Shown here: one piece after another, positions 1 through 64,000 of the stretch
Position numbering within the stretch: the stretch's first letter is position 1
How the letters are laid out: each line of letters begins with the position of its first letter
NCBI GenBank assembly: GCA_943368745.1
Contig: CALRLP020000004.1
Coordinates: 17,617-81,616 of the forward strand
Direction: 5' to 3'
DNA: 64,000 nucleotides
From: Maricaulis salignorans
Lineage (GTDB): Bacteria > Pseudomonadota > Alphaproteobacteria > Sphingomonadales > Sphingomonadaceae
Program-made: the position numbers and the translations under genes
The notes under the pieces: generated by a model
Databases searched by the model: none
What the model was told of the DNA's origin: nothing
The model's input: only the letters and a program-made list of their open reading frames with translations

Positions 1-915
1 TGCGACCATTGTTTCGCTTTCGCGTTCATAATGTCCGGCATAATGCGACACGTCAGTGGACGTGCCACCCATGTCAAAACCGATGATATTGGTAATGCCC
101 GCATGCGCCGCAGTTTTCGCCATGCCGACAATGCCGCCTGCGGGGCCAGACAAGATGGCATCTTTGCCGCGGAAGCTTTCGCTGCTGGTCAGGCCGCCAT
201 TTGATTGCATGAACAATGCGGAAATGTTGCCGCCAGCGTCGGCCTTCAACTGCTCGACATATTGCCGCAACACAGGCGACAAATAGGCATCGACCAACGT
301 CGTATCGCCGCGCCCGACCAGTTTGATCAGGGGCGCAATGACATGACTAACCGAAATTTGGGGAAAGCCGATTTCGGCCGCGATCTGCGCCAGTCGCTCT
401 TCATGCTGGGTATACAAATATCCATGCATCAAGACGATGGCGAGCGCGCGATATCCCGCATCATACGCCGCTTGCAGGCCCGTGCGCGCAGCATCTTCGT
501 CCAGCGGCATCAGCACGTCGCCCTTGGCATTGATCCGCTCGTCAATCTCAATGACTTTGCCATGCATTGGTTCGGGCAGCGCAATATGCCGCACGAATAA
601 TTTGGGCCGCTCTTGATACCCAATGCGCAGCGCGTCGCCAAAACCGCGCGTAATGGCAAGGCAGGTGGGCTCGCCCTTATGCTCAAGCAACGCGTTGGTT
701 GCGACCGTCGTGCCGATCCGCATTTCAACGGGCGGCAGCGGGCCATCGGATATGCCGGTAATCATCCGGACTGCCGCGATAGCGGCATCGCGATACTGTT
801 CGGGGTTTTCCGACAAAAGCTTGACGGTTTCGATTGCGCCATCGGGCGAACGGCCAATCACATCGGTAAATGTCCCGCCGCGATCAACCCAGAACTGCCA
901 GTTACGTGAATCCAT
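1..915 (-). CDS. 5-oxoprolinase / hydantoinase A family protein, N-terminal part (runs off window start; absent from ORF track)
   Basis: Manual translation from ATG 915: MDSRNWQFWVDRGGTFTDV...LSGPAGG...GFDMGGTSTDVSHYAG, the hydantoinase/oxoprolinase motifs. Confidence 0.9.
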   Translation of the reverse strand, partial: MDSRNWQFWVDRGGTFTDVIGRSPDGAIETVKLLSENPEQYRDAAIAAVRMITGISDGPLPPVEMRIGTTVATNALLEHKGEPTCLAITRGFGDALRIGYQERPKLFVRHIALPEPMHGKVIEIDERINAKGDVLMPLDEDAARTGLQAAYDAGYRALAIVLMHGYLYTQHEERLAQIAAEIGFPQISVSHVIAPLIKLVGRGDTTLVDAYLSPVLRQYVEQLKADAGGNISALFMQSNGGLTSSESFRGKDAILSGPAGGIVGMAKTAAHAGITNIIGFDMGGTSTDVSHYAGHYERESETMVA

Positions 916-1013
916 CTGCGCCGACTAACCGCTGGCATTGGTTCGTGCCATTAAAATCGCTTCACATGACTGGCGCACAGGCATACGGTCCACCGCAAAT
1001 AGATGGAGAGTTT

Positions 1014-2846
1014 ATGAAAAGTATTTTGAAAATGGGCGTCGCGGCCGTGTGTGCCAACCTGATTTTGCCAGCCACCGCTATATACGCCCAAGCCCCGGCC
1101 ACGTCAGTCGGCATCGCAAGCGAAGATGCGCGGCTAACCGCATTTCTGGATGCGGAATTCAGCGAATATCTCAAGCAACAGCCGCAAGTGGCAACGCGCC
1201 TTGGTCTCAAGGACGGCGGTGACCGCTGGAATGATATCAGCGACAAAGCGGCAGCAGAACAGGTTAAATGGCGTCAGGCAAGCGTTGCCCGCATGAAAGC
1301 GGCATTCAACCGCGCCGACCTTTCGCCCGAAGCACAGGTGAATTTCGACATCTGGGCATTGGAAGCCGAGCGCGCTGTCATGAGCGAAGCAAACCGGATG
1401 TACCGCCCGCCTTTCTACTCGCGTCTATATTCGGTGCACAGCCAGCTGGCAGACTTTTTGGTCAACACCCATGGGGTCGCCGACCTCACGGACCTAAAGA
1501 ATTACATCGCCCGGTTGCGCGGCATGCCTGCGGTGCTGGACATGGCGATTGAGCGGACTCAAGCGAGCGAACGCGCTGGCATTCGCGCACCCAAATTTCA
1601 GGTCGAGTCTGTCATTTCCGGCAGCGAGAAGCTCACCAGCGGCGCGCCATTCACGGCCGGACCAGACTCGGCGCTTTGGGCAGATGTTCAGGCCAAGACC
1701 GAAGCATTGGTCACCGCGGGCAAAATCGCGCGCAGCGATGCGGACGCCATGCTCGCCGAAGCGCGGGCGGCCATTCTTGATCTGAAGCCTGCTTATGGCC
1801 GGGTGATTGCATGGGGCAAGGCAAGCTTGCCAGCTGCTCCAAGCGGCCGCGTTGGTGCCATTTCGCTTCCCGGCGGTGCGGACTATTACGCAAACGAACT
1901 GAAGCTCAACACGACAACCGACTATACCGCAGACCAAATTCACAAAATTGGTCTTCAGGAAGTGGCGCGCATTGAGGCGGAACAAGACACCCTCGCACAA
2001 AAGGCAGGGTTCAAGGACCGCAGCGCTTTCTACGCCGAACGCGCCAGGCTATATCCGCCAAAGCCTTTTGACGACGCCGCGCGTGCCGAATATCTCGCCA
2101 CCGCAAATGCCTTTGTCGCCAAAACGCGCACGCTGTTGCCAGCTTATTTCGGCATGACGCCAGCGTTCGGCATTGAAGTGGTGCGCGAACCTGCGTTTAG
2201 CGAAGTCGCCGGCGGTGCCGCGCACGCGTCTGCGCCAAGCCCCGATGGCAAGCGCCCCGCCCGCACCTATGTGCATCTTGTGGGTACGACCCCCGATCCA
2301 GCGGCGCTGTACACGCTGATGTGTCATGAGGCGGTTCCCGGGCACAACACTCAGGGCGACATTCAGGTGCGGCAGCAAGGCGGGCCCAAATTCCGTTCGG
2401 TCACGGGCTATGTCGCGTTTGGCGAAGGCTGGGGACTATATGCCGAAGCTTTGTGCAAGGAAATGAATGCGTTTCCCGACATTGCGGCGGATTTCATGCG
2501 GCTGGATGCAGAGCTGTTCCGTGCAGCGCGTCTCGTCACCGACACCGGCATCCACGCGCTGGGTTGGACCGAAGACGAAGCCGTGACCTATATGAACACG
2601 ACGGGTCGGCAGCCGATTGAACGGTCACGTTCCGAAGTACGCCGCTATATCACGCTGCCCGGGCAAGCCACTGGCTACAAGATTGGCATGCTCAAAATCA
2701 TGGCGGAGCGCAAAAAGGCTGAGGCTGCGCTTGGCGCGAAATTCGATATCAAGGGTTTCCACGACCTTTTGATCGCGTCGGGTTCGCAACCTTTGTCTAT
2801 CCTTGAACGCCGGGTCGATGAATGGATCGCCGCGCGGGCGAAATAA
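1014..2846 (+). CDS. DUF885 family exported protein
   Basis: Signal peptide; CHEAVPGHNTQ, FGEGWGLYAE and PGQATGYKIG motifs; RBS GGAGAG before ATG 1014. Confidence 0.85.
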   Translation: MKSILKMGVAAVCANLILPATAIYAQAPATSVGIASEDARLTAFLDAEFSEYLKQQPQVATRLGLKDGGDRWNDISDKAAAEQVKWRQASVARMKAAFNRADLSPEAQVNFDIWALEAERAVMSEANRMYRPPFYSRLYSVHSQLADFLVNTHGVADLTDLKNYIARLRGMPAVLDMAIERTQASERAGIRAPKFQVESVISGSEKLTSGAPFTAGPDSALWADVQAKTEALVTAGKIARSDADAMLAEARAAILDLKPAYGRVIAWGKASLPAAPSGRVGAISLPGGADYYANELKLNTTTDYTADQIHKIGLQEVARIEAEQDTLAQKAGFKDRSAFYAERARLYPPKPFDDAARAEYLATANAFVAKTRTLLPAYFGMTPAFGIEVVREPAFSEVAGGAAHASAPSPDGKRPARTYVHLVGTTPDPAALYTLMCHEAVPGHNTQGDIQVRQQGGPKFRSVTGYVAFGEGWGLYAEALCKEMNAFPDIAADFMRLDAELFRAARLVTDTGIHALGWTEDEAVTYMNTTGRQPIERSRSEVRRYITLPGQATGYKIGMLKIMAERKKAEAALGAKFDIKGFHDLLIASGSQPLSILERRVDEWIAARAK

Positions 2847-2874
2847 GACCGCACTTTTAGGATTGGGGAGGCAG

Positions 2875-2915
2875 TTGACGCCGCCGAGGCACGATCTGTG
2901 CAATGGCGGCGTCAA
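2875..2915. terminator. Hairpin between convergent genes, probable bidirectional terminator
   Basis: Perfect 11-bp inverted repeat TTGACGCCGCC...GGCGGCGTCAA with inner GCAC/GTGC stem. Confidence 0.6.
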
Positions 2916-2936
2916 ACGCGTGCAGCAGCAGTCCGA

Positions 2937-4115
2937 TTATGCAGCTTGCTGCTTAATCGTTTCCATCAATGTCTTCATTTTATCGATGGTATAGAGCATG
3001 CTCTGCATTTTGCTTTTGTCGCCCAGAAGATCGCTCACGCGGGCATCAATCTTGCTTTCAACCTTCGCGGACACATTATCCTTGGCCTTGTCCCGCATGG
3101 CTTCCAACTGGCCGAGATAGCCAAAGGGCGCGGTGAACGAAATTGTCCCCAAGCCAACCGTTTTGTCGTCGCCGCTATAATGGAAAACCGCACAGGCTTT
3201 CAGGTTGATCGTATCGCCATCAATGCTGTCAACACCAAGATACAGTGTCGCGGTCACATGCCCGCCATAAATGATTTTGATGGGGATTATTTTTCCGCAC
3301 GATCCGGTATCTGAACCCTTCATCTCACGCAGCCGCTTGACGACATTCAGCGGTTGGCGATCATCGTCGGACCATTGCAACCATGACGCATACACAAAGC
3401 GCTCTTCAAGCTTGTTTTTGTCGAGGCCCTTTGAGCTAAGTCCGGAGGCAACGGACTTCATGTTCTTTTTACAATAATCTAGCTCTGTCGTGATCGTCGT
3501 TGTCTGGTCACCGTCTAGTGAACCGCATACACCGGAGATGAACGGGTAAAATTGCAACTGCAGTCCCATTTGAATGGTACGGTCATGCCCGTCATAGCTT
3601 GGCGTCGCCCGGGCGTAGCGTTGAAATAAGGTTATTCCATTGTCTTTAATTTCATTGAACTTTTCAATCCGCTGCTGGAGCTTGGCGGCCCGGCTGACCA
3701 AAAGGCAGAATTTGTCCCGAACACGCTCATATCGGGCTTCCTGTTCGTCAGACAAAGCAACGCCTTTTGCCTTAAGCGTATTATACGCGACCTGTGAGGC
3801 ACATAAATCGCTTGCGTAGCCGATTTTCTGCGCCGCAGTCTTGCCGGTGAAGTTCACTGGATTAGGAACTACGTTCACATTGTCTTGGTAGAGATTGCCA
3901 CCATTGTTGAACGACATATTGTAAACCACATCGTCGCTACCGGTCGCACTGGTCACCCCGAAATAGCCTTGATAAGACGCATTCATGTCGTCGACACTGG
4001 CCTCATAATCGGCATACGCACTGGCGTTCGCTCCAATGTCCTGCGCAAACGCCGTTACAGGAGCTCCGATAAGTAACGAACCAATAAGAGCTTTAAATAA
4101 TTTTCTATTTTTCAT
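2937..4115 (-). CDS. Hypothetical Sec-exported protein (392 aa, 6 Cys)
   Basis: Long ORF with signal peptide ending A-F-A at residue 24; no family recognised; visibly AT-richer than flanking genes. Confidence 0.8.
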   Translation of the reverse strand: MKNRKLFKALIGSLLIGAPVTAFAQDIGANASAYADYEASVDDMNASYQGYFGVTSATGSDDVVYNMSFNNGGNLYQDNVNVVPNPVNFTGKTAAQKIGYASDLCASQVAYNTLKAKGVALSDEQEARYERVRDKFCLLVSRAAKLQQRIEKFNEIKDNGITLFQRYARATPSYDGHDRTIQMGLQLQFYPFISGVCGSLDGDQTTTITTELDYCKKNMKSVASGLSSKGLDKNKLEERFVYASWLQWSDDDRQPLNVVKRLREMKGSDTGSCGKIIPIKIIYGGHVTATLYLGVDSIDGDTINLKACAVFHYSGDDKTVGLGTISFTAPFGYLGQLEAMRDKAKDNVSAKVESKIDARVSDLLGDKSKMQSMLYTIDKMKTLMETIKQQAA

Positions 4116-4206
4116 AATATTTTCCCTGACAAATCGTCATTAATTCACTTTTTTGGTCCGTATATTGTCTGTGTGCGCCGCGAACGGGTGATATTACAAT
4201 CGCGCA

Positions 4207-5658
4207 TCAATTTAACTTGGACGGTAATAGCATTTGGAACGACGGCGCTGGCGTTTCGGAGGGGCGTCGTCCGTATTGCTTGGACGGAGACAAAGTCGCG
4301 CCAAACAATATTTGACTCCATTCCGAAGGGCTGCGCGACGCCCGGTTATCGCTATTGGGTGCACGCGCTGTAAGCACGACAAGCACCTCACGACGGTCGA
4401 CTGACAGGCCCCGCCGCGAAAGCCCTGGTATCGCAACCGGCGTTATGGAGCGGCTGTTCGTGCTCCGCCGATTCAGCGAGTCTCCCGATCCGACGACGAT
4501 CGCCTTGCCATAAGGCAGTTTGACCGACACCTCGACATGGGTTTTGTCCGTTTCGAGGATGCTTGCGCCACGCCCGACATTCACCGATGACTGCCCTGTA
4601 ATGTTCGACATTTCCAAAACGACGTCGAGATCGACGTCGTTTGAACCAATTCGCTGCGGAGTTACTTCAAGCGTTACACCCACATCGCGTTCGATTGGCT
4701 GGCTGCGATCCGAAAGGGGAACGATTAGCACAGATCCGCCTTCGGCAAATTTGGACTTCTTGCCTTCGCGGGCAAGAACAACCGGGCTTGCTTCAAGCGT
4801 GACGTGCGATTGGCTGTTCGACGCCAGATTAAGCGAATAATTGATGGCTGGTGCGGTGATCGTGAGGTTGCCTGTCTTCGTGTCTGTGCTGTCCGCTGCC
4901 AAATCGTAACTGTAATTGAGTAACGTTCCGCCGAACTGCACAGAGAGCCCATCGAGCAGGTTCAGTCCGCGATTTCCCGATGAGCCGCGGGTTTCTCGGA
5001 TCAGATAAGCTTCGATGACTACGCCTGGTCCGTCGTCACCCGCAGCGCTGGCTGCTGCGTTGCCTGTGCCGGAGTCAGCCGGCGGAATCATGGGTGCGCT
5101 GGAGGATGAGGGAGACGTTGACGCAGGGCGCCAGCCGGTACCTGCAAACGCAGCGTCCAAAAAGTTTAATCCAACCATATCCAAGTCACCGGTTCGGTCT
5201 GCGCGCTCCAAAGCAGCCCGGGCGAATTCCGGTTCCCCCGCACGATATGCCAGCAATGCCATGGGCACAGCCATTGGCCCAGCTTCGCCGCGTCGTTCAA
5301 TCGCTTGCGCCATCTGGTTCATGGCCTCGCGAACATTGCCAAGCTGGTATGACGTTAATGCGGCCCCGGCGAGCGGCTCCCAAAGATCCGGCGCCAATCG
5401 GGCAGCGGTTTGAAAACCGCTTAACGCCATTTCAAGGTCGCCCCGCGTGACCGATGGTCCGTTTAGGAAATTCATAGCCGTGGCGTAATGCGCGGCAGCC
5501 GAAAGTGGGCTGTTGCGGACTGACGCGAAGCTGTCCGCTTCCGCTGTACGGCCAACATTCTTCATCGCGCCCTGCATATGGACAGGTGCACAGCCTGAAC
5601 TGGCCAGTGCCACTAAAACCACAAGGCCCAAGGGCCGCTGTAAGAAACGCAATGGCAT
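4207..5658 (-). CDS. Lipoprotein with TPR-like helices fused to a secretin core domain
   Basis: Lipobox-like ALASSG-C23; helical repeats ~55-170; secretin-type motifs VVIEAYLIRE, ASPVVLAREG, RDVGVTLEVTP, VKLPYGKAIVVG, IPGL...REVLVVLT. Confidence 0.75.
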   Translation of the reverse strand: MPLRFLQRPLGLVVLVALASSGCAPVHMQGAMKNVGRTAEADSFASVRNSPLSAAAHYATAMNFLNGPSVTRGDLEMALSGFQTAARLAPDLWEPLAGAALTSYQLGNVREAMNQMAQAIERRGEAGPMAVPMALLAYRAGEPEFARAALERADRTGDLDMVGLNFLDAAFAGTGWRPASTSPSSSSAPMIPPADSGTGNAAASAAGDDGPGVVIEAYLIRETRGSSGNRGLNLLDGLSVQFGGTLLNYSYDLAADSTDTKTGNLTITAPAINYSLNLASNSQSHVTLEASPVVLAREGKKSKFAEGGSVLIVPLSDRSQPIERDVGVTLEVTPQRIGSNDVDLDVVLEMSNITGQSSVNVGRGASILETDKTHVEVSVKLPYGKAIVVGSGDSLNRRSTNSRSITPVAIPGLSRRGLSVDRREVLVVLTARAPNSDNRASRSPSEWSQILFGATLSPSKQYGRRPSETPAPSFQMLLPSKLN

Positions 5659-5933
5659 ATGTCCCCCGCTGAATGCACTGTAACTTTGTCATGCAGGGAG
5701 GTGATGATGCCGCTTGGCTATTATACCCCAATCCCCGCTGTGCCGCGGCATGGCAGAACAAAATGGAGTAATGCAAACTTACAATTGTGAAATCTGTGTC
5801 ACATTCACATTAGAATTGATGTTATTTGTTATTTTATAGTTGATTACTATTCAGGCAACGGGCCGGACAAATAGCATCCAGTGGGGACGGCATAGCCTTG
5901 GTTCACCGCATCTGATGCAAATGAATCAATCTG

Positions 5934-6023
5934 TGGCGGAGACGGTGGGATTCGAACCCACGATAGAGTCACCCCTATACACACTTTCCAGGCGTGCGCC
6001 TTCGACCACTCGGCCACGTCTCC
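5934..6023 (-). tRNA. tRNA-Ser(GGA)
   Basis: 90 nt; acceptor stem GGAGACG/CGTCTCC, anticodon loop CTGGAAA, long variable arm, GTTCGAATC T-loop, encoded CCA. Confidence 0.97.
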
Positions 6024-6102
6024 GCATTCCCCTAAGGGACGCACGCCCCTAGCCGCTCCTTTCCGCTTTCGCAAGGCACAGTGATTTGCCATAATCGTAT
6101 TG

Positions 6103-7023
6103 ATGAAAAGATATCTGCCCCTGTTCGCCAGCGCCGCGATATGCGCCGCTCTTCCCGTCTCTGCGCAGGAGGCCAAAACCTATCCCGCGCCTTCGGAGAT
6201 TGTGGCGGCAGCCAAATCGGACGACTGGGTCGCCATTGCGCCGTCGGATGTATTGGTGATGGACCTCGCCCCCGATTCGAAAGGCAAGCAACGCCGCGTC
6301 GTCATTCAACTGATGCCTGCGCCGTTCAGCCAGGGTTGGGTCAGCAATATCCGCAAACTCGCCGCCGCGCATTGGTGGGACGGCACAAGCATCAACCGCG
6401 TGCAGGACAATTATGTCGTGCAATGGGGTGATGCGACCGAGAAGAAGGCGTTGCCGCAAGGATTGGCGACCGTCGGGGCGAAGGATTATGTCACCCCTGA
6501 CTGGCCGACGAAGGATTGGATTTTGGCCCGGGCAGACGGAAGGCCAGACGCCTACGCGGCGGCCCATGGCTTCTATCTTGGCTGGCCGCTGGCACAAGGC
6601 CGTGAGGGGCTTTGGCCCGTGCACTGCTACGGCATGGTCGGTGTAGGGCGTAACCTTTCACCCGACACCGGCACGGGCGCGGAACTCTATACCGTTATTG
6701 GCCATGCGCCGCGGCACTTGGACCGCAACATCGCGCTGGTCGGACGGGTGATCGAAGGCATTGAACATATGTCCAGCCTGCCACGCGGCACGGGTGCACT
6801 TGGCTTTTACGAGAAGGAAGAAGAGCGCGTGCCGATCCTGTCCGTGCGGCTTGGCACTGCAGCGAAGGACGTGCCAACGTTCGAATATCTGTCGACAGAC
6901 AGCAAAAGTTTTGCGGCCTATGCCGACGCGCGCGCCAATCGGCGGGATGCTTTTTTCAACATCCCTGCTGGCGGCGCAGACATTTGCAACATTCCGGTCC
7001 CGATACGGCGGAAAGGCAATTAA
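6103..7023 (+). CDS. Cyclophilin-type peptidyl-prolyl cis-trans isomerase, exported
   Basis: Signal peptide; RVQDNYVVQWGD, HCYGMVGVGR, GHAPRHLDRN, GRVIEG motifs. Confidence 0.85.
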   Translation: MKRYLPLFASAAICAALPVSAQEAKTYPAPSEIVAAAKSDDWVAIAPSDVLVMDLAPDSKGKQRRVVIQLMPAPFSQGWVSNIRKLAAAHWWDGTSINRVQDNYVVQWGDATEKKALPQGLATVGAKDYVTPDWPTKDWILARADGRPDAYAAAHGFYLGWPLAQGREGLWPVHCYGMVGVGRNLSPDTGTGAELYTVIGHAPRHLDRNIALVGRVIEGIEHMSSLPRGTGALGFYEKEEERVPILSVRLGTAAKDVPTFEYLSTDSKSFAAYADARANRRDAFFNIPAGGADICNIPVPIRRKGN

Positions 7024-7058
7024 GCCGTTTCATCCGCCATTGGGTTCAAGCGGGTAAC

Positions 7059-7895
7059 TCAGGGGGTTGGAACAGGAACGTCCGACGGTGCGGTCTGAAC
7101 CGGAGGCGCGACGATTACAGGAACCGCGACGGGTTGAAGGATGGCGACCTGTTCAAGCCGGTCGAGCGCTTTACGCGCATCGCTGAAACGTTTGGCCCGC
7201 GCCATCCATGATTGCGCGATGGATGCGCCGGGCAAAGCCACAACTTCCGTCACAGCAAGATCAAGCTTGCCTGCATCGACCAGCGCTTCGGCGCGGATCA
7301 GCCGTTCATTCGGCGCGAGTGATGGTCCGTTTTCTTTGCGCAGCACGAACAGTTCCGACAATTCCCGCTTCACGGTCGCCCACGTGCTGTCGTCTCGATT
7401 GCCCGTCAAAAGCACCGGCGCAAGTCCGCGCAATTCGGTTTTCAGGGCATCAATCGTGACCGGCGCTTGCCCTGCCGATAACACGGCGGCGACAGATTGC
7501 GGCTGGGTCGCGCCAAAACGCAGGCGCAACTGTTCAGCAAGAGCGCCCAGCGGCGCACCCTTATCTATCGCACGGCGCACCGCGTAAGTGAGCAACAACC
7601 CATCAGCGCGCGCGGCTTCGGGCGAGAGCATATTGGGTGATGGGAAAGTTGGAACCATTTGGTCGGTAACCGGCTGTGCGATAGCATTAGCATCGGTGGT
7701 GGTTACATTGCCCGCTGCCCCAGTGGATGACTCGACCGCCAAGGGGGCATCAGATGGCGTGAGAAAACCATATTTGTCGGCGATCACATAGGCAACAATC
7801 GCGCCGCCCAAAAAGGCACATAAAATAAGCAGCATGATGTGCTTGAATGTGAATCCACGGCGTGATGTCGCGGTCGCTGTTTGAAAATCGGTCAT
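7059..7895 (-). CDS. COG4223 / Mic60 (mitofilin)-like inner-membrane protein
   Basis: N-terminal TM helix; C-terminal RAEALVDAGKLDLAV...SWMARAK mitofilin-like segment; directly after hemC-hemD. Confidence 0.65.
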   Translation of the reverse strand: MTDFQTATATSRRGFTFKHIMLLILCAFLGGAIVAYVIADKYGFLTPSDAPLAVESSTGAAGNVTTTDANAIAQPVTDQMVPTFPSPNMLSPEAARADGLLLTYAVRRAIDKGAPLGALAEQLRLRFGATQPQSVAAVLSAGQAPVTIDALKTELRGLAPVLLTGNRDDSTWATVKRELSELFVLRKENGPSLAPNERLIRAEALVDAGKLDLAVTEVVALPGASIAQSWMARAKRFSDARKALDRLEQVAILQPVAVPVIVAPPVQTAPSDVPVPTP

Positions 7896-8617
7896 GTTGC
7901 TCCTTCAATAGCGGCATTCAGCGGCAGGGCGCAATCTATCCTTGTAAAATGCTGTCCTATTGCGTCCATTAACGCGGCGTCATTTGGTGAGGTGGCGACA
8001 ATTATCTGTGCCCAGCCGTCGCCAGCGCTTGCTGCGATAGCGTTCGAAAACGTCGCGAGCGTGATTTTGCTCCGCGATAGGCCGCCCGCATCGCACAGAC
8101 CGGCAAAGTGGGCCGCCGCGCGTGACGAATGCAGGATGACTGCATCGCATACTGCAACCTGCGCGGTGAAGTCCGCCGGTGTTTCCAGCACCGCGCTTCG
8201 ATACACGACAGCGATATCGATATGAACGCCAGCAACCTGCGGAACAGCACTATGGTCTTCACCTGCAAGCCATAAGAGCTTTTTGTGGCCGTCTGCGGCA
8301 GCAACGCCGACAAGCGCTTCCACGCCGCTTGATCCGGTCGCAGCGACTGGCAAACCCAAATGGGCCAGCGCGCTGGCGGTCGCGCTGCCGACCGCATAGA
8401 TCGGGATATCCCGCGCGTTTTCCAAAAATCCAGTCGCGGCGCGGGCGGCATTGCCGCTGGTCAACACAATGGCATCATATCCGTCAACCGATCCCGATGG
8501 CAGCGGCAGATGTTCAATGCCGAACAATGGCATAAGCACTGGCGCATATCCTGCGGCTGTAAAGCGGCGGGCGGTGGCATCCGCACCGGGTTGCGGCCGG
8601 AGAATCAGCACCTTCAC
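7892..8617 (-). CDS. hemD: Uroporphyrinogen-III synthase
   Basis: VLILRPQPG start, TSGNA, AVGSATA, VYRS, LHSSRAA motifs; overlaps hemC stop. Confidence 0.9.
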   Translation of the reverse strand: MKVLILRPQPGADATARRFTAAGYAPVLMPLFGIEHLPLPSGSVDGYDAIVLTSGNAARAATGFLENARDIPIYAVGSATASALAHLGLPVAATGSSGVEALVGVAAADGHKKLLWLAGEDHSAVPQVAGVHIDIAVVYRSAVLETPADFTAQVAVCDAVILHSSRAAAHFAGLCDAGGLSRSKITLATFSNAIAASAGDGWAQIIVATSPNDAALMDAIGQHFTRIDCALPLNAAIEGAT

Positions 8618-9549
8618 GAAACGAACATGCTCCGCAGTTCATCGCTGGCATTTGCCAGCAATTGATCTGCCAATTGTGCCGGACCATCACTTGTAGCTTC
8701 ATAGACGATTTCGCCCGCGTGCATTTCCCGGCCATCCGCGGTGAAAACTTCGCCTTTCAAGCGAATCTGGGAACCCTCGACCTGCGCCAATGCGGCAATG
8801 GGGGAGTGGCAATTGCCGCCCAATGCCTCAAGCAAGGCACGCTCCGCATTAACGGCGACAAAGGTATCCACATCGTTGATTGTCGCCAAAAACGGGACGA
8901 GCTCGCTGCGACTGGTCAACCGGTCAATGCCCACCGCGCCTTGCGATGCCGCCGGCAAAAACTGGCTCAGCGGTAATGGCGCGCCGACATTGGCCATGCC
9001 CAGCCGGTCCAACCCGGCCGCGGCCAAAAGTGTCGCATCCGCATCACCATTTTCAATATGCGCCAAACGGGTTGCGACATTGCCGCGCAAGGGGACTATC
9101 CGCACATCAGGACGGGCACGTTGCAGCTGCGCCGCCCGCCGTGGGCTGGATGTCCCGACCCGCGCACCATGCTTCAAATCGTCCAGCGACGCTGCACCAA
9201 TCAATCGGTCGCGCACATCCGCCCGCGGCAGCATGGCGGCGATGTCAAAAATGTCTGCGCGCACGGTCTCGACATCTTTCATCGAATGCACCGCGATATC
9301 GATCTGGTCATCGATCAGCGCACGTTCCAGCTCTTTGGTCCACAGCGCCTTGCCACCGATTTCGGCAAGCGGCCGGTCCTGAATCTTGTCACCTGTGGCG
9401 AGCATCGGGACCAAGAAGACGGCATCATCGGGCAGATTATGCGCCGCTTTGATGGCAGCCATCGTCATCTCCGCCTGCGCCAAAGCGAGCGGAGACCGGC
9501 GTGTACCGATGCGTAACGGACGGTCGGAGGAAAACGTTATCATTGTCAT
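8614..9549 (-). CDS. hemC: Hydroxymethylbilane synthase
   Basis: IGTRRSPLALAQ, GGKALWTKELE, AVHSMKD, VGTSSPRR, LRGNVATRL, LGGNCHSP. Confidence 0.97.
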   Translation of the reverse strand: MTMITFSSDRPLRIGTRRSPLALAQAEMTMAAIKAAHNLPDDAVFLVPMLATGDKIQDRPLAEIGGKALWTKELERALIDDQIDIAVHSMKDVETVRADIFDIAAMLPRADVRDRLIGAASLDDLKHGARVGTSSPRRAAQLQRARPDVRIVPLRGNVATRLAHIENGDADATLLAAAGLDRLGMANVGAPLPLSQFLPAASQGAVGIDRLTSRSELVPFLATINDVDTFVAVNAERALLEALGGNCHSPIAALAQVEGSQIRLKGEVFTADGREMHAGEIVYEATSDGPAQLADQLLANASDELRSMFVS

Positions 9550-9591
9550 GCGACTTGTTCATAGCGCCACGTCCACCTATGGGAAAGCGCA

Positions 9592-10626
9592 ATGGCAATC
9601 ATCCTTGGTCTTGAATCCAGCTGCGACGAAACCGCAGCGGCAATTGTGCGTTCCGACCGGACGATTTTGAGCCATGCCTTGGCTGGTCAGGAAGATCATC
9701 ACCGCGCATTCGGCGGCGTTGTTCCCGAAATCGCCGCCCGCGCGCATGCCGAGCTGATGACCCCCTTAGTGGAAACCGCGCTCGCGGATGCAGGCATGAC
9801 GTTAGATGATGTCGATGCCATTGCCGCAACCGCTGGCCCCGGCCTCATTGGCGGTGTCATGGTTGGACTTGTGACGGCAAAGGCGCTTGCCATGGCGTCG
9901 GGAAAGCCGCTGATCGCCGTCAATCATCTTGAAGGCCATGCGCTTTCGCCGCGGCTGGTCGATGCCGATCTCGCATTTCCCTATCTGCTTCTGCTGGTGT
10001 CAGGCGGCCATTGTCAGTTGCTGCGGGTCAATAACGTCGGCGACTATAACCGGCTGGCCACCACCATAGACGATGCGGTGGGCGAAGCGTTCGACAAAAC
10101 GGCGAAGATTTTGGGCCTCGGCTTTCCCGGTGGGCCAGCCGTCGAACGCGCAGCAGCGTTGGGCAACGCGAAAAACGTGCCGCTACCCCGCCCGTTAAAA
10201 GGCGCTGATGAACCGCATTTTTCCTTTGCTGGCCTGAAAAGCGCCGTGCTGCGCGCGCATGAGACTGGCCATTATAAAGTCGAAGATATTGCCGCATCGT
10301 TCCAGCAAGCCGTGATCGACTGCCTGTACGACCGGATACGCTATACGCTGGATCGTATTGATGCGCCGGCGGCGTTGGTTGTCGCGGGCGGCGTCGCGGC
10401 AAATGTGCCCATTCGCAATATGCTGGAGCAGCTTGCCGCAAGTCGCGGCATGCGTTTTGTTGCGCCGCCATTGTGGCTGTGCACCGACAATGGCGTGATG
10501 ATCGCATGGGCTGGCGCCGAGAGATTTGCGATGGGCCTGACCGATGGCCTTGATTTTGTGGCGCGGCCGCGCTGGCCGCTTGATCCCAACGCAGCACCCG
10601 CACGCGGTGCGGGCGTGAAAGCATGA
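9592..10626 (+). CDS. tsaD: tRNA N6-adenosine threonylcarbamoyltransferase
   Basis: [59 protein letters not shown]. Confidence 0.97.
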
Positions 10627-11618
10627 ACCAGATGCAATATCCGGTTGGTATCATCGGTGGCGGCGCATGGGGCACCGCGCTGGCCGCCGTCATGGCACAA
10701 ATCCACGATCGCGTCCTCATCTGGGCCCGCGAAGAAGAGGCCGTGCACAGCATAAACAACCAGCACGAAAACAGCCTGTTTTTGCCGGGGACATCATTGT
10801 CGCCAAAAATTGAGGCGACAGCTGACCTCGCCCGCATGATCGCATGTGAAAATTTGCTCATCGTCACCCCTGCCCAGCATGTGCGCGCCACGCTGGCGGC
10901 GCTGCCAGATACACAGGCGCCGCTGATCCTGTGCGCAAAAGGCATTGAGGCCGATACCCAAATGCTGGTGTCCGATGTTGCGGCGGCAACGCGCCCGGGC
11001 AATCCGATAGCCGTGCTGTCAGGCCCCACATTTGCGCATGAGGTTGCTGCTGGAAAGCCCACAGCGGTCACGCTCGCGACCGCGGATCAGACGCTGGGTT
11101 CCGAATTGATGCGCCGCATCGCCACACCGTCTTTCCGTCCCTATTGGTCTGATGATGTTGTCGGCGCGGAAATTGGCGGCGCTGTCAAAAACGTGCTCGC
11201 AATCGCGTGCGGTGTCGTCGACGGCGCAGGCCTTGGTCTCAATGCCCGCGCTGCATTGATTGCGCGCGGTTTTGCCGAGATGCAGCGATACGGCCTTGCG
11301 CGCGGCGCAAAAGCCGAAACGCTAGCCGGGCTATCGGGATTGGGCGACTTGGTCCTGACGTGCAGCTCTGAAAATTCGCGGAATTTTTCCTTGGGTCGCG
11401 GCCTTGGACAAGGCCAATCATCTCAAACCCTGCTCGCAGACCGCAAGACGGTGGCCGAAGGCGCATATACCGCGCCGGTCCTATTACAGTCGGCAACCGC
11501 GCTTGATGTCGAAATGCCCATCGTAAGCGCGGTATGCGCATTGCTTTCGGGATCAGCGACCGTCGATGCCGTCGTGGCCGCATTGCTGGCACGCCCGCTC
11601 AAGTCCGAAAGCTGGTAA
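10623..11618 (+). CDS. gpsA: NAD(P)H-dependent glycerol-3-phosphate dehydrogenase
   Basis: [49 protein letters not shown]. Confidence 0.95.
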
Positions 11619-11659
11619 CGGCGGACCTAATCCGCTAGCGTACCAAAAAAGGCGATCCA

Positions 11660-13156
11660 TTGACTGCAGCCAGAACCGACGAAGAAGACATTCAGGCACT
11701 CGCAAAAGGCGGGCGGACGAATGTGTTTGGTTTTCTTTTGCGGTTGGCCGCCCGTATCCCATTCTTGTTTATCGCGGGCAGACTTTATGGTCCGGAAGCG
11801 CTTGGCCGCTTTGCCTATGCCATATTGATTATCGAATTTGCCGCGCAGCTTGCCTCACTTGGCCTGCGCCGCGGGCTGGCGGAATTGCTTGCGAAGGATG
11901 ACCGCCCGCATGCCCACATGATTGCAGATGCCCTTTTCGCGGCGATGGCAGCATCAGCGGTCGGCGCTGCATTTTTGATCATGCTGCCCGAGCTGATGTT
12001 TCCCAACAGCGGCATTAACGGGCTCGACCGGTTTCTGCCGCTCGCCATTTTTGCCATTGTCGCAACGGACATTGCCTTGTCCGCTTTGGCCTATAAATTC
12101 GATATTGCATCGACCGTGCGGGCACGCGCCATCGTTGAACCGTGGACAATCAGCATCGCGGCAGGCGCGCTCTATTTCTATTCCGCGCGTGATGGGCTGA
12201 TCCTGTCCTACGTCGCGTCGCTGGCAGCTGCATTGTTGTTTGCCCTATGGCCTTTGTGGCGCAGCTATGGCTTTGCGTGGGGATGGCGGCCAAGTGTGCA
12301 GCGTTCTTTGGTGATTGCCCAACGCAACCTGCCATTGGCCGCAGCGGACGCCGCAGAATGGGGCAGCAGGCGGCTGGACCTTGCCATATTGGGCCTGTTT
12401 GCATCGCCCGCAGTGGTGGGTATTTATTATGTCGCGCAACAGGTGGCGAGCCTGCCACAGAAGCTTAAAACCAGCTTTGACCCGATATTGGGCCCCGTAA
12501 TCACGCGCAATTTACAGACCCGCAATTATGCCGAAATCGCCAAACAGGTCGGCCAGGTTGGTTTCTGGATTATCGCGGCGCAGGCCGGAATTGCACTGGC
12601 GCTTGGTATCCCTGGTGAAGCGGTCATGGGATTGATGGGTCCCGAATTTGTCGGCGGAGCAGCGGCGCTTGCCTTTTTGCTAGCGGCGGAAGTGGCGGCG
12701 GCCACGGCGGTCGTCAGCGAATCCGCTTTGGTATATATGGCCCGTCACCGGAACCTGCTGATTTCAATCGGGATGTTGGCCGTGCAAACTTTGGTGAGCG
12801 TCGGTCTTATCATGCTGGTCGATGATATTCCCGTTAAGCCCGAATATGTCGGCCTGTGTCAGGCAGCAGCCGTTGCCTGCGGGCTGATGATATCGCTGGG
12901 TATTGGCTCGCTCATCAAATCGCGATTGCTGTCACGGCTATTGGGACAGCCCATCCGTGTGTGGCGTTGGGCATTGCTGACTGCTGTTGCTGCAGCCGCA
13001 TTGCTCGGCATGGCGATCGTCAGCGTCCCTGCCCGTCTGGAATGGGTGGAACTGGCGATTGGCGTGCCTGCAATCCTTGGCCTTTATGGCTGGATTATCT
13101 GGCGCTGGGGCTTTGGCCCGGAAGACCGGGTGCTGTTCCGCAAGAAAAAGGATTAA
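11660..13156 (+). CDS. MOP-superfamily oligosaccharide flippase-like membrane protein
   Basis: Many TM segments, LGPEALG-type first loop, VVGIYYVAQQ motif; TTG start. Confidence 0.7.
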   Translation: MTAARTDEEDIQALAKGGRTNVFGFLLRLAARIPFLFIAGRLYGPEALGRFAYAILIIEFAAQLASLGLRRGLAELLAKDDRPHAHMIADALFAAMAASAVGAAFLIMLPELMFPNSGINGLDRFLPLAIFAIVATDIALSALAYKFDIASTVRARAIVEPWTISIAAGALYFYSARDGLILSYVASLAAALLFALWPLWRSYGFAWGWRPSVQRSLVIAQRNLPLAAADAAEWGSRRLDLAILGLFASPAVVGIYYVAQQVASLPQKLKTSFDPILGPVITRNLQTRNYAEIAKQVGQVGFWIIAAQAGIALALGIPGEAVMGLMGPEFVGGAAALAFLLAAEVAAATAVVSESALVYMARHRNLLISIGMLAVQTLVSVGLIMLVDDIPVKPEYVGLCQAAAVACGLMISLGIGSLIKSRLLSRLLGQPIRVWRWALLTAVAAAALLGMAIVSVPARLEWVELAIGVPAILGLYGWIIWRWGFGPEDRVLFRKKKD

Positions 13157-14148
13157 GCCAGACGCTTTGCAACAAGCGTTGCGATATCCGCTTCTGGCCG
13201 CGCGCCATAATGCGAAATAATCTCGGCAGCGCAAACGGCGCCCATGACAAGGCATTCGGCCATCGGGCGGCCCTGCGCTATCCCTGCAAACACACCTGAT
13301 GCGAACAAGTCACCTGCGCCTGTTGTGTCGACCAATTGGGCGACAGGTTCTGCGCCGACTTCGGTACGCACGCCATTTTCGATGGCGATGGCGCCATGTT
13401 CGCCGCGCGTGCAGACCAACAACGGAACCTTCGCCGCGATTGCCGCGACCGATGCTTCAAAATCATCGCTGTTGTTGAGCGCACAAATTTCGACTTCGTT
13501 CGCAAACAATATGTCGATGCGACCGGCTTCCATTTCAGCCAAAAAGTCTGGTCCATGGCGCGAAATGACAAATGCATCGGACAATGTCAGCGCAACCTTG
13601 CGACCAGCGGCACGCGCAACATCGATGGCGGTGCGCATCGCGGCACGTGGTTCCTCAGGGTCCCACAAATAGCCTTCCAGATACAATATCGCCGCGCTTT
13701 CGATCAGCGACTTGTCGATCAGCGTGGCAGGCAGAAATTGCGACGCGCCCAAAAAGGTATTCATCGTCCGCTGCGCATCGGGTGTGACGAGAATGTAGCA
13801 ACGTGCGGTCGAAGGTGCGCCATCACGTGCAGGAACATCGAAATGGATACCGCCTGAACGAATGTCATGTGCGAACACTTCGCCAAGCTGGTCATTTGCC
13901 ACTTGCCCGATAAATGCTGTTTTATGTCCAAGTTGTGCAAGGCCGGCCAAGGTATTGGCGGCAGAACCACCGCTGATTTCACGCGCAGGCCCCATATGCG
14001 CATATAATGCTTGCGCACGTTCCTCATCAATCAGCTGCATGCTGCCTTTGGTCAGGCCTTCGCTGTCGATAAACGCATCGTCGGTGTTGGCAATGATATC
14101 AACAATTGCGTTGCCAATGGCGAGGACGTCGAAGCGGCTGTCAGTCAT
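13153..14148 (-). CDS. PfkB-family carbohydrate/adenosine kinase
   Basis: IGNAIVD, GGSAANT, RTMNTFLGA, DTTGAGDLF motifs. Confidence 0.9.
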   Translation of the reverse strand: MTDSRFDVLAIGNAIVDIIANTDDAFIDSEGLTKGSMQLIDEERAQALYAHMGPAREISGGSAANTLAGLAQLGHKTAFIGQVANDQLGEVFAHDIRSGGIHFDVPARDGAPSTARCYILVTPDAQRTMNTFLGASQFLPATLIDKSLIESAAILYLEGYLWDPEEPRAAMRTAIDVARAAGRKVALTLSDAFVISRHGPDFLAEMEAGRIDILFANEVEICALNNSDDFEASVAAIAAKVPLLVCTRGEHGAIAIENGVRTEVGAEPVAQLVDTTGAGDLFASGVFAGIAQGRPMAECLVMGAVCAAEIISHYGARPEADIATLVAKRLA

Positions 14149-14222
14149 GAATTTTCCTATAATTAAGCTTGCCGCGCCCTACTGGGGTTGGACATTTCGG
14201 GCAAGCGCTTTAGAACAGCAGC

Positions 14223-14888
14223 ATGATACAAGCGCTCTTGCTTTCGTTCCAAAGCCTTTCGGACAGGCGCGTGGCAATGCTGCTGATCAAAGTGGTGTTG
14301 TGCACCTTTGCCAGCTTCCTTTTATTGGGCGTCGGCATGTGGTTTGCGCTCGACTGGCTTTTTGCGTGGCTCAACATTCAAAACGGCGAATATCTGTCGA
14401 CCTTCTTGTCGCTCGCCATCATCCCGATTTCGGCGTTTCTGCTGTTCCGGGTGGTCGCCGTCGCAATCACGTGGATTTTTGCCGACGATATTATCGATGC
14501 GGTTGAAGACCGATATTATCCCCGGCAAGCCGCGTTTGGAAAGCGTCCGGGCTTTGGCGCTGGCGTGCATATGGCGGTACGATCAATCGCGCGGGTAGTT
14601 GGGTACAACCTCCTCGCCTTGCCGCTGTATATTGTTTTGCTGGTGACGGGCGTTGCCACGGCGATTGCCTTCATGCTCCTCAACGCGCTCCTTTTGGGCA
14701 AGGATTTGGAAGATATGCTGATTGCCCGCCATGGCGCATCGCAAGGCAGCATCCCGAAAATGCCGCGCCTCTTGCTTGGTTTCATTGGCACCGTTGGCAT
14801 GCTGATCCCATTTTTCAACCTGCTGGTGCCCGTGCTTGCTACCGCAATGGCCGTGCACATGGTCCATTCAGGAAACAGAGCGATATGA
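14223..14888 (+). CDS. EI24/CysZ-like membrane protein
   Basis: Several TM helices; FADDIIDAVE and LIPFFNLLVPV motifs. Confidence 0.7.
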   Translation: MIQALLLSFQSLSDRRVAMLLIKVVLCTFASFLLLGVGMWFALDWLFAWLNIQNGEYLSTFLSLAIIPISAFLLFRVVAVAITWIFADDIIDAVEDRYYPRQAAFGKRPGFGAGVHMAVRSIARVVGYNLLALPLYIVLLVTGVATAIAFMLLNALLLGKDLEDMLIARHGASQGSIPKMPRLLLGFIGTVGMLIPFFNLLVPVLATAMAVHMVHSGNRAI

Positions 14889-15277
14889 AACACGCCATAA
14901 ACGCATGCGCACTCGCTTTGATTTTTGCAGGCTTTGTATCTGCGCCTGCTGCACGCGCGCAAACACGCCAGCCAGCACCGGTACAACGCACTGCGCCGGC
15001 CGTTCCTGTTCGCCCTGCTATGGGACCAAAAGGCCTAGAGGCAGTCATGGGCAAGGATGTCGCCACTTTGAAACGCCTTTTTGGCGAACCACGGCTTGAT
15101 GTCATTGAGGTTCATGGCCGCAAGCTGCAATTTGTCGGAAAAGCCTGCGTCCTTGATGCGTACCTCTATCCCGACGGCAAGGGCCGGACCGAAGTTGTGA
15201 CGTATGTCGACGCGCGACGCAGTGATGGCGCTGCGGTGGACCGCGCATCCTGCATTGATGCCTTGCAACGCCGCTGA
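14885..15277 (+). CDS. Hypothetical exported protein
   Basis: Signal peptide, overlaps upstream stop (ATGA); FGEPRLD...CVLDAYLY...C pattern. Confidence 0.7.
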   Translation: MKHAINACALALIFAGFVSAPAARAQTRQPAPVQRTAPAVPVRPAMGPKGLEAVMGKDVATLKRLFGEPRLDVIEVHGRKLQFVGKACVLDAYLYPDGKGRTEVVTYVDARRSDGAAVDRASCIDALQRR

Positions 15278-15290
15278 CTAGGGTCAGGAC

Positions 15291-16415
15291 CTAACTAAGC
15301 GTCCATTCGGCACGAACCGACGGGTCCAGTTCGTCAGCGAACCGCACCTGCTTTTCACGCGCAAATATCTCGGGCGACAACCGCGACATCGCCCAGATCG
15401 CGGCTCCACGGACGACCGGAGACGCGTCTTCGATGAGCATCTCGACCGCGGGCAGCACGCCAAGGTCACGGCCATTGCCAGCGGCGATCAACACATTGCG
15501 CACAAAGCGGTCGCGGCCAATGCGCTTGACGGGCGAGCCGGAAAAAAGCGCACGAAACTGCGCATCATCCAAAGTCAAAAGGTCGCCAATGCGCGGCGCG
15601 ACCAACGCTTCGCGGGGCAAAAATGCCTTATGTGCTGCGGCGGTCTCGGCAAATTTGTTCCACGGGCACACCGCCAGACAATCATCGCAGCCATAAATGT
15701 GATTGCCCATTAAAGGGCGCAGTTCGCGGTCGATGGGGCCCTTATGTTCAATAGTGAGATACGAAATGCATCGGCGCGCATCGACTTGGTAGGGCGCCGG
15801 AAAGGCATTGGTTGGGCAAATGTCCTGACACGCCCGGCACGAACCGCATGTGTCGGTCGCGGGAACCGAAGGCGCGAGCTCTGCAGTCGTATAAATCGCC
15901 CCAAGGAACAGCCAGCTGCCATGTTCTTTGCTGACGATGTTGCTGTGCTTGCCTTGCCAGCCAAGTCCCGCGACCTCAGCCAGCGCCTTTTCCATAACCG
16001 GCGCGGTATCAACGAACACTTTGACCCCGACCTCTGCCGAATGGGCCAGCCAGCTGGCGAGCCGCTTGAGCGCGCCTTTGACGACATCATGATAGTCGCG
16101 CCCTTGCGCATAGACCGATATGCGCGCCTTTGTGTCATCGCCCGCAAGCGCCATTGGGTCATGCGGCGGCGCGTAGCTCATCCCCAGCATGATGACTGAT
16201 TTTACTTCGGGCCATAAAATATCGGGATTGGCACGCTCATCGACGCGGTTTTCCATCCACAACATGTCGCCATGGCGACCTTCCTCGATCCATTGGCGCA
16301 GCCGCAGCCCTGCGCGCGGCGCAAGATGACCCGGCGCAATCCCAAAAGCGACAAAGCCCTCACTCTGCGCCTTGGCCTGCAATTCGTTAACTATATTTGT
16401 GTTGTTTCTTTTCAC
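15291..16415 (-). CDS. queG: Epoxyqueuosine reductase
   Basis: YAQGRDYH, VDTAPVMEK, CGSCRACQDICP, CISYLTIE, IYGCDDCLAVCPWN. Confidence 0.95.
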   Translation of the reverse strand: MKRNNTNIVNELQAKAQSEGFVAFGIAPGHLAPRAGLRLRQWIEEGRHGDMLWMENRVDERANPDILWPEVKSVIMLGMSYAPPHDPMALAGDDTKARISVYAQGRDYHDVVKGALKRLASWLAHSAEVGVKVFVDTAPVMEKALAEVAGLGWQGKHSNIVSKEHGSWLFLGAIYTTAELAPSVPATDTCGSCRACQDICPTNAFPAPYQVDARRCISYLTIEHKGPIDRELRPLMGNHIYGCDDCLAVCPWNKFAETAAAHKAFLPREALVAPRIGDLLTLDDAQFRALFSGSPVKRIGRDRFVRNVLIAAGNGRDLGVLPAVEMLIEDASPVVRGAAIWAMSRLSPEIFAREKQVRFADELDPSVRAEWTLS

Positions 16416-16461
16416 GCGCCAACCTTATTCAGAACCGACCATCTCTCCGGGGCAATTCAGT

Positions 16462-17394
16462 ATGTACGCAATAGAGGCAAAGGGACTCGTAAAGCAATTC
16501 GATGGCTTTCGTGCCGTCGATGGGGTCGACCTGAACATTCCGGAGGGCAGCATTTTTGGCATTTTGGGCCCGAATGGCGCTGGCAAGACGACCATGTTGC
16601 GCACTTTGCTTGGCATCATTGATCCGGATGCCGGAACCCGCAGCCTGCTGGGTTCGGACCGCCCGATAACACAGTCCCGTAATGTCGGATATTTGCCCGA
16701 AGAACGCGGCCTGTATCAATCAATGCGCGCGGTTGACACAATTGCATTCATGGGCGCGCTGCGCGGGCTATCGTTGAAAGAGGGTGCGAAAAAAGGGCGG
16801 GCTTTACTCGAAGAAGCTGGCCTTGGATATGCCGCGGACCGCCAGATTAGGCAACTTTCCAAAGGGATGGCCCAGACGGTGCAACTGATGGGCACAATCG
16901 TTCACGACCCAAAGCTGATCGTACTCGATGAACCTTTTTCGGGGCTGGATGCGCTCAATCAAGCCAAGCTTGAAAAGATGATCCACGCGCAAGCCGCCAA
17001 AGGTGTGACGGTGATTTTCTCCACCCATGTCATCGCGCATGCCGAACGGTTGTGCGAACGCATCGCCATTATCGCCAAGGGTAAAATCAGTTTCGACGGG
17101 TTGGTATCCGAAGCACGTGACCGCCTGCGGCCACAGGTGCATCTGGAAACCGAAACGTTGGACGGGCCATGGCGATCCGCGCTGCCCCCTGAAACCAAAG
17201 CAGAAGGGCATTGGTGGCATTTCACCTTGCCCGAAACCGGGGTGGAACCGCTGCTGACGGCGCTGGTCGAGGGCAAGGCGGGCGTCAAATCCCTGTCGAT
17301 CGAAAGGCCGGGACTGCACGATGCGTTCGTGGCCATCGCTGGTGAAGCGGTCGCTGCGGAAATGGATGACGCGCATGTGGGAGAAGCAAAATGA
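16462..17394 (+). CDS. ABC-2 type exporter ATP-binding subunit
   Basis: Walker A GPNGAGKTT, LSKGM signature, LDEPFSGLD. Confidence 0.92.
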   Translation: MYAIEAKGLVKQFDGFRAVDGVDLNIPEGSIFGILGPNGAGKTTMLRTLLGIIDPDAGTRSLLGSDRPITQSRNVGYLPEERGLYQSMRAVDTIAFMGALRGLSLKEGAKKGRALLEEAGLGYAADRQIRQLSKGMAQTVQLMGTIVHDPKLIVLDEPFSGLDALNQAKLEKMIHAQAAKGVTVIFSTHVIAHAERLCERIAIIAKGKISFDGLVSEARDRLRPQVHLETETLDGPWRSALPPETKAEGHWWHFTLPETGVEPLLTALVEGKAGVKSLSIERPGLHDAFVAIAGEAVAAEMDDAHVGEAK

Positions 17395-18617
17395 AGGAAA
17401 TTATCCGCGCCGCCTTCGTCATTGCCCGTCGTGATTTTACGGCGATCATCTATTCCAAGGCCTTTATCTTCTTCCTGCTTGGACCTTTCTTCCCTGTGTT
17501 GGTCGGATTTGCGGCGGGTAATGTGGGTGGGCAAATCGCCAAAGACGTGTCGCAACCCGTTGTCGGTATTGCCTTGGCCAAAGAGGAGGCCGGGCAAATC
17601 CTGTCTGCCCGCGAGTCGCTTTCCAAGACATTGGGGGGCAGCTATTTCGCTCGCATGATCGTCGTCGGCGACCCTGCGGCGGATCAAAAAGCACCGCAAA
17701 GCTATCTTGCGAAAAAGACCGACAATCTCAGCGTTGTCGTCACCGGCACGCTGGCGAAACCCGTGATAACGGGCACAGCCAACGCCATTGAACGCGAACG
17801 CGCCGACATTGAATTGTTGGCAGGCTATGCGCAAAGCGGCGGTATGATGACGCTGCCGCGTTCGACACCCAATATTGTTGTCGAGTCGGCTAACAACGAC
17901 AAGAAGCTGCGCACCGTAACCGCGCAGGGTGGGCAGATACTCGTTTTCTTCCTGACAATGTTGCTTGCGGGCATGGTCCTGTCCAATCTGGTGGAGGAGA
18001 AATCGAACAAGATTATCGAAATTCTCGCCGCCTCCATTCCCATGGAATCGGTGTTCCTGGGTAAATTATTCGCGATGCTTAGCATGGCCTTGCTGGGCCT
18101 ATTGGTGTGGACAAGCGTTGGGTTGATCGGTTTTGCCGCGATTAGGCCGGATTTGCCCACTTACCCCATGCCGGCGGTTGGCTGGCCCATGTTCATTGGG
18201 CTGTGTTTCACCTATTTCATCATGACCTATTTGATGCTGGGCGCGCTTTTCCTCGGGATTGGCGCAATGGCGGCCACGGTGCGTGAGGTGCAGACCATTT
18301 CCATGCCCGTCACCATGGCGCAGCTGATCAATTTCTTCTTCGCCTCTTATGCCCTGACCAAAACAGGCGAACCGATCGAAAAATTTGCTGCCATTTTCCC
18401 ATTCAGTTCGCCCTTTGCGATGATTGGACGCGCTGCGCTTGAGCCGGTTTTGTGGCATCATGCCGTCGCGATTATCGGCCAGGTCTTGTTTGCGATATTG
18501 TTGCTGCGGCTGGGCGTATATCTTTTCAAGAAAAACGTCATGAAATCAGGAAGTGCTGGCCGCGCCAAGGATGACGGTGCGCGGCGGTTGTTCGGCTTCA
18601 TCAAAATGCCGGGATGA
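17391..18617 (+). CDS. ABC-2 type exporter permease (NatB-like)
   Basis: TM helices and VEEKSNKIIEIL motif; overlaps ATPase stop. Confidence 0.88.
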   Translation: MKEIIRAAFVIARRDFTAIIYSKAFIFFLLGPFFPVLVGFAAGNVGGQIAKDVSQPVVGIALAKEEAGQILSARESLSKTLGGSYFARMIVVGDPAADQKAPQSYLAKKTDNLSVVVTGTLAKPVITGTANAIERERADIELLAGYAQSGGMMTLPRSTPNIVVESANNDKKLRTVTAQGGQILVFFLTMLLAGMVLSNLVEEKSNKIIEILAASIPMESVFLGKLFAMLSMALLGLLVWTSVGLIGFAAIRPDLPTYPMPAVGWPMFIGLCFTYFIMTYLMLGALFLGIGAMAATVREVQTISMPVTMAQLINFFFASYALTKTGEPIEKFAAIFPFSSPFAMIGRAALEPVLWHHAVAIIGQVLFAILLLRLGVYLFKKNVMKSGSAGRAKDDGARRLFGFIKMPG

Positions 18618-18647
18618 ATGCGTCGTCATCTTTAATAGGTTGCGGTT

Positions 18648-18687
18648 CGAAACTGGATTGACATTTCTGTCAGTAGTGGCAGTTTCG
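18648..18687. promoter_or_regulatory. Nested palindrome over the -35 box of the P450 gene (candidate repressor operator)
   Basis: TGACA-N4-TGTCA (18659-18672) overlapping TTGACA, enclosed by CGAAACTG/CAGTTTCG. Confidence 0.5.
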
Positions 18688-18709
18688 GTGCTGAGAGGAG
18701 TCGAGAACA

Positions 18710-19990
18710 ATGGCAACTGCCCCCCTAATCGAAAGCGATTCACTGCCTTGGGAAATGAACAAGGCACCACATCATTGGGACGTCACAAAGCCCGATATTT
18801 ACACTGAGGATCGCTGGCACCCCATCTTTAAAGAGATGCGCGAAAAAGCGCCGATCAACAAGATTGAGGGCTCCGATTTCGGCAGCTATTGGAATGTCAC
18901 GACGCTCAAAGCCATTCAACATGTCGAAGCGCTTCCCGACATTTATTCATCGTCATTCGAACATGGTGGCATCACCTTAATCGACGACGATGCGCTCGCC
19001 GAGCCAATCCCCGAAGACCAAAGAATCATCATGCCGATGTTCATTGCGATGGACCGGCCCAAGCACACCGAAGAACGTCGCGTCATTGCACCGGCCTTCA
19101 CACCGGGCGAAATGGACCGCATGTCGGGCGATATCCGGCGTCGCACGGGCGAGCTTTTGGACTCGCTTCCAGTTGGCAAAACCTTTGACTGGGTCGACTT
19201 GGTATCCATCGAACTGACCACGCAGATGTTGGCGTTGCTTTTCGATTTCCCATGGGAAGACCGCCGCAAGTTGACCGAATGGTCCGATTGGGCGGGCGAC
19301 ATCGAACTCGTCCGTTGCGAAGACACACGGCAGGCGCGACTTGCCAAAATGTTTGAAATGGGCGCCTATTTCCAGAATCTGTGGGACGAACGCAAAAATC
19401 GCGGCGAAGCGCCCGACCTTATCAGCCGCATGATCCATTCGCCGATGAAGGACATGAGCCAGTTTGAATATATGGGTAACCTCATTCTGCTCATCGTGGG
19501 CGGAAACGACACGACCCGCAATTCGATGTCGGGTTATGCTTATGGACTGAACAGCTTCCCCGACGAGCGCGAAAAGCTGGAGAAAAATCCCCAGTTCATC
19601 ACCAACGCCGTCAGCGAAATCATTCGTTGGCAGACGCCTTTGGCGCATATGCGGCGCACCGCCCTGCAGGACCATGACCTGTTCGGCGCGCCCATCAAGG
19701 CCGGCGACAAGATCGGCATGTGGTACCTGTCGGCCAACCGGGATGAGACCGTGTTCGATAATCCCGACAAGTTGATTGTCGATCGTGAGAACGCGCGTCG
19801 CCATTTGGCGTTTGGATATGGCATCCACCGTTGCGTCGGCGCGCGATTGGCCGAATTGCAAATCCGCATTTTGCTTGAAGAAATGGCAGTGCGCCGCCTG
19901 CGACCCAATGTGGTGGCAGAACCAGAGCGCGTGGCTGGCTGCTTCGTCCACGGCTATCGCAAGATGGATGTCGAACTGTCGCGCTATTGA
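18710..19990 (+). CDS. Cytochrome P450, CYP153-like
   Basis: MFIAMDRPKH, LLIVGGNDTTRNS I-helix, EIIRWQTP, HLAFGYGIHRCVG heme loop. Confidence 0.9.
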   Translation: MATAPLIESDSLPWEMNKAPHHWDVTKPDIYTEDRWHPIFKEMREKAPINKIEGSDFGSYWNVTTLKAIQHVEALPDIYSSSFEHGGITLIDDDALAEPIPEDQRIIMPMFIAMDRPKHTEERRVIAPAFTPGEMDRMSGDIRRRTGELLDSLPVGKTFDWVDLVSIELTTQMLALLFDFPWEDRRKLTEWSDWAGDIELVRCEDTRQARLAKMFEMGAYFQNLWDERKNRGEAPDLISRMIHSPMKDMSQFEYMGNLILLIVGGNDTTRNSMSGYAYGLNSFPDEREKLEKNPQFITNAVSEIIRWQTPLAHMRRTALQDHDLFGAPIKAGDKIGMWYLSANRDETVFDNPDKLIVDRENARRHLAFGYGIHRCVGARLAELQIRILLEEMAVRRLRPNVVAEPERVAGCFVHGYRKMDVELSRY

Positions 19991-20050
19991 TATGAGAGCT
20001 TTGGGACGTTTCCGGTATATGCATAGCCGGAGCGTCTAAAGGAACATGTC

Positions 20051-20533
20051 ATGCAGCCAAGCAAACGCAAATTTCTGTCACTCGCAAGTGCAGGCGCTGC
20101 AGTACTGGTTTTTGGCTGCGGCAAAAGTGCAACCGCCAAAACGCGCTATGCGGTGACATATAGCGACGCTGAATGGAAAAAGCGCTTGTCGCCTGCTGCA
20201 TACAGCGTGTTGCGCCGCGAAGATACAGAACGGCCATATACGAGCCCGCTTAACAGCGAAAAGCGCAAGGGCACGTTCGTCTGCGCTGGCTGTAACCAGC
20301 GGCTGTTTGCGTCGGCTACCAAGTTTGAAAGCGGAACGGGCTGGCCAAGTTTCTATGCGCCACTGGCCGGCGGCATAGGCACCAAAACCGACTATAAAAT
20401 CGGCGTGCCACGCACCGAAGTGCATTGCTCGCGCTGCGGCGGACATCTTGGCCATGTATTTAACGATGGCCCAAAGCCGACCGGCAAACGCTATTGCATG
20501 AATGGCGTCGCGATGAAGTTTATCCCCGGATAA
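20051..20533 (+). CDS. msrB: Peptide-methionine (R)-S-oxide reductase, Tat-type signal
   Basis: KFESGTGWPSFY, RTEVHCSRCGGHLGHVFNDGP, RYCMNG; N-terminal KRKFL. Confidence 0.95.
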   Translation: MQPSKRKFLSLASAGAAVLVFGCGKSATAKTRYAVTYSDAEWKKRLSPAAYSVLRREDTERPYTSPLNSEKRKGTFVCAGCNQRLFASATKFESGTGWPSFYAPLAGGIGTKTDYKIGVPRTEVHCSRCGGHLGHVFNDGPKPTGKRYCMNGVAMKFIPG

Positions 20534-20563
20534 TCCGTCCAGCGCGCGATGCGCCAACGGACC

Positions 20564-21217
20564 TTATTTCGGTTCAGATATGCCCGAAAAGTCCAGCTCG
20601 GCGGGTTTCTTTGCCGCATCGGTTTTGCCGTTATTTTCGATGATCGCAACGATGGCGTTCGCACGTCCGTCCTGAAGCGCATAATCGCGTGCAGAATATC
20701 CCGCCCGGCTATCCTTCTTGTCCGGATTTGCACCAGCCTTCAAAAGCGCGCGCACCGCTTCTGCATTGCGCAGTTGCACCGCCAGAATTAGCGCGGTTTC
20801 TCCAGCGCGATTGGTCTGGTCAATCTGTGCCTTTTTACGCGAAAGCCAATCAATGCCATCGATGAAGCCCAATTGCGTGGCGAGCATCAAAGGCGTCGTA
20901 CCTTTTTTGTCTGCCAAATTGGGGTTCGCACCTTTTTGTAAAAGATACCCAAGCCAAGAGGAATCACGGCGTTGAATGACGATGTGCAGCGCGGTTTCGC
21001 CGGTTGAATTGTCGCGCGTGTTGATAATCACCGTGCCGGGCTGTGCCAGAAACTTTTCCGCTTCTTCGCCCTTACGTTCGCGCACGGCTTTCAAGAAATT
21101 ATAGCTGTCGGAAAACTGGGCTTGTGCGGCAGGCGCAACAAGGCCAGCGCCTACCGGCAAGATCAGCCCTGCGGCCAAGGCGAGAAAAAACGGCTTTTTC
21201 AACTGACGATGCCCCAT
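20564..21217 (-). CDS. Exported ankyrin-repeat protein
   Basis: GETALH, GTTPLMLA, GETALILA ankyrin repeats after a signal peptide. Confidence 0.88.
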   Translation of the reverse strand: MGHRQLKKPFFLALAAGLILPVGAGLVAPAAQAQFSDSYNFLKAVRERKGEEAEKFLAQPGTVIINTRDNSTGETALHIVIQRRDSSWLGYLLQKGANPNLADKKGTTPLMLATQLGFIDGIDWLSRKKAQIDQTNRAGETALILAVQLRNAEAVRALLKAGANPDKKDSRAGYSARDYALQDGRANAIVAIIENNGKTDAAKKPAELDFSGISEPK

Positions 21218-21258
21218 TTAAATGTCCAACATACTTGATAACTGGTCTTTAGCAGACC

Positions 21259-21894
21259 ATGTCTGGCCCCGCTATGAACAAAAAACTGATTTTCACGCTC
21301 TCCGCCGCGCTTTTGCTGTCGGCATGTGATTCACCCCCCGCACAGCCCCCATTGAGCGAAGCACCACTGGCCGGTGCAACCATTGGCGGTGATTTTACGC
21401 TGACCGATCAAAATGGCAAAAAGCGGACCTTCAAGGAATTCGACGGCGCATATCGCATCGTCTATTTTGGCTACACCAACTGCCCCGATATCTGCACGCC
21501 CGACATGCAGAATCTGATGGCTGGGCTAAAGGCCTATGAGAAAAGCCATCCCGGGCTTGGCGCAAAGATTCAGCCGATTTTCATCACCGTTGATCCCCTG
21601 CGCGATACGCCAGAGGTGCTGAAACAATTCGTCAGCGCATTTCATCCGCGCGCGATTGGCCTCACCGGAACGGAGGCCGAAATTGCGGACGCAGCAAAGA
21701 AATTTGCGATTTACTCCAGCCGTGTCGAAGGCTCCTCACCCGAAAGCTACCTGATGAGCCATAGCCAGACACCCTATTTGATGGGGCCCGATGGCAAGCC
21801 TTTGGCGCTTATGCCCGCTGACGTACCCAATACCGACATCAATGAAGGCGCGCCTAATTTGGTTGAGGCGGAATTGGCAAAATGGGTGCGCTGA
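21259..21894 (+). CDS. SCO1/SenC family copper chaperone lipoprotein
   Basis: LSAC lipobox; FGYTNCPDICTP; ITVDP.RDT; SH motif. Confidence 0.92.
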   Translation: MSGPAMNKKLIFTLSAALLLSACDSPPAQPPLSEAPLAGATIGGDFTLTDQNGKKRTFKEFDGAYRIVYFGYTNCPDICTPDMQNLMAGLKAYEKSHPGLGAKIQPIFITVDPLRDTPEVLKQFVSAFHPRAIGLTGTEAEIADAAKKFAIYSSRVEGSSPESYLMSHSQTPYLMGPDGKPLALMPADVPNTDINEGAPNLVEAELAKWVR

Positions 21895-21895
21895 T

Positions 21896-22330
21896 TTGAA
21901 CGAAGCGCCTTTTTGGGAAGCTCCGATAGAGAGCCTCGACCGCGCACAATGGGAGGCATTGTGCGATGGTTGTGGAAAATGCTGTCTCAACAAGGTGGAA
22001 GACGAAGATACCGGCCGCATCTACCCCACCAATGTCGCCTGCAAATTGCTTGACCTGCAAACATGCCAATGTGCCGACTATCGCGGACGTCGGGCGATTG
22101 TGCCCGAATGTCTTCGGCTGACCGCGGACAAGATTGATGACTATGTCTGGCTGCCATCGACCTGCGCCTATGTCCTGCGCGCGGCGGGCAAACCACTTCC
22201 TGAATGGCATTATCTGGTGAGCGGAAGCCGCCAGACGATTCATGACGCTGGCATGTCGGTCAAAGGTCGGGCTATATCGGAACTGCATGCTGGGCCGCTT
22301 GAAAACCATATTGTCGAACAGCCTCTCTGA
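21896..22330 (+). CDS. YcgN/UPF0260 cysteine-cluster protein
   Basis: WEALCDGCGKCCLNK, NVACKLLD, CADY, WLPSTCAY; probable TTG start. Confidence 0.88.
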   Translation: MNEAPFWEAPIESLDRAQWEALCDGCGKCCLNKVEDEDTGRIYPTNVACKLLDLQTCQCADYRGRRAIVPECLRLTADKIDDYVWLPSTCAYVLRAAGKPLPEWHYLVSGSRQTIHDAGMSVKGRAISELHAGPLENHIVEQPL

Positions 22331-23021
22331 TCCTGAAGTGGTCATAGAAGGGGAGAGCGTACCCGTGCGCATTCGCCGCAACCCGCGCGCAAAGCGCATT
22401 TCGATGCGCGCCGATGCCGTGAAACGCGAAATCCGCATAACGATGCCGCATTATACGCCGACAAATGTCGCCCTCGATTTTGTCGAAAAGAAACGCGAAT
22501 GGATCGCCACGCGGTTAAACAGCGCGCCTGACATTGCCCCAATTGCCCCTGGCAGCGAAATCGCTGTCGAAGGCGAAAGCCACCTGATTGAATGGCGCGA
22601 AGAATGGCCGCGCAGCATTCGCTGCGGCGAAGGCATGCTGCGCTTGGGTGGTCCAAGAGAGTCGGTGGAAGCCCGCATCTTGCGATGGCTCAAGGGCGAA
22701 GCACGGCGGATATTCACGAAAGAAATCGCGCATTATTGCGACAAAGCCGGTGAGCCAGTCCCGCGCTTGTCGCTGGGCGATCCCCGCAGCCGCTGGGGCA
22801 GTTGTTCCAGCCGGGGGACCATTTCGCTCAGCTGGCGGCTGATCATGGCCCCTGCATCTGTGCGCCGCTCGGTCATCGCCCATGAGGTCGCGCATATGCG
22901 GCATATGAACCACAGCCCCGACTTCTACGCGTGGCTCGATGTTCTCTTTGAAGGGAACCGCAAGGCTGCGGACCAATGGCTGAAAATGCACGGTACGGGG
23001 CTGCAACGGGTTGGGCGATAA
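22287..23021 (+). CDS. M48/YgjP (SprT-like) zinc metalloprotease
   Basis: SRWGSCSS, SWRLIMAP, VIAHEVAHMRHMNHSPDF. Confidence 0.88.
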   Translation: MLGRLKTILSNSLSDPEVVIEGESVPVRIRRNPRAKRISMRADAVKREIRITMPHYTPTNVALDFVEKKREWIATRLNSAPDIAPIAPGSEIAVEGESHLIEWREEWPRSIRCGEGMLRLGGPRESVEARILRWLKGEARRIFTKEIAHYCDKAGEPVPRLSLGDPRSRWGSCSSRGTISLSWRLIMAPASVRRSVIAHEVAHMRHMNHSPDFYAWLDVLFEGNRKAADQWLKMHGTGLQRVGR

Positions 23022-23031
23022 GGAGAATCAG

Positions 23032-23214
23032 ATGCTCGAAATGCGGGACACATGCGAACGATGCACATCGCCACTGCCGATGGACAGCGGCGACGCGATG
23101 ATTTGCAGCTATGAATGCACCTTTTGCGCACCCTGCGTGCATGGCCCGCTGAATGGCCGCTGCCCCAATTGTGGCGGCGACCTTCAGCCAAGGCCAAAAC
23201 GCATTAAGAAATAA
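23032..23214 (+). CDS. DUF1272 family small Cys-rich protein
   Basis: MLEMRDTCERC...ICSYECTFC..C...CPNCGG.L..RP; RBS AGGAG. Confidence 0.88.
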   Translation: MLEMRDTCERCTSPLPMDSGDAMICSYECTFCAPCVHGPLNGRCPNCGGDLQPRPKRIKK

Positions 23215-23219
23215 TCAGG

Positions 23220-24044
23220 TCAGCCTTTGGCGATTTCGCCACCCAGCGCGCCATATTTCTTCTCAAAACCGGCAACATCGCCCGCCTCAAGATACTTGGC
23301 CTGATCAATCCAGTTATCGCGGCTGATGCGGCCGGCAAATGCACCGAGCTTGCCATCAATTTCCGCGACATCGGCGGCCGTCCAACTTGCCACTTGGGCA
23401 AAGCTGGTTACGCCCAATGCCTTGAGCATAGCGTTCACTTTCGGACCAAGCCCCTTCAACAATTCGAGATTGTCAGGGACCGATACCTTAGCCTTCGCCG
23501 CTGGTTTGGCGACCTTGGGCTTGGGTGCGGCTTCTGCCTTCACCTTCGCCGCTGCAGCTTTCGGCGCGGATTTGGGCGCAGGCGCAGCCTTTGCTTTTGC
23601 TGCTACAGGCTTTGCTGCTGGCTTGGGCGCTGCGACCTTGGCGACTGCGGCTTTCGGTTTAGCAGCCTTAGGTGCAGCAGGCTTCGGCGCTGCAGCTTTC
23701 GGAGCGGCTTTCGGCGCAGCTTTTGGGGCAGCTTTCGGTGCAGGCACCTTCGCCGTTTTGGCCTTTGCCGCAACTGGCTTGGCAACCGCTGCTGGCGCGG
23801 CCTTTGTTGCTGCAGCTTTCGCTGGTGCCTTTACCTTGGCTTTTGCGGTTTTCTTCGCTGGCGCAGGACCCTCCGTCAACTTAGGCGCAGCAGGCGCCTT
23901 CGCAACAGGTGCCGCAGGTGCTGACGAAGCGACGTCTTTCGGCTGCACAGCTGTCTTCTTCGCACCGTTACGCGCGAGCAACCACAATCCTAAAATGGCA
24001 ATAATGGCCACCGCACCAATGATAATCAGTAGATTGTTGGACAT
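23220..24044 (-). CDS. Membrane-anchored Ala/Lys/Pro-rich protein with C-terminal COG3743-type HhH domain
   Basis: N-terminal TM helix, ~170-aa PAK-rich linker, DNLELLKGLGPK...LGVTSFAQVASW...WIDQA. Confidence 0.75.
   Translation of the reverse strand: MSNNLLIIIGAVAIIAILGLWLLARNGAKKTAVQPKDVASSAPAAPVAKAPAAPKLTEGPAPAKKTAKAKVKAPAKAAATKAAPAAVAKPVAAKAKTAKVPAPKAAPKAAPKAAPKAAAPKPAAPKAAKPKAAVAKVAAPKPAAKPVAAKAKAAPAPKSAPKAAAAKVKAEAAPKPKVAKPAAKAKVSVPDNLELLKGLGPKVNAMLKALGVTSFAQVASWTAADVAEIDGKLGAFAGRISRDNWIDQAKYLEAGDVAGFEKKYGALGGEIAKG
23692..23739. repeat. 4 x 12-bp coding tandem repeat encoding (PKAA)4 on the minus strand
   Basis: GCAGCTTTCGGA, GCGGCTTTCGGC, GCAGCTTTTGGG, GCAGCTTTCGGT. Confidence 0.85.
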
Positions 24045-24113
24045 AAATATTCCTCCCAGAAAATCCCTCAATATGGCCTATGGATTACGCAATTTTTGCG
24101 GGGGGTGAAAGGG

Positions 24114-25418
24114 TTAATCCGCCGCAGCCACATGTGCGCGATTTGGTTCGTTCCCGGCTTCGCGCGCAACCTCACGCCAGCCAATGTCGCGGCGGCAAAA
24201 GCCATCGGGGAAAATCACCTGATCGACCGCTGCATATGCCTTCGCCTGCGCATCCGTCACATTTGCCCCAGTTGCGGTAACGTTTAACACACGCCCGCCC
24301 GCTGCCACCAATTGCCCGTCCACTTCGGCGGTGCCTGCATGAAATATCTTCGCGCCGGACACATGCGCCAGATCAATCGTGCCGCCCTTTTGGGGTACAT
24401 CGGGATAGCCATTCGCCGCCATGACGACCGTCAATGCCGTGTCGGACGAAAAGCTTGGAGCCGCCGCTTCAGAGAGCTTTCCGGTCGCAACCGCCAACAT
24501 CAAAACAGCAAGGTCGCCGTCAAAACGTGTCATCAAGACCTGGCACTCAGGATCACCAAAGCGCGCATTATATTCGATAAGCTTTGGCCCCTCATCGGTC
24601 AGCATGAGGCCCGCGAACAGCACGCCTGAATAAGGCATATCGTGCGCGGCCATATACGCGACTGTGGGCTTAATGATGCGGTCCATGACTTCGGCCTGCA
24701 ACGCAGTTGTCAGAACAATTGCGGGTGAATATGCGCCCATGCCGCCGGTGTTGGGGCCAACATCACCATCGCCGACCCGCTTATGATCCTGCGCAGACCC
24801 GAATGCGACCACGTCGCGGCCATCGGTCAGTGCGAAAAAGCTGGCTTCTTCTCCGGTCATAAATTCTTCGATGACAACAGAGGCGCCAGCGTCCCCAAAA
24901 CCGCCACCGAACATATCTTCAATCGCGGCCTCAGCATCAATGCGGGTTTCCGCGATAATCACGCCTTTGCCCGCAGCAAGGCCGTCAGCTTTAATGACAT
25001 AGGGTGCTTGAAATGCGTCGAGGCCAGATAGCGCAGACGCTTTGCTGTCATGCCGGTAATAGCCCGCTGTAGGGATACCAGCCGCGGCACATATATCTTT
25101 GGTAAAGCCTTTTGACCCTTCCAATTGTGCCGCCTTTTGATTGGGGCCGAAAACGGGAATGCCCGCATCGCGCAAGCTGTCGCCCAAGCCGGCAACAAGC
25201 GGTGCTTCTGGACCGACCACGACCAACCCGACATCATGCCCCGCGCAAAAGGATATGACCGCCGCGTGGTCGGATATGTTCAATGCAACCAGATCGGCCT
25301 CTTCAGCAATCCCGGGATTGCCCGGCGTGGCAAAGAGTGTATCGCAATTTGGCGATTGCGCGAGCTTCCACGCCAGCGCATGTTCGCGTCCACCCGATCC
25401 GATGAGCAAGATATTCAT
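24114..25418 (-). CDS. purD: Phosphoribosylamine-glycine ligase
   Basis: [57 protein letters not shown]. Confidence 0.97.
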
Positions 25419-26826
25419 GTCCGCAAATGACCCCTTTGAAAATGCTGACCCGCACGTTGCCCGCCTGTTAGCCGAGGAGCGGCCCGGCGACAATGCCCAG
25501 GCCATGAGTGTGTCGGAGTTATCGCTGGCGTTGAAGCGCACGGTTGAGGACCGCTTCGGTCATGTCCGCGTGCGCGGCGAGATTTCGGGTTTCAAACGCG
25601 CCGCGTCGGGCCATATTTATTTCTCGCTCAAAGACGAAAATGCGCGGCTGGACGCGGTCATGTGGAAAGGTGGGGCGGCGCGCCTGCCCTTCGCCCCTGA
25701 AGACGGACTGGAGGTTGTCGCCACGGGCAAATTGACGACCTATGCGGGCCGCTCGAACTATCAAATCGTCGTCGAAAGTCTGGAAGTCGCAGGCGAAGGC
25801 GCAATGATGCTTTTGTTTGAAAGGCTAAAGGCGCGGCTCGCCGCCGAAGGTTTATTTGCACCGGAACGCAAGAAAAGGCTTCCGTCACTGCCGCGTACGA
25901 TTGGCGTGGTAACCTCGCCAACCGGCGCAGTCATCCGTGATATACTCCACCGTCTTGCCGATCGCTTTCCAAGCCATGTGATCGTCTGGCCGGTATTGGT
26001 GCAAGGCGAAGGCGCCGCCGCGCAAATCGCGCGTGCGGTTAATGGATTTTCCGCCATGCCCCATGACGGAGCCACGCGTCGCCCGGACCTGGTCATCGTG
26101 GCGCGCGGCGGTGGGTCTATTGAGGACCTATGGGCCTTTAATGATGAGGCCGTCGTCCGTGCCGTCGCGGATTGTACGATACCCATCATATCGGCAGTCG
26201 GGCATGAAACCGATACAACTTTGTGCGACTTTGCCGCAGATTTGCGCGCGCCGACGCCGACCGCAGCGGCCGAGATTGCCGTTCCCGTACGCAGCGATTT
26301 GCTGCAACGTGTGGGGCAATTTGGGCTGCGCATGTCCAACATGATACGCAAAAAAGTCGACCTTGCGGCTGAACGACTTGAGGCACAGCGCCGTCTGATG
26401 CCGCGTCTGTCAGACCTTGCCGCCCCGCATCAGCAGCGCACCGACGACCTGTCTGAACGGCTTCGCCAATCGCTTCGGACCAGAGTGGGCAAGGCTGAAG
26501 TGGCTTTTTCTGCGCCCGCAATGATGCTGCATCCGCGTCTTTTGACAAGGCGCGCAGAGCAAGGGCAGCAGCGCCTTGATGCGTTGACGCGGCTGGTGAG
26601 CACATTGCATCCCGAGGCCCCGCTTAAGCGCGGCTTTGCGCGGGTGACCGATGCGAATGGCAAAACCATTATGACACGGGAAGCCGCCGTGAAAGCGGGT
26701 GACGTGACGTTGCGGTTTGTCGATGGCGAAGTCGGCGGGCAAGTAAGTGGCGGACCTGCACCGCGAATATCCACGCCGAAACCAGCAAAAGCGGCTGTCA
26801 ATCAAGGCAATTTGTTTGACGGGTAA
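25417..26826 (+). CDS. xseA: Exodeoxyribonuclease VII large subunit
   Basis: [56 protein letters not shown]; start 25417 uncertain (alternative 25504). Confidence 0.93.
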
Positions 26827-26870
26827 AGCCGTGCATTGCCCATTCAGTATCGATGCGCCATAATGTCCAA

Positions 26871-27074
26871 ATGTTGATGTCTTCCAAGAATAAAGTCGCC
26901 CGCCTGCATTATATGGCAAATAGTTTTCGTATGCTGACCGCAGGCGACCATGTCGTGTGCGCCGAAACGGGGCAGGCCATTCCGTTGGAAGAATTGCGCT
27001 ATTGGAGCGTCGTCAAACAGGAGCCCTATGTCAGCGCCGATGCATCCGTTCGCGCGACGATGAAAAAGGGTTGA
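26871..27074 (+). CDS. DUF2093 family protein
   Basis: GDHVVCAETGQAIPLEELRYWSV..QEPY motif. Confidence 0.85.
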   Translation: MLMSSKNKVARLHYMANSFRMLTAGDHVVCAETGQAIPLEELRYWSVVKQEPYVSADASVRATMKKG

Positions 27075-27078
27075 TGGA

Positions 27079-27942
27079 TTGCAGCATTCCGGCTGGATTT
27101 GTTTAGCCGCCCTTGGGGGGATCGCCGCGCAGCCATTGAGCGCCGCGACTGCACCAACAGCACACACGCAACAGCCAGCTGCCCCCACAGATTTCTGGAT
27201 GTCTATGCCAGCGATACAAGGGGGTCTCGTCATCGCGCGTGCGCCACGCGGTGCAGTCTCCGTCACGCTGAACGGCGTTGCCCTGCCGCTGACAGCCGAC
27301 GGCTTTTTCCTGATGGGTTTCGACCGCGATGCCGAAAACAGCGCGATCCTGACCGCCACATTCGCCGATGGCCGGACGCTGGATCGCACTTTGGCCATAA
27401 CACCGGGCAACTGGCGGATTGAACATGTTTCTGCGAACCCGACGGGCGGCGCAAAAACGACCGCAGAGTTTACGGCAAGACGCGGCGCCGAGCTCGACCG
27501 CATAAATGCAGCGCGCGCCAAAACCACGCTGGGTAATGGCTGGCGGCAGGCATTCATTCGCCCAGTGGCTGGCCGGACGTCTGGCCTATTTGGCGCGCAG
27601 CGTATCTATAACGGGACGCCCGGCAGCTATCATAGCGGCATGGACATTGCCGCACCAAATGGGACAGATTTTGTCGCGCCGGCGGATGGTGTCGTCACGC
27701 TTGCGGCCACGGATGCCTTCACGCTGGAGGGGCATTTGCTGATGATTGATCATGGCATGGGCTTAAACAGCGCATTTTTACACTGCTCCGAACTTCTTGT
27801 AAAAGAAGGCGATTATGTGAAGCAGGGGCAAGTCATCGGACGCGTTGGCGCGACCGGACGGGCAAGCGGCCCGCATCTGCACTGGGGCATGAAATGGAAC
27901 AATGCGCGCATTGATCCCAAGTTGTTAATCCCCGCAACATAA
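27079..27942 (+). CDS. M23 family metallopeptidase, exported
   Basis: HSGMD, IDHGMG, FLHC, TGRASGPHLHWG motifs. Confidence 0.9.
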   Translation: MQHSGWICLAALGGIAAQPLSAATAPTAHTQQPAAPTDFWMSMPAIQGGLVIARAPRGAVSVTLNGVALPLTADGFFLMGFDRDAENSAILTATFADGRTLDRTLAITPGNWRIEHVSANPTGGAKTTAEFTARRGAELDRINAARAKTTLGNGWRQAFIRPVAGRTSGLFGAQRIYNGTPGSYHSGMDIAAPNGTDFVAPADGVVTLAATDAFTLEGHLLMIDHGMGLNSAFLHCSELLVKEGDYVKQGQVIGRVGATGRASGPHLHWGMKWNNARIDPKLLIPAT

Positions 27943-28030
27943 GCGGTCTTTGGCGGCGATGATGCTGTGCCATTGCCTGCATCTGGTTCTGTCTTGCTTT
28001 GAACATGCTGGCGCTTTGCGGCGAAGCGTT

Positions 28031-28055
28031 GGAACTATTGGGGGTGGCAGACATT
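28031..28055 (+). promoter_or_regulatory. EcfG-type promoter motif
   Basis: GGAAC-N16-CATT upstream of the response regulator. Confidence 0.55.
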
Positions 28056-28090
28056 TTCATTCCTAACGAAACAACGCCAGAGTAAACCCA

Positions 28091-28540
28091 ATGGGCAAGA
28101 AAATCCTGATTGTCGAAGACGAGTTTATCGTCGCCCTGAATTTGCGCCAGACCTTAGCGGCGCTGGGATTTGACACGCTGGGAATAGCGCCGGACGCGCG
28201 AACAGCATTTAAACTCGCAGACCAAAAACCCGATATTGCGCTCGTCGATGTCAATTTGCGGGATGGCGAAACTGGTCCGGGCATCGGGCGCAGGCTTGCG
28301 CATGAATATGGGGCCGTCGTATTATTTGTTACGGCAAATCCTGCGCGACTTGGTGATGGCATCGAAGGAACTCTTGGTTGCCTATGTAAACCTGTGGGCC
28401 ATGAGGAGGTTCAGGAGGCACTCGATTTCCTGCAGGACTTTCAAGACAATCCAGCAGCGACCCCGCCGCCAGCCCTGCGTATGTTTCGGAATGACAATGA
28501 CACTCGTGTGTCAGGCCGCGAAATGGAGCGCCACGGCTGA
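28091..28540 (+). CDS. Single-domain response regulator
   Basis: ILIVEDE, ALVDVNL, FVTAN, LCKP receiver motifs. Confidence 0.9.
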   Translation: MGKKILIVEDEFIVALNLRQTLAALGFDTLGIAPDARTAFKLADQKPDIALVDVNLRDGETGPGIGRRLAHEYGAVVLFVTANPARLGDGIEGTLGCLCKPVGHEEVQEALDFLQDFQDNPAATPPPALRMFRNDNDTRVSGREMERHG

Positions 28541-28542
28541 CT

Positions 28543-29994
28543 CTATAAATGCTCGGACGGAACGGTCATGATAACTTGAAGCCCCTCGCGATTCCAGAGC
28601 CGTTCAATTGTACCGCCAAGCTGGCTGGCAATGCCAATTTCAGAAAGCTGCGTTCCAAAGCCGGATCGTTCGGGAGTTAGGGGAACTTCTAGGCCGCCTG
28701 ACTCCGTCCAACGGATGACGACCTGTTCAGCCTGCATATCCGTCACAATATGCACTTCGCCCTCAGGCTTTGCCAATGCGCCATATTTCACAGCATTTGT
28801 GGCCAGTTCGTGGATGACCAAAGCGAGCGGCGTAGCGCTGCGTTCACTTACCGACACGTCCGTGCCGCTGATATGGCACCGGACCCTGCCGTCCATCTCA
28901 TAAGGCATCAAAATTTCTTGGATCAGCCCATGTAACTTAGTGAAATCGCGACCAGGATCAGAATAAGCGCTGTGTGGCCGCGCAAAGTTATGCGCTCGAC
29001 CCAGGGCGGAAATGCGGCCAGCCAGTTGCTTTGCAAACTTTGCCGACGACACATCCGCTGGTGTCGACAGCCCGATCAGTCCGGCAACAACCGCAAAGAT
29101 ATTTTTGATACGGTGGCTAAGCTCCCGGCTCATCAATTCGGTTCGTTCAGCAATCAACTTGCTCTCGTGGATATCCGTGCAAGTGCCAATCCAGCGCAAT
29201 ATTTGCCCCTTGTCGTCGCGCACGGGCAATGCGCGACCTAAGGTCCAGCGAAACTCTCCGCTATGGTGGCGCAAGCGATATTCGATTTCATAATCTTCGC
29301 CCGTCGCCACGGCGTGCCGCCATTTTGCAAACGCCTCTTCGCGATCATCAGGGTGAAACACGCCGTTCCACCCATCGCCATCGGTTGAACCATATGCCAT
29401 TCCGGTGAATTCATACCACCGGGCATTAAAATAATCATGCGCCCCATCTGGCTTGGTTGACCACACCATCTGCGGCAGCGCATCGGTCAACGCTTTGAAC
29501 TTGGCTTCACTCACCAGCAGAGCTTCTTTCGCGCTCAGCCCGCTCTCATATTCCGAATTGGTGCCAATCCACCGCACGATTTCATTATTTTTGCCCAGCA
29601 CAGGCACAATACGCGTCAGAAACTGGCGAAAAATGCCGTCCGCACCGCGCAATGGAAATACCATTTCAAACGCGTTGCCGTTTGCAATCGACCGTTTCCA
29701 TTTTTCAAGGACCTTGGACAACTCGAGCGGATCGTGAACACTTTGCCAGCCCCAACCTTCCATCGACTTGGGCGTCGACCCGCAATAGTCATGCCAGCGT
29801 CTGTTGTACCAATATATATAGCCGTCGCCCCGCGCTATCCAGCACAGCGCAGGTATATTATCCGCCAGTAAACGAAAATCTGCGTCGCTTGGCTGAACCG
29901 GTTTATCCGATGACAGTAATTCAGGCGCGACACTGGGTGTCCGCCAATAATCGTGCTCGACATCGTTCGCTAATTTTGGCCATTTATAGATCAT
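28543..29994 (-). CDS. Cytoplasmic PAS-PAS HWE histidine kinase
   Basis: Two PAS-type domains; ELSHRIKN H-box; HELATNAVKYGAL; RWTESGG. Confidence 0.92.
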   Translation of the reverse strand: MIYKWPKLANDVEHDYWRTPSVAPELLSSDKPVQPSDADFRLLADNIPALCWIARGDGYIYWYNRRWHDYCGSTPKSMEGWGWQSVHDPLELSKVLEKWKRSIANGNAFEMVFPLRGADGIFRQFLTRIVPVLGKNNEIVRWIGTNSEYESGLSAKEALLVSEAKFKALTDALPQMVWSTKPDGAHDYFNARWYEFTGMAYGSTDGDGWNGVFHPDDREEAFAKWRHAVATGEDYEIEYRLRHHSGEFRWTLGRALPVRDDKGQILRWIGTCTDIHESKLIAERTELMSRELSHRIKNIFAVVAGLIGLSTPADVSSAKFAKQLAGRISALGRAHNFARPHSAYSDPGRDFTKLHGLIQEILMPYEMDGRVRCHISGTDVSVSERSATPLALVIHELATNAVKYGALAKPEGEVHIVTDMQAEQVVIRWTESGGLEVPLTPERSGFGTQLSEIGIASQLGGTIERLWNREGLQVIMTVPSEHL

Positions 29995-30133
29995 GCGTGT
30001 TTGTCGGTTCTTTCAGATGGCGTCGACATTTTCCAAAAATGCCAGAGGCCCGTTCCATCGTATGACAGATACGCTGCCCAAATTGATATGCCGCAGGTAT
30101 ATTCGCAGCTTTGGCATTTCGGGAGGCTGAACG

Positions 30134-30158
30134 GAAACAAACCACAGCGCCATGCGTT
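30134..30158 (+). promoter_or_regulatory. EcfG-type promoter motif
   Basis: GAAAC-N16-CGTT 33 nt before ATG 30192. Confidence 0.6.
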
Positions 30159-30191
30159 CTATTTTCGCAACAACCTCTAGGAGACGTCATC

Positions 30192-30647
30192 ATGGAAGCC
30201 CGTCATTACGACATCGAAACAGTGAACCAACTCATCAAAACAACGATCGACAGCGTAGATGGATATCGGTCCGCTGCCGAAGCCGCGGACAGCCAGCAAT
30301 TTCAGTCAATTTTTTTCGAACGCGCGAATGAACGGCAGCAGGTTGCCGATCAATTACGCAATCATGTGCGTTCGCTTGGTGGCGATCCCGAAGATGATGG
30401 CTCGCTCGCCGCGGGCGCACACCGCATGTTTATGAGCTTACGCGACGCGATAACGGGTTCAGACGACCAAGCAGTGGTCGCAGAAGTCGAACGTGGCGAA
30501 GATTATATTAAAGCCAAATTCGAAGCAGCTTTGGAAGATGGGAACCTTGGAATGGAAACGCGCACGATGATTAGCCAGTGCTATGATTCGGTAAAATCGG
30601 GCCATGACCAAATGCGTGATTTGAAGAACGGCATGCGCGCGGGCTAA
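30192..30647 (+). CDS. PA2169/DUF2383 family four-helix-bundle stress protein
   Basis: LIKTTIDSVDGY, HRMFMSL, EVERGED motifs; RBS AGGAG. Confidence 0.88.
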   Translation: MEARHYDIETVNQLIKTTIDSVDGYRSAAEAADSQQFQSIFFERANERQQVADQLRNHVRSLGGDPEDDGSLAAGAHRMFMSLRDAITGSDDQAVVAEVERGEDYIKAKFEAALEDGNLGMETRTMISQCYDSVKSGHDQMRDLKNGMRAG

Positions 30648-30681
30648 GGCAACGTCGGCGGGGATTCCCGTCGGACTGTTG

Positions 30682-30728
30682 AAAACGAAACCTCGTCAGT
30701 TGATCGCTCTGGCAGGGTTTTGTTTTTT
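30682..30728 (+). terminator. Intrinsic terminator after the PA2169-family gene
   Basis: Imperfect stem AAAACGAAACCTCGTCAG/CTGGCAGGGTTTTGTTTT ending in a T-run. Confidence 0.55.
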
Positions 30729-30745
30729 GTCCCGTCTGCACAACG

Positions 30746-30862
30746 AAAAACACCCCGGCACGCGGCCGAGGTGTTCAAGGTGCTGGTCTACGGGGGGGGG
30801 AGGGCGACCAGCAGGGTAAACTATATTTCGCGAACCTAAGCGCGCAAATATATCGTTTAGAT
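30746..30862 (-). ncRNA. Candidate EcfG-dependent sRNA (~117 nt) with C-rich loop, GsrN-like architecture
   Basis: Consensus EcfG promoter upstream; 5' hairpin (30818-30858); 8-bp stem UGCUGGUC/GACCAGCA with loop GCCCUCCCCCCCCCGUA; intrinsic terminator 30746-30775; 5' end estimated. Confidence 0.7.
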
Positions 30863-30867
30863 GGGTA

Positions 30868-30892
30868 AACGTCGGTCTACGCACTTTGTTCC
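30868..30892 (-). promoter_or_regulatory. Consensus EcfG promoter
   Basis: GGAAC-N16-CGTT, starting 7 nt after the phyR stop. Confidence 0.8.
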
Positions 30893-30899
30893 CAAAAAA

Positions 30900-31682
30900 T
30901 TATGCAACTTCATAATTAATATCGATTTCGCGATGCATCAGCAGTGCTTGGCCAATGGTTGCGATGACCGTTTCGGGTTCAAATGGCTTAGTAATCAAAT
31001 ATGTGGGTTCAGGACGCTCGCCCGTTAAAAGCCTTTCCGGGAACGCCGTAATGAAAATCACCGGCACAGTTTGTTCCGCCAAAATATCCTTTACCGCGTC
31101 GATACCGCTCGAACCGTCGGCGAGGCTGATGTCAGCCAAGACCAGTTCAGGCCGTTCATCGCGTGCCTTTGCAACCGCTTCTGCACGTGTTCGTACAATT
31201 GCGATCGCTTCATGCCCCAGGTTTTCGACGATCTGTTTGATATGCAATGCAATGATCGATTCATCTTCAATGATGAGCACGCGCGCAGCAAGCGCGTCTT
31301 CGATGGCGCTACGCGCGGCAACAACATGGCTGCGTACGTCGGCTGCCGAAATGCCCAATATCTTGGCAACTTCATCGGCCTTAAATCCCTCGACCGTAGA
31401 CAAAAGCAGGCTTTGACGGCGCTTAACTGGAAATTCAGCGATGACACCGCTGCGGCCCCGCGATTCGAGGGGCGCGATCATGTCGCTGTTCCAGATGCGG
31501 TGAAATGTTCTGAACAACTCCGTCTTTACCGGTACTGCGTCATCCCATTCTTCGGGTGCTTCGAGCAACGCTTCGAGCGTTTCCCGGACTGCTGCATCTC
31601 CCAATGTCTGTGATCCCGTCAGGGCACGTGCGTAACGTCGTAGGTATGGCAATTGCGATGCCAGCTGCTGCCTAAATGACAT
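30900..31682 (-). CDS. phyR: Anti-anti-sigma factor / response regulator PhyR
   Basis: N-terminal sigma-like domain (LPYLRRYARALTGSQ) plus C-terminal receiver (IIEDE, LADISLADGSSG, FITAFPERLLTGERPEP, ITKPF). Confidence 0.96.
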   Translation of the reverse strand: MSFRQQLASQLPYLRRYARALTGSQTLGDAAVRETLEALLEAPEEWDDAVPVKTELFRTFHRIWNSDMIAPLESRGRSGVIAEFPVKRRQSLLLSTVEGFKADEVAKILGISAADVRSHVVAARSAIEDALAARVLIIEDESIIALHIKQIVENLGHEAIAIVRTRAEAVAKARDERPELVLADISLADGSSGIDAVKDILAEQTVPVIFITAFPERLLTGERPEPTYLITKPFEPETVIATIGQALLMHREIDINYEVA

Positions 31683-31709
31683 GATTACTCCCTTTGTTAT
31701 TCGATGCTA

Positions 31710-31746
31710 TACGTTTGAAACGCCTTTTTGTTCCCTGCGACGGAAC
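31710..31746. promoter_or_regulatory. Back-to-back EcfG-type promoter elements between phyR and nepR
   Basis: Minus strand GGAAC-N16-CGTA (31710-31734); plus strand GGAAC at 31742-31746 with a poor -10. Confidence 0.55.
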
Positions 31747-31894
31747 ATTATCGCGCGTCGCGACTTAACAGCATATGAAAATGCATCAGTTTCAGCCAAA
31801 TACATGGTTTTAAACCATGGGAATTCCTGCAGGCTATGGTCACCCGAAAGCAGTCAGATTTCCCGATGCAACAAGCACCTGGGAGGGGCAATCA

Positions 31895-32083
31895 GTGAGA
31901 CGCAATAAGGGCAAGCAACCGCTTAACGCGATTGGTGATGATATGGATTCTGAATTTGACCCTTTAACTGCCGCACTGCGTCAAATGCACGACAGTGTTG
32001 CCAATGAACCCATACCTGACGACTTTTTGAACCTGTTGGACATGATTGACGCAAAGATGTCGGCGTCGAAGAAGTTCCAGTGA
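31895..32083 (+). CDS. nepR: Anti-sigma factor NepR
   Basis: LRQMHDSVANEPIPDDFLNLL motif; GTG start after RBS GGAGGG; overlaps ecfG start. Confidence 0.88.
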   Translation: MRRNKGKQPLNAIGDDMDSEFDPLTAALRQMHDSVANEPIPDDFLNLLDMIDAKMSASKKFQ

Positions 32084-32700
32084 GTAGCTCCGCCACGGAG
32101 CCAGTTCCGAAGTCCGAAAAGTCGGATGCTTCGGCTGACTTTCGCGCACAAATGGTCGCGATCATCCCGTCGCTGCGTGCGTTCGCGCGTGGCCTGTGCG
32201 GAAATCGCGAGCTTGCAGACGATCTTGCCCAAGAGGCGATGATGCGGGCTTGGGCTGCCCATGAAAGCTTCACCCCAGGCACCAACTTTCGTGCCTGGAT
32301 GTTCATGATATTGCGCAACCAGTTTTACACGACGATGCGCAAAAATTCGCGCATGACAAGCTGGGATCCGGAGGCAGCAGAGCGACTGCTGGTCGAGGCC
32401 CCGCCGCAACAGCACCACATCCATATGAGCGATGTTGAAAAGGCGCTGCAAAAGTTGCCGGCTGAACAGCGCGAAATATTGATGATCGTCGGTGCAGGTG
32501 GCGCCAGTTATGAAGAGGCAGCGGAAATTACGGGCTGTGCCATCGGAACAGTCAAAAGCCGGCTTGCACGTGGCCGCGTTGCCTTGGCGACGCTTATCAA
32601 CGGTACCGATGCGCCAGCGCGCGTGAAAGCGCCGCCGCGCAAGCGTGCGAACGAACCTGTAAACGACACGCCACATCCAAAGCCAAGCACATTACCATAA
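32080..32700 (+). CDS. ecfG: General stress ECF sigma factor EcfG (SigT/RpoE2 type)
   Basis: IPSLRAFARGLCG, ADDLAQE, PGTNFRAWMFMILRNQF, GTVKSRLARGR; divergent from phyR, fused to nepR operon. Confidence 0.93.
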   Translation: MSSSATEPVPKSEKSDASADFRAQMVAIIPSLRAFARGLCGNRELADDLAQEAMMRAWAAHESFTPGTNFRAWMFMILRNQFYTTMRKNSRMTSWDPEAAERLLVEAPPQQHHIHMSDVEKALQKLPAEQREILMIVGAGGASYEEAAEITGCAIGTVKSRLARGRVALATLINGTDAPARVKAPPRKRANEPVNDTPHPKPSTLP

Positions 32701-32707
32701 ATCGCAT

Positions 32708-34429
32708 TTGCTGAGAGCTGCATTGGCATTTTTCCGACCTTTGACATTGCGGCACGGTTTGATCCTGATCGTGTTCGCAGCCTTGCTACCGGTCGTCGTC
32801 GCGAGTGTTATTCAGGGCTTTTCTGCGCTCAACAGCACGCGCGATATGGCGATGGGACGCCTCAGTGCCCACGCGAGCACGATTGCGGAGCGGCAACGTG
32901 ATCCCTTCATTATTGCGCAACATCTCTTACTGGCGTTGGCTACCAACGCCGACGTTACAAAAATGTCGGGTGGATGTGACGCTGCCCTGCGCGCTTCGCT
33001 TAGCAACTATCGGCCGGTGACCAACCTCGCGCGAACGAGTGCCGATGGTGTCTTACGGTGTTCTGTGCTTCCACATGAAAGGGAAATCAATTTAGCCAAT
33101 GAGGGTTGGTGGCAGCGGGGCGTTCGTGCCAAAGGCATGACCATCACTAAAGCGCCCATTTATGCGCCCCTTGCCCAGCGTAACGTTCTATTCCTCATTC
33201 TTCCGCTACGGACAGCAGACGGGCAGCAAGACGGAACGCTGACGGCGGCGATTGACATAGACTATTTACGTAATGCCCTGTTGAAGGCGCAGGAAGGTAA
33301 GGCAGGCGCAGTCGCCATCGTTACCCGCGATGCGGTTATCGTTGCGCAAGGCAAGCAACGGCTGACCTTCGCGCCCAACCTTGATGCGCGTCAGGATGAG
33401 GCACAGTTAGCGAAAGGGCGCGACGGGACAGAGTGGCTGTACGCCTTCCACAAGCTTTATAGCTCCGAACTCTTTGTCGTGTACGCTGAACCCCGCGTAC
33501 GGGTGATGGCGACCGCTGTCTCGCAAGTGCGTGCAAGCATATTCCTGCCGCTGGTGTCGATCTTGCTTGCTTCACTGGCAATCTGGATCGGGACCAATCG
33601 CCTTGCACTGGTATGGCTTCGCGCATTGCGAAAAGTTGCTGGACGCTTTGCCGGCGGAGACTTCACCGGTGACCGCGCCCGATTCCAAAACGCACCAGAG
33701 GAAATTGCCGCACTCAGCGCCGATTTGCATAGCATGGCAGATGTCATTCACCGGCGAAATAACGATCTGACACATGCCCTTGAGGCCAAAAGCTTGCTCA
33801 CGCGTGAGGTGCACCATCGGGTCAAAAACAACCTTCAAATCATCAACAGTCTACTCACGCTGCAATCCGGACGCGTGCAGGAAGGGGCCGCTAAAGAGGT
33901 ATTGGCGCAGACACGGGCACGTATAAGCGCCTTGGCCCTGATCCACAGGCTCTTATATGAACAGGATAATGGCTACGACCGCGGCGAAGTTGCTATCGAC
34001 AATCTGATGGCGGAACTTTGCACCCAATTGCGCGGGGCAAGTCGCACCTCGCCAAAGGTGGAGTTGACGTGCCACGCCAGCGATTTTCCGGTGCCGGTCG
34101 ATTACGCCGTTCCGCTGACATTGTTTGTCGTAGAAGCCGTCACCAACGCATTCCGCCATGCATTTGCCGCCGGATCCACAGGCGCTGTGACATTGACGTT
34201 TCACTTGGACGGCGACCATGCGATTTTGGACATTTCCGACAATGGTCAGGGCTATGTGGTGAACGACAAAAGCGGCCAAATGGGAATGGAACTGATGCGG
34301 GGATTTGCCACGCAGGTCGATGGTAAGTTGGACATTGCCAGCAATGTCGGCACCGGAACACGTGTGGTTCTGACATTCCTATTGCCACATATGCCCAAAT
34401 CAAACCGCAGCGGTGCGATCACAGCATAG
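32708..34429 (+). CDS. Membrane sensor histidine kinase (HisKA_2 type, periplasmic sensor plus HAMP-like region)
   Basis: Two TM helices; EVHHRVKNNLQII; EAVTNAFRHAF; DNGQG, GTGT. Confidence 0.9.
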   Translation: MLRAALAFFRPLTLRHGLILIVFAALLPVVVASVIQGFSALNSTRDMAMGRLSAHASTIAERQRDPFIIAQHLLLALATNADVTKMSGGCDAALRASLSNYRPVTNLARTSADGVLRCSVLPHEREINLANEGWWQRGVRAKGMTITKAPIYAPLAQRNVLFLILPLRTADGQQDGTLTAAIDIDYLRNALLKAQEGKAGAVAIVTRDAVIVAQGKQRLTFAPNLDARQDEAQLAKGRDGTEWLYAFHKLYSSELFVVYAEPRVRVMATAVSQVRASIFLPLVSILLASLAIWIGTNRLALVWLRALRKVAGRFAGGDFTGDRARFQNAPEEIAALSADLHSMADVIHRRNNDLTHALEAKSLLTREVHHRVKNNLQIINSLLTLQSGRVQEGAAKEVLAQTRARISALALIHRLLYEQDNGYDRGEVAIDNLMAELCTQLRGASRTSPKVELTCHASDFPVPVDYAVPLTLFVVEAVTNAFRHAFAAGSTGAVTLTFHLDGDHAILDISDNGQGYVVNDKSGQMGMELMRGFATQVDGKLDIASNVGTGTRVVLTFLLPHMPKSNRSGAITA

Positions 34430-34460
34430 ACACGCACCGCCGATCACATTGGAGGACATT

Positions 34461-35189
34461 ATGTCAGGGCAGTTTCTCATTCGAAAACTGAACGCTTTCA
34501 TTCCATTAAAGGCAGATGGTGAGCAGGCCATCGACACATTGGCGTCCCGCCGCGTCAAATCCCTTTTACGGGGTCATGATATCATCAGCGAAGGCGAAGA
34601 TCCCAAGACTGTTAATCTCATCGTCGACGGATGGGCGTGCCGATATAAGATCCTCGAAGACGGCCGGCGTCAAATCCTCGCCTTTTTTGTCCCGGGCGAC
34701 CTAGCCGACCTGCATGTCTACATATTGGACGCTATGGACCATTCGATCGGATCGATCACACCGCTGCAATATGCCATGATCAGGCCAGCTGAATTTGAAC
34801 AATTGGGCGACGAACACCCACGGGTGCTTCGGGCGTTGTGGTGGGACTCGTTGCTGTCGGCATCTATACAGCGCGAATGGCTGGTATCGGTTGGTCGACG
34901 AAACGCTGTTGAAAGCCTGGCGCACCTCGCCTGCGAGTTATTTTTACGCCTTAAAATGGTTGGCCTTGCGGAAAATGGACTGTGCCGATTTCCGCTGACG
35001 CAATCGGACATTGGCGATGCGTTGGGGATGACCCAGCCGCATGTTAGCCGGACAATCAAGGATTTGAACGCTACCGGCGTTGCCACCATTCAACGCGGCA
35101 CGTTGCGCGTCAATGATCTCAATGGCCTTCGCAAACTTGCGGTATTTAACCCCAATTACTTGCATCATTTGTACGAAGCGGCGTTATAA
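34461..35189 (+). CDS. Crp/Fnr family transcriptional regulator
   Basis: DGWACRYK..EDGRRQI, VPGD cNMP-fold; LTQSDIGDALGMTQPHVSRT HTH; RBS GGAGG. Confidence 0.9.
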   Translation: MSGQFLIRKLNAFIPLKADGEQAIDTLASRRVKSLLRGHDIISEGEDPKTVNLIVDGWACRYKILEDGRRQILAFFVPGDLADLHVYILDAMDHSIGSITPLQYAMIRPAEFEQLGDEHPRVLRALWWDSLLSASIQREWLVSVGRRNAVESLAHLACELFLRLKMVGLAENGLCRFPLTQSDIGDALGMTQPHVSRTIKDLNATGVATIQRGTLRVNDLNGLRKLAVFNPNYLHHLYEAAL

Positions 35190-35223
35190 AAAAGGGCCCG
35201 CCAGTTTCCTGGCGAACCCTTTT
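35190..35223. terminator. Bidirectional terminator
   Basis: AAAAGGG-CC-CGCCAG-TTTC-CTGGCG-AA-CCCTTTT between convergent genes. Confidence 0.7.
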
Positions 35224-35243
35224 CGACGACCAAACGAACAATT

Positions 35244-35531
35244 TTATTTGTTCTGCTTGTCGGCAGCATCTTCCATGGCATCCGCCTTGGCTTCGCCTTT
35301 TTCACGGACGGCTTGGGCATCCGCTTCCATCTTATTTTCTGTGGTTGAATCCATGCCATCGACTGTCGTGTCAGTCGCGTCAGCTTTTTCTTCCATAGCG
35401 TCAGCCTGAACTTCAGCGTTCTCGCGAACGGCATCTGCCTGATCTTCTTGTGCGTTTTCGGTTGCTCCGTCGCATGCGCCAAGCGTGGCGAGCGACAAAG
35501 AAGCAGCGAGTATCATAATGGACTTTTTCAT
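35244..35531 (-). CDS. Small acidic lipoprotein (stress-associated)
   Basis: LGAC lipobox; repeated ADAVRE/ADAMEE helices; RBS GAGGG. Confidence 0.8.
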   Translation of the reverse strand: MKKSIMILAASLSLATLGACDGATENAQEDQADAVRENAEVQADAMEEKADATDTTVDGMDSTTENKMEADAQAVREKGEAKADAMEDAADKQNK

Positions 35532-35553
35532 AGATATTTCCCTCGTTTAAAAA

Positions 35554-35823
35554 TTAACGGACGCTACCGCGACGTAAGAGATTTACGATCGCCAATAGAA
35601 CTACTGCGCCCAAGAATGACGCGATCAACGACCGGATGTCGAAGGCACCGCTGGTAATTGGCGCGCCACCGATAAGCGGCGTGATGATGAATCCTGCAAG
35701 GAAGGCACCAACAATGCCGACGATGATATTCAGGAAAATGCCTTGTTGACCGTCAGTGCGCATGACGATGCTGGCAAGCCAGCCCAAGATGCCGCCGACA
35801 ACCAAAAGAATGATGATATTCAT
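35554..35823 (-). CDS. GlsB/YeaQ/YmgE family stress membrane protein
   Basis: GGILGWLAS, NIIVGIVGA, FLGAVVLL motifs. Confidence 0.92.
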   Translation of the reverse strand: MNIIILLVVGGILGWLASIVMRTDGQQGIFLNIIVGIVGAFLAGFIITPLIGGAPITSGAFDIRSLIASFLGAVVLLAIVNLLRRGSVR

Positions 35824-35852
35824 GTTCGTTCTCCCTTTCAGAGTGCGGGGAA

Positions 35853-35877
35853 AACAGTGTTCGTGCCGATTGGTTCC
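35853..35877 (-). promoter_or_regulatory. EcfG-type promoter motif
   Basis: GGAAC-N17-GTT upstream of the GlsB-family gene. Confidence 0.7.
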
Positions 35878-35925
35878 AACTTTACGTCCAAATCGTTCAA
35901 TTGCCCTTATTGAACGGCATACAGA

Positions 35926-35950
35926 GGAACCATGCACCTGCCGCCTTGTT
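35926..35950 (+). promoter_or_regulatory. EcfG-type promoter motif
   Basis: GGAAC-N17-GTT upstream of ATG 35993. Confidence 0.7.
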
Positions 35951-35992
35951 GACGATACTCAGCGAACTCAAGTCATCAGGAAAGAGCGCATC

Positions 35993-36457
35993 ATGGCCAA
36001 TTCAGATTCACCGAAGAAGTCGACCAACAATGGTTCAAGCGGATCGCCGCAAGGCACGGCAAGCAGCAGAAGCAAGGCTAGCCAAACGTCACGTCCCAAG
36101 GCGGCAGCCAAATCCACCAAAAGCAGAGCTGCGCGCAGTAATGGTCAATCAAGGCCTCAATTGCCTTCGTGGTTTGGCGCCGTTGCCTCAGTAGTCGGCG
36201 CAGTGGTAGCCGTTGGCGCAGGCCTGTATGCCACCCGCAAGCAGTGGTTGCCGAAGGCCGACGAGTGGAAGAATGATTTTTCCGCAGCCTTCGCACATGA
36301 CGAAACCGACCGAGAGAATTTCGATCAAACCCGCCACGCCGGAACCGAATTCATGCGCGACCATCCCGGTGACGATTGGGAAGATATTGACGATATGTCG
36401 GATGCATCCTTCCCCGCGAGCGACCCACCATCATTCAATCCAGGAACTGCAGGTTGA
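35993..36457 (+). CDS. Hypothetical stress protein with central TM helix and C-terminal SDASFPASDPP motif
   Basis: Basic N-terminus, hydrophobic segment, acidic tail; overlaps SDR start. Confidence 0.7.
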   Translation: MANSDSPKKSTNNGSSGSPQGTASSRSKASQTSRPKAAAKSTKSRAARSNGQSRPQLPSWFGAVASVVGAVVAVGAGLYATRKQWLPKADEWKNDFSAAFAHDETDRENFDQTRHAGTEFMRDHPGDDWEDIDDMSDASFPASDPPSFNPGTAG

Positions 36458-37317
36458 GCGACCACGCCCCAGAACTCGTCCCCGAAGTGCAGGAAGATGC
36501 GCTTCCGGGGCACGAGAGCGAACTAAGCCCGAAGCCCGAGTGGCATCCACGTTATATGGGTTCCGGACGGCTTGCGGGCAAAGTTGCGCTGGTTACCGGC
36601 GGCGACAGTGGCATTGGCCGAGCTGTCGCCGTACTGTATGCGCGCGAAGGTTGCGATGTCGCCATTGTCTATCTGGAAGAACATGACGACGCTGACGTCA
36701 CCGCGCGTGCCATTGAAGCGGAAGGCCGTGCCGCATTAAAATTGCCGGGTGACATCGGCGACCCAGAATTTTGCACGCGTGCGGTGGAAGACACGGTCGC
36801 GCGATTTGGCCGGCTGGATATTCTGGTCAATAATGCCGGCGAGCAGCATCCCGACGACGACATTCGCGACATTACCGAATTGCAGCTGAAGCGGACGTTT
36901 CAAACGAATGTCTATGGCATGTTTTACCTTACGCAAGCCGCCGTCGACCATCTTCCCAAAGGCGGATGCATTATCAATTGCACGAGTGTTACGATGTATG
37001 AGGGCGCCAAAGGGCTGCTCGATTATTCGGCGACAAAGGGTGCGGTCACCGCGTTTACCCGGAGTCTGTCCGAAAATCTCATCGAAAAGGGCATCAGAGT
37101 GAATGCCGTTGCCCCGGGACCCATTTGGACCCCATTAAACCCCATGGGTGGCAGTCCGCCGGAAAAGCTCGCGCATTTCGGTGAAAGCACGCCAATGAAA
37201 CGGCCCGGTCAGCCAAATGAAGTCGCGCCAAGTTTTCTGTTTTTGGCATGTGACGATTCGAGTTACATGTCTGGACAAGTGCTGCACCCCAATGGCGGGA
37301 CCATCGTAAACGGATAA
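36454..37317 (+). CDS. SDR oxidoreductase (general stress protein 39/YdaD-like)
   Basis: TGGDSGIGRA, LVNNAG, DYSATKGA, RVNAVAPGPIWTP, GQPNEVAP. Confidence 0.92.
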   Translation: MSDHAPELVPEVQEDALPGHESELSPKPEWHPRYMGSGRLAGKVALVTGGDSGIGRAVAVLYAREGCDVAIVYLEEHDDADVTARAIEAEGRAALKLPGDIGDPEFCTRAVEDTVARFGRLDILVNNAGEQHPDDDIRDITELQLKRTFQTNVYGMFYLTQAAVDHLPKGGCIINCTSVTMYEGAKGLLDYSATKGAVTAFTRSLSENLIEKGIRVNAVAPGPIWTPLNPMGGSPPEKLAHFGESTPMKRPGQPNEVAPSFLFLACDDSSYMSGQVLHPNGGTIVNG

Positions 37318-37366
37318 GTCAAAACAGGGCTGTGCAGTTACTCTGCGCAGCCCTGTTGGTTTTGAC
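37318..37366. terminator. Bidirectional terminator hairpin
   Basis: AACAGGGCTG...CAGCCCTGTT stem with outer GTCAAAAC/GTTTTGAC. Confidence 0.7.
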
Positions 37367-37369
37367 GCC

Positions 37370-37540
37370 CTAATCGGGATCGGTAACCGGCGATTCCATT
37401 GGCGTTTCGTTCGGAATGCTTCCGGGAAAATCGGTATCGCCTTGATCCGGGGAGACTTCATCTGGCGAAGTACCCGGCACCTCATTTGGTGGGCTATATG
37501 GTTTTGGATCGGGATCGATCAGATTTACAATATTGGTCAT
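37370..37540 (-). CDS. Small acidic Pro-rich protein (56 aa)
   Basis: RBS GGAGG before ATG 37540; MTNIVNLIDPDPKPYSPPNEVPG... Confidence 0.55.
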   Translation of the reverse strand: MTNIVNLIDPDPKPYSPPNEVPGTSPDEVSPDQGDTDFPGSIPNETPMESPVTDPD

Positions 37541-37618
37541 AGGGCCTCCAAATACACAAGGAACATGGCAACAACCACAAGGGTCAGCGCCAGCAGTCAG
37601 AACGTATCGCACGCTCAT
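37537..37618 (-). pseudogene. Small membrane-peptide gene apparently broken by a 1-nt insertion
   Basis: RBS GGAGAGG plus ATG 37618; removing base 37597 gives MSVRYVLLLALTLVVVAMFLVYLEAL* whose stop overlaps the next ATG (ATGA). Confidence 0.45.
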
Positions 37619-37650
37619 GCCGCCTCTCCGCACATGCTGCACCTTGGGAT

Positions 37651-37675
37651 AACGCCTGAAAGTCAGCTTGGTTCA
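37651..37675 (-). promoter_or_regulatory. EcfG-type promoter motif
   Basis: TGAAC-N16-CGTT upstream of ATG 37618. Confidence 0.55.
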
Positions 37676-37691
37676 AAACTGGATAGAATTG

Positions 37692-38678
37692 CTAAGCTGC
37701 TTCCGCGCAAATGAGCGCAAGCAACCGTTGCTCTGACGCCGTCAGGCCCTTTGTACGGCGTTTGGTGAGCGACGCCAACTGCACAGCAGCGTCCTTTGAT
37801 GCCGCAATGTCCAGCACCGCCGGGTGGACATAGCTTTTGCGCGCGATGGCTGGCGTATTCCAAAGCACTGCCGATGCCGCGGCACAGGCGACCTTGATCG
37901 ACGGCTTGTCGGATTTGCGAAGGGCCTCAAGCGCGGCCACGCTGCCGTGCCACGTCCGAAACATCTTGGCGCTGATATATTCGTTCTTTGAACAGGTTTT
38001 TAGCCAGCCGTTTACATCGCCACTGTCCAACGGATGCACCGCGCCGTCGGCGCCAATATATTGGAACAGCCGCTTGCCGGGCAGATCGTGGATTTTCTCC
38101 AATATGCGTTGCAGCCTTTTATCGCTGACGCTGCACCGCACTTGCTTGCCACCCTTTGCGGTAAAACGCAGCTTCAGCTGGTTCCGTTCGTAACGGATAT
38201 TGCGCAACATCAATGTCGTCGCGCCTTGACTGCTACGTGACCGGCCTCCTATCCGGATCGCGGTATGGTCAAGCAAGCGCACAACCGCCGCTGTCGCGAC
38301 CTCCTTGGCAAAAACGTCATTTTGCTTCGCGCCGTTCAATATTGTTTCCACCGCCCGCCGGATGTGCGGCAATGCACGACCAAAGCCGTAAAGCTGGTCA
38401 AATTTGGCCTCGCTGCGGGTTTCGCTCCACAAGGCATGATAGCGATATTGCTTGCGATTTGCTTCGTCTAATCCCGTGGCCTGAATATGCCCATTTTCGT
38501 CCGCGCATATCCAGACATCACGATATGCAGGCGGAACAGCGAGCGCGTTAATGCGGGCGAGGTCAGCCTCAGCCGAAATCGCATTGCCGTCTGGACCAAG
38601 GTAGCGAAAGCCCTTCCCGCGCTTTATGCGGGCGATGCCGGGTTCGGAATCGGATACGTAAATGAGCCCGGCATGCAT
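37692..38678 (-). CDS. Bacterial DNA topoisomerase IB
   Basis: VPPAYRDVWI, GHIQATGLD..NRKQYRYH, IRIG, FTAKGG, AKMFRTW, NTPAIARKSYVHP with catalytic Tyr. Confidence 0.93.
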   Translation of the reverse strand: MHAGLIYVSDSEPGIARIKRGKGFRYLGPDGNAISAEADLARINALAVPPAYRDVWICADENGHIQATGLDEANRKQYRYHALWSETRSEAKFDQLYGFGRALPHIRRAVETILNGAKQNDVFAKEVATAAVVRLLDHTAIRIGGRSRSSQGATTLMLRNIRYERNQLKLRFTAKGGKQVRCSVSDKRLQRILEKIHDLPGKRLFQYIGADGAVHPLDSGDVNGWLKTCSKNEYISAKMFRTWHGSVAALEALRKSDKPSIKVACAAASAVLWNTPAIARKSYVHPAVLDIAASKDAAVQLASLTKRRTKGLTASEQRLLALICAEAA

Positions 38679-38697
38679 GTTGGCAGCAATGTTCGCT

Positions 38698-39159
38698 TTA
38701 ATAAAATTGGCCGCGAATGGCGCCATTTGGAAAATCGGACGTATTCACTTGAATATAATAGGCACCAGACGCGTTTTCGATCCGGTCCTCAAGCCATTCG
38801 CTACGACCCACGCAGTTCTTCCAGCCACCTTCAATGGCTGCGTTCATGCGGATAACGACCTGACCCGTTCGCCCTTTTGCGCCGCGATATATGGCCGCTG
38901 ACGTTATCGTACCAATGCCTTGAACGTCGTTGAGGTCATAACATATCTGGTTCGCTTCATCCGACACGCTTAATTCCGCTTTTGCATAGCCATCGGTATC
39001 GCCGCGCGCGCCAACAACTTCTGCACCGGTCAAGCTTGCCCGCTTCGTTTCGGACACGGCCTCCGCGACACTTTCTTCCAACGTCGCACAGCCGCTCAAC
39101 CCGATCGCCAGAATGGGCGCCCAAATATGGATCGATTTCCAGTTTTGAATTTTCGACAT
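38698..39159 (-). CDS. CHRD-domain lipoprotein
   Basis: LSGC lipobox; ASLTGAEVV, ICY.L, C-terminal FPNGAIRGQ; RBS AGGAG. Confidence 0.8.
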   Translation of the reverse strand: MSKIQNWKSIHIWAPILAIGLSGCATLEESVAEAVSETKRASLTGAEVVGARGDTDGYAKAELSVSDEANQICYDLNDVQGIGTITSAAIYRGAKGRTGQVVIRMNAAIEGGWKNCVGRSEWLEDRIENASGAYYIQVNTSDFPNGAIRGQFY

Positions 39160-39209
39160 GCTCAGTCTCCTTTTGTGGCGCAACCGGATTGGTCCGGAAC
39201 TGACCTCAA

Positions 39210-39234
39210 AACCGGAGAGCAAGGCGAATGTTCC
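39210..39234 (-). promoter_or_regulatory. EcfG-type promoter motif for the CHRD-TopIB operon
   Basis: GGAAC-N17-GTT about 50 nt upstream of ATG 39159. Confidence 0.65.
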
Positions 39235-39551
39235 GCTTTGCGCCCGGGCGCTTTGCCAAGGCGCGTTGCTGCGGTGGGCGGCGGTGACCCGGAATGAGGC
39301 GATACTTGTCCGCAACTGTTGGAGCGCTTTTGAGTGCCGTAAGACAGTCGGCCGCCAGAAGACGCCGTATCGCGTCTCGTTCAATATAAGAAAATGGAGG
39401 TGTGCGCAGCCAAAAGACAATGGTCTCTGCCTGAGATTCCCTGTTATTAGGGAATTAGCAGGGAAAATATCATTTTTCGAGGTCGATTAAGAGAGTTTTG
39501 TCTCATGGAACCCACAGTATGCCTGCGCTTTTCGACCGAATTCCCTAAAAA

Positions 39552-39639
39552 AATAACAGGGAATTTAAATCTCGATAACAGGGAAGTGCTGCGTTGATAA
39601 TAGCGAAGGTATTTGCCGATAACAGAGAGATGGCAAATA
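39552..39639 (+). repeat. Four 22-bp-period iteron-like units
   Basis: AATAACAGGGAA (39552), GATAACAGGGAA (39574), GATAATAGCGAA (39596), GATAACAGAGAG (39618). Confidence 0.8.
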
Positions 39640-39716
39640 CCCATGTGATCAGGGCGATAGCATAATTGCACTGCCCGCCACTCCCGAACGGTCAACTTAA
39701 CAACCTACAAGTCGGC

Positions 39717-39754
39717 AACGGCTGCAATTGGGCCGAGAGCAGACAGGCAGCTTT
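39717..39754 (+). repeat. Short intergenic repeat family, copy A
   Basis: AACGGCTGCAATTGGGCCGAGAGCAGACAGGCAGCTTT; 31/38 identical to copy B. Confidence 0.7.
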
Positions 39755-39862
39755 CGGCTCGACGAACGCGCAAAGCGGACTTTCCGGTTACGACCCCGAT
39801 GCGGTCGTTCAGGCGTTTTGGGAATCACCGTCAGTGATTGGCGGCAAGCGCCATTCGCACAG

Positions 39863-40222
39863 TCATGATAGCAATCGTACGGGCTCGCCCGACAGCACCA
39901 GGCAGGCCACTGCCAACTCGAAGGCAACTGCCCCCCAATTCTTCGCCTCGTTGCCGCTGTCAGCGAAGATGGAAATGATGCGTCCGATCGCGGCGCCGAG
40001 CCAGCACGCCCCCGCGGTCAGGAAGGCGTATGGGCTTTCGGAGACCAGTGGCACAGCGCCTAGAAACATGAATGTGACGCCCAGCGTTCCTCTGAACTCG
40101 GCCCGCGCAGCGGGCGTTGAGGCAACCAGGCCCGTCAAGGCAGAAGCCTTATCGGGAACAAACAGGCCAAGACATCCCATAAAGATGGTGATTGCCGCTC
40201 CTGCGATATTGAGCCACTCCAT
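39863..40222 (-). CDS. DUF4345-like small membrane protein
   Basis: Four hydrophobic segments; AEFRGTLG and GRIISI motifs; divergent from HxlR. Confidence 0.65.
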   Translation of the reverse strand: MEWLNIAGAAITIFMGCLGLFVPDKASALTGLVASTPAARAEFRGTLGVTFMFLGAVPLVSESPYAFLTAGACWLGAAIGRIISIFADSGNEAKNWGAVAFELAVACLVLSGEPVRLLS

Positions 40223-40326
40223 TCCACCAGACTCCTGTTGCGAAAGACAAGCGTGAGCTAGCGGCGATGTTTCCAAGGTGCTAGTACGCACCTTTTGGTA
40301 CCTATGTCGTTGAAGGAAGCTGACGA

Positions 40327-40665
40327 ATGATTGTGCAGCCGAATGTCATGTCGCAACGCTGTGCAGCGCGCGTTTACATGGCCCTTCTCGCTGATAAGTG
40401 GTCGTTGCTCATCATCAATGCGCTGGGGAAAGGTCCACGGCGCAACGGTGAATTGGTTCGTTCGGTGGAAGGCATTTCCCAGAAAATGCTGACACAGACC
40501 TTGAGAACCCTGGAACAGTTGCACATCGTTCTGAGGACAGATCGGCAGACGATACCGCCGCACGTCAGTTACGAGCTCACCCCGCTTGGTCAGTCACTCC
40601 GGGGTGAAGCGGTCTCGTTCATCAGGTGGGTAGAGAAGCACATGCCAGACTTGACCGGCAAATAG
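40327..40665 (+). CDS. HxlR family winged-helix regulator
   Basis: LADKWSLLII, GISQKMLTQTLRTLE, PPHVSYELTPLGQSL. Confidence 0.92.
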   Translation: MIVQPNVMSQRCAARVYMALLADKWSLLIINALGKGPRRNGELVRSVEGISQKMLTQTLRTLEQLHIVLRTDRQTIPPHVSYELTPLGQSLRGEAVSFIRWVEKHMPDLTGK

Positions 40666-40699
40666 CCGCCCCTCCGCTATCCACCCAGTTGTAGCCGTT
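40662..40699 (-). repeat. Short intergenic repeat family, copy C
   Basis: Reverse strand AACGGCTACAACTGGGTGGATAGCGGAGGGGCGGCTAT; 28/38 identical to copy A; contains the hxlR stop. Confidence 0.65.
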
Positions 40700-40762
40700 C
40701 CGAAAGTGGTGACGGTCGCCTAAAAGCTGCCGCTACGGCGATCACCGTATTCGTTTCGGTAC

Positions 40763-40800
40763 AACGGCCAAAATTGGGCCGGGAGCGGACAGTCCGCTTT
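40763..40800 (+). repeat. Short intergenic repeat family, copy B
   Basis: AACGGCCAAAATTGGGCCGGGAGCGGACAGTCCGCTTT. Confidence 0.7.
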
Positions 40801-41002
40801 ATGTCTCTAAACGGAGCATTGCCGCCAATCTGTCGGTTGTCGAGGACACGCGGGGGTCAGTATCGCCAAGTCTTCTCCAGAGGCGGGCCTATGTCTCAAT
40901 CCGCCAGCGAAGATATTGCATAATTCGTCAATAAGACTAGATGGCCTCGGATTATGGCCGGTGAGACTGGCGGCAATTTGATCATGATTAGGGTGTAATC
41001 TA

Positions 41003-42037
41003 ATGGATTTTTCAGATCTGGTGCATCGCCGCCAAAACCCCCTGACGGGCCGTTGGGTCTTGGTATCGCCCCACCGAACACAACGTCCCTGGCTTGGCCA
41101 GATAGAACCACAGGCAGCGCCAGACCTACAGGTGCATGATGCGGATTGCTATCTCTGCCCTGGCAACAAACGGGCGAATGGTGCAACCAATCCGAATTAT
41201 GAAGGTCCATGGGCATTCCAAAATGATTTTCCGGCGTTGCTCCTCGGAAGCAACGCTGACATCGAGGCTCAAGACTTGTTTCGTGCCGAAGTCGTCAGCG
41301 GAGAATGCCGCGTAATTTGCTTCTCTCCCAATCATTCGCTGACTTTACCGAAGCTTTCAAAGGAGCAGGTCCGCTGCGTGATTGATTGCTGGGCAGCGCA
41401 ATCAAGTGAGCTGGGCACTCAATACACCTGGGTCCAGCTATTCGAGAACAAAGGGGCCGCGATGGGCTGTTCCAATCCGCACCCCCATGGCCAGCTATGG
41501 GCTAGCAGCCACGTTCCTGATGAGCCTGCAATTGAGGACGAGCGACAGCGCGCCTACTTTGCCGAAACCGGACATAGCTTGCTGACGGAGGTGGCCGCTC
41601 AGGAAGCGGGCGGGCCGCGTGTGGTGATCGAAACGCCAGACTGGCTTGTGATCGTACCGTGGTGGGCGGTGTGGCCATTCGAAACCCTATTGATGCCGCG
41701 GTTCTCGGTGCAGCGCATAGAGCATCTGAACGCTGCCCAGCGCGACGGACTAGCCGATGTCCTGCGCGAGCTAACGGCCCGGTATGACAATCTGTTTGGT
41801 TGTCCATTTCCCTATTCGATGGGCTGGCACGGCGCCCCTTATCTCCCAGGAGATCACAGTCACTGGGTTCTGCATGCCCATTTCTATCCGCCCTTGCTGC
41901 GATCGGCGGCAGTCCGCAAATTCATGGTTGGCTATGAAATGCTCGCCGAAGCGCAACGCGACCTGACGCCTGAACAGGCAGCAGAACGACTTCGCCTTGT
42001 ATCACCAACACATTACAGCCTGAGGGATGCCCAATGA
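41003..42037 (+). CDS. galT: Galactose-1-phosphate uridylyltransferase
   Basis: HRRQNPLTGRWVLVSPHR, CYLCPGN, NDFPAL, FENKGAAMGCSNPHPHGQ, HAHFYPPLLRSA. Confidence 0.96.
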   Translation: MDFSDLVHRRQNPLTGRWVLVSPHRTQRPWLGQIEPQAAPDLQVHDADCYLCPGNKRANGATNPNYEGPWAFQNDFPALLLGSNADIEAQDLFRAEVVSGECRVICFSPNHSLTLPKLSKEQVRCVIDCWAAQSSELGTQYTWVQLFENKGAAMGCSNPHPHGQLWASSHVPDEPAIEDERQRAYFAETGHSLLTEVAAQEAGGPRVVIETPDWLVIVPWWAVWPFETLLMPRFSVQRIEHLNAAQRDGLADVLRELTARYDNLFGCPFPYSMGWHGAPYLPGDHSHWVLHAHFYPPLLRSAAVRKFMVGYEMLAEAQRDLTPEQAAERLRLVSPTHYSLRDAQ

Positions 42038-43203
42038 CCCCCCTCGAAGCACTGACTCAACATACTATACAGACATTTCGACAAGCTTATGACCGCGAGC
42101 CAACAGTCGTTGCATTCGCGCCGGGTCGGGTTAATCTAATCGGAGATCATACGGATTATAACGATGGCTTCGCGCTGCCCTGTGCACTGGAGTACGGCAC
42201 CGTAGTCGCCTTAGCGCCGCGGGTTGATGACCTGATTGCTGCTCACGCAGTCGACCTGCAGGAAGAGAACTGTGAGTTCGCGATTGATGCCCCAATTGTT
42301 CCAATGTCGGCGGGACACTGGCAAAACCATTTGCGTGGCGCAACCGCAGGATTGCTGAAGTTCGGACTACCAGTTGGGGGCGCGTACCTCGCTATTTCCG
42401 GAAATGTTCCTCAAGGAACAGGCCTTTCTTCTTCCGCGTCACTTGGTGTCGCATTGGGCTTGGGGCTCACTGCATTAGCTGGCGAGCAAACACCAGACCG
42501 CCGCGCTTTGGCCAAGGTAGCACAATGGGCCGAGCATCATTTCGTTGGATGCGCTTGTGGCTTGATGGACCAAATCGCTTCCGCATTTGGGCAGCAGGAC
42601 AGCGCTTTGCTCCTCGATTGCCGTTCGCTTGCGGTCGAGCCAGTGCACTTCCCCGCAGATGCACGCATCCTGATTGTGCAATCCGGCGTCGTGCGCGAAC
42701 TGGCTGAGAGTGCGTACAACGAGCGACGGACCCAATGCGCCAGCGCGGCAGCCCATTTTGGCGTTTCAGCGCTGCGCGATCTCGATCCGCAGCGACTGGA
42801 AGCAAAGCGCTCTGATCTCGACGACAAAGTCTACCGTCGCGCGCGCCATGTTGTGACGGAAAATGTGCGAACCGTAGATGCTGCGCGCGCAATCGCGCAG
42901 GGTGACTTGGTTGCTCTTGGTAATGCAATGCGCGCCTCGCATCTCTCACTCAAGAACGACTTCGAGGTTAGTGTGCCAGCGGTCGATGCGCTCGTCGATT
43001 GTCTAAACTTGGCGATAGGTAACGAAGGCGGTGCGAGGATGACGGGTGGTGGCTTCGGCGGATGCGTCGTTGCGGTTCTTCCATTCAACAAGATGGACGC
43101 GGTTAAGCGCGCACTAGGCGCATTCTGGCATGCAAAAGGCATGCGTCCTCAGTTGGGCATCGTAGCTAGGCCGTCTGCCGGCGCCTGTCTGCTGCCTATC
43201 TAA
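42034..43203 (+). CDS. galK: Galactokinase
   Basis: APGRVNLIGDHTDYN, PQGTGLSSSAS, CGLMDQ, GARMTGGGFGGC. Confidence 0.95.
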   Translation: MTPLEALTQHTIQTFRQAYDREPTVVAFAPGRVNLIGDHTDYNDGFALPCALEYGTVVALAPRVDDLIAAHAVDLQEENCEFAIDAPIVPMSAGHWQNHLRGATAGLLKFGLPVGGAYLAISGNVPQGTGLSSSASLGVALGLGLTALAGEQTPDRRALAKVAQWAEHHFVGCACGLMDQIASAFGQQDSALLLDCRSLAVEPVHFPADARILIVQSGVVRELAESAYNERRTQCASAAAHFGVSALRDLDPQRLEAKRSDLDDKVYRRARHVVTENVRTVDAARAIAQGDLVALGNAMRASHLSLKNDFEVSVPAVDALVDCLNLAIGNEGGARMTGGGFGGCVVAVLPFNKMDAVKRALGAFWHAKGMRPQLGIVARPSAGACLLPI

Positions 43204-43429
43204 TGCAGCCGCCCAAACTCCAAATGAGCAAAGTGTTTGGATCCTATCGGAACGACAAGGGTCGGTTCGCCGCTTCATTAGCTGCGCAAGTGCCATCGCG
43301 GGCCGCTCAACTCCATTTCTGAGGTAATCGTCAGACTGGCATTGTTATTGATAATATAATTAATAATGTCGTGTTTTGGCACGATTGAGTGACGATTTTT
43401 CGCGGAAAAATGCCGCTACATCTTCACTA

Positions 43430-43466
43430 TTGACTAATCATCCATTTGTATTGCACATATAGTCAA
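43430..43466. promoter_or_regulatory. Candidate operator upstream of the TonB-dependent receptor
   Basis: TTGACTA-N23-TAGTCAA inverted repeat in an AT-rich promoter region. Confidence 0.3.
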
Positions 43467-43484
43467 CAGCAAAGGGAGGAAAAC

Positions 43485-45833
43485 ATGTCAAAAATCAAGT
43501 TTCAGTTAGTGGGCGCATCTGCTGTGGCTATCGCGTCGGTTGCCTTCGCAGCACCGGCTTTCGCGCAGGCCGAAAACAATGATTCCGCCAACGATCGCGA
43601 TACGATTGTTGTCACGGCGCAAAAGAAAGCGGAAAATGTCCAGGATGTCCCGATCGCAATAACTGCACTAAATGCGGCAGCACTCGAAGCGGCGCGCGTA
43701 GAGGACAGCAAAGATCTTCAGTTCAACGCACCCAATGTGACGCTGTCAGCTAACCGCAACATCACTATTCGCGGCGTCGGCTCCGCGTCATACGGCGGAA
43801 CGGGAGACACCAACATCGGCGTTCTGGTAAACGGCGTGTTCCTGCAGTCGGGTAGCAGTTTCGGCGAATTCTTTGACATGGAGCGTATCGAGGTTTTGCG
43901 CGGACCGCAGGGTACCTTGTTCGGTCGGAACACAACTGGCGGCGCCATCAACTTTGTAACGCGCCGACCGACTGACCGCTTTGAAGGGTATCTAGAGGTA
44001 CAGGGTGAAAACCCGCGTGGCATAAGAACTAATGCGGCGATTAACATCCCCTTGGCTAATGGCCTATCTCAGCGCTTCGCAGCTAATTACATCAACCGGG
44101 ATGGCTATACAAAAAACCTACTCGATGGTTCGATGGTTGATGGCCGCAACCAGTTCACCTTGCGTTCTAGTACGCGCCTTCAGCCTTCGAGCTCCACAAC
44201 GGTCGACCTTACGCTAACATATTTTAAGGAAGATTCAGATCGCCAGAACGCTGCTAAGTCGCTCTGCACACCTGATTCAGCCTTTGGCTGCTCGCCAAAT
44301 TCAGTTTCAGCAGCGTTTCCGACGACCAACTTCACAATCGACAGTATCTTTCTCGGAGGGCGAGTTCGGCCTAACACTTTTTCGGCAAACCCGACCAGCC
44401 TTCGCGAAGTTGTGATCGACGTTAAGCCGTTCCAGAAGGCAGAGGACTTCCTAGCGACCCTGGAGATTAATCAAGAGTTAGGAGGCCTTACGCTCACGGC
44501 GGTGACCGGTCTGCGTGACGGCAACAACTCAAGCGAGCGTGATTTCGATCAGGGGTATCGGCCGAATGCCTTTAACCCCGGCACGTTCGGGACCCACGTG
44601 ATCCCTGATGCCGGTAATGGCAACGGCGTGATGACCTACTTGTTGTCAGGTCGTCCGGTAACTACGACTGAATATCGCACGTCGCAGACTGGCGGCGGCA
44701 CGCAAAAGCAGTTTAGCCAAGAGCTGCGCCTTGCTTCACGTTTGGATGGGAGCTTTAATTTTATCTTGGGTGGCTTTTATCTGAACTCGCGAGGCTCCGG
44801 TTACGTCGATACCTGGACCCCAGCAAACCGATTGTCCGGCGCTGTATCAAAGTTCAGCACGCGTTTAGGGCAGGTTGAATCTTATGCCGTTTTCGGTGAA
44901 GCCTATGTCGATCTTGCAGAGAACCTCAAGCTTACCGGTGGACTGCGCTACACTCATGATAAAAAGCATATCGAAACCGCTTCTGGCCTTTTCGCATTAA
45001 GCCCCTATTTCATCGGCGACGCGAACTTTGACAAGTTAACAGGGCGCGCGGTTATAAACTGGAAGCCAACGGTTTCATTTACGCAAGATACCAACATATA
45101 TCTGTCTTTCTCGCGTGGGTTTAAATCGGGTGGGTTCAACCCGGGCAACAACACTATTCCGGTTTTCGAATCAGAAGTGATCGATGCCTATGAACTTGGC
45201 GCAAAGAATACGTTCATGGATGGCAAGGGCCGATTGAACTTGGCCTTGTTCAATTACGAATACTCCAACCTGATCGTCGGCAACCTTGTCGGAACCGCTG
45301 TGGCGAACACCAACATTCCCAAGTCGCGAGTGAGAGGTTTAGAAGCGGAGTTGGTCTATACTCCGATCGAGCCGCTGCGCCTTGAGGCCAATCTTGGTCT
45401 ACTGAACGCAACCGTCCGCAGCGATTTTCGTTCGTCTGACCCGTCTCGTGGCAAGGCACTGTTCCAGCTCCAAGGTAATCAGCTTCCGAATGCGCCGCGC
45501 CGTACGCTGAAGTTGGCTGCGGAATACACGGTTGAGGCAGGGGAGGACTGGGCCGTTCGCCCGCGCATCGATTTCTATTCGCAGTCCGGCTTTCACTCGC
45601 GCGAATTCAACGTACCGGCAGACCGCGTTGGCAGTTGGAGCCAACTCGATGCTTCGGTCCAGATTGCTAACAGCAAGAAGGATTGGAGCGTAACTGCTTT
45701 TGTCAAGAATCTGGCGAATAAGGACAGCATCACTTGGCTGGAAGTGAACTCCGAATTGGTAGGCAGTTTCCGTAGTGCTTTCCTATTGGATCCGCGGACC
45801 TTCGGTATAAGCCTTCGCGTCGGCTTCCAGTAA
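43485..45833 (+). CDS. TonB-dependent outer-membrane receptor
   Basis: Signal peptide; TonB box DTIVVTAQK; RIEVLRGPQGTLFGRNTTGGAIN plug motif; C-terminal PRTFGISLRVGF. Confidence 0.95.
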   Translation: MSKIKFQLVGASAVAIASVAFAAPAFAQAENNDSANDRDTIVVTAQKKAENVQDVPIAITALNAAALEAARVEDSKDLQFNAPNVTLSANRNITIRGVGSASYGGTGDTNIGVLVNGVFLQSGSSFGEFFDMERIEVLRGPQGTLFGRNTTGGAINFVTRRPTDRFEGYLEVQGENPRGIRTNAAINIPLANGLSQRFAANYINRDGYTKNLLDGSMVDGRNQFTLRSSTRLQPSSSTTVDLTLTYFKEDSDRQNAAKSLCTPDSAFGCSPNSVSAAFPTTNFTIDSIFLGGRVRPNTFSANPTSLREVVIDVKPFQKAEDFLATLEINQELGGLTLTAVTGLRDGNNSSERDFDQGYRPNAFNPGTFGTHVIPDAGNGNGVMTYLLSGRPVTTTEYRTSQTGGGTQKQFSQELRLASRLDGSFNFILGGFYLNSRGSGYVDTWTPANRLSGAVSKFSTRLGQVESYAVFGEAYVDLAENLKLTGGLRYTHDKKHIETASGLFALSPYFIGDANFDKLTGRAVINWKPTVSFTQDTNIYLSFSRGFKSGGFNPGNNTIPVFESEVIDAYELGAKNTFMDGKGRLNLALFNYEYSNLIVGNLVGTAVANTNIPKSRVRGLEAELVYTPIEPLRLEANLGLLNATVRSDFRSSDPSRGKALFQLQGNQLPNAPRRTLKLAAEYTVEAGEDWAVRPRIDFYSQSGFHSREFNVPADRVGSWSQLDASVQIANSKKDWSVTAFVKNLANKDSITWLEVNSELVGSFRSAFLLDPRTFGISLRVGFQ

Positions 45834-45851
45834 GTAGACCGAATCGATCGA

Positions 45852-45899
45852 CTGGCGCCCCTCCCGCCAGGGCAGGCGAAGGTAACCCCTTCGCCTGCC
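45852..45899 (+). other. Tandem hairpins after the receptor gene (CCCCUCC-loop hairpin plus a perfect 12-bp stem)
   Basis: CTGGCG-CCCCTCC-CGCCAG then GGCAGGCGAAGG-TAACC-CCTTCGCCTGCC; no U-tract. Confidence 0.65.
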
Positions 45900-45933
45900 T
45901 CTTCGACGAAGCAGTAACGGGACCATCTCAATC

Positions 45934-47217
45934 ATGCCGCGACTGATTATAGCCCTTGCAACCTTAATAGCCGCAATTTCTTGCCGTCCGGCGCAAGGGC
46001 AAGTCCAACCGATAGAGCCAGCAGCAGGCCACTCGGCCGAAATGCCTGAACTAGCAATGCTTGGTGCTTTTGGCATCGGCACGCGGATGGATCATCTTGC
46101 GTCGGGTGATCGCACCATAGGTGTCCGCTTCTGGTATCCTGCGGTTCGTAGTAGCTCTTCTACCCCAGTGGTTTACAATCATCGTCGTGCATTGCCTGGC
46201 CAAAAGCCACTCCAAATTACAGAAACCGGCCTCGCGTTAGCTGACGCCAAGCCGATCGCTGGGCAGACCTTTCCATTGGTTATCATGTCTCACGGCTATG
46301 GCGGCTGGTCGGAACATATGAGCCGTCTTGGAGAGACGCTCGCATCAAGGGGCTATGTGGTTGCCTCAATCGATCACCGGGACCAGCCTTTTAATGATAT
46401 TGCTTCATTTGCAGCTTCCTTCGCTGGGGTTCTAATTAACAGGACACTGGACCAACGGGCGGTGCTGAATGCGATCCTCGGTGCAAAACTGGCGCCACAG
46501 ATCGCCGAAAAGATTAATCCGAATGCAATCGGCCTCCTCGGCTTCTCCATGGGCGGTTATGGCAGCTTGACCACAGCCGGCGCGGCACTTGATCCGGCGG
46601 CCCCGGCCTTTGCCCAGTTATCGCCAGCTATGCGTGCGCAACTCCCTATTCCGGATCCCGCCCTGGCATCGAAAATCAAGGCTGTCGTATTACTTGCCCC
46701 TTGGGGTGGACAGCCCGGCGCAGCGGTCTGGCAGGATTCTGCGCTTGCCAGCCTGCGAATGCCGCTGCTCGTTGTGGCGGGCGATCAAGACGATGTTGTT
46801 GATTACGAGCGCGGGGTAAAACGGCTTTTCAATGCGGCGCAAGGCACCGACCGTTACCTTCTCGTTTATCGCGAGGCCGCGCATAACATTGCCGGAAATC
46901 CTGTGACAATCCCATCAGATGCTGACTTTCCAACGATTGAGTTCCTTACCGACCCTGTGTGGCGCAAGGAACGGATTGAAATGATAAACGCGCATTTCAT
47001 CGGAGCATTCCTTGACCTTGAATTGAAGGCCGAAGAAAGTAAAAGTACATATCTCGAAGTACCCACACCATTCGCAAACCAAGGTCAGTGGCCCAGCAGC
47101 TTTGGTCAGACGTGGGGCGGCGTTACAGCAGGCAAGGACCAGCCAGGTTACTGGCGTGGATTTCAGCGTCGTTGGGCGCGTGGGTTGGAACTTCATCACA
47201 AATCGGCAGGTAAATGA
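45934..47217 (+). CDS. Exported alpha/beta hydrolase (PAF-acetylhydrolase/dienelactone hydrolase-like esterase)
   Basis: Signal peptide; SHGYGG, GFSMGG nucleophile elbow, GDQDD, AAHN. Confidence 0.85.
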   Translation: MPRLIIALATLIAAISCRPAQGQVQPIEPAAGHSAEMPELAMLGAFGIGTRMDHLASGDRTIGVRFWYPAVRSSSSTPVVYNHRRALPGQKPLQITETGLALADAKPIAGQTFPLVIMSHGYGGWSEHMSRLGETLASRGYVVASIDHRDQPFNDIASFAASFAGVLINRTLDQRAVLNAILGAKLAPQIAEKINPNAIGLLGFSMGGYGSLTTAGAALDPAAPAFAQLSPAMRAQLPIPDPALASKIKAVVLLAPWGGQPGAAVWQDSALASLRMPLLVVAGDQDDVVDYERGVKRLFNAAQGTDRYLLVYREAAHNIAGNPVTIPSDADFPTIEFLTDPVWRKERIEMINAHFIGAFLDLELKAEESKSTYLEVPTPFANQGQWPSSFGQTWGGVTAGKDQPGYWRGFQRRWARGLELHHKSAGK

Positions 47218-47990
47218 ACAATATGCACAATCTTTTCGATCTTAACGGCCACGTCGCATTGGTAACGGGCGGCAATGGAGGACTTGGCCTTGCTATGGCA
47301 AAAGGCTTAGCCAAGGCAGGTGCGCAAATCGCAGTGTGGGGACGAAACGAAGCCAAGAATGCTGAGGCGGTTGCTGAACTGGTTGCGATGGGTGGCCACG
47401 CCCAAAGCTTCGAAGCTGACGTGACTGACCCGTCGTCTACCGCTGCGGCATTTGATCGCACCATTAATGCTTTCGGAAAAATCGACAGCTGTTTTGCCAA
47501 CGCAGGTGGCGCCGGCGCTAGAGGCTCGTTCGTCGATATGGATCGGCAAGCCTGGCTCGACACGAACGAGCTCAATATCCTTAGCGTGATAGACACGTTT
47601 CAGCTTGCAACGCGTCACTGGCAAAACCGCAAAGCGGGGGGCAAGTTGATTGTCACGTCTTCGGTGGCGGCACTCATTGGACTACCCAATTCCGCTGGCT
47701 ACTGCCTTACCAAATCGGCCGTGACTGGGCTGGTCCGATCACTTGCAATCGAACTGGGACGCAGCGGTATCCAGGTTAACGCAATCCTGCCCGGGTTCAT
47801 CGAGACCGAAATGTCGCTGAATACGCCCAAAGCCTTTCAAGACGGGTGTCGCCGCCGGGCAGCGTCCGGCAAGATTGGACAATTGTCAGACATGGAAGGT
47901 ATCGCAGTTTACCTTGCATCCCAGCAAAGCAATTTCATGACCGGTCAAGCGCTAGTGCTTGACGGCGGCCATTCGATTTTTCCTTTATGA
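47214..47990 (+). CDS. SDR family oxidoreductase
   Basis: TGGNGGLG, FANAG, YCLTK, VNAILPG. Confidence 0.92.
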   Translation: MNNMHNLFDLNGHVALVTGGNGGLGLAMAKGLAKAGAQIAVWGRNEAKNAEAVAELVAMGGHAQSFEADVTDPSSTAAAFDRTINAFGKIDSCFANAGGAGARGSFVDMDRQAWLDTNELNILSVIDTFQLATRHWQNRKAGGKLIVTSSVAALIGLPNSAGYCLTKSAVTGLVRSLAIELGRSGIQVNAILPGFIETEMSLNTPKAFQDGCRRRAASGKIGQLSDMEGIAVYLASQQSNFMTGQALVLDGGHSIFPL

Positions 47991-48082
47991 TGGGACCCGA
48001 TACATCATCGGATTTCAAGGGGAGCGATCGCACAAATCGTTCAAGAAACGGTTTACAAAGTCGAATTTGGAAGGGGGCATAA

Positions 48083-49450
48083 GTGGCATCAGCATCCGGT
48101 CGTGAAGAGCAACAGATAGGCTTGTGGCGAATTCTTGCCTTTGGGTCTGTGCAATTGCCCCTTGGAATGATCGGGCTACCGATCGCAATCTATCTGGCTC
48201 CGCTCTATTCTGGACAGATGCAATTGGCTCTGCAGCTCATCGGGATTTCGTTAATCCTAGCACGCCTATCCGATTTCATTACCGATCCGATTATAGGAAT
48301 TGTTTCCGATCGCTGGCGCCCCAAAATCGGTCGCAGACGGGTGTGGCTGATTTTTGGATCATTGACGATGATGGCAGGGGTCTACCTGCTATTCCGGCCC
48401 TCGCCGGGTATTGATATCGTCTATTTCCTTGCAGCTGTCGCGCTCGTTTATCTGGGCTACACGATGCTATTGCTACCCTATCATGCCTGGGCAGCCGAGC
48501 TTTCCGAAGACTATCACGTTCGAACCCGAATAAGTTCGGTTTCACAGGCCTTCAGCATCGCCGGCCTGATCACATCGACACTCATCCCTGCCTATGTACA
48601 AATGCAGCCTGGAACGACCAGCGCAGATGTGATGTCGGCGTTAAGCGTCGTTATCATAGCTTTGCTGCCGCTATGTGCGGCGCTTGCCTTCTTTTTCGTT
48701 CCAGAGCCCGAAGCTCCAATCCGCAAAGCCCCGTTCAACATAACCAAGGCGATGAAAATGCTTGGCTCCAACCGGGCTTTCTTGCAGGTAACTTTGTTGG
48801 TGCTTGTTGCAACGGTGGGCGAAGTTTTCCGTCAGACGATCACCGTGTTTTTTGCGCGCGATGTTGTGGGCGTCCCTAATATCGGCGTCATATACTTCCT
48901 CTATTTCGTCGCCGCGCTGCTTGTTGTGCCCGGTTGGGTTTGGCTCGCCAAGCGGATCGAAAAACACCGCGCCCTTGCCTTGGCGCTCGTTATCGTCGCG
49001 GCAACCAATGCGTTGATGTTCTTTGTGCAAAAGGGCGGGGTATATGTCTTTACCGCCCTCTTTATCCTGAAAGGTGCGTGCTATGGTGCAGTGCTCATGC
49101 TGCCGCACGCGATGATAGCTGATACTGCAGATATCGACACCGCAGACACGTTGGATCGCCAACAGGGGCTGTTTTATGCAGTGACGGCTATGGTTCAGAA
49201 GATGGGATATGCTGCTGGCTCCGGTCTGCCTTTGCTCATTCTTGGCGGCATTGGCTATGTTTCTGCCGGTGAAAGCAGAGCCGAACCGCTGCTAGCCTTG
49301 ACGATCAGCTACAGTGTTATTCCAGCGGTTCTGGTGCTGATTGCCGCTTATATGGCGTGGCATTATACTTTGACAGAGGCGCGCCATCGCGACATCCGCG
49401 CCGAAATCGACGCTCGAATGGCCGTCGCTTCTTCCGGAGTGAAAGAATAA
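48083..49450 (+). CDS. MFS_2/GPH family (MelB-like) transporter
   Basis: About 12 TM helices; DFITDPIIGIVSDR...GRRR, WAAELSEDYHVRTRI, ADTAD motifs; GTG start. Confidence 0.88.
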   Translation: MASASGREEQQIGLWRILAFGSVQLPLGMIGLPIAIYLAPLYSGQMQLALQLIGISLILARLSDFITDPIIGIVSDRWRPKIGRRRVWLIFGSLTMMAGVYLLFRPSPGIDIVYFLAAVALVYLGYTMLLLPYHAWAAELSEDYHVRTRISSVSQAFSIAGLITSTLIPAYVQMQPGTTSADVMSALSVVIIALLPLCAALAFFFVPEPEAPIRKAPFNITKAMKMLGSNRAFLQVTLLVLVATVGEVFRQTITVFFARDVVGVPNIGVIYFLYFVAALLVVPGWVWLAKRIEKHRALALALVIVAATNALMFFVQKGGVYVFTALFILKGACYGAVLMLPHAMIADTADIDTADTLDRQQGLFYAVTAMVQKMGYAAGSGLPLLILGGIGYVSAGESRAEPLLALTISYSVIPAVLVLIAAYMAWHYTLTEARHRDIRAEIDARMAVASSGVKE

Positions 49451-50430
49451 TGATCACAGGGCTGCATCATGTCGGACTTTCTGTGCTCAATCTCGACGCG
49501 GCGATCGACTTCTATACCAATCAGCATGCCTATAATCTCTCCCACCGATTTGACGTAGAAGATAACACAAAAAATCGTGCCATGCTGCAGCTTGATAATG
49601 CCTCTGCTCGGGGCGCGTTTTTGCAGGGCAGTCTCGGATGTTTGGAACTGTTCGAATATGCCTGTAAACCTGAAATGGATCAGGAAGATAAGGCAGTCTA
49701 TTCAGCAGGAATACGCCATATCTGCCTACAGAGCGAGATTTCCGACCGGTTGTACGATGGACTGGTTGCCGCCGGTGCGACTTCACATGCACGACCCTCG
49801 GGGTTGGGAACAGGCAACAGTTATGTCTATATCCGTGATCCCGAAGGCAATCTTCTGGAGCTTGAGGGAACACCTTGGGCGCCGGAGGAGGCTCGCCGCC
49901 CTTGGTTTGCGCACGTTGCGCTGGTCACTCCAGATATCAGCAGGCTGACTGATTTTTATGCGCTGCTCACCGGAATCGATATCCATCGCCAAGGCAGTTT
50001 CGGCCCCAGTCCTAAATTCGATCATGTGGCTGGACTTTCAGACGTATGTTTCACGGGCGCTTGGTCGCGGCTCGCCAACGCCGAACTAGAATTTTGGTGC
50101 TATGCACATCCATCTACTCTGCCAGGAAACAGGCGCAGTCTGGCGACTCCGGGGTGGAACCATATTTGCTTTGAAAGCGACGATATCGACGCTGACTATG
50201 CACGGTTAGTGGCCCATGGCATCGAATTGCACGGGCCGCCCCATATGTTCGGAAATGCGCGGCTATTTTTCGGACGCGACCCCGACGGCAATGTTTTCGA
50301 AGTACTGCAACCCAGCTTAGATAAACAGCTAACCGTCGCTGCAATGTTGCAAGAAGCCAATGGCCATAGCGTCGATGCTGCGCGTACCGCATATCGCAAT
50401 CGATTGGCCGCGACGGCTACAGAGGCATAA
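49450..50430 (+). CDS. Two-domain VOC/glyoxalase family protein
   Basis: HHVGLSV..LELFEY..RHICL..DPEGNLLEL repeated as HVALV..LEFW..NHICF..DPDGNVFEV. Confidence 0.88.
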   Translation: MITGLHHVGLSVLNLDAAIDFYTNQHAYNLSHRFDVEDNTKNRAMLQLDNASARGAFLQGSLGCLELFEYACKPEMDQEDKAVYSAGIRHICLQSEISDRLYDGLVAAGATSHARPSGLGTGNSYVYIRDPEGNLLELEGTPWAPEEARRPWFAHVALVTPDISRLTDFYALLTGIDIHRQGSFGPSPKFDHVAGLSDVCFTGAWSRLANAELEFWCYAHPSTLPGNRRSLATPGWNHICFESDDIDADYARLVAHGIELHGPPHMFGNARLFFGRDPDGNVFEVLQPSLDKQLTVAAMLQEANGHSVDAARTAYRNRLAATATEA

Positions 50431-50435
50431 CCTCG

Positions 50436-51377
50436 ATGTCCTTCACCTTGGGTCCTGCTATTGCCAACGCTTCCCCTACGAACCGAAATGTTCGGGCCAA
50501 TGGACTGGATTTTCATTGCTTGGAACAGGGGCGCGGCGAACCAATTCTCTTTTTGCACGGCTTTCCCGACCACGCGGCCACATGGCGCCCTCTTGCAGAA
50601 CGCCTCGCGCCGGAATTCAGGCTTATTGCGCCGGATCTGCGTGGCTATGGTTTGACGTCGCGTCCGCTGGATGTTGAAAGCTACCGGCTGGGGCATTTGA
50701 TCGACGACGTCGCGGCATTGATTGATGCGTTTGATTTGTCGATGGTGCATTTATGTGGACATGATTGGGGTGGCGTTTTGGCGTTCGCATTTGCGGAAAA
50801 GCATCCGCATAAAGCAGCCAGCCTTACCGTCCTCAACGCGCCGCCGCCTGCAGTATTGCAAAAAATGATCTGGAATGACCCCAACCAGCGCCTTGCATCC
50901 CAATACATCACCATGCTGCGTTCCGCCGAGGCAGATGCACTGTTCAATGAAACCAATGTCGATGCTTTAATAGAGCGTTTCTTGGCGCAACCTTATCGTC
51001 ATGGATTGCTGAATGATGCTGACATCGAGGCCTATCGTCATGCCTGGACCCAAAAGGGTGTGTGGCAGGCGATGTTGGCTTGGTATCGTGCATCTCCCTT
51101 TGATGTGCCGGATATCGATGCAGAATTTGGCAACGACTTTCTGGATGAATGCCACATCGAGTGCCCCGTCCAGATCATCTGGGGTGATCAGGATGCCGTT
51201 TTTGTGCCCGCCATGGCGGACGCCATCGTCCATGCCTGCGCGGAGGCTATCCTCACGCGACTGCCCGCTGCTGGACATGTCCCGCACCGCGATGCCCCTG
51301 AACGCTGCGCAGCGTTGATTGCTAAATTTATCGCTCAACACCCAATCCGGCCGATTTCAAAGGAAGTTACAGCATGA
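50436..51377 (+). CDS. Epoxide hydrolase-like alpha/beta hydrolase
   Basis: LHGFPD, PDLRGYG, GHDWGG Asp nucleophile, lid Tyr in SQYI and WYRA, WGDQD, GHVPH. Confidence 0.82.
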   Translation: MSFTLGPAIANASPTNRNVRANGLDFHCLEQGRGEPILFLHGFPDHAATWRPLAERLAPEFRLIAPDLRGYGLTSRPLDVESYRLGHLIDDVAALIDAFDLSMVHLCGHDWGGVLAFAFAEKHPHKAASLTVLNAPPPAVLQKMIWNDPNQRLASQYITMLRSAEADALFNETNVDALIERFLAQPYRHGLLNDADIEAYRHAWTQKGVWQAMLAWYRASPFDVPDIDAEFGNDFLDECHIECPVQIIWGDQDAVFVPAMADAIVHACAEAILTRLPAAGHVPHRDAPERCAALIAKFIAQHPIRPISKEVTA

Positions 51378-52138
51378 CCGAACAAACTCTTAAAGGCCGC
51401 GTTGCCATCATCACCGGGGCTGCCCGTGGGATTGGGCTTGCGGCCGTGCATCGCCTTTGCGCGAGCGGTGCCAGCGTAGTGGCGTTCGATCGGCCGGAGG
51501 CCGATTTCAGCACCGCCTTGTCTGCTGGTCGCGTTGCCAGTCTAGCCGGTGATGTAGTGAATGCAGCCGATTGGCAGAGGGCGATCGATCTTGCTCTTAC
51601 GCTGGGTGAGCGAGTTGATATCTTGTTCAACAACGCAGGGATATCGGGTGCGATAGCCAATGCGCTAGACTATCCGGAAGAAGAATTTGACCGGATTATG
51701 GCGGTCAACGTTAAAGGTGTCTTTCTGGGGCTAAAGTATGTCGGCCATCACATGCTGACCAATCGCAGCGGTGTGATGGTCAACACATCCTCGGTTTCGA
51801 GCTTTGGCGGTAGCGGTAACATCTTTGGGTACACTGCCAGCAAGCATGCGGTGAATGGAATGACCAAGTCCGCGGCCATCGCGCTGGCGCCGCACGGGGT
51901 GCGTGTGCTGGCAATCTGCCCTAGTCCGACGGCAACCGAAATGATGTTCCAACTCGAGCGCCGCCTTTCGCCCGATAACCCAGAGGCTGCTCGGCCACAA
52001 TTGGCACAGGGTATCCCCATGGCACGCTATGGCACACCAGAGGAAGTGGCCGAAGCCTTGGCGTTTCTGGTCAGCGATGCAGCCGCTTTCATGACTGGTG
52101 CCCTTGTGCCGGTCGATGGCGGAACCTTGGCCAAGTAA
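51374..52138 (+). CDS. SDR family oxidoreductase
   Basis: TGAARGIG, FNNAG, YTASKHAV. Confidence 0.92.
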   Translation: MTEQTLKGRVAIITGAARGIGLAAVHRLCASGASVVAFDRPEADFSTALSAGRVASLAGDVVNAADWQRAIDLALTLGERVDILFNNAGISGAIANALDYPEEEFDRIMAVNVKGVFLGLKYVGHHMLTNRSGVMVNTSSVSSFGGSGNIFGYTASKHAVNGMTKSAAIALAPHGVRVLAICPSPTATEMMFQLERRLSPDNPEAARPQLAQGIPMARYGTPEEVAEALAFLVSDAAAFMTGALVPVDGGTLAK

Positions 52139-52156
52139 CCCGAAGAGGAGGCTGAC

Positions 52157-52915
52157 ATGGTGACGCAGATCGAACGTAGCTTCGGGGAAAAATTCCTCAA
52201 AAGCATCGACAATTTCTACACCTACGGGATCGACTGGTTGTTCAACGAATGGTGGGAAACAGCTCCGGCTGATGTGATTGCGAAGTACGAAGCGGCGATC
52301 CTCGATCACCCGGACCATGGACCGCTGGCTAGGGAAGGATGGCTTGCGCCGGATTTTCGAATTGGTTCGCTCGACAGCTATGGTCCAGGTACGTTGGGCC
52401 ATGCTTACCGCGCCTTCATGGTCGACAACAATCTGGTTGAACATTTGGCAGCTGGTTACCACGCTAGGCATGATGAATTGCTGCAAAGCGGTAAAATTGA
52501 TCGCATGCCTCCGGCATTAGCTTACAAGGTGTTACGTGGCTTTCAGACACATGATCTTCATCATGTCCTGACCGGCTATCCGGCTACACCACTCGGTGAG
52601 CTTGCAATTCAGGCATTCCAACTTGCCCAGATGGACTATCCTTATGCTGCCATGTGGATTGCCGTTGTGACCAGTCATATGACTTTGGTTGATCCCTACC
52701 TAATCAAGCCGGGGATGGACGCGATCACGGATGGTTGGGCTCTTGGCCGGCGCGCCCGCAGCGTCCAGTTCGTGAAGTTTGAGCATCGTCTCGGTGAACC
52801 TTTGGATGACATTCGCGCCGAATTTGGGTTGCAGCGCAATCTCGTTGCGATCGCGGATACGCCGCCCAAACGCACGCCCGAACTTCTAAAGCCGTCAGTT
52901 GAGCGCTCAGATTGA
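52157..52915 (+). CDS. Coq4-family protein
   Basis: PGTLGHAY, THDLHHVLTGY, GELAIQAF (HDxxH...E motif); RBS GAGGAGG. Confidence 0.82.
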   Translation: MVTQIERSFGEKFLKSIDNFYTYGIDWLFNEWWETAPADVIAKYEAAILDHPDHGPLAREGWLAPDFRIGSLDSYGPGTLGHAYRAFMVDNNLVEHLAAGYHARHDELLQSGKIDRMPPALAYKVLRGFQTHDLHHVLTGYPATPLGELAIQAFQLAQMDYPYAAMWIAVVTSHMTLVDPYLIKPGMDAITDGWALGRRARSVQFVKFEHRLGEPLDDIRAEFGLQRNLVAIADTPPKRTPELLKPSVERSD

Positions 52916-53572
52916 TGCCGGTTGTTGACGCCGGATCGGCTGGTGCCGATTTGTATGCTCACGCTTGATCTCAGTCAGCGTCCCTAGGATCATGGTGACA
53001 GTTAAGTCTTCAAGCGCTTCTCGACTGAGTTTGCGTTGCAACAAATAGGCACCCGCAGCGGCCGGCAAACCAAAGCTAATGTCTGTTGCTGCTCTGGCGA
53101 TATCGGGAGGTAAATTGAAATGTTCGGCAACAATTTCGGCCAGATAGCTAACGGCGGTGTCGCGACCGAACTCTGTGGGGTCGTGAATAGCAGAGACTGA
53201 GGGTTCGGCTTGCAACCGTTCGATCAACATACCCCGCTCATCAATATATTTGAGGTAAACATGTGTAACAGAACGAACCAAATCCTCGAAAGTATTAGCT
53301 TTTTGAGCGGCTTCGACCTGTTGTCGCCGCAAGCGCCTCCATTCGCGTTGCAGAAGAAGCCTCAGCAGATCAGTTATATTGGGGAAATAATTGTAGACCA
53401 GAGACTTGCTTATACCCGCTTCACGCCCGATGCGATCCATCGACAAGGCCGAAACACCGTCGCGCGCAACAATCTCAGCAACATGATCAAGGATGAACGT
53501 CTGTCGCTCGCTTGGGGCGAGGCGGACCCGTTTCTGGGACTTCGACAGAGCACTTCGTTTGGCATCAGGCAT
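52907..53572 (-). CDS. TetR/AcrR family regulator
   Basis: N-terminal HTH SMDRIGREAGISKSLVYNYF. Confidence 0.9.
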   Translation of the reverse strand: MPDAKRSALSKSQKRVRLAPSERQTFILDHVAEIVARDGVSALSMDRIGREAGISKSLVYNYFPNITDLLRLLLQREWRRLRRQQVEAAQKANTFEDLVRSVTHVYLKYIDERGMLIERLQAEPSVSAIHDPTEFGRDTAVSYLAEIVAEHFNLPPDIARAATDISFGLPAAAGAYLLQRKLSREALEDLTVTMILGTLTEIKREHTNRHQPIRRQQPASI

Positions 53573-53726
53573 CGCGTTGCAACCTTTAACAATTTTCACA
53601 CCCAGCAAACCCGATCGCGAGAACCTTTATCGTTATTTGCCTGTTCCGGCTGGTTTGCCCGTCACAAGCAGAAAGGGCAAGGTTAGATAGATGTCAATTT
53701 CCTCGCAATGGTTGAATAGGCCGATT

Positions 53727-55658
53727 ATGAAATTAGGCACCTGCTATTATCCCGAACATTGGCCGGAAAACCTCTGGGCCGAGGACGCTCTCCGTATGGT
53801 CGAGACCGGCCTTTCGCAAGTGCGCATCGGGGAGTTTGCATGGAGCAGGATCGAACCCGATCCGGGTCAATTCGACTGGGGATGGCTCGATCGTGCGATT
53901 GAAACGCTCCATGCTGCTGGGCTAGAGGTCATTCTGGGCACTCCGACCGCAACGCCGCCAAAGTGGCTGGTAGATGCGATGCCTGACATGGTAGCAACCA
54001 ACGAACATGGACACGCTCGCATATTTGGATCACGGCGGCACTATTGCTTCAGCCATCGTGGTTATCGCGCTGAAGCAGCACGGATCACTCGGGCGGTAGC
54101 TAACCGCTATGGCAAGCATCCGGCTGTAGTAGCTTGGCAGACTGACAACGAATATGGTTGCCACGATACGGTGCTAAGCTTTTCCGACGCCGCGCGGCTG
54201 GCTTTCCGCGAATGGCTGGCGGCCCGCTATGGCACAGCGATGAATCTCAATCGCGCGTGGGGTAATGTCTTCTGGTCAATGGAGTACAGAAGCTTCGATG
54301 AGATCGATTTGCCCGGTCACACGGTGACTGAGGCAAATCCAGCGCACTGGCTGGCCTTCCGTCGCTTCGCCTCGGACGAGGTGGCCGCCTTCAACCGCAG
54401 CCAGGTTGAGATACTTCGCGAACTCTCGCCAGGCCGCGATGTTGTCCACAACTACATGGGCTTCTTCACCGAGTTCGATCATCACGCGATCGCGGCCGAC
54501 TTGGACGTGGTCGGCTGGGATTCCTACCCGCTTGGTTTCCTAGACAGCTTTCCATTCACCGAAGCCGACAAACTGGCATATGCCCGCCAGGGCCACCCGG
54601 ATATAGCTGCTTTCCACCATGATCTCTACCGCGGTTGTAAGCCGAGCGGCCGCTGGTCGGTGCTGGAACAGCAGCCTGGCCCCGTTAACTGGGCGAACCA
54701 TAATCCTGCCCCGCTGCCTGGCATGGTTCGGCTATGGACGTTGGAGGCTATGGCACATGGAGCTGAATTGGTCAGCTATTTCCGCTGGCGTCAGTTCCCG
54801 CAAGCGCAGGAGCAACATCACGCAGGGCTTTTGCTGCCCGATAGTGAACCAGCCCTTGGTCTTGCCGAAGCCGCACAGTCAGCCCGTGATATCGCGATGC
54901 TCGGGCCAGTCGGCGATCCGCCCAAGCAAGTTGCACTCGTTTTTGCTTATGATGCGGACTGGGTCACCAAAATCCAACCACAAGGTAAAGGCGTCTCTGC
55001 GCTGTGGGCCACCTTTTCTTGCTATTCGGCACTGCGAAAACTGGGCCTCGATATCGACATCGTGCCTCCGGGCAGGCCTCTCGATGGCTACGCTCTGGTA
55101 GTCTTGCCTTGCCTGCCGATTGTGCCTGATTGCCTAGTTGCTGAACTACAGCGGTTTTCTGGTCAAATTGTAATCGGACCGCGAAGCGGCAGCCGCGATG
55201 CCGACTTTGCCATTTCCGATGGCCTGCCGCCCGGCCCCCTGAGAGCGCTTTTCCCCGGTAAGGTCGTAAGGGTGGAAAGCCTGCGCCCAGGCCTGACACA
55301 TCCCGGCAAGGATTGGGAGATTGAGCGATGGCTGGAACACCTTGAAACTGCCGCCGAACCTGAAATGATTGCTTTGGACGGCACAGTTGCATGCTGGCGC
55401 CATAGGCAAGTGCGCTATATGTCGGCCTGGCCCAACCAAGAAGTTGCACACGCCGTTCTAGCGCGCGCAGCCAAAGATGCCGGCCTTGCCACGCACGCTT
55501 TGCCTGAAGGACTCAGGCTACGTCGGGCTGGAAATAAGACTTTTATCTTCAACTATAGTAAAGAAACGGTTCACTTGCCGGACACCGTAACTGGGGATTT
55601 ACTGCTAGGCCAAAGAACCCTTCCCCCGGCCGATGTATCGATACTCAAAGCCAACTAA
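53727..55658 (+). CDS. GH42 beta-galactosidase, cytoplasmic
   Basis: GTCYYPEHW, VRIGEFAWSRIEP, LGTPTATPPKW, WQTDNEYGCH, VLEQQPG; no signal peptide. Confidence 0.93.
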   Translation: MKLGTCYYPEHWPENLWAEDALRMVETGLSQVRIGEFAWSRIEPDPGQFDWGWLDRAIETLHAAGLEVILGTPTATPPKWLVDAMPDMVATNEHGHARIFGSRRHYCFSHRGYRAEAARITRAVANRYGKHPAVVAWQTDNEYGCHDTVLSFSDAARLAFREWLAARYGTAMNLNRAWGNVFWSMEYRSFDEIDLPGHTVTEANPAHWLAFRRFASDEVAAFNRSQVEILRELSPGRDVVHNYMGFFTEFDHHAIAADLDVVGWDSYPLGFLDSFPFTEADKLAYARQGHPDIAAFHHDLYRGCKPSGRWSVLEQQPGPVNWANHNPAPLPGMVRLWTLEAMAHGAELVSYFRWRQFPQAQEQHHAGLLLPDSEPALGLAEAAQSARDIAMLGPVGDPPKQVALVFAYDADWVTKIQPQGKGVSALWATFSCYSALRKLGLDIDIVPPGRPLDGYALVVLPCLPIVPDCLVAELQRFSGQIVIGPRSGSRDADFAISDGLPPGPLRALFPGKVVRVESLRPGLTHPGKDWEIERWLEHLETAAEPEMIALDGTVACWRHRQVRYMSAWPNQEVAHAVLARAAKDAGLATHALPEGLRLRRAGNKTFIFNYSKETVHLPDTVTGDLLLGQRTLPPADVSILKAN

Positions 55659-55661
55659 GTC

Positions 55662-55685
55662 CTTTGCCAGCTCACCAATCTTCAT
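55662..55685 (-). pseudogene. First 8 codons of a MerR-family regulator
   Basis: ATG AAG ATT GGT GAG CTG GCA AAG = MKIGELAK, then the frame runs into the reverse of the GH42 stop region. Confidence 0.55.
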
Positions 55686-55688
55686 CGC

Positions 55689-55719
55689 TTGACCATATCG
55701 TTTCTACAGGGTGTAGATA
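55689..55719 (+). promoter_or_regulatory. MerR-type promoter with 19-bp spacer
   Basis: TTGACC-N19-TAGATA with half-site CTACAGGGT in the spacer, beside the MerR start codon. Confidence 0.6.
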
Positions 55720-55788
55720 GATCTCCGGATCTAAATCTGCCGAGAAGGAAAAAATGTTTATCAAGCACAAGATGACTGGAGGGACGCA

Positions 55789-56583
55789 GTGAAAGTAGAT
55801 CTCTCAACCACAATAGACCTTCCCGCCGAGGCTGTCTGGGCGGAAGTGCAGACTGCGCCCTTACTGATGCACATTGCGTGGCCGCTCATGCGGTTTGTGC
55901 CAGTAGGTAAAGAGCCGCTTAACGCATTCAAAGATGGTGGCCGCTATCCTATGAAACTGCGCCTTTTCAGTTTCCTGCCGTTTGGAACGCAATGGATAGT
56001 AACCTCGCTGCACGAACCTGAAAACGGCACATGGCCCAAGCGCCTTCGCGACGACGGCCACAGCGCGATGATCAGGAAATGGGATCATTGGATTACGGTT
56101 GCGCCAAATCCAGATGGTGGCACCGATTACAGAGATGAAGTCGAGATTTCGGCAGGTGTGCTGACCCCTTTTGTTTGGATCTTCGCGCAACTTTTCTACC
56201 GACATCGGCAGCGACGCTGGCGCGGACTTGCGGCTACGTTGCATACCCGCCGTCTGATCAAACATGAGATGTCAGACTTTGAGAAAGCCCGCTTAGAAGA
56301 CGATTGGGACTCCGCATGGCGAGCACTCGAACGCGCACATATCATCTCGCAGCCCTTTCTTGGGCCTCATCTGGGCAATCATCGGGCAATGCTGAGATAT
56401 GCAATCGAGCAGCGCGATTGGCGTGAAGTTATGGGGCAGCTAGTCAGACTTGCTCTTGCGCCACTAGGCGCGCTGACTGGACGTATTCCTATCGGCAACA
56501 CTGGACGGTCGAACGTCAGTGCGTTTCAGAAAATGCCCATTCCAGATGATTTGCGCCGCGCAATCGAACGCAAGCTACCATGA
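55789..56583 (+). CDS. SRPBCC-like domain fused to a DUF3703-like domain
   Basis: N-terminal PAEAVWAEV...WDHWITV...YRDEV; C-terminal AWRALERAHIISQP...GQLVRL...GNTGRSNVSAF; RBS GGAGGG, GTG start. Confidence 0.7.
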   Translation: MKVDLSTTIDLPAEAVWAEVQTAPLLMHIAWPLMRFVPVGKEPLNAFKDGGRYPMKLRLFSFLPFGTQWIVTSLHEPENGTWPKRLRDDGHSAMIRKWDHWITVAPNPDGGTDYRDEVEISAGVLTPFVWIFAQLFYRHRQRRWRGLAATLHTRRLIKHEMSDFEKARLEDDWDSAWRALERAHIISQPFLGPHLGNHRAMLRYAIEQRDWREVMGQLVRLALAPLGALTGRIPIGNTGRSNVSAFQKMPIPDDLRRAIERKLP

Positions 56584-56620
56584 TGAACAATGGACGGCTT
56601 TTCGAAAATAATCACTAAGG

Positions 56621-56654
56621 GCCGCCTATCAGCATCCACCCACTTTCGGTCATC
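56621..56654 (-). repeat. Short intergenic repeat family, copy H (degenerate)
   Basis: Reverse strand GATGACCGAAAGTGGGTGGATGCTGATAGGCGGC shares TGGGTGGAT and GGCGGC with copy C. Confidence 0.45.
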
Positions 56655-56703
56655 TGTCTTTATAAAATTGTGCCTGCTTTTGGTTGTTTCAACCAGCATC
56701 GAG

Positions 56704-56734
56704 AATGTCTGCAACTGGGCGCAAAGCAGACATT
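56704..56734 (+). repeat. Short intergenic repeat family, copy D (perfect hairpin)
   Basis: AATGTCTGC-AACTGGGCGCAAA-GCAGACATT; 23/29 identical to copy A. Confidence 0.7.
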
Positions 56735-56964
56735 CGCCGGAGCAGTAGGATTTATCAGCGGTTAATGACAGGCATTGTATACACCCAACCCTCACAGTCC
56801 CGAGCATCCACTTTTAATGCAAACTCGACTGGACTGTGCTCTATATACGAGCAACAGCACATTGCGCTTCGGCACTGATCGAAGCGGCTTGCCCTGCCGG
56901 CTCTAACCGGGGGGCTCTGGGTGGTGGCAGCAGGCATTGGGCCTGCTGCGATCGGAGACCACCT

Positions 56965-57390
56965 ATGTTAAAATCGTCAAGCCGCAAGAAGGAGGCCACC
57001 GCTGTCGTCGCCCAGCTTATTGATATGTCGTTAGCGGAGCTTCGTGCAGAATGGCAACGCCGATACGGCCCGCCGCCTAAGCATCGAGCATCAGATTTGT
57101 TGCGGCGCGTTCTGGCTTGGCGCATCCAAGCCGATGCTTTCGGCGATCTCGATGCTGCGACGCGGCGGATACTCTCTAAGGAGCAAAATGTGCTGCGCCC
57201 TTCTGCCCAGCCAGGGATGCGATTGGCGCGTGAATGGGCAGGCCTTCGCTACGAGGTGGTCGTGATCGAAAACGGCGTGGTCTTTGAGGGGCAGACCTTT
57301 GGAAGCCTTTCAGAGGTTGCGCGGCATATCACAGGCCGCCGATGGAACGGACCGCGCTTCTTTGGCCTGCGGGGTGTCAACGTACGATGA
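56965..57390 (+). CDS. DUF2924 family protein
   Basis: LAWRIQADAFGDL, PGMRLAREWAG..YEV, SLSEVARHITGRRWNGPRFFGL. Confidence 0.92.
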   Translation: MLKSSSRKKEATAVVAQLIDMSLAELRAEWQRRYGPPPKHRASDLLRRVLAWRIQADAFGDLDAATRRILSKEQNVLRPSAQPGMRLAREWAGLRYEVVVIENGVVFEGQTFGSLSEVARHITGRRWNGPRFFGLRGVNVR

Positions 57391-59015
57391 CCGAGGCAAA
57401 GACAAAGTTCCGCTGTGCTATCTACACCCGCAAATCAACCGATGAAGGCCTTGAGCAGAACTTCAACAGTCTAGACGCACAGCGTGCCGCCTGCGAGGCG
57501 TATATCCAAAGCCAAGCTGGCGAAGGCTGGGAATGCCTGCCACAGCTTTATGACGATGGTGGATGGTCGGGTGGCAATATGGAGCGACCTGCTCTTAAAC
57601 GGCTTCTTGACGAAATCTCCAAAGGCCAGGTGGATATAGTCGTGGTCTACAAGGTCGATCGATTGACCCGAAGCCTAACAGACTTTGCCCGCATTGTTGA
57701 AACGTTCGATAACAATAAAGCTTCATTCGTGAGCGTGACCCAAGCATTCAATACAACCAACAGTATGGGCCGGCTTACGCTCAATGTCCTCTTGTCCTTT
57801 GCGCAGTTCGAACGCGAGGTCACAGGCGAGCGAATCAGGGACAAGATTGCCGCATCCATGGCACGGGGTATCTGGATGGGCGGGAGCATCCCTAAAGGCT
57901 ATGACCTCGGAGACCGTAGGCTGGATGTAAACCCGATCGAGGCGGAACAGGTCCGCTATATTTTTAAGCGCTATCTTGAGCTAAACTCCCTCATCTCTCT
58001 CGCCAAAGATCTTGCCCAAAACAACATCCGATCCAAACGATGGACAGCGCGAAGCGGCAAGGAACGAGGTGGATATCTTTATGACCCAAGCGGGCTCTCT
58101 TATCTGCTGCGCAATCGTATCTACTTGGGCCAAATAACCCACAAGGATAAGTCTTATCCCGGCGAGCATGATGCCATCATTGAGGTTGACCTGTTCCAGC
58201 AAGTGCAAGAACGACTTGCTGCGAACCACCATAAGTTTGTGAATAGGCAAACACGCTCTGCAGCCTGCCCGCTTCACAACAAAATCTTTGATGCCCAAGG
58301 TAGACCCATGCGGCCAAACTTTGGTTATGGGCGCGGCAAAAAGATCTACCGTTATTATGTGAGCGACACATTGCTACCGCTTGGCCGGCTCAAAGCTGGA
58401 AGTTCAACTCCCCTTGGCGACAGGCTGTCGGCAGAACGTACCGAACGATTTTTGCAGGATAGGCTTCGCAGTCTTAAGCCCGACGGTCCTGACTTCGAGA
58501 TCTTCGAGGCCATTGAGAGGGTAATGTTCTCATCCAACAAACTGACCGTGACATTGCGAGTTGCAGAGTTGATTGGCACTAACGCATGTGAAGACACGCT
58601 ACTCGCCAAAGCACAGCAGATCGATCCGGCTGCGAAAATAGGTGATGATGATCTCTTACTGTCTCTTGATGCGCGGCCGGTGCGACGCGGCAAGTCGGTG
58701 CGGTCCATCGACTGCGTCTTGGATGCGCCAGAACAAAGAAGAGTGTTAGCGGAACTGGTACGAACCTCGCATCGCAAGCTGACAGAGTTGAACGCCTCAC
58801 CACTTCATCCCGAAATGCACGAGCACATGTCGACGCCCATCAACGAATGGACACGCGAGCGCATTGCGATAGGACTGTTGGCACCAGATATCCAGAAAGC
58901 CCTGCTTACTGGAAAAGCACCTTTAGGGCTTTACCCGGAGAAACTGCTGTCTCGGGATATGCCTCTGGACTGGAAAGGTCAGAGGAAGTTTTTAGGCATG
59001 CAGCATGCTACCTAG
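57387..59015 (+). CDS. Large serine recombinase
   Basis: CAIYTRKS catalytic Ser, NSLDAQR, YDDGGWSGG, YKVDRLTRS, GRLTLNVLLSFAQFEREV, NRIYLG; ATGA overlap with DUF2924. Confidence 0.95.
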   Translation: MTEAKTKFRCAIYTRKSTDEGLEQNFNSLDAQRAACEAYIQSQAGEGWECLPQLYDDGGWSGGNMERPALKRLLDEISKGQVDIVVVYKVDRLTRSLTDFARIVETFDNNKASFVSVTQAFNTTNSMGRLTLNVLLSFAQFEREVTGERIRDKIAASMARGIWMGGSIPKGYDLGDRRLDVNPIEAEQVRYIFKRYLELNSLISLAKDLAQNNIRSKRWTARSGKERGGYLYDPSGLSYLLRNRIYLGQITHKDKSYPGEHDAIIEVDLFQQVQERLAANHHKFVNRQTRSAACPLHNKIFDAQGRPMRPNFGYGRGKKIYRYYVSDTLLPLGRLKAGSSTPLGDRLSAERTERFLQDRLRSLKPDGPDFEIFEAIERVMFSSNKLTVTLRVAELIGTNACEDTLLAKAQQIDPAAKIGDDDLLLSLDARPVRRGKSVRSIDCVLDAPEQRRVLAELVRTSHRKLTELNASPLHPEMHEHMSTPINEWTRERIAIGLLAPDIQKALLTGKAPLGLYPEKLLSRDMPLDWKGQRKFLGMQHAT

Positions 59016-59199
59016 AATGCGCCTAATATCATAAGTGTCACGGGCTATCGCGCGCAGAGACTGAGGGTCAAATCAAGGCGATTTGGCCCTCTTTTGGTCT
59101 CCGCAGAGACTTTAGAGCAGCGGCACTAAGCCCGGAGGGGCCCAGAAAGGCGCCGTTTCTGGGCTGAAGATGTCGTTGGGGTTTTATCTGTGAGGTGTA

Positions 59200-59273
59200 T
59201 GGAGGCCCGAGCCGGAATCGAACCGGCGTGCAAGGATTTGCAGTCCTCTGCGTCACCACTCCGCCATCGGGCC
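59200..59273 (-). tRNA. tRNA-Cys(GCA)
   Basis: 74 nt; GGCCCGA/TCGGGCC acceptor stem, CTGCAAA anticodon loop, GTTCGATTC T-loop, CCA end. Confidence 0.97.
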
Positions 59274-59486
59274 CCTAAACAACAACCTGCCTAATCAGCA
59301 ATGCCGCCATGTGGTGAAGGCGGGCACTTAGCGGCTTGCAGAATTCATTGCAACCGGCAATCTGGAATGCTGTGCCATGTGCGCCACAAGCCATGGAAAA
59401 AGTTGCTATTTGCATCCTGAAATAGGCCGTTTGTCTGAATCCAGCTTGGCGGGACGGGTTCGGATAGCTAGAACCAAAGTCGAAGG

Positions 59487-59508
59487 CTGTATTGTGTTTG
59501 CAATACAG
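59487..59508. promoter_or_regulatory. Palindromic operator candidate upstream of pcm-tolC
   Basis: CTGTATTG-N6-CAATACAG perfect 8-bp inverted repeat 38 nt before ATG 59547. Confidence 0.5.
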
Positions 59509-59546
59509 TTGTGCCACATGGCCAGCAGATTAATGGAAATATTCCG

Positions 59547-60131
59547 ATGGAATCAGGTAAATTTGAAGATATGCGGCGTTCTATGGTGGACAGCCAGCTG
59601 CGTACAAGCGGTGTAACCGAAAGCTGGGTGCTTGCCGCCATGGGCAGCATCGCGCGCGAAGATTATGTCCCCGTTTCGCACCAGATGACGGCCTATATGG
59701 ACCGCTCGCTTGAACTGGAAAATGGCGAGATGTTAAATCCGCCGGTTTCAACTGCGTTGTTGTTGCAGGCCGCTGACGTGCAGGCGGACGACAATGTCTT
59801 GCTCATTGGCAAAGCTAATGGATATGTCGCTGCGATATTGAAAACCCGCACCGCGCATTTGACCACGGCGGCCGCAGATAATCTCGGCGCTGCCAGCGCC
59901 AGCGCACCTTATGCCTGCATCATTGTCGATGGCGCCGCTGAAGAACTGCCCGATGCGCTCTTCGCGCTCGCGGCGGATGGCGCACGGTTGGTAACTGGCA
60001 TTGTTGAGGGCGCCGTTACGCGCCTCGCAAAAGGATATGTGCAGAACGGGAATATTGCTTTGAAATCAATCGCGGATAGCGAGATTGCACCTTTGGCCGC
60101 ATTTGCACGCAAACCGGAGTTTGTGTTTTGA
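59547..60131 (+). CDS. pcm: Protein-L-isoaspartate O-methyltransferase-like protein (short, degenerate SAM motif)
   Basis: RRSMVDSQLR..GV, IAREDYVP, AYMDR; position ahead of tolC. Confidence 0.75.
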   Translation: MESGKFEDMRRSMVDSQLRTSGVTESWVLAAMGSIAREDYVPVSHQMTAYMDRSLELENGEMLNPPVSTALLLQAADVQADDNVLLIGKANGYVAAILKTRTAHLTTAAADNLGAASASAPYACIIVDGAAEELPDALFALAADGARLVTGIVEGAVTRLAKGYVQNGNIALKSIADSEIAPLAAFARKPEFVF

Positions 60132-61594
60132 ACGCGCGTCATTTTATCACTGTCGCATTGCTCGCGTCGGCAGCATGTTCGGCTCCAGCCATGGCGGATA
60201 CGCTCCGCGATGCGCTCGTCTCGGCCTATGAAACCAACCCGAACCTGACCGCAGCGCGCGAAGGACAGCGCGCGACAAACGAAGCTGTACCGCTGGCTAA
60301 GGCCAATGGTCGCCCTGATGTCATCGTTCAGCCAACCTATGTCGAAAATGTGCTTCAGGACAGCGGCGCATCGGTTGTTCAAGCGCGTGGCGTCAGCATC
60401 AACGGCACCATTTCCGCGCCGCTTTATGCAGGTGGTGGCATTAGAAACGCCGTGCGCGCCGCGGAAAATCGCGTCGAGGCAGGGTTTGCCAATCTGCGCG
60501 GCACCGAAAGCGCCATTTTCTCGGCTGTGGTCGGCGCATATATGGACGTCATTCGCGACGAATCGATTGTTGACCTGAACCGCGCCCAAGTTGGCGTGCT
60601 CTCGGTCAATCTGGACGCCACGCGCGACCGGTTTGAAATCGGCGACCTTACCCGAACCGATGTCGCGCAGTCCGAAGCACGTCTGGCGCTGGCAACGAGC
60701 AATTTGGAAACGGCACGTGCCAACCTCATTCGTTCAAAAGAAATCTACATCCAACTGGTCGGCCGCGAGCCGGGAGAATTGCAGGCACCTCCGCCGCTGC
60801 CCAATTTGCCCGCCACCCCCGACAGCGCGGTAAGCGTCGCCTTGGAAAACAACCCTGACCTTATTGCGGCACGCGAGTCGCGTGAGGCGGCGCGGTTTGA
60901 CCGCCGTGCGGCCAATGCATCGCGTCTGCCCACTATCAGCGTATTTACGTCGCCATCGTACAGCAATGCCCTTGGTTCCATCTCGTCGAATATTCCAGGG
61001 TTTCAGGCAGACAATAGTTCGCTGAATGCACAAGCCGGCGTGCGCGCGACTTTGCCATTATATCAAGGTGGCCAACCTGCGGCGCAAATCCGTCAGGCGC
61101 AGGCGCGTCTTGGTCAGGCACAGGAACTGGAAATAGCGGCTGAGCGCGAAGCGATTGCACAGACACGGGCGTCATATGCCAGCTGGAAGGCGGCGCTTGA
61201 TGTCATCGCCGCTTCGGAACGTGCGGTGTCGGCAAATGAGCTGTCGTTAGAAGGCACGCGTGCCGAGAATAGCGTCGGCAACCGCACAATCCTCGATATT
61301 TTGAATGCCGAGCAGGAATTGTTGAACAGCAAAGTTCAACTCGTTGCGGCACGCCGCAATGCGTATGTCGCTGGCTTCAGTTTGCTTGCGGCCATGGGCA
61401 AGGCAGAGGCACGTGATTTGGGTCTCGAAAGCGGAACTTTGTACGATCCCGTCGCGGACTATCAGAAGGTTGATGGCGCTTGGAACGACTGGTCATCGCA
61501 GCCCGATCCTGTCGCCAAATCAACCCGAACCGTTGACACGCAGGCGCAAAAAGCAGAAATAGAGCCGATTTCTACGGGCGGAAAATCGCGCTAA
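60128..61594 (+). CDS. tolC: TolC family outer-membrane protein
   Basis: Signal peptide; AYETNPNL, RFEIGDLTRTDVAQSEARL, GNRTILDILNAEQEL. Confidence 0.93.
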   Translation: MNARHFITVALLASAACSAPAMADTLRDALVSAYETNPNLTAAREGQRATNEAVPLAKANGRPDVIVQPTYVENVLQDSGASVVQARGVSINGTISAPLYAGGGIRNAVRAAENRVEAGFANLRGTESAIFSAVVGAYMDVIRDESIVDLNRAQVGVLSVNLDATRDRFEIGDLTRTDVAQSEARLALATSNLETARANLIRSKEIYIQLVGREPGELQAPPPLPNLPATPDSAVSVALENNPDLIAARESREAARFDRRAANASRLPTISVFTSPSYSNALGSISSNIPGFQADNSSLNAQAGVRATLPLYQGGQPAAQIRQAQARLGQAQELEIAAEREAIAQTRASYASWKAALDVIAASERAVSANELSLEGTRAENSVGNRTILDILNAEQELLNSKVQLVAARRNAYVAGFSLLAAMGKAEARDLGLESGTLYDPVADYQKVDGAWNDWSSQPDPVAKSTRTVDTQAQKAEIEPISTGGKSR

Positions 61595-61617
61595 TCCAAC
61601 GCAGCGGAACAAATTTT

Positions 61618-62025
61618 ATGGCAGACAATCGCAGCGAACCGTCAATGGACGAAATATTGTCGTCGATTAAGCGTATTATCGCCGATGATGACCGCAGCCG
61701 TCCTGCAACCAAACGCGCCAAGTCGGTTACGCGCGAAGAGGAAGAAGTCCTCGAGCTCACGACAGCCGATGAAAATGCGATTGCTGAAGATCGCTTGCTC
61801 GACGATAGCAAAGCGCAAAACCTGCGCCATAGCTTTTCAGCGCTGCAAACCCTCTCCGAACCCGGCGTAGCACCGCAAATCGTTCGGTCAGGGGAAACCT
61901 CGCTTGAGGGTCTGACACGCGAATTGCTGCGTCCCATGCTGAAGGATTGGCTCGATACCCATTTGCCGCCAATCGTCGAAGCGATGGTTGAGCGGGAAAT
62001 CACCCGCATCACGAAAAAGGGTTGA
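61618..62025 (+). CDS. popZ: Pole-organizing protein PopZ (DUF2497)
   Basis: EPSMDEILSSIKRII N-terminus; LLRPMLKDWLDTHLPPIVEAMVEREI C-terminus. Confidence 0.92.
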   Translation: MADNRSEPSMDEILSSIKRIIADDDRSRPATKRAKSVTREEEEVLELTTADENAIAEDRLLDDSKAQNLRHSFSALQTLSEPGVAPQIVRSGETSLEGLTRELLRPMLKDWLDTHLPPIVEAMVEREITRITKKG

Positions 62026-63299
62026 TGCGCGCGGCGTTGATACTCGCGGCGGCGTTGGCGTTTTCGCCAGCAGCTTCATTTGCGCAAAACCTCTATATTG
62101 AAACAGGCAGGCTGTTGGATGTTCAGGCCGGCCAAGTCCTGACAGGGCAATGCATCAGCATAGCTGCAGACAAAATCACCACAGTTGCCCCTTGTGGCCC
62201 GACGCCCGCGGGCAGCGAACGGCTTGATTGGTCGGCATATACTGTCCTGCCCGGTTTAATCGATTTGCACACCCATCTGGCCGACGCGAGCCAAAGCGCG
62301 GATTTAGCCCTTCCGCTGAAAACGTCGCCTGCGGCAACCGCGTTAATTGGCGCCCATAATGCGCGGCTCACGCTTGAGGCCGGTTTTACCACCGTGCGTG
62401 ATGTCGGCACCTATCGCGGTCTAACCGATGTTGCAGTGCGCGATGCCATCAATGCCGGCGATGTTCCCGGCCCGCGCATGTTTGTCGCTGGCGCATATAT
62501 TACGATCCCAAAGGGCGGCGGTGAACTCAACGGTGTCGTTCCCAACGAGCAGCTTCCGGCCGACATGCGTCTGGGTGTTGCGGGCACAGCCGACGAAGCC
62601 GCCGCGAAAACCGCGTTCTTAATAGACCACGGCGCTGATTTCATCAAAACCATCGCCACGGGCGCGGTGCTTGCGATTGGCACCGAACCCGGCGAGCCGG
62701 AATTGACCGAAGATCAACTGCGCGCAGTGGTGACGACCGCCAAGGCGCGGGGCAAATTTGTGACGGCACATGCGCACGGCGCGGTCGGGATCAAAAGCGC
62801 CATCCGCGCGGGCGTGCGTTCCATTGAGCATGCCAGCCTGATCGACGATGAAGCGCTCAAAATGGCCAAAGAAAGCGGCACATGGCTGGTCATGGACATC
62901 TATAATGGTGATTATATTGACGATGTCGGCACCCGCGAAAAATGGCCCGAAGAATATTTGCGGAAGAACCGTGAGACGACCGATATCCAGCGCGCTGGCT
63001 TTACCAAAGCGGTGAAGATGGGCGTGAAGATTGCTTATGGAACCGACAGCGGCGTGTATCCGCACGGCGATAATGCCAAGCAATTTGCGTATATGGTCCG
63101 CTATGGCATGACCCCGATGCAGGCCGTCCAAAGCGCGACCATCCGCGCGGCGGAACTGTTAGGCAAAGAGGATATGCTGGGAAGCGCACAGCCGGGGCGC
63201 TTTGCCGATCTGGTGGCCGTGAAGGGCGATCCGCTTCAGGACATCCGCGTGCTGGAAAATCTGACCCACGTCATGAAAGACGGCAAGCTGGTCCGCTAA
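62025..63299 (+). CDS. Exported amidohydrolase (Xaa-Pro dipeptidase-like)
   Basis: PGLIDLHTH, GFTTVRD, FIK, AHAHG, SIEH, YGTDSG motifs. Confidence 0.88.
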   Translation: MRAALILAAALAFSPAASFAQNLYIETGRLLDVQAGQVLTGQCISIAADKITTVAPCGPTPAGSERLDWSAYTVLPGLIDLHTHLADASQSADLALPLKTSPAATALIGAHNARLTLEAGFTTVRDVGTYRGLTDVAVRDAINAGDVPGPRMFVAGAYITIPKGGGELNGVVPNEQLPADMRLGVAGTADEAAAKTAFLIDHGADFIKTIATGAVLAIGTEPGEPELTEDQLRAVVTTAKARGKFVTAHAHGAVGIKSAIRAGVRSIEHASLIDDEALKMAKESGTWLVMDIYNGDYIDDVGTREKWPEEYLRKNRETTDIQRAGFTKAVKMGVKIAYGTDSGVYPHGDNAKQFAYMVRYGMTPMQAVQSATIRAAELLGKEDMLGSAQPGRFADLVAVKGDPLQDIRVLENLTHVMKDGKLVR

Positions 63300-63328
63300 T
63301 TTTCGCAGTCTGGCGATTTCGGACAAAC

Positions 63329-63352
63329 AAAAGGGCGGGGAAGTACCCGCCC
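63329..63352 (-). terminator. Intrinsic terminator for the small minus-strand ORF
   Basis: GGGCGGG-6nt-CCCGCCC followed by TTTTGTTT on the minus strand. Confidence 0.7.
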
Positions 63353-63392
63353 ATCCGTTGCTTATTTGAAAAGCTATTTTCTCAGACGCCAA

Positions 63393-63464
63393 TTATACCA
63401 TTGTGACCGAGAAAAGCAGGCTGCTGAGCGCGATGGCGCCAACAAAGCTAGCCAATTTCTGCAT
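63393..63464 (-). CDS. Unannotated 23-aa hydrophobic peptide MQKLASFVGAIALSSLLFSVTMV
   Basis: RBS AAGGAA 6 nt before ATG; single hydrophobic helix; own terminator. Confidence 0.55.
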   Translation of the reverse strand: MQKLASFVGAIALSSLLFSVTMV

Positions 63465-63711
63465 ATTTCATTCCTTCTACTTGCCGCACAGCCAAATGGC
63501 CGGGTCGTCCCGTGGAAGGCATCCTTTTTTATGTTTTCGTTGTTGCGATCCCCCTACCGGCAAAAAATTTAAACTCAAGTTATTTAGTAGACAATATGAT
63601 TGCATAAAACGCAACTGCTGGGCGGCGGCTTTGCAAAAACCCAACCCCAATTTTGAAATTTCCGCCTGTAATTTTCTTGCCTGCCTGCCTTACGCTGACT
63701 AGCGTGTGGCC

Positions 63712-64000
63712 ATGAGAAAAACCATCCTGCTTGCCGCAATCATCGGCACTTCCGCCCTTTCCTCCGCTGCGTTTGCGCGCCCGATGACGGAGACCGACCT
63801 CGCGACAATGAAGCGCCTTTCGGGCGCAACGGCATCGCCCGACGGGACAATGATCGCCTATCAATTGCGCGAGACCGATTTGGCCGCGAACAAGGGCAAG
63901 ACCGACCTCTATATGCTCAAAATCGGTGCCAATCCCCAGCCAATGATGTTCGCATCAAAACCCGATATGAATGAGCATGACCCCGCCTTTGCCCCCGATG
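63712..64000 (+). CDS. S9 family (prolyl oligopeptidase-like) peptidase, N-terminal part (runs off window end)
   Basis: MRKTILLAAII signal peptide; RPMTETDL...SPDG...IAY...D..ANKG.TDLY beta-propeller start. Confidence 0.75.
   Translation, partial: MRKTILLAAIIGTSALSSAAFARPMTETDLATMKRLSGATASPDGTMIAYQLRETDLAANKGKTDLYMLKIGANPQPMMFASKPDMNEHDPAFAPD

Follow-up and report, generated by a model that had tools for sequence, protein, structure and literature searches.

Secretins are parts of four large envelope-spanning machines, the T2SS, the T3SS, the T4P and Tad pili, and the filamentous phage system. To our knowledge, it has always been assumed that a motor-driven filament or needle opens them from below, and we know of no characterised secretin that works other than with an inner-membrane ATPase-driven machine. 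Such machines operate with pIV, GspD, PilQ and InvG, and the secretins of the Tad, T2SS and T4P systems are normally encoded within the operon of their system. The TPR-lipoprotein pilotins PilF/PilW and TadD are stand-alone outer-membrane lipoproteins with TPR repeats that bind their own secretin. Liposecretins include HxcQ of the P. aeruginosa Hxc T2SS, and BfpB, TcpC and MshL of the type IVb and MSHA pili.

In the Tad pilus of Pseudomonas aeruginosa (PDB 8odn), the groove of TadD binds the C-terminal residues of the secretin RcpA (PMC10499894). HxcQ-type liposecretins are described, in the part of PMC12475490 that cites Viarre et al. (2009), as self-piloting by means of an N-terminal lipid anchor, with no separate pilotin. 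The Slam proteins of the Type XI system combine a TPR periplasmic domain with a DUF560 barrel (PMC8406197, PMC5449769). Searches of the literature turned up no report of a stand-alone, orphan or TPR-fused secretin, and none of a secretin in a bufferin cluster.

The 64 kb window, that is, the whole stretch of DNA analysed here, is from a freshwater Sphingorhabdus and encodes a 483-residue protein that combines elements of these systems in a single chain. The features of the locus are as follows.

2937–4115, minus strand: exported partner protein of 392 amino acids, with a Sec signal peptide ending AFA, followed by QD, and six invariant cysteines
4116–4206, minus strand: intergenic spacer of 91 nt between the secretin and partner genes, with AGGGA ahead of the partner ATG and no terminator-like hairpin
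4207–5658, minus strand: TPR-lipoprotein-secretin fusion gene, 483 amino acids, whole open reading frame including the stop codon
5590–5658, minus strand: lipoprotein signal peptide, residues 1–23, with R4 and R8 in the n-region, a hydrophobic core, A-S-S-G-C23 and Ala at +2
5134–5526, minus strand: helical TPR-like domain, residues ~45–175 (~130 amino acids), from AF2 helices, Foldseek and a PDB sequence profile search
5029–5133, minus strand: linker rich in Ser, Pro, Gly and Ala, residues 176–210, disordered (pLDDT <40)
4354–5028, minus strand: secretin core, residues 211–435, opening with the long strand VVIEAYLIRETRGSSG, from Pfam, PHROG and AF2 strands (212–432)
4210–4353, minus strand: conserved C-terminal tail, residues 436–483 (W..LFG...YG.RPSE.P.P..LLP), from alignments and AF2
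5659–5933, minus strand: AT-rich upstream region with one sigma-70-like site, TTGCCT-16-TAAAAT, 5858 to 5831
5934–6023, minus strand: tRNA-Ser(GGA), co-oriented, 275 nt upstream of the secretin gene, from ARAGORN

The open reading frame of the secretin gene begins with ATG and is preceded by the ribosome-binding site GGGGGA. The lipobox Cys23 (SSGC, followed by A) is invariant in the alignments of 20 and of 55 homologous sequences, and by eye the N-terminus fits what we take to be the PROSITE lipobox pattern PS51257. The protein thus carries the lipobox of liposecretins and is predicted to be lipidated. The AF2 model of the TPR-like domain comprises seven helices (residues 54–172, pLDDT ~80–92) that match TPR crystal structures in Foldseek and TPR proteins in the PDB sequence profile search. 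Matches to Pfam TPR_2/TPR_9 are weak (19 bits, under the cut-off), and the domain contains an invariant motif, F-x-T-A-x-R-L-A-P-D-x-W-x-P. The linker corresponds to a gappy, unconserved alignment block that varies in both length and sequence.

Pfam Secretin (PF00263) matches residues 281–431 over model positions 3–165 of 169, with 39.4 bits against a gathering cut-off of 27.5. The alignment to the phage pIV family (PHROG 1012) is longer, pairing residues 213–432 with profile positions 180–398 of 403, and starts roughly at the presumed onset of the pIV secretin domain. The top 40 Foldseek matches of the AF2 model in the PDB are all secretins (E 3e-10 to 6e-6), with low TM-scores, as expected when a monomer model is compared with an oligomeric barrel; the monomer model itself is only moderate overall (pLDDT 64). 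Profile and model together indicate that the core has the secretin fold, that of a double-walled barrel subunit. Alignments, AF2, Pfam and Foldseek thus bear out the sequence-only reading, which had proposed a lipobox at Cys23, TPR-like repeats, a linker and a secretin core, and all the secretin motifs it quoted are present in the translation.

The chain ends in a tail in which three residues never vary (F452, P466, P470) and six hardly do (L451, L456, Y462, G463, R465, P472). AF2 models this segment at pLDDT 83–88 despite its being a tail. By analogy to the C-terminus of RcpA, which sits in the TadD groove (PMC10499894), it is a candidate for binding in the TPR groove.

A Pfam scan of the 483-residue protein found neither Secretin_N nor any other N-domain family even at E ≤ 0.1, in keeping with the earlier claim that it has no room for N0–N3, nor did it contain the AMIN/N0/N3 or VirB9-like/BON N-terminal domains of PilQ and RcpA/CpaC. 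The NCBIfam model of GspD (TIGR02517) reaches 19 bits, its cut-off being 351, the NCBIfam model of PilQ has no match at E ≤ 0.1, and Pfam finds no DUF560. The PilW model (TIGR02521) gives 13.5 bits where the cut-off is 154; the TPR domain is fused to the secretin here and does not stand alone. The best-scoring secretin in the PDB sequence search is RcpA, with a weak match (E 0.005, 18.5 bits, 70 residues).

The secretin core is homologous to those of pIV, GspD, PilQ and InvG according to Pfam, PHROG 1012 and Foldseek. Those proteins, however, possess N0 and one to three N-ring domains, whereas the 483-residue protein aligns only over the core, and the phage morphogenesis genes found near pIV (pI/pXI) are missing around its gene. 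Like the RcpA-TadD pair, the 483-residue protein joins a small secretin core to a TPR lipoprotein, and RcpA is also a Foldseek match, but here the two form one polypeptide, with no VirB9-like N domain and no tad/flp genes nearby. The N-terminal lipobox is shared with liposecretins, of which BfpB is a Foldseek match; liposecretins nevertheless keep N0/N3-type domains and full T2SS/T4bP operons and have no TPR, and the 483-residue protein is the opposite on each point. The likeness to Slam is functional, with a TPR part and an outer-membrane channel beside Sec-delivered cargo, no dedicated ATPase, and cargo genes that vary between loci. Slam is a monomeric DUF560 barrel and not a lipoprotein, whereas the secretin core has an unrelated fold, and TPR_Slam gives one faint match among 82 members of the wider clade described below (1/82). 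The resemblance is one of logic, not ancestry. In the synthase-dependent exopolysaccharide exporters AlgK-AlgE, PelB, BcsC and PgaA, too, an outer-membrane channel is coupled to a TPR scaffold, which in AlgK is lipidated, but these have porin-type barrels, polysaccharide substrates and glycosyltransferase operons, none of which occurs at the secretin locus.

That the window holds no secretion or phage machinery, as first noted, was upheld gene by gene over the 64 kb for T2SS (gspC-M), T4P, Tad, T3SS and phage genes. Nor do secretion, pilus or phage genes lie within 6–10 kb of about 45 related loci in two tiers, and in none of these is the homologue embedded in a Tad, T2SS or T4P locus. The secretin locus offers no evident energy source for transport.

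The gene is not the one-off it had seemed. It has 64 homologous clusters and belongs to a small family confined to Alphaproteobacteria. This family nests in a larger, unnamed clade of the same architecture, which has roughly 600 members and, grouped at 50% identity, at least 350 protein clusters. All 82 clade members tested have Secretin, none of the 82 has Secretin_N and at least 45 have TPR; a lipobox is present in 90 of 126 (71%). Most secretin genes of the family outside Sphingorhabdus close an operon that also encodes a LuxR response regulator (RR) and a 7TMR-DISM histidine kinase (HK), beside a gene for a small exported protein with four cysteines. Rhizorhabdus wittichii RW1 (ABQ67169.1) is one of the genomes that carry the secretin gene. 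The order RR-HK-secretin, with gaps of 18–150 nt, was counted in 14 distinct non-Sphingorhabdus family loci (L007, L009-L012, L015, L016, L018/19/20, L028/29, L031-L034, L037), where a divergent exported-protein gene uses a common promoter region. Tier-2 loci have an AraC regulator or none, and no 7TMR-DISM kinase lies near the Sphingorhabdus secretin loci, the window included.

The exported neighbours differ from locus to locus. A family of 150-residue exported proteins with four cysteines (cl12) is found at 8 distinct loci and additionally at L045, and divergent cl12-like copies are discernible by eye at L029. Ricin_B_lectin proteins of 1094–1759 residues and Tectonin proteins of ~820 residues stand beside the secretins of L042/43, L044 and L047, and a bufferin RiPP operon lies directly upstream of the secretin in three loci (L004, L013, L014). 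Three of the sampled loci (L041, L048, L007) have no obvious exported neighbour. Unrelated exported neighbours at other loci are the pattern expected of cargo. TPR-only matches in Chelativorans (L017, L039, L040) were considered as stand-alone pilotins and rejected, as they are truncated remnants. A 223-residue fragment on an 837-nt contig (P0144) bears a precomputed HATPase_c label and is probably a chimera or a kinase neighbour.

The exported 392-residue partner is encoded 91 nt downstream of the window's secretin with no terminator-like site in the gap, as the sequence-only reading had stated; it is not the only co-oriented neighbour, the tRNA-Ser(GGA) gene having the same orientation. The partner matches no family in Pfam, NCBIfam, PHROGs or PADLOC. 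Its AF2 model is confident (pLDDT 78, pTM 0.76), compact and single-domain, with long terminal helices. No known fold could be assigned to it, the best PDB match having E 0.02 and TM <0.2 and BFVD giving no significant match; the weak, chance-level PDB matches were CapZ, fHbp and Der p 7. A profile search for remote relatives added only two Sphingopyxis-type clusters. The cl12 family was rejected as a homologue and is taken to be unrelated, given an hhalign probability of 1.5%.

Linkage of the partner to the secretin is close within one genus, and the expectation that the two would be conserved together was partly realized. The partner lies immediately downstream and co-oriented in 14 of the 14 Sphingorhabdus loci that reach far enough, in at least four flanking contexts, whereas most family members outside Sphingorhabdus are without it. 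Elsewhere, it is convergent with the TPR-secretin at two loci (L009, L031) and divergent at a third (L032); a divergent copy in L046 adjoins a tier-2 TPR-secretin that shares only 25% identity with that of the window. The partner thus adjoins TPR-secretins in four gene arrangements, an adjacency that survives inversions. Its sequence is conserved as much as that of the secretin or more (99% versus 94% in L002 and L024, and 85% versus 76% in L005).

We give about even chances to the view, drawn from sequence, that the protein is a self-piloting, stand-alone secretin which exports or displays neighbouring Sec-delivered proteins. The lack of an evident energy source, the absence of the partner from most family members and the three sampled loci with no obvious exported neighbour weigh against this view. 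Sec would export the protein, Cys23 would receive the lipid, and Lol transport would bring it to the outer membrane. The TPR domain would take the role of the separate pilotins TadD, PilF or PilW, and would probably bind the conserved C-terminal tail, either its own or that of an adjacent subunit, while the core would oligomerise into a gated secretin barrel. A pore that has no N0–N3 presumably cannot dock to an inner-membrane platform of the GspC or PilP type, and would thus be a stand-alone gate, independent of inner-membrane machinery encoded elsewhere. Its clients would be Sec-delivered, periplasm-folding proteins encoded beside it. In the window, the client would be the six-cysteine partner, released or displayed on the cell surface by the pore; in relatives, other exported proteins may fill this slot, and the module may be switched on by the LuxR/7TMR-DISM two-component system or by an AraC regulator.

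The adjacency of secretin and partner fits a cargo and an accessory subunit alike. The partner might instead stand in for the N domains as a ring, cap or gatekeeper in the periplasm, the real substrate being something else. BfpG, TcpQ, TsaP and RcpB/C are such accessory proteins of other secretins, and the tight, orientation-independent linkage, the high conservation and the compact model with long terminal helices all agree with this role, as does a secretin that itself has nothing periplasmic below the barrel. We nevertheless consider it unlikely: most members of the family and clade have no partner but unrelated neighbours instead (cl12, lectins, Tectonin), a replacement unusual for a structural subunit, and sequence and fold searches revealed no similarity of the partner to any known secretin accessory protein.

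The missing N domains and the gene neighbourhoods bear on two further explanations. It is improbable that a conventional Tad, T4P, T2SS or filamentous-phage system, with its genes at another place in the genome, uses the 483-residue protein as its outer-membrane pore, the neighbours then being coincidental or only co-regulated. All characterised secretins known to us serve such machines, and the best, albeit weak, secretin match in PDB sequences is the Tad protein RcpA; TadD-type pilotins, moreover, are TPR lipoproteins (PMC10499894). The 483-residue protein, however, has no N0/N3 or VirB9-like domains to reach an inner-membrane platform, no tad, gsp or pil gene lies near the ~45 loci of the two tiers, the loci have dedicated regulators of their own (RR-HK or AraC), and the GspD and PilQ models argue against it, as noted above. 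The kinase operons raise the prospect of a pore in envelope signalling, which would admit an external signal or large ligand to the 7TMR-DISM kinase at its periplasmic sensor domain, or inform the kinase about the state of the outer membrane, the small exported proteins being signals or regulated outputs. The 14 RR-HK-secretin operons and the promoter region shared with the divergent exported-protein gene speak for such a device. Such a kinase is missing near the Sphingorhabdus loci, that of the window among them, and tier-2 loci rely on AraC or have no regulator at all. The two-component system thus seems exchangeable, a regulator and not a mechanistic partner, and we regard signalling as likewise improbable.

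Returning to the self-piloting, stand-alone secretin, a broader generalization is advanced tentatively, as a possibility rather than an expectation: the TPR-liposecretins devoid of N domains may constitute an undescribed secretin-only pathway, in which Sec export and periplasmic folding are followed by passage through a cargo-gated secretin with no pseudopilus, ATPase or inner-membrane platform. Adjacent cargo genes would be interchangeable, namely the 392-residue family, cl12, the Ricin-B/Tectonin giants and possibly bufferin peptides. In this sizeable clade the periplasmic docking domains are gone, a pilotin-like lipoprotein module is fused instead, and the genes travel with exported proteins, not machine genes. 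If the proposal is true, a secretin can serve as a free-standing, substrate-gated exit, a new and simple outer-membrane route with a logic comparable to that of curli CsgG or Slam/T11SS. How a gated pore of 6–8 nm opens with no piston and no leaking would then become the question. It would also give several orphan protein families a function, and alphaproteobacteria a compact two-gene secretion cassette.

The upstream region 5659–5933 is conserved among related strains. The tRNA-Ser(GGA) beyond it is genomic context and no functional part of the secretin system. In S. rigui DSM 29050 (L001), which has a 96% identical secretin, tRNA-Ser is an integration site, and a repeat of the tRNA 3'-end flanks an 8.3-kb island; the repeat-bounded insert in S. 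rigui consists of a TetR gene and an autotransporter gene and is different from the secretin-partner pair. The pair itself was considered as a tRNA-bounded island and this was rejected, as the tRNA-Ser 3'-end repeat was not found beyond the pair in the window. In freshwater metatranscriptomes both genes were detected in related strains, only as fragments of each gene. Contigs from the RNA-labelled libraries X24 and X25, which may contain DNA, span the 91-nt spacer, and a metatranscriptome contig from X29 covers 5680–5832.

The reading frame proposed from the sequence alone, 4207..5658 (-), was confirmed; it encodes 483 aa from an ATG start with GGGGGA ahead, and the product is 96% identical to the homologue of S. 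rigui DSM 29050. The source of the window is a Sphingorhabdus of fresh water. The protein is laid out as follows:

Residues 1-23: lipoprotein signal peptide with R4, R8, a hydrophobic core, A-S-S-G-C23 and Ala at +2
Residues ~45-175: TPR domain of seven helices (pLDDT 80-92 in the AF2 model)
Residues 176-210: low-complexity linker, variable in length among homologues (pLDDT <40)
From residue 211: secretin core, recognized by Pfam Secretin, PHROG and Foldseek

Cys23, earlier described as lipobox-like, shows no variation in alignments covering 20 and 55 homologues. Residues ~45-175 resemble TPRs by profile and by fold (Foldseek), with the Pfam TPR models scoring under their cut-offs. HMM and structure searches agree on the secretin fold: Pfam Secretin scores 39.4 bits against a cut-off of 27.5 and covers model positions 3-165 of 169, and secretins (T2SS, T3SS, T4P, BfpB, RcpA, pIV) make up all of the best 40 Foldseek matches in the PDB. 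Positions 180-398 of the 403 in the phage pIV PHROG profile align with residues 213-432; the secretin domain of f1 pIV starts near residue 175. The claimed lack of N domains also held, as Secretin_N, AMIN, BON and STN are undetectable by Pfam scan and the protein has no space for one either. Within the secretin superfamily, to which it belongs, the 483-aa protein falls outside GspD, PilQ, RcpA, pIV and the known liposecretins.

Conservation is also seen in the final 45 residues (LFG...YG.RPSE.P.P), which the AF2 model gives a pLDDT of 83-88, an unusual value for a tail. TadD, the TPR lipoprotein of the Tad system, holds the C-terminal residues of the secretin RcpA in its groove (PMC10499894). 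By analogy, we infer that the tail would dock in the TPR groove, either of the same polypeptide or between neighbouring subunits. In contrast to TadD-RcpA, where pilotin and secretin are two proteins, the TPR lipoprotein module and the secretin here share one polypeptide.

This architecture recurs in a wider clade. Exhaustive HMMER searching of 1.84 billion representatives with a core-only profile gave only 601 matches at E <= 1e-3, 346 of them at E <= 1e-10, and the next matches after the family itself are 480-715 aa long and carry the core C-terminally. Secretin was found in all 82 clade relatives scanned and recognisable TPRs in at least 45, with Secretin_N or any other secretin N domain in none of the 82; a lipobox pattern lies within the first 70 residues of 90 of the 126 relatives checked. 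Their sources name them 'hypothetical' or 'TPR repeat protein', and no NCBIfam model reaches its cut-off. The TPR-secretin architecture is a clade-defining invention and no accident of one genome: a TPR lipoprotein module resembling a pilotin stands in for every periplasmic ring domain of the secretin. No report of stand-alone, orphan or TPR-fused secretins was found in the literature searched.

Directly downstream lies the gene of an exported partner:

2937..4115 (-): partner gene, 392 aa, start 91 nt 3' of the secretin gene

The co-oriented 91-nt gap is as the sequence-only reading described it, with no terminator-like hairpin found, and is spanned by contigs of two RNA-labelled libraries, both of which possibly contain DNA. 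Contigs of the freshwater metatranscriptomes X28 and X29 (85-99% identical) cover portions of both genes and reach ~5832 in the 5' leader, adjoining a predicted promoter at 5858-5831. The Sec signal peptide of the partner ends AFA|QD, six cysteines are invariant within Sphingorhabdus, and the AF2 model is confident (pLDDT 78, pTM 0.76). Scans of Pfam, NCBIfam, PHROGs and PADLOC gave no match to the partner, and neither the PDB nor BFVD contains a significant structural neighbour of it; its family is tiny (~80 clusters at 90% identity).

For the secretin family, word-indexed searching of 5.8 billion proteins gave only 64 clusters, each of them from Alphaproteobacteria (Sphingomonadales, Caulobacterales and a few others), and neighbour mapping of 40 retrieved loci revealed three recurrent contexts. 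Outside Sphingorhabdus, the secretin is the last gene of an operon, after a LuxR/GerE response regulator and a 7TMR-DISM histidine kinase (gaps of 18-150 nt), with one to four copies of cl12, a small exported 4-Cys protein of ~150 aa when mature, divergent from the response regulator. Homology of cl12 to the partner was rejected (hhalign probability 1.5%). At L029:3630-5184 and L034:3119-5094, three to four tandem cl12-like paralogues with the motif V-x-V-R-P-R-x(3,4)-C diverge from the response-regulator gene. In the second context, the partner follows the secretin in 14 of the 14 Sphingorhabdus loci long enough to show it, confirming co-conservation in this genus, within at least four variants of flanks (including tRNA-Ser...DUF885, tRNA-Thr... 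and bufferin operon...ahpCF). Partner homologues of 28-31% identity adjoin the secretin on the opposite strand in Sphingopyxis-type loci; a homologue is convergent with it in L009 and L031 and lies between kinase and secretin in L032. The third context is a co-oriented bufferin RiPP operon directly upstream of the secretin, comprising one or two DUF2282 precursors, an MbnB-like enzyme and DUF2063:

L004:7741-9644: bufferin operon
L013:7790-9944: bufferin operon
L014:7649-9947: bufferin operon, its stop overlapping the secretin start codon

These operons occur in two alphaproteobacterial orders and lack the usual fourth gene, DoxX; a published survey of bufferin clusters does not mention a secretin. 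The RiPP is of the copper-binding type.

Seven wider-clade gene contexts were retrievable, and T2SS, T4P, Tad and T3SS genes are absent from all seven. Three share a metagenomic module of AraC, a Ricin_B_lectin protein (1094-1759 aa), the TPR-secretin and a Tectonin protein (~820 aa):

L042:4713-12148 (L042/43): AraC module
L044:3250-14560: AraC module
L047:591-9668: AraC module

The two N-termini translated, those of the L042 lectin and the L044 Tectonin protein, bear signal peptides. In L045 a cl12 homologue is directly upstream of the TPR-secretin and co-oriented; in L046 a partner homologue 57% identical to that of the window diverges from a TPR-secretin that shares only 25% identity with the window's own. 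L041 and L048 were uninformative.

The partner and cl12, two unrelated exported families, each recur beside deeply divergent clade members, and giant exported lectin-like proteins adjoin still others. Regulators differ among loci (RR-HK, AraC or none), and varied regulators are usual for regulated secretion loci. Recurrent unrelated exported neighbours together with variable regulators favour a stand-alone export gate: a candidate self-piloted secretin releasing or displaying adjacent Sec-delivered proteins, a role to which we give about half of our confidence. No energy source for the proposed transport is evident. The neighbour pattern would be expected for dedicated cargo, as in Slam/T11SS (PMC8406197, PMC5449769). 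The partner is unlikely to be an accessory ring or gatekeeper of the pore, since unrelated exported families swapping beside divergent secretins would be less expected of a structural subunit.

All genes of the 64 kb window were named (housekeeping, catabolic, a PhyR-NepR-EcfG locus, TolC, and a serine recombinase beside tRNA-Cys). This gene-by-gene naming upheld the claimed absence of secretion, pilus and phage genes, with no pilin, prepilin peptidase, secretion ATPase, platform protein or phage morphogenesis gene among them. Service to a conventional machine encoded elsewhere seems improbable, and action in two-component signalling slightly more so. The TPR-secretin, as a candidate export gate, has genuine potential to establish a new route of secretion.

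A tRNA-Ser(GGA) is co-oriented with the secretin gene, 275 nt upstream. In L005:9578-9653 and L006:9628-9703 (other Sphingorhabdus), tRNA-Thr(CGT) replaces it, ~350 nt upstream of the secretin-partner pair. Location beside different tRNAs in different genomes therefore points to a two-gene module at tRNA-adjacent hot spots; neither an integrase nor a flanking repeat for the pair was found in the window. In S. rigui (L001:1573-10000) and a related MAG, an 8.3-kb insert, encoding a TetR regulator and an autotransporter of 2302 aa with TIG/Big_9 repeats, separates tRNA-Ser(GGA) from the secretin. A repeated tRNA 3' end (CTCCGCCACA) bounds this insert, which is missing from the window (5659-6023 compared).

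Elsewhere, the secretin homologue at L016:10001-11499, from an alphaproteobacterial MAG, is broken into three reading frames, by sequencing frameshifts or as a pseudogene. Chelativorans and related loci (L017:9890-10393, L039, L040) retain only the lipobox and first ~100 TPR residues (43-44% identity) before unrelated sequence; these fragments are decayed remnants of the secretin gene. In Rhizorhabdus wittichii (L018:11972-19508), proteins of 832 and 1045 aa without a Pfam hit and a caspase-like Peptidase_C14 protein lie 3' of the secretin. Within the window, the general-stress-response locus at 28091-34429 is complete, with PhyR, NepR, an EcfG-type sigma factor, a single-domain response regulator and HWE/HisKA_2 kinases. 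Beside tRNA-Cys(GCA), at 56836-59273, lie a large serine recombinase with Resolvase and Recombinase domains and a DUF2924 protein, probably the integration module of a mobile element; the catabolic genes between 47 and 56 kb may be part of that element.

Follow-up and report, generated by a model that had tools for sequence, protein, structure and literature searches.

Within the alphaproteobacterial general stress response, the small RNA (sRNA) GsrN of Caulobacter depends on sigT and uses a C-rich loop to act on G-rich mRNA leaders, the katG leader among them (PMC5869019). It is required for survival under stress, is cleaved to a stable 5' isoform and can be detected by BLASTn within Caulobacteraceae (PMC5869019). 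GsrN-like genes usually adjoin the stress-response locus and have been predicted in Caulobacteraceae, Rhizobiaceae, Brucella and Bradyrhizobiaceae (PMC5869019), the criteria for their recognition being that an EcfG site is present, that the gene lies near the locus and that it is transcribed from intergenic DNA (Tien et al. 2018, PMC5869019). Erythrobacter litoralis, the sole member of the Sphingomonadales examined in that study, was described as having 'no apparent gsrN-like gene' (PMC5869019). EcfG-dependent sRNAs with a C-rich seed have been experimentally characterized only in Caulobacter and predicted for a few Rhizobiales, and the literature searchable here reports none for the Sphingomonadales. 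In this regard, papers on the stress response of Sphingomonas melonis, Sphingopyxis granuli and Erythrobacter litoralis mention no such sRNA, and the Sphingopyxis sRNA SuhB is under the control of a LysR-type protein and has a regulon largely separate from the stress regulon.

Two further kinds of RNA bear on the locus described here. DapZ and MicL of enterobacteria are 3'UTR-embedded sRNAs that have their own promoter and a terminator in common with the upstream gene. The cuckoo/alpha-r14/RSs0680 RNAs (CcsR1-4) are stress-induced sRNAs of Rhizobiales and Rhodobacterales with CCUCCUCCC loops (PMC4615179, PMC3927594, PMC8034643); cuckoo RNAs are composed of 2-4 adjacent hairpins, each carrying CCUCCUCCC (PMC4615179), and CcsR RNAs derive from the 3' portion of an mRNA encoded upstream (PMC4615179, PMC3927594, PMC8034643).

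The DNA analyzed here, a stretch of 64 kb referred to as the window, is part of a lake-water Sphingorhabdus-like genome of the Sphingomonadales (a MAG). Scanning species-representative genomes for PhyR returned Sphingomonadales only, and the closest matches, 82-95% identical to the PhyR of the window, are labelled Sphingorhabdus or unclassified Sphingomonadaceae. The metagenomic DNA runs that contain the window come from lakes, drinking water and groundwater. The first-pass annotation had placed an RNA gene in a stress locus of this genome, and Pfam domains identify a bona fide phyR-nepR-ecfG-kinase locus with the following features:

30900-31682, minus strand: phyR, 260 aa (open reading frame; Pfam PhyR_sigma2, PhyR_sigma-like and Response_reg)
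31710-31734, minus strand: phyR promoter GGAAC-N16-CGTA, near-consensus EcfG type, read from the sequence
31817-34429, plus strand: nepR-ecfG-kinase block, divergent from phyR (Pfam NepR, Sigma70_r2/r4_2 and HisKA_2)
32080-32700, plus strand: ecfG (open reading frame, Pfam)
32708-34429, plus strand: HisKA_2/HWE sensor kinase (open reading frame, Pfam HisKA_2)
30192-30647, plus strand: DUF2383 gene, convergent (open reading frame, Pfam DUF2383)

A PAS-HWE kinase and a single-domain response regulator are found further along the locus. Judging from the sequence, the true start of nepR is probably the GTG at 31898, which lies behind the Shine-Dalgarno motif GGGAGGGG. The convergent DUF2383 gene is preceded by a near-consensus EcfG promoter of its own (GAAAC-N16-CGTT, 30134-30158). 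Folding of the plus strand shows that this gene also has its own terminator-like hairpin and U-tract at about 30682-30730 (+), so that sense and antisense transcripts need not overlap.

The element under study lies on the minus strand, directly behind phyR, and comprises:

30868-30892, minus strand: EcfG-type promoter, with GGAAC at 30892-30888, a 16-nt spacer and CGTT at 30871-30868, read from the sequence
30746-30862, minus strand: predicted sRNA of about 115 nt, with a predicted 5' end within 30858-30864 and a 3' end in the U-tract at about 30746-30750
30818-30858, minus strand: 5' domain, an AU-rich imperfect hairpin known from the fold and preceded by the semi-conserved single-stranded motif AAACGAUAU
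30781-30813, minus strand: seed hairpin (hairpin 2), with the 8-bp stem UGCUGGUC/GACCAGCA, from sequence and fold
30789-30805, minus strand: 17-nt C-rich apical loop GCCCUCCCCCCCCCGUA, the proposed seed, with a mean unpaired probability of 0.93
30746-30776, minus strand: intrinsic terminator, AACACCUCGGC/GCCGGGGUGUU plus U5, with a 12-bp GC-rich stem and a 5-nt loop, found in the terminator scan

This anatomy had been outlined in the first-pass annotation, all of whose coordinates are correct. The promoter GGAAC-N16-CGTT is present at 30892-30868 on the minus strand, Pfam confirms that the gene in front of it encodes PhyR, the 5' hairpin and the 8-bp stem with its C-rich loop are found in the order given there (30858-30818, and 30813-30781 with the loop at 30805-30789), and the intrinsic terminator (30776-30746) was independently recovered by a terminator scan. 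Folding, which had been suggested as a check, also bears out the description. The 117-nt RNA folds into exactly three hairpins with a minimum free energy (MFE) of -44.9 kcal/mol, which corresponds to z = -4.34 against dinucleotide shuffles, none of 200 shuffles folding as well. Loop GCCCUCCCCCCCCCGUA includes the anti-Shine-Dalgarno core CCUCC and a run of nine C (C9).

The stop codon of phyR (TAA) is located at 30902-30900 (-), and the -35 motif GGAAC begins 8 nt later. The strict pattern GGAAC-N16/17-CGTT has a single match in the 64-kb window; at least one match is also present in 65 of 100 shuffles of the window sequence, and the promoter motif is therefore without significance when taken alone. 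What gives the element its significance is conservation, since 14 other loci have the same promoter, hairpin and terminator behind phyR. The sequence that follows phyR resembles the element of the window in the 12 closest loci, and a scan of metagenomes gave two further copies (L082 and L108), for a total of 15 syntenic copies including that of the window. The pattern used for metagenomes, AGACCAGC-N5-6-AACACCCCGG, was too unspecific, 61 of the 63 stretches it retrieved being chance matches inside unrelated coding DNA. One of the carriers, L036, is a locus from an isolate, and a Sphingorhabdus strain with GCTGGTCGCCCTCCCC behind phyR would be a further candidate carrier.

Across the 15 orthologous loci, GGAAC and NGTT are conserved without exception and always lie 16 nt apart, amid a spacer sequence that drifts freely. 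The first base of the -10 motif is C in nine loci, G in three, T in two and A in one, and the distance from the -10 motif to hairpin 2 amounts to 53-58 nt, or 38 nt in L008. Fixed motifs and fixed spacing around a diverging spacer are the pattern that would be expected of a working promoter, unlike that of a simple 3'UTR. It is likely that the element is transcribed from an EcfG-dependent promoter of its own. Because the promoter is conserved, which is strong evidence though short of proof, we infer a separate transcript.

The RNA itself is conserved to a different degree in its different parts. Its predicted length is 112-118 nt in 14 of the 15 loci, L008 being the exception with 93 nt. Hardly any variation is seen in hairpin 2 and the terminator, the hairpin-2 region being the most conserved block of the alignment, and a covariance model built from these two structures scores the 15 copies at 59-100 bits. 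In an alignment that was fitted to the structure and that also includes two weak matches from a sister clade, all 285 cells of the 18 modelled pairs are standard pairs, and controls with slid partners pair in only 29-48% of cells. Compensatory double changes occur in six of the 18 pairs, a count reached by none of 500 shuffles, so that the proposed examination of phyR 3' regions for covariation gave a positive result. The stem GCUGG/CCAGC of hairpin 2 is invariant; its pair 6 changes from U-A to C-G in L030 and in the sister-clade loci L016 and L017, pair 7 covaries too, and four pairs of the terminator show compensatory changes. The 5' domain is variable in sequence and consists of 55-70% A+U in the relatives. 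An MFE stem-loop is found there in all loci but L008, and it beats shuffles (z <= -1.8) in nine of the 15 loci and is weak in the other five. The stem-loops of different sub-clades are unalignable and a single structural alignment of this domain over the 15 loci was not achievable; the covariation results refer to hairpin 2 and the terminator.

Conservation of the loop in relatives, on which the first-pass annotation had made its reading depend, is observed as well, the loop core GCCCUCCCC being kept in 13 of the 15 loci. The length of the C-run varies from 4 (L009) to 11 (L001). A long C-run is not strictly required, as seen from L009, whose loop has only four consecutive C, and from L008, which has a shorter loop and is devoid of the 5' hairpin.

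Beyond the 15 copies, the covariance model gave weak matches in L015, L016 and L017 (23-27 bits), located about 1 kb behind phyR, and a weaker one still in L034. In this sister clade, a hairpin of the form CUGGC-[C-rich loop]-GCCAG and a terminator directly follow the stop codon of a PRC-barrel gene (Pfam PF05239), with no promoter between stop codon and hairpin. The sister-clade loops include GACCCUCCUCCCU, which contains exact CCUCCUCCC, and the hairpin of L017 carries CCUCCUCCC; L012 has a less C-rich version of the hairpin. The PRC-barrel gene is preceded by the promoter GGAAC-N16-AGTT in L015-L017 and L034, which ties this type of hairpin to EcfG transcription a second time.

A protein-coding function has to be considered in view of the situation in Sphingobium, Sphingomicrobium and Sphingomonas, where an EcfG-type promoter 30-100 nt behind phyR drives an open reading frame for a membrane protein of about 45-60 aa. 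The element could, by the same arrangement, encode a small protein. We regard this as very improbable. The predicted transcript is without an ATG, and the sole open reading frame across the element (30696-30884) has a GTG start inside the promoter spacer, upstream of the predicted start site. Furthermore, the indels in the C-run between relatives are not multiples of three and shift the frame, which rules out a coding function, and a tblastn search with the small membrane protein, which covered the window and the 14 loci carrying the sRNA, gave no credible match. The coding reading is effectively refuted by these observations, and the statement of the first-pass annotation that there is no credible open reading frame holds. 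In sum, it is near certain that what lies behind phyR is an RNA element that is conserved, structured and non-coding.

Its relation to the phyR transcript is a closer one than that of a neighboring gene. Neither the sequence nor the terminator scan reveals another terminator between the phyR stop codon and the one at 30776-30746; phyR transcripts must therefore end at the sRNA terminator, and the element is at the same time the 3'UTR of phyR. The phyR promoter, as predicted from its motifs, provides EcfG with a second way of producing this RNA domain. A promoter located where the upstream gene ends, and a terminator shared with that gene, are likewise found in 3'UTR-embedded sRNAs with their own promoter. 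In contrast to the DapZ/MicL type, however, host mRNA and sRNA appear here to use the same sigma factor, so that the two routes would be co-regulated and not independent.

Transcripts from relatives are in line with this arrangement. The RNA runs searched with the window sequence contained no match to it, and the L002-type sequence was found in metatranscriptome assemblies from ice and soil. In one ice run, a 967-nt contig spans phyR and the element and breaks off at adapter sequence about 20 nt beyond the terminator, read depth being 0 over the next 50-100 nt past the contig end. This contig supports co-transcription of phyR and the element in a relative, and termination at that site. The metatranscriptome evidence consists of assembled contigs, which show the element contiguous with phyR and carry no 5' ends or abundance step. 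A contig from one soil run reads through the terminator; that run may contain DNA.

The main rival to a separate regulatory RNA builds on these same data. The element could be nothing but the 3'UTR and terminator of phyR, acting in cis, for instance by protection against 3' exonucleases or by setting the half-life of the mRNA, with a promoter that is non-functional or a minor internal start. The want of another phyR terminator, the one informative metatranscriptome contig, in which phyR and element form a single molecule, and the sister-clade hairpin, which is plainly a 3'UTR with no promoter between stop codon and hairpin, all speak for a purely cis-acting role. We nevertheless consider it unlikely, because it leaves unexplained the invariant GGAAC, the exact 16-nt spacing and the NGTT amid a diverging spacer and 5' domain. 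Nor does it account for a 17-nt unpaired C-rich loop being the most conserved part, as a stabilizing hairpin needs only a stem. Moreover, elements of this kind, even when embedded in a 3'UTR, usually function as sRNAs once they have been processed.

The reading we prefer, and hold to be fairly probable, is that the element is the gene for a trans-acting regulatory RNA of about 115 nt belonging to the alphaproteobacterial general stress response. The element resembles GsrN in that both RNAs combine a GGAAC-N16-CGTT promoter, a length of about 100-115 nt and a place beside phyR/nepR/ecfG with an exposed C-rich loop that is the best conserved part and an end formed by an intrinsic terminator. By analogy, the proposed logic would also be alike, with the RNA acting post-transcriptionally within the stress regulon by pairing with G-rich sites in mRNAs. 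When the features by which GsrN-like genes are recognized are considered, the EcfG site of the element (30892-30868) is a perfect consensus, the proximity to ecfG-nepR-phyR is maintained at the same position in 14 of 14 relatives, and the conserved C-rich loop is exposed (C9, unpaired 0.93). Detectable sequence similarity and a C-tract in the 5' stem-loop, on the other hand, are both lacking.

The first-pass annotation had proposed a functional analogue or homologue of GsrN. The former designation agrees with the shared promoter, location and loop, and the latter has to be abandoned at the sequence level. Using the gsrN locus sequence taken from the supplementary gene blocks of Tien et al. 2018 (PMC5869019), we found that only a 7-nt run, CCCCCCG, is common to GsrN and the window RNA, that a profile of the new family gave no nhmmer match to the gsrN locus, and that none of the loci had a BLASTn match to GsrN with E below 0.25. 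The C-tracts also occupy different positions, the C6 tract of GsrN being folded into an internal loop of a long 5' stem, whereas the C9 tract lies here in the apical loop of the second hairpin. Two more differences from GsrN are the fusion of the gene to the 3' end of phyR, with a terminator common to both, and the host order Sphingomonadales.

Other described families do not cover the element either, in agreement with its having been called unannotated. A search against Rfam 15 at gathering score, covering the window and 16 related loci, found no sRNA family, the only hits being tRNAs. When the threshold was relaxed to E <= 10 over 30500-31100, only terminator-level matches to PsrR1, His_leader and CC0196 appeared, far below the cut-offs. 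With the cuckoo/CcsR RNAs, the element shares an alphaproteobacterial host and a C/U-rich anti-Shine-Dalgarno loop motif, which in cuckoo RNAs is the sole conserved sequence, over variable stems. Unlike them, it has one C-rich-loop hairpin, and its loop reads CCCUCC followed by a C-run, without CCUCCUCCC. There is likewise no match to a curated Rfam model of the cuckoo/alpha-r14/CcsR group. The CcsR RNAs, in addition, have been reported to depend on RpoHI/HII rather than on EcfG.

For the regulatory RNA that we favor, we propose the following sequence of events. Phosphorylated PhyR would free EcfG from NepR, and EcfG-RNA polymerase would then initiate at GGAAC-N16-CGTT, 8 nt behind the phyR stop codon, transcribe through the three hairpins and stop at the intrinsic terminator. 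The same RNA domain would also be made as the 3' end of the EcfG-dependent phyR mRNA, from which processing could release it. Loop GCCCUCCCCCCCCCGUA would serve as a single-stranded seed that pairs with G-rich stretches in mRNA leaders, including ribosome-binding sites of the GGAGG type, and this pairing may alter the translation or the stability of the target mRNAs. An RNA chaperone could plausibly bind to the AU-rich 5' domain and to the U-tail. In this way a post-transcriptional arm would be added to the stress regulon, as is done by GsrN in Caulobacter. The step at the center of this model, the action in trans of the C-rich loop on G-rich or Shine-Dalgarno-like sites, appears probable to us.

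A structured RNA with an exposed C-rich loop could alternatively bind or titrate a protein, be it a poly(C)-binding or cold-shock-type RNA-binding protein, or the 30S subunit/S1. The tolerance for C loops of variable length (4-11 C) fits recognition by composition at least as well as it fits base pairing, and the search for targets inside the window named none. In that search, the loop was compared by RNAduplex with every 24-nt window of the 64 kb; its own antisense came first, followed by scattered G-rich sites without a link to start codons. We judge protein titration to be improbable all the same. We know of no bacterial protein-titrating RNA system in the general stress response, and the loop has an exact anti-Shine-Dalgarno core, CCUCC. 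The documented precedents for exposed C-rich loops, moreover, all base-pair, namely GsrN (PMC5869019) and the CCUCCUCCC loops of cuckoo/CcsR (PMC4615179, PMC8034643).

Among possible targets of the base-pairing RNA, the mRNA of nepR deserves mention. Its ribosome-binding site GGGAGGGG (31881-31888, 6 nt before GTG 31898) could form seven G-C-rich pairs with the loop, and in the clade that carries the sRNA, nepR combines a G-rich Shine-Dalgarno with a start codon other than ATG. The idea gained no support from co-variation, as G-rich nepR sites are also present in many Sphingomonadales that have no phyR-adjacent sRNA, in a comparison in which the choice of the nepR start codon was biased towards G-rich sites. 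If nepR were indeed targeted, its regulation would extend back to the partner switch of NepR and EcfG, a feedback that GsrN of Caulobacter was shown not to exert.

The sister clade invites a broader proposal, according to which hairpin and terminator make up a portable seed module for 3' ends within the stress regulon of the Sphingomonadales, with the ribosome-binding site of nepR among its targets. The module would be attached to its own EcfG promoter behind phyR in the clade of the window, or to an EcfG-driven PRC-barrel mRNA in the sister clade. With all its parts taken jointly, we look upon this proposal as doubtful.

What is noteworthy about the element is its Sphingomonadales host and its fusion to the 3' end of phyR; the kind of regulator is already known. 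For the Sphingomonadales it represents a concrete, conserved candidate in which promoter, proposed seed and terminator are clear. Rfam has no entry for the family; one could be started from the covariance model and alignment obtained here. The comparison of the two clades, in turn, offers a natural example of the conversion between a 3'UTR sRNA and a stand-alone sRNA.

In the 64,000-nt window from Maricaulis salignorans, the predicted sRNA with a C-rich loop (30746-30862, minus strand), lying 3' of phyR, has the following neighbours on its downstream side:

28091-28540, plus strand: single-domain response regulator, adjoining the stress locus
28543-29994, minus strand: PAS-HWE histidine kinase, adjoining the stress locus
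30134-30158, plus strand: near-consensus EcfG promoter GAAAC-N16-CGTT of the DUF2383 gene
30192-30647, plus strand: DUF2383 gene, convergent with the sRNA
about 30682-30730, plus strand: the DUF2383 gene's own hairpin and U-tract

Single-domain response regulators and PAS-HWE kinases typically serve the PhyR phosphorelay as accessory regulators. The hairpin and U-tract of the DUF2383 gene come ahead of the sRNA terminator and, therefore, the two convergent transcripts probably do not overlap.

The position behind phyR, occupied by the sRNA in the Sphingorhabdus-like clade, holds something else in loci of Sphingobium, Sphingomicrobium and many Sphingomonas: a small conserved ORF that encodes about 45-60 aa, including a single hydrophobic helix (e.g. 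MAEEEQHIATEDARSGSTPHIVRYILGISLPLVIIGMLIVLWSYYG). The ORF is preceded by a consensus EcfG promoter, its predicted driver, located 30-100 nt behind phyR (related loci L037-L080, e.g. L038 3834-4030). In L017, a sister-clade locus, the phyR frame itself runs about 95 codons beyond the usual C-terminus. The resulting 353-aa ORF (2980-4041) may reflect a genuine extension, a fusion or faulty assembly.

The nepR ORF of the window is listed from ATG 31817 (31817-32083, plus strand). A strong G-rich Shine-Dalgarno sequence, GGGAGGGG, stands 6 nt upstream of GTG 31898 (31881-31900, plus strand), a start that would yield a typical 62-aa NepR. A G-rich Shine-Dalgarno sequence with a GTG or TTG start recurs at nepR in many Sphingomonadales loci.

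Other C-rich-loop hairpins and related features are as follows:

43446-45833 in the window: TonB-dependent receptor gene
45852-45910 in the window, plus strand: second C-rich-loop hairpin, CUGGCG-CCCCUCC-CGCCAG, immediately 3' of the receptor gene
L015 4512-4577, L016 5099-5164, L017 4660-4725, L034 about 4525-4588 and L012 about 1530-1590: hairpin and terminator in the 3'UTR of a PRC-barrel gene (sister clade)
L108 5907-5936 and L002 3915-3944 (sRNA carriers): alignment of a contig from soil RNA-seq run X27

The hairpin at 45852-45910, next followed by a GC-rich hairpin, gave no match with the sRNA covariance model. The X27 contig shares the sRNA terminator and differs in its upstream sequence (...CCCACCCCCUCUCGAUUGCCAGC...), which hints at more C-rich hairpin variants in uncultured relatives.

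In the sister clade, the PRC-barrel 3'UTR forms a hairpin, CUGGC-loop-GCCAG, with a C-rich or CCUCCUCCC-like loop, followed by an intrinsic terminator. Among the loci inspected for it (L015-L017 and L034), the PRC-barrel gene has its own GGAAC-N16-AGTT promoter. It is possible that this element corresponds to the window sRNA in a form derived from a 3'UTR.

Follow-up and report, generated by a model that had tools for sequence, protein, structure and literature searches.

We propose that positions 40914-55658 of the window, the 64-kb stretch of sphingomonad DNA analysed here, constitute a single repressor-controlled regulon with which a freshwater bacterium would scavenge an ester-bearing galactoside, a reading that we consider reasonably probable from gene families, synteny and a common cis-element. 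The regulon would probably be run by the TetR protein encoded within the island. The candidate substrate probably comes from algal or cyanobacterial biomass, because the locus is carried by bacteria of freshwater lakes, rivers and blooms and by associates of algae.

All of the genes listed in an earlier note on this DNA (12/12) were found at 41003-55658, and ORF positions together with Pfam and NCBIfam profile matches agree with the families and the co-orientation that it had given (Table 1). The only gene of the island on the reverse strand is that of TetR, which is convergent with the Coq4-like gene and divergent from GH42. The galT and galK genes overlap by 4 bp, and the junctions from the receptor to the Coq4-like gene are overlaps of 4 bp or 1 bp, or else gaps of at most 100 bp, a spacing that fits an operon. 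The stop of the transporter overlaps the start codon region of the VOC gene, in the window as in the type-1 loci, and every gene is represented in metatranscriptome contigs, which also span four of the internal junctions. The receptor ORF opens at 43446, with the ATG at 43485, located 3' of a GGGAGG ribosome-binding site, as its likely start; the receptor matched no NCBIfam family above its cut-off. An alternative VOC ORF of 357 aa opens at 49357 and overlaps the transporter. GH42 has no signal peptide, and neither an exported glycoside hydrolase nor a LacI-type regulator was found in the 36-64 kb part of the window, as the earlier note had also observed.

Table 1. Genes and operator-like elements of the putative galactoside regulon (window coordinates).
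Feature	Position	Strand	Evidence
operator-like palindrome TATTGCATAATTCGTCAATA	40914-40933	.	perfect TATTG-N10-CAATA match; 70 bp upstream of galT ATG
galT, galactose-1-phosphate uridylyltransferase	41003-42037	+	NF008724 equivalog, 533 bits (cut-off 448); PF01087 and PF02744
galK, galactokinase	42034-43203	+	TIGR00131, 345.5 bits (cut-off 226.65); PF10509, PF00288, PF08544
distal operator-like palindrome of receptor operon	43346-43365	.	TATTG-N10-CAATA with one mismatch; PWM 25.4
proximal conserved promoter/operator segment TATTGAC..CCATTTGTATTGCACATATAGTCAACA	43428-43468	.	~20 bp before ribosome-binding site
TonB-dependent outer-membrane receptor	43485-45833	+	Plug and barrel Pfam domains; gene call in L001
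exported serine esterase (alpha/beta hydrolase)	45934-47217	+	Pfam PAF-AH_p_II, PETase, Hydrolase_4
SDR1, classical short-chain dehydrogenase	47214-47990	+	adh_short_C2, E 1e-55
GPH/MFS_2 cation symporter	48083-49450	+	PF13347, 251 bits
tandem (four-module) VOC protein	49450-50430	+	Pfam Glyoxalase twice; 326 aa
cytoplasmic epoxide hydrolase-type alpha/beta hydrolase	50436-51377	+	catalytic motifs; 4O08/4INZ match
SDR2, classical SDR	51374-52138	+	adh_short_C2, E 8e-54
Coq4-like metalloprotein	52157-52915	+	PF05019, 54 bits (cut-off 22.9)
TetR-family repressor	52907-53608	-	PF00440; likely start 53572
cytoplasmic GH42 beta-galactosidase	53691-55658 (alternative start 53727)	+	PF02449 E 5e-141, PF08532, PF08533

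The galactose genes and the inner block that they enclose share a 20-bp palindrome, TATTG-N10-CAATA, whose three matches in the 64-kb window lie only at the promoters of galT (one) and of the receptor (two). The galT site has a PWM score of 25.3, versus maxima of 5.8-15.6 in 20 shuffles, and an equivalent site is present in L003, L004, L006 and L059/L060. Nearly every type-1 locus, those of the Steroidobacteraceae bins included, has a palindrome around 100 bp 5' of the receptor. Thirteen loci keep the proximal segment, which holds the third match (43449-43468) and whose arms co-vary in L014 and L019; its 25-mer is unique within the window when up to 3 mismatches are allowed. Across 59 loci, 98 matches were counted, versus 10-12 in local shuffles and 11-27 for other spacings. 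In other lineages, palindromes occur at the galT, SSF (sodium-solute symporter), GH36/galT and TetR/GH42 promoters and also at those of the inner block. This presence at both gene sets, far above expectation, argues that the galactose genes and the inner block form one regulon. There is no clear operator at GH42 in this window, the best candidate having 3 mismatches. A TetR homologue (221 aa in the gene call of L001) accompanies the palindrome in every locus long enough to show one, a co-occurrence which suggests that TetR is probably the protein that binds it.

Linkage of the two gene sets elsewhere, the test named beforehand, was evaluated in 60 other loci with double-VOC homologues, 57 of them VOC-anchored and 3 fetched later. 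Around 20 of these share the synteny of the nine-gene inner block, with 55-99% amino-acid identity, and galactose genes lie at most 10 kb away in 20 of the 57 VOC-anchored loci and in all three of the others, compared with the ~1% that we estimate for a site picked at random in a genome of 3-4 Mb. The recurrent genes are GH42, GH36, galK/galT/galM and SSF, in at least six gene orders distributed over several bacterial orders, with carriers in Sphingomonadales, Hyphomonadaceae and other alphaproteobacterial bins; many loci are metagenome bins, so part of this taxonomic spread may be mis-binning. The order [GH36/SSF]-galT-galK-[block]-TetR-GH42-[galM] is common to the window, L003, L006, L010, L014, L019, L036 and L059. 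GH36/GH42 are divergent from SSF-MFS2-VOC-ABH-SDR2 in L021, Hyphomonas (L024, L027) has galT and galK just 31-39% identical to those of the window, and GH36 takes the GH42 slot at the locus of the Sandaracinobacteroides saxicola protein (L061); the two remaining orders are those of distant 'type-2' clusters with galKT/SSF/GH36/GH42 (L043, L046, L058) and of L041. The galactosidase of linked loci is GH42, GH36 or both. In L021 and L041, a lactonase, a dehydratase, a KDGal kinase and a KDPGal aldolase adjoin GH42 in place of GalKT, these two lineages encoding the De Ley-Doudoroff route for galactose. GH42 comes next after TetR along the cluster in the other same-order Sphingomonadales loci that include this sequence, with the exception of L012; it is a remnant in L007 and is cut short by a recombinase element in L004. 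The upstream galT-galK pair is missing in L007, L008, L009 and L011, and the 10 kb on either side are devoid of any galactose gene in the Steroidobacteraceae bins, L012, L025, L028 and L037-L040, which shows that the inner block need not have galactose genes as neighbours. The recurrence of the linkage in so many arrangements, together with the shared operator, supports a functional link in place of the chance juxtaposition that the earlier note had set as its alternative.

The island appears to be horizontally mobile. A serine recombinase and a tRNA-Cys adjoin the block in the window, related recombinases occupy the GH42 position in L004/L005 and, in L009, a place upstream of the receptor, the block of L059 is bordered by a transposase and a MobA/MobL relaxase, and a tRNA adjoins TetR in the Steroidobacteraceae bins. 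Such a mobile look would suit two unrelated functions, an ordinary galactose/galactoside locus (SSF, galTK, galM, GH42, GH36) having been repeatedly joined by a mobile module for the detoxification or catabolism of a non-glycosylated lipophilic epoxide or ketone; so would the several blocks devoid of galactose genes, and the main gene order, in which the block interrupts a galactose locus found in one piece in L046 and L058. We nevertheless regard this scenario as improbable: one operator is common to galactose and inner-block promoters in several lineages, the linkage has arisen independently with non-homologous parts (GH36/GH42, Leloir/De Ley-Doudoroff, differing galT/galK types), and type-1 loci couple VOC translationally to a GPH carrier of the glycoside type.

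The product of 45934-47217 is predicted to be a periplasmic cutinase/PETase/PAF-acetylhydrolase-like esterase. It has a hydrophobic, signal-like N-terminus and a GFSMGG serine motif, and its AF2 model (pLDDT 86, residues 1-32 disordered) resembles PETase (Foldseek TM 0.7 on target) and Lp-PLA2 (TM 0.54 on query); Pfam Chlorophyllase is present in some homologues. In Hyphomonas, the slot just upstream of the transporter is filled by an unrelated exported protein of the beta-lactamase family, which takes in class VIII esterases. The transporter scores 176 bits with TIGR00792, under the cut-off of 231, and its closest solved relatives are MFSD2A (4.7e-14), a lysolipid carrier, and MelB (1.6e-12), from which it is equally distant.

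The most conserved core comprises the epoxide hydrolase, the two SDRs, the VOC protein and the Coq4-like protein. The terms 'epoxide hydrolase-like' and 'Coq4-like' used in the earlier reading proved correct: the former enzyme possesses an HGFP oxyanion motif, a GHDWGG aspartate nucleophile and an AGHVPH histidine, and matches the Bacillus megaterium epoxide hydrolase 4O08/4INZ over its full length (E 3e-48), and the latter combines its PF05019 score with an HDLHH-x11-E motif and solved relatives (cyanobacterial 3MSQ, 2e-10, and Alr8543, 6E12). SDR1 has intact TGGNGGLG and S..YxxxK motifs, and SDR2 is the neighbour of VOC in every case, Roseiflexaceae included. The VOC model (AF2 pLDDT 94) is closest in Foldseek to maize two-domain glyoxalase I (TM 0.62-0.71), GLOD4 and PcpA (0.60), and the metal ligands H7/E66/H90/E139 and H155/E214/H238/E284 are kept, which predicts two glyoxalase-I/MMCE-like metal sites; PcpA being as near as glyoxalase I, isomerase and dioxygenase are both compatible with the fold. 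The isomerisation of DON (PMC12362738) shows glyoxalase-I-derived enzymes at work on the ketol of a natural product that is a lipophilic epoxide.

From these families, motifs and localisation signals we infer an order of chemical steps. The compound would cross the outer membrane through the TonB-dependent receptor and lose at least one acyl group to the exported esterase in the periplasm, and the product, with its sugar still attached, would enter the cytoplasm via the GPH/MFS_2 symporter. Galactose would then be freed by GH42 (GH36 or both in relatives) and directed by GalK/GalT into the Leloir route, or into that of De Ley-Doudoroff in two other lineages. Epoxide or vicinal-oxygen functions may be present on the aglycone; it would be opened by the epoxide hydrolase to a diol and turned into a ketol or diketone by the two SDRs, after which the tandem VOC could isomerise or cleave it via a metal-stabilised enediolate, and the Coq4-like metalloprotein might perform the last step. 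TetR would bind TATTG(AC)-N6-(GT)CAATA in the promoters of galT and of the receptor until the substrate, or the lipophilic portion of it, triggers release. The sequence of steps put forward in the earlier note is consistent with the localisation signals, and the data point to no one substrate.

Among other substrates, acylated or feruloylated galacto-oligosaccharides appear very improbable. The esterase, as a carbohydrate esterase, would attack ester-bearing galactan fragments of plants or algae, which GH42 and GH36 would trim, and the inner enzymes would degrade the freed acid or modified sugar. Galacto-oligosaccharides are common GH42 substrates, the top PDB sequence match of the esterase, 5YAE (E 5e-10), is annotated 'Esterase' alone and is presumably a Streptomyces feruloyl esterase, and SDR2 falls barely above the cut-off of the 'glucose 1-dehydrogenase' subfamily NF005559 (217 versus 215 bits). 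Against this stand the lack of an exported endo-galactanase or other exported glycoside hydrolase, of a LacI- or AraC-type sugar regulator and of known hydroxycinnamate genes, and the presence of an epoxide hydrolase, a Coq4-like protein and a TetR, which are unusual in sugar loci.

A more specific version of the regulon model, which we hold only tentatively and think rather unlikely, takes MGDG/DGDG from dying phytoplankton as the substrate, above all in oxidised, oxylipin-bearing forms. The esterase would be a galactolipase, the transporter would import galactosylglycerol or lyso-galactolipid, GH36 and GH42 would take off alpha- and beta-galactose, and epoxy-, hydroxy- and ketol-type acyl chains would be handled by the epoxide hydrolase, the SDRs and VOC. 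However, the lipase role relies on resemblance, a GPH carrier would not bring acyl chains released in the periplasm to cytoplasmic enzymes, genes for glycerol, FadL/FadD or beta-oxidation are absent from the cluster of the window, and the Coq4-like protein is not accounted for. Plain MGDG/DGDG, among the compounds that the earlier note had named, would leave the entire core without a role, because the aglycone is then glycerol, for which none of these enzymes is needed; the substrate may be an oxidised galactolipid or an acylated galactoside of a terpenoid-like kind. The freshwater and algal habitats of the carriers suit the galactolipid hypothesis, as does a gap in knowledge, the bacterial enzymes that deacylate thylakoid glycolipids being described as unidentified in a 2026 review (PMC13436972). 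GH36 and GH42 occur together in L021, L027, L046, L058 and L059, matching the DGDG head group, which is alpha-Gal-(1-6)-beta-Gal. The esterase resembles cutinases and Lp-PLA2/PAF-acetylhydrolase, Lp-PLA2 preferring oxidised acyl chains, and the best solved relative of the transporter is the lysolipid symporter MFSD2A. Type-2 relatives contain an additional alkenal-reductase-type ADH, an AKR, a GST-like gene and PhyH; a thiolase is found in Aquidulcibacter, and in Hyphomonas an acyl-CoA synthetase and a dehydrogenase lie behind the same palindromic operator.

The nine-gene inner block of the island (TonB receptor, esterase, SDR1, transporter, VOC, hydrolase, SDR2, Coq4-like and TetR genes) is linked to galactose genes in other genomes. 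The tandem VOC gene, central in the cluster, served as the anchor of the comparison: a family alignment was built, 57 loci with up to 10 kb per side were taken from species-representative genomes, three extra loci were added via exact-protein look-ups, and conservation was mapped by searching the loci (handles beginning with L) with every protein of the window in tblastn, with the high-GC Steroidobacteraceae bins treated by tblastn only, since six-frame ORF calls there gave spurious frames. Of the 57 anchored loci, 20 have galactose genes no more than 10 kb away, as do all three extra ones. The earlier note had proposed a single pathway that handles a galactoside and also processes its non-sugar part; both the independent linkage and the common operator support this central inference. 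The block keeps the same order in about 20 loci, most of them in Sphingomonadales; a few bins of Steroidobacteraceae, 'Hydrogenophaga' and Gemmatimonadaceae have it at ~65-80% identity, a distribution that points to either horizontal transfer or mis-binning.

The components of the linkage are exchanged between loci. The arrangement of the window recurs as [GH36 or SSF]-galT-galK-[galM]-block-TetR/GH42-[galM], where SSF is a sodium-solute symporter. Going by record titles and protein names, cultured carriers include Sandarakinorhabdus cyanobacteriorum TH057 (L019), which has this gene order in full, and Sphingopyxis sp. YF1, whose VOC protein is encoded at L059, likewise a full locus. At L021, lactonase, dehydratase, GH36 and GH42 genes are divergent from SSF-transporter-VOC-hydrolase-SDR2, and in Hyphomonas (L024, L027) GH42, GH36, galT, galK and galM adjoin a rearranged block, with galT and galK only 31-39% identical to those of the window and thus of a different lineage. 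The locus of a Sandaracinobacteroides saxicola protein (L061) has a GH36 alpha-galactosidase in the GH42 slot, divergent from TetR. At L041, GH42 is followed by an SMP-30 lactonase, KDPGal aldolase, 2-keto-3-deoxygalactonokinase and an SDR, a predicted De Ley-Doudoroff galactose route that replaces GalK/GalT. In the distant type-2 clusters, whose VOC is ~36% identical, galK/galT/SSF/GH36/GH42 stand beside esterase, Coq4, TetR, SDR, receptor, VOC and a second MFS_2 gene. Within Sphingomonadales, GH42 is bound to the block more tightly than galTK: it comes after TetR in all loci with that sequence bar L012, with only a fragment left in L007 and a recombinase element truncating it in L004. Unless the pathway yields galactose, it is difficult to see why both the galactosidase type and the galactose route should be swapped in this way.

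Phylogenetic footprinting revealed two conserved segments 5' of the receptor, both of which reduce to TATTG-N10-CAATA (full form TATTGAC-N6-GTCAATA). The common element was not detected by a generic repeat finder run on the window, and the 25-nt proximal receptor operator, searched elsewhere in the window, matched only itself; the common site emerged only once footprinting had shortened it. At up to one mismatch, three sites are found in the 64-kb window, against 1.18 expected anywhere (see the table). A PWM built from 43 sites, 40 of these from other loci, gives its four top scores in the window (25.4, 25.3, 19.8, 14.9) all in the galT and receptor promoters; peaks on shuffled sequence range from 5.8 to 15.6. 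Over 59 loci (890 kb) the operator has 98 matches, compared with 10-12 in block shuffles that preserve composition and 11-27 when the half-sites are set at other spacings, an enrichment of ~9-fold that is spacing-specific and located at promoters. A TetR homologue accompanies the operator in loci of sufficient length, and the TetR of the cluster, with its N-terminal HTH domain (PF00440), is therefore the obvious candidate binder; the solved relatives of this TetR gave no hint of a ligand. The best operator match in the TetR-GH42 spacer of the window has three mismatches, so GH42 is no more than a candidate member of the regulon there. A scan for consensus promoters and terminators stayed at background level and yielded no operon boundaries. 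The closest relative, L003, carries a different palindrome whose ends fit the TATTG-N10-CAATA pattern, and the corresponding part of the window has no copy at up to one mismatch.

Features of the window and of related loci
Feature	Locus	Position	Strand	Remark
Upstream flank: PhyR-type stress-response locus, topoisomerase IB, HxlR regulator	window			unrelated to island
General stress response genes, incl. DUF2383 protein	window	28543-34429		unrelated to island
HWE/HisKA_2 histidine kinase	window	28543-29994	-
PhyR-type response regulator	window	30900-31682	-
HWE/HisKA_2 histidine kinase	window	32708-34429	+
Bacterial type IB topoisomerase	window	37692-38726	-
CHRD-domain protein	window	38698-39420	-
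Type IB topoisomerase adjoining CHRD-domain gene	window	37692-39420		uncommon pairing; unrelated to island
Operator	window	40914-40933		perfect; 70 bp before galT
Island	window	41003-55658		twelve genes
Operator	window	43346-43365		before receptor
Operator	window	43449-43468		before receptor
Transporter	window	48083-49450	+
Tandem VOC	window	from 49450	+	ATG overlaps stop of transporter
DUF2924 protein and large serine recombinase abutting tRNA-Cys	window	56836-59273		just past island
tRNA-Cys	window	59200-59273	-
Downstream flank: DUF3703, DUF2924/serine-recombinase pair, tRNA-Cys, efflux protein	window			unrelated to island
Operator 5' of galT	L003, L004, L006, L019
Operator 5' of SSF-galT-galK	L010, L036
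Operator at GH36/galT and TetR/GH42 divergent promoters	L059, L014
Operator 5' of receptor	nearly all type-1 loci (those like the window's)
Operator 5' of every cluster operon	Hyphomonas			incl. divergent acyl-CoA synthetase/dehydrogenase operon
Operator 5' of transporter or VOC	Aquidulcibacter
Operator 5' of SDR1, TetR, receptor, esterase genes	type-2 clusters
Palindrome CTATTGGTGAACCGACCAATAG	L003	386-409		perfect; 5' of HxlR-type regulator gene
Block end at tRNA gene beside TetR (by eye)	L013, L016, L018	~14100-14330 each		Steroidobacteraceae
Acyl-CoA genes	L024/L025	16750-20500		Hyphomonas
Thiolase	L029-L035			Aquidulcibacter

The twelve genes of the island belong exactly to the families assigned in the earlier note, and an independently made gene call on the identical public contig agrees with this anatomy. 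GalT and GalK match their equivalog models at full length (NF008724, 533 bits against a cut-off of 448; TIGR00131, 345.5 against 226.65). The receptor has Plug and barrel domains and matches no named receptor family. GH42 possesses all three domains, namely the catalytic TIM barrel (PF02449, E 5e-141), the trimerisation domain (PF08532, 2e-25) and the C-terminal domain (PF08533, 8e-5), and a search for a signal peptide found none. The esterase (427 aa) is an alpha/beta hydrolase whose N-terminus is hydrophobic and whose serine motif is GFSMGG; its AF2 model (pLDDT 86) combines a cutinase/PETase-like core with extra elements aligning with Lp-PLA2/PAF-acetylhydrolase, and some of its homologues also match Pfam Chlorophyllase. 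The beta-lactamase family includes class VIII esterases. An unrelated exported member of that family takes the place of the esterase in Hyphomonas, directly 5' of the transporter, which supports de-esterification in the periplasm before import. The transporter scores 251 bits with PF13347 (MFS_2) and 176 bits with TIGR00792 (cut-off 231), and among solved structures it comes closest to the lysolipid symporter MFSD2A (4.7e-14) and to MelB (1.6e-12). It is conceivable that its cargo is a soluble glycoside or an amphipathic lyso-glycolipid. As a separate observation, the human lysophosphatidylcholine symporter MFSD2A comes slightly ahead of MelB for this carrier, whose bacterial subfamily may transport amphipathic glycolipids rather than plain sugars.

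The tandem VOC protein (326 aa; AF2 pLDDT 94) contains four modules, paired and of beta-alpha-beta-beta-beta type. In Foldseek the maize two-domain glyoxalase I ranks top (TM 0.62-0.71, sequence identity 16-18%), followed by GLOD4, Bacillus Mhq-type proteins and the hydroquinone dioxygenase PcpA (TM 0.60); the latter is absent among the sequence matches in the PDB (best 60 of 74) and is a match at the level of the fold only. The metal sites H7/E66/H90/E139 and H155/E214/H238/E284, arranged as in glyoxalase I and methylmalonyl-CoA epimerase, are kept in the close subfamily, and distant type-2 homologues lack E66, leaving a His/His/Glu triad. Such a His/Glu/His/Glu set in each half makes ring cleavage less probable than enediolate chemistry, be it that of an isomerase, epimerase or lyase. 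VOC and SDR2 are adjacent even in Roseiflexaceae and therefore probably act one after the other; the neighbours of the pair there, judged by eye, are housekeeping-like (NAD synthesis, DnaK/DnaJ). The hydrolase (313 aa) carries an HGFP oxyanion motif, the Asp nucleophile in GHDWGG and the C-terminal His in AGHVPH, and aligns end to end with the Bacillus megaterium epoxide hydrolase (E 3e-48); its lid has several tyrosines (Y157, Y187, Y200, Y217), candidates for the pair that would polarise an epoxide. Its score with the haloalkane dehalogenase model NF002938, 129 bits, is under the cut-off of 241. SDR1 and SDR2 are of the classical type, and neither has lost its cofactor or S-Y-K motif. The Coq4-like protein (PF05019, 54 bits against a gathering score of 22.9) keeps the metal motif HDxxH-x11-E (as defined in PMC10680789) in the form HDLHH-VLTGYPATPLG-E. 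We propose that the lipophilic moiety would proceed from epoxide to diol, then to a ketol or diketone, and finally to isomerisation or cleavage, in a step order that we infer.

Other assignments for these enzymes have to be weighed. A VOC, a hydrolase and an SDR could form a meta-cleavage trio like BphC, BphD and BphB; this was rejected, the nucleophile of the hydrolase being Asp, not Ser, its nearest relatives epoxide hydrolases, and the VOC matching no dioxygenase family (no NCBIfam dioxygenase model comes near its cut-off; HpaD reaches 19 bits). The intact NAD(P) glycine motif and S-Y-K triad rule out that the SDRs are halohydrin dehalogenases. The Lin pathway of sphingomonads comprises LinB, an Asp-nucleophile alpha/beta hydrolase, the SDRs LinC/LinX and LinE, a two-domain VOC dioxygenase to which PcpA is related. 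The island has the same trio of folds in the same bacterial order, but its hydrolase is nearest to epoxide hydrolases and its VOC has four-ligand sites of glyoxalase type; no homologues of LinA, LinD or LinF were seen. Deoxynivalenol is a terpenoid with an epoxide and a ketol. Its isomerisation by a glyoxalase-I-derived enzyme, the specialised glyoxalase I SPG (PMC12362738), resembles the proposed role of the VOC by analogy only. Bacteria like the host of the island make ubiquinone via the Ubi route, and no ubi or coq genes lie near the Coq4-like gene, which sits in a catabolic operon with receptor, transporter and TetR. The Coq4 fold binds metal through HDxxH-x11-E beside a hydrophobic tunnel, and eukaryotic COQ4 performs the oxidative decarboxylation of a prenylated aromatic acid (PMC10680789); the comparison with the bacterial catabolic protein is likewise one of analogy.

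Among known systems, the island fits best as a variant of the TonB-receptor sugar-utilisation locus, set apart by unusual but conserved enzymes for processing an aglycone. Carbohydrate utilisation (CUT) loci of Xanthomonas, Caulobacter and sphingomonads (PMC1790865), an arrangement typical of aquatic and plant-associated proteobacteria, likewise unite an outer-membrane TonB-dependent receptor with an inner-membrane MFS/GPH carrier, a repressor and a glycoside hydrolase of the cytoplasm; all are present here, and the receptor and galT promoters have a common operator. The island differs in the absence of an exported glycoside hydrolase, in a TetR that replaces the LacI- or GntR-type regulator, in its exported esterase and in five conserved non-carbohydrate enzymes (epoxide hydrolase, two SDRs, tandem VOC and Coq4-like protein). 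The mel/lac systems (MelB-MelA, LacY-LacZ, then Leloir) have in common with it a cytoplasmic galactosidase, GalK/GalT and a symporter, predicted here to be of GPH type, and beta-galactosylglycerol from plant lipids has long been proposed as a natural lac substrate. In contrast to these systems, the island depends on an esterase and on a receptor in the outer membrane and has aglycone enzymes coupled to it, and its carrier is distant from MelB, being equally close to MFSD2A. The same logic of extracellular or periplasmic deacylation, head-group import, cytoplasmic cleavage and sugar catabolism underlies the breakdown of another thylakoid glycolipid, sulfoquinovosyl-diacylglycerol (SQDG), in which a glycosylglycerol is imported and cut by a cytoplasmic glycosidase (PMC13436972, PMC10507154), but the island has no sulfoquinovosidase (GH31/GH188) or sulfo-sugar enzymes, and its sugar is galactose. 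A sulfoquinovose dioxygenase route for the PhyH and AKR proteins of type-2 clusters found no support: SqoD belongs to PF02668, a Pfam family other than PhyH, and the AKR is nearest to the AKR12D tylosin reductase and DON AKRs.

No membrane lipids on Earth are more abundant than the galactolipids of thylakoids. A substrate of plain MGDG/DGDG would account for the esterase, the pairing of GH36 with GH42, the habitat and possibly the transporter, but would leave the conserved core enzymes without a role; an oxidised galactolipid, or an acylated terpenoid or otherwise lipophilic galactoside, speculatively fits the chemistry better. For a galactolipid, the esterase would be a periplasmic galactolipase, the MFSD2A-like carrier would import lyso-galactolipid or galactosylglycerol, alpha/beta-galactosidases would act upon it, the cytoplasmic epoxide-hydrolase/SDR/glyoxalase-like/Coq4-like set would disarm oxylipin functions and TetR would switch the system on by sensing the lipid. 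We consider it rather unlikely that the island is a bacterial system for feeding on thylakoid galactolipids, particularly oxidised forms, which would make it the first that can be recognised, spread horizontally among freshwater bloom-associated bacteria. The literature searched yielded no described bacterial locus or pathway for the degradation of galactolipid or DGDG and no description of this cluster, and according to a 2026 review (PMC13436972) it is not known which enzymes of aquatic bacteria deacylate thylakoid glycolipids. Should the substrate prove to be a galactoside from phototrophs, the island would mark a defined route by which heterotrophs reach a major, so far unassigned pool of algal or cyanobacterial carbon. 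Whatever the substrate, it suggests functions that can be tested for three groups of little-understood proteins, namely bacterial Coq4-like proteins outside ubiquinone synthesis, tandem glyoxalase-like VOCs and GPH carriers midway between sugar and lysolipid transporters, and the predicted pair of operator and repressor could be made into a biosensor with which to look for the inducer.

The window is 97-99% identical at the protein level to bins of freshwater Sphingorhabdus-like Sphingomonadaceae, and near-identical DNA is found in lake, river, drinking-water and wastewater metagenomes. Low-depth contigs over all island genes occur in four freshwater, estuary and wetland metatranscriptomes; they span the SDR1-transporter, transporter-VOC, hydrolase-SDR2 and SDR2-Coq4 junctions and, having no strand information and possibly including DNA, are weakly consistent with one transcript from receptor to Coq4. 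Recombinases 56-58% identical to the one at tRNA-Cys stand in the place of GH42 in L004/L005 and 5' of the receptor in L009, and related ones are absent from L003; the DUF2924/recombinase pair looks like a small mobile element that lands repeatedly beside or inside the island. At L059, a transposase and a MobA/MobL relaxase follow GH42. The Steroidobacteraceae block, 65-80% identical to its sphingomonad counterpart in its proteins and terminated by a tRNA gene (with recA further downstream at L013), points either to the transfer of a genomic island or to mis-binning of the contigs. With these recombinases, the transposase/relaxase and the tRNA neighbours, the block behaves as a transferable module, which in Sphingomonadales lies inside a galactose locus.

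The type-2 loci (L037-L046, L052-L058) are distant sister clusters from Sphingomonadales, including Sphingorhabdus sp. EL138. They have in common with the island the esterase, Coq4-like protein, SDRs, receptor, VOC and operator, together with two TetR paralogues and an MFS_2 protein of 500 aa, and additionally contain a PhyH-family dioxygenase (weak PDB matches only), an AKR12D-like aldo-keto reductase (E 4e-110 to the tylosin reductase 8JWK), an amidohydrolase_2 and an alkenal-reductase-type ADH; some also carry a GST-like gene and a further epoxide-hydrolase-like protein, the second one, which is exported. Behind two operator copies, Hyphomonas has an acyl-CoA synthetase, an acyl-CoA dehydrogenase and a 276-313-aa protein divergent from the receptor, and in Aquidulcibacter a thiolase comes after the VOC-hydrolase-SDR genes; these acyl-CoA and thiolase genes hint at a carboxylic acid as an intermediate of the pathway.
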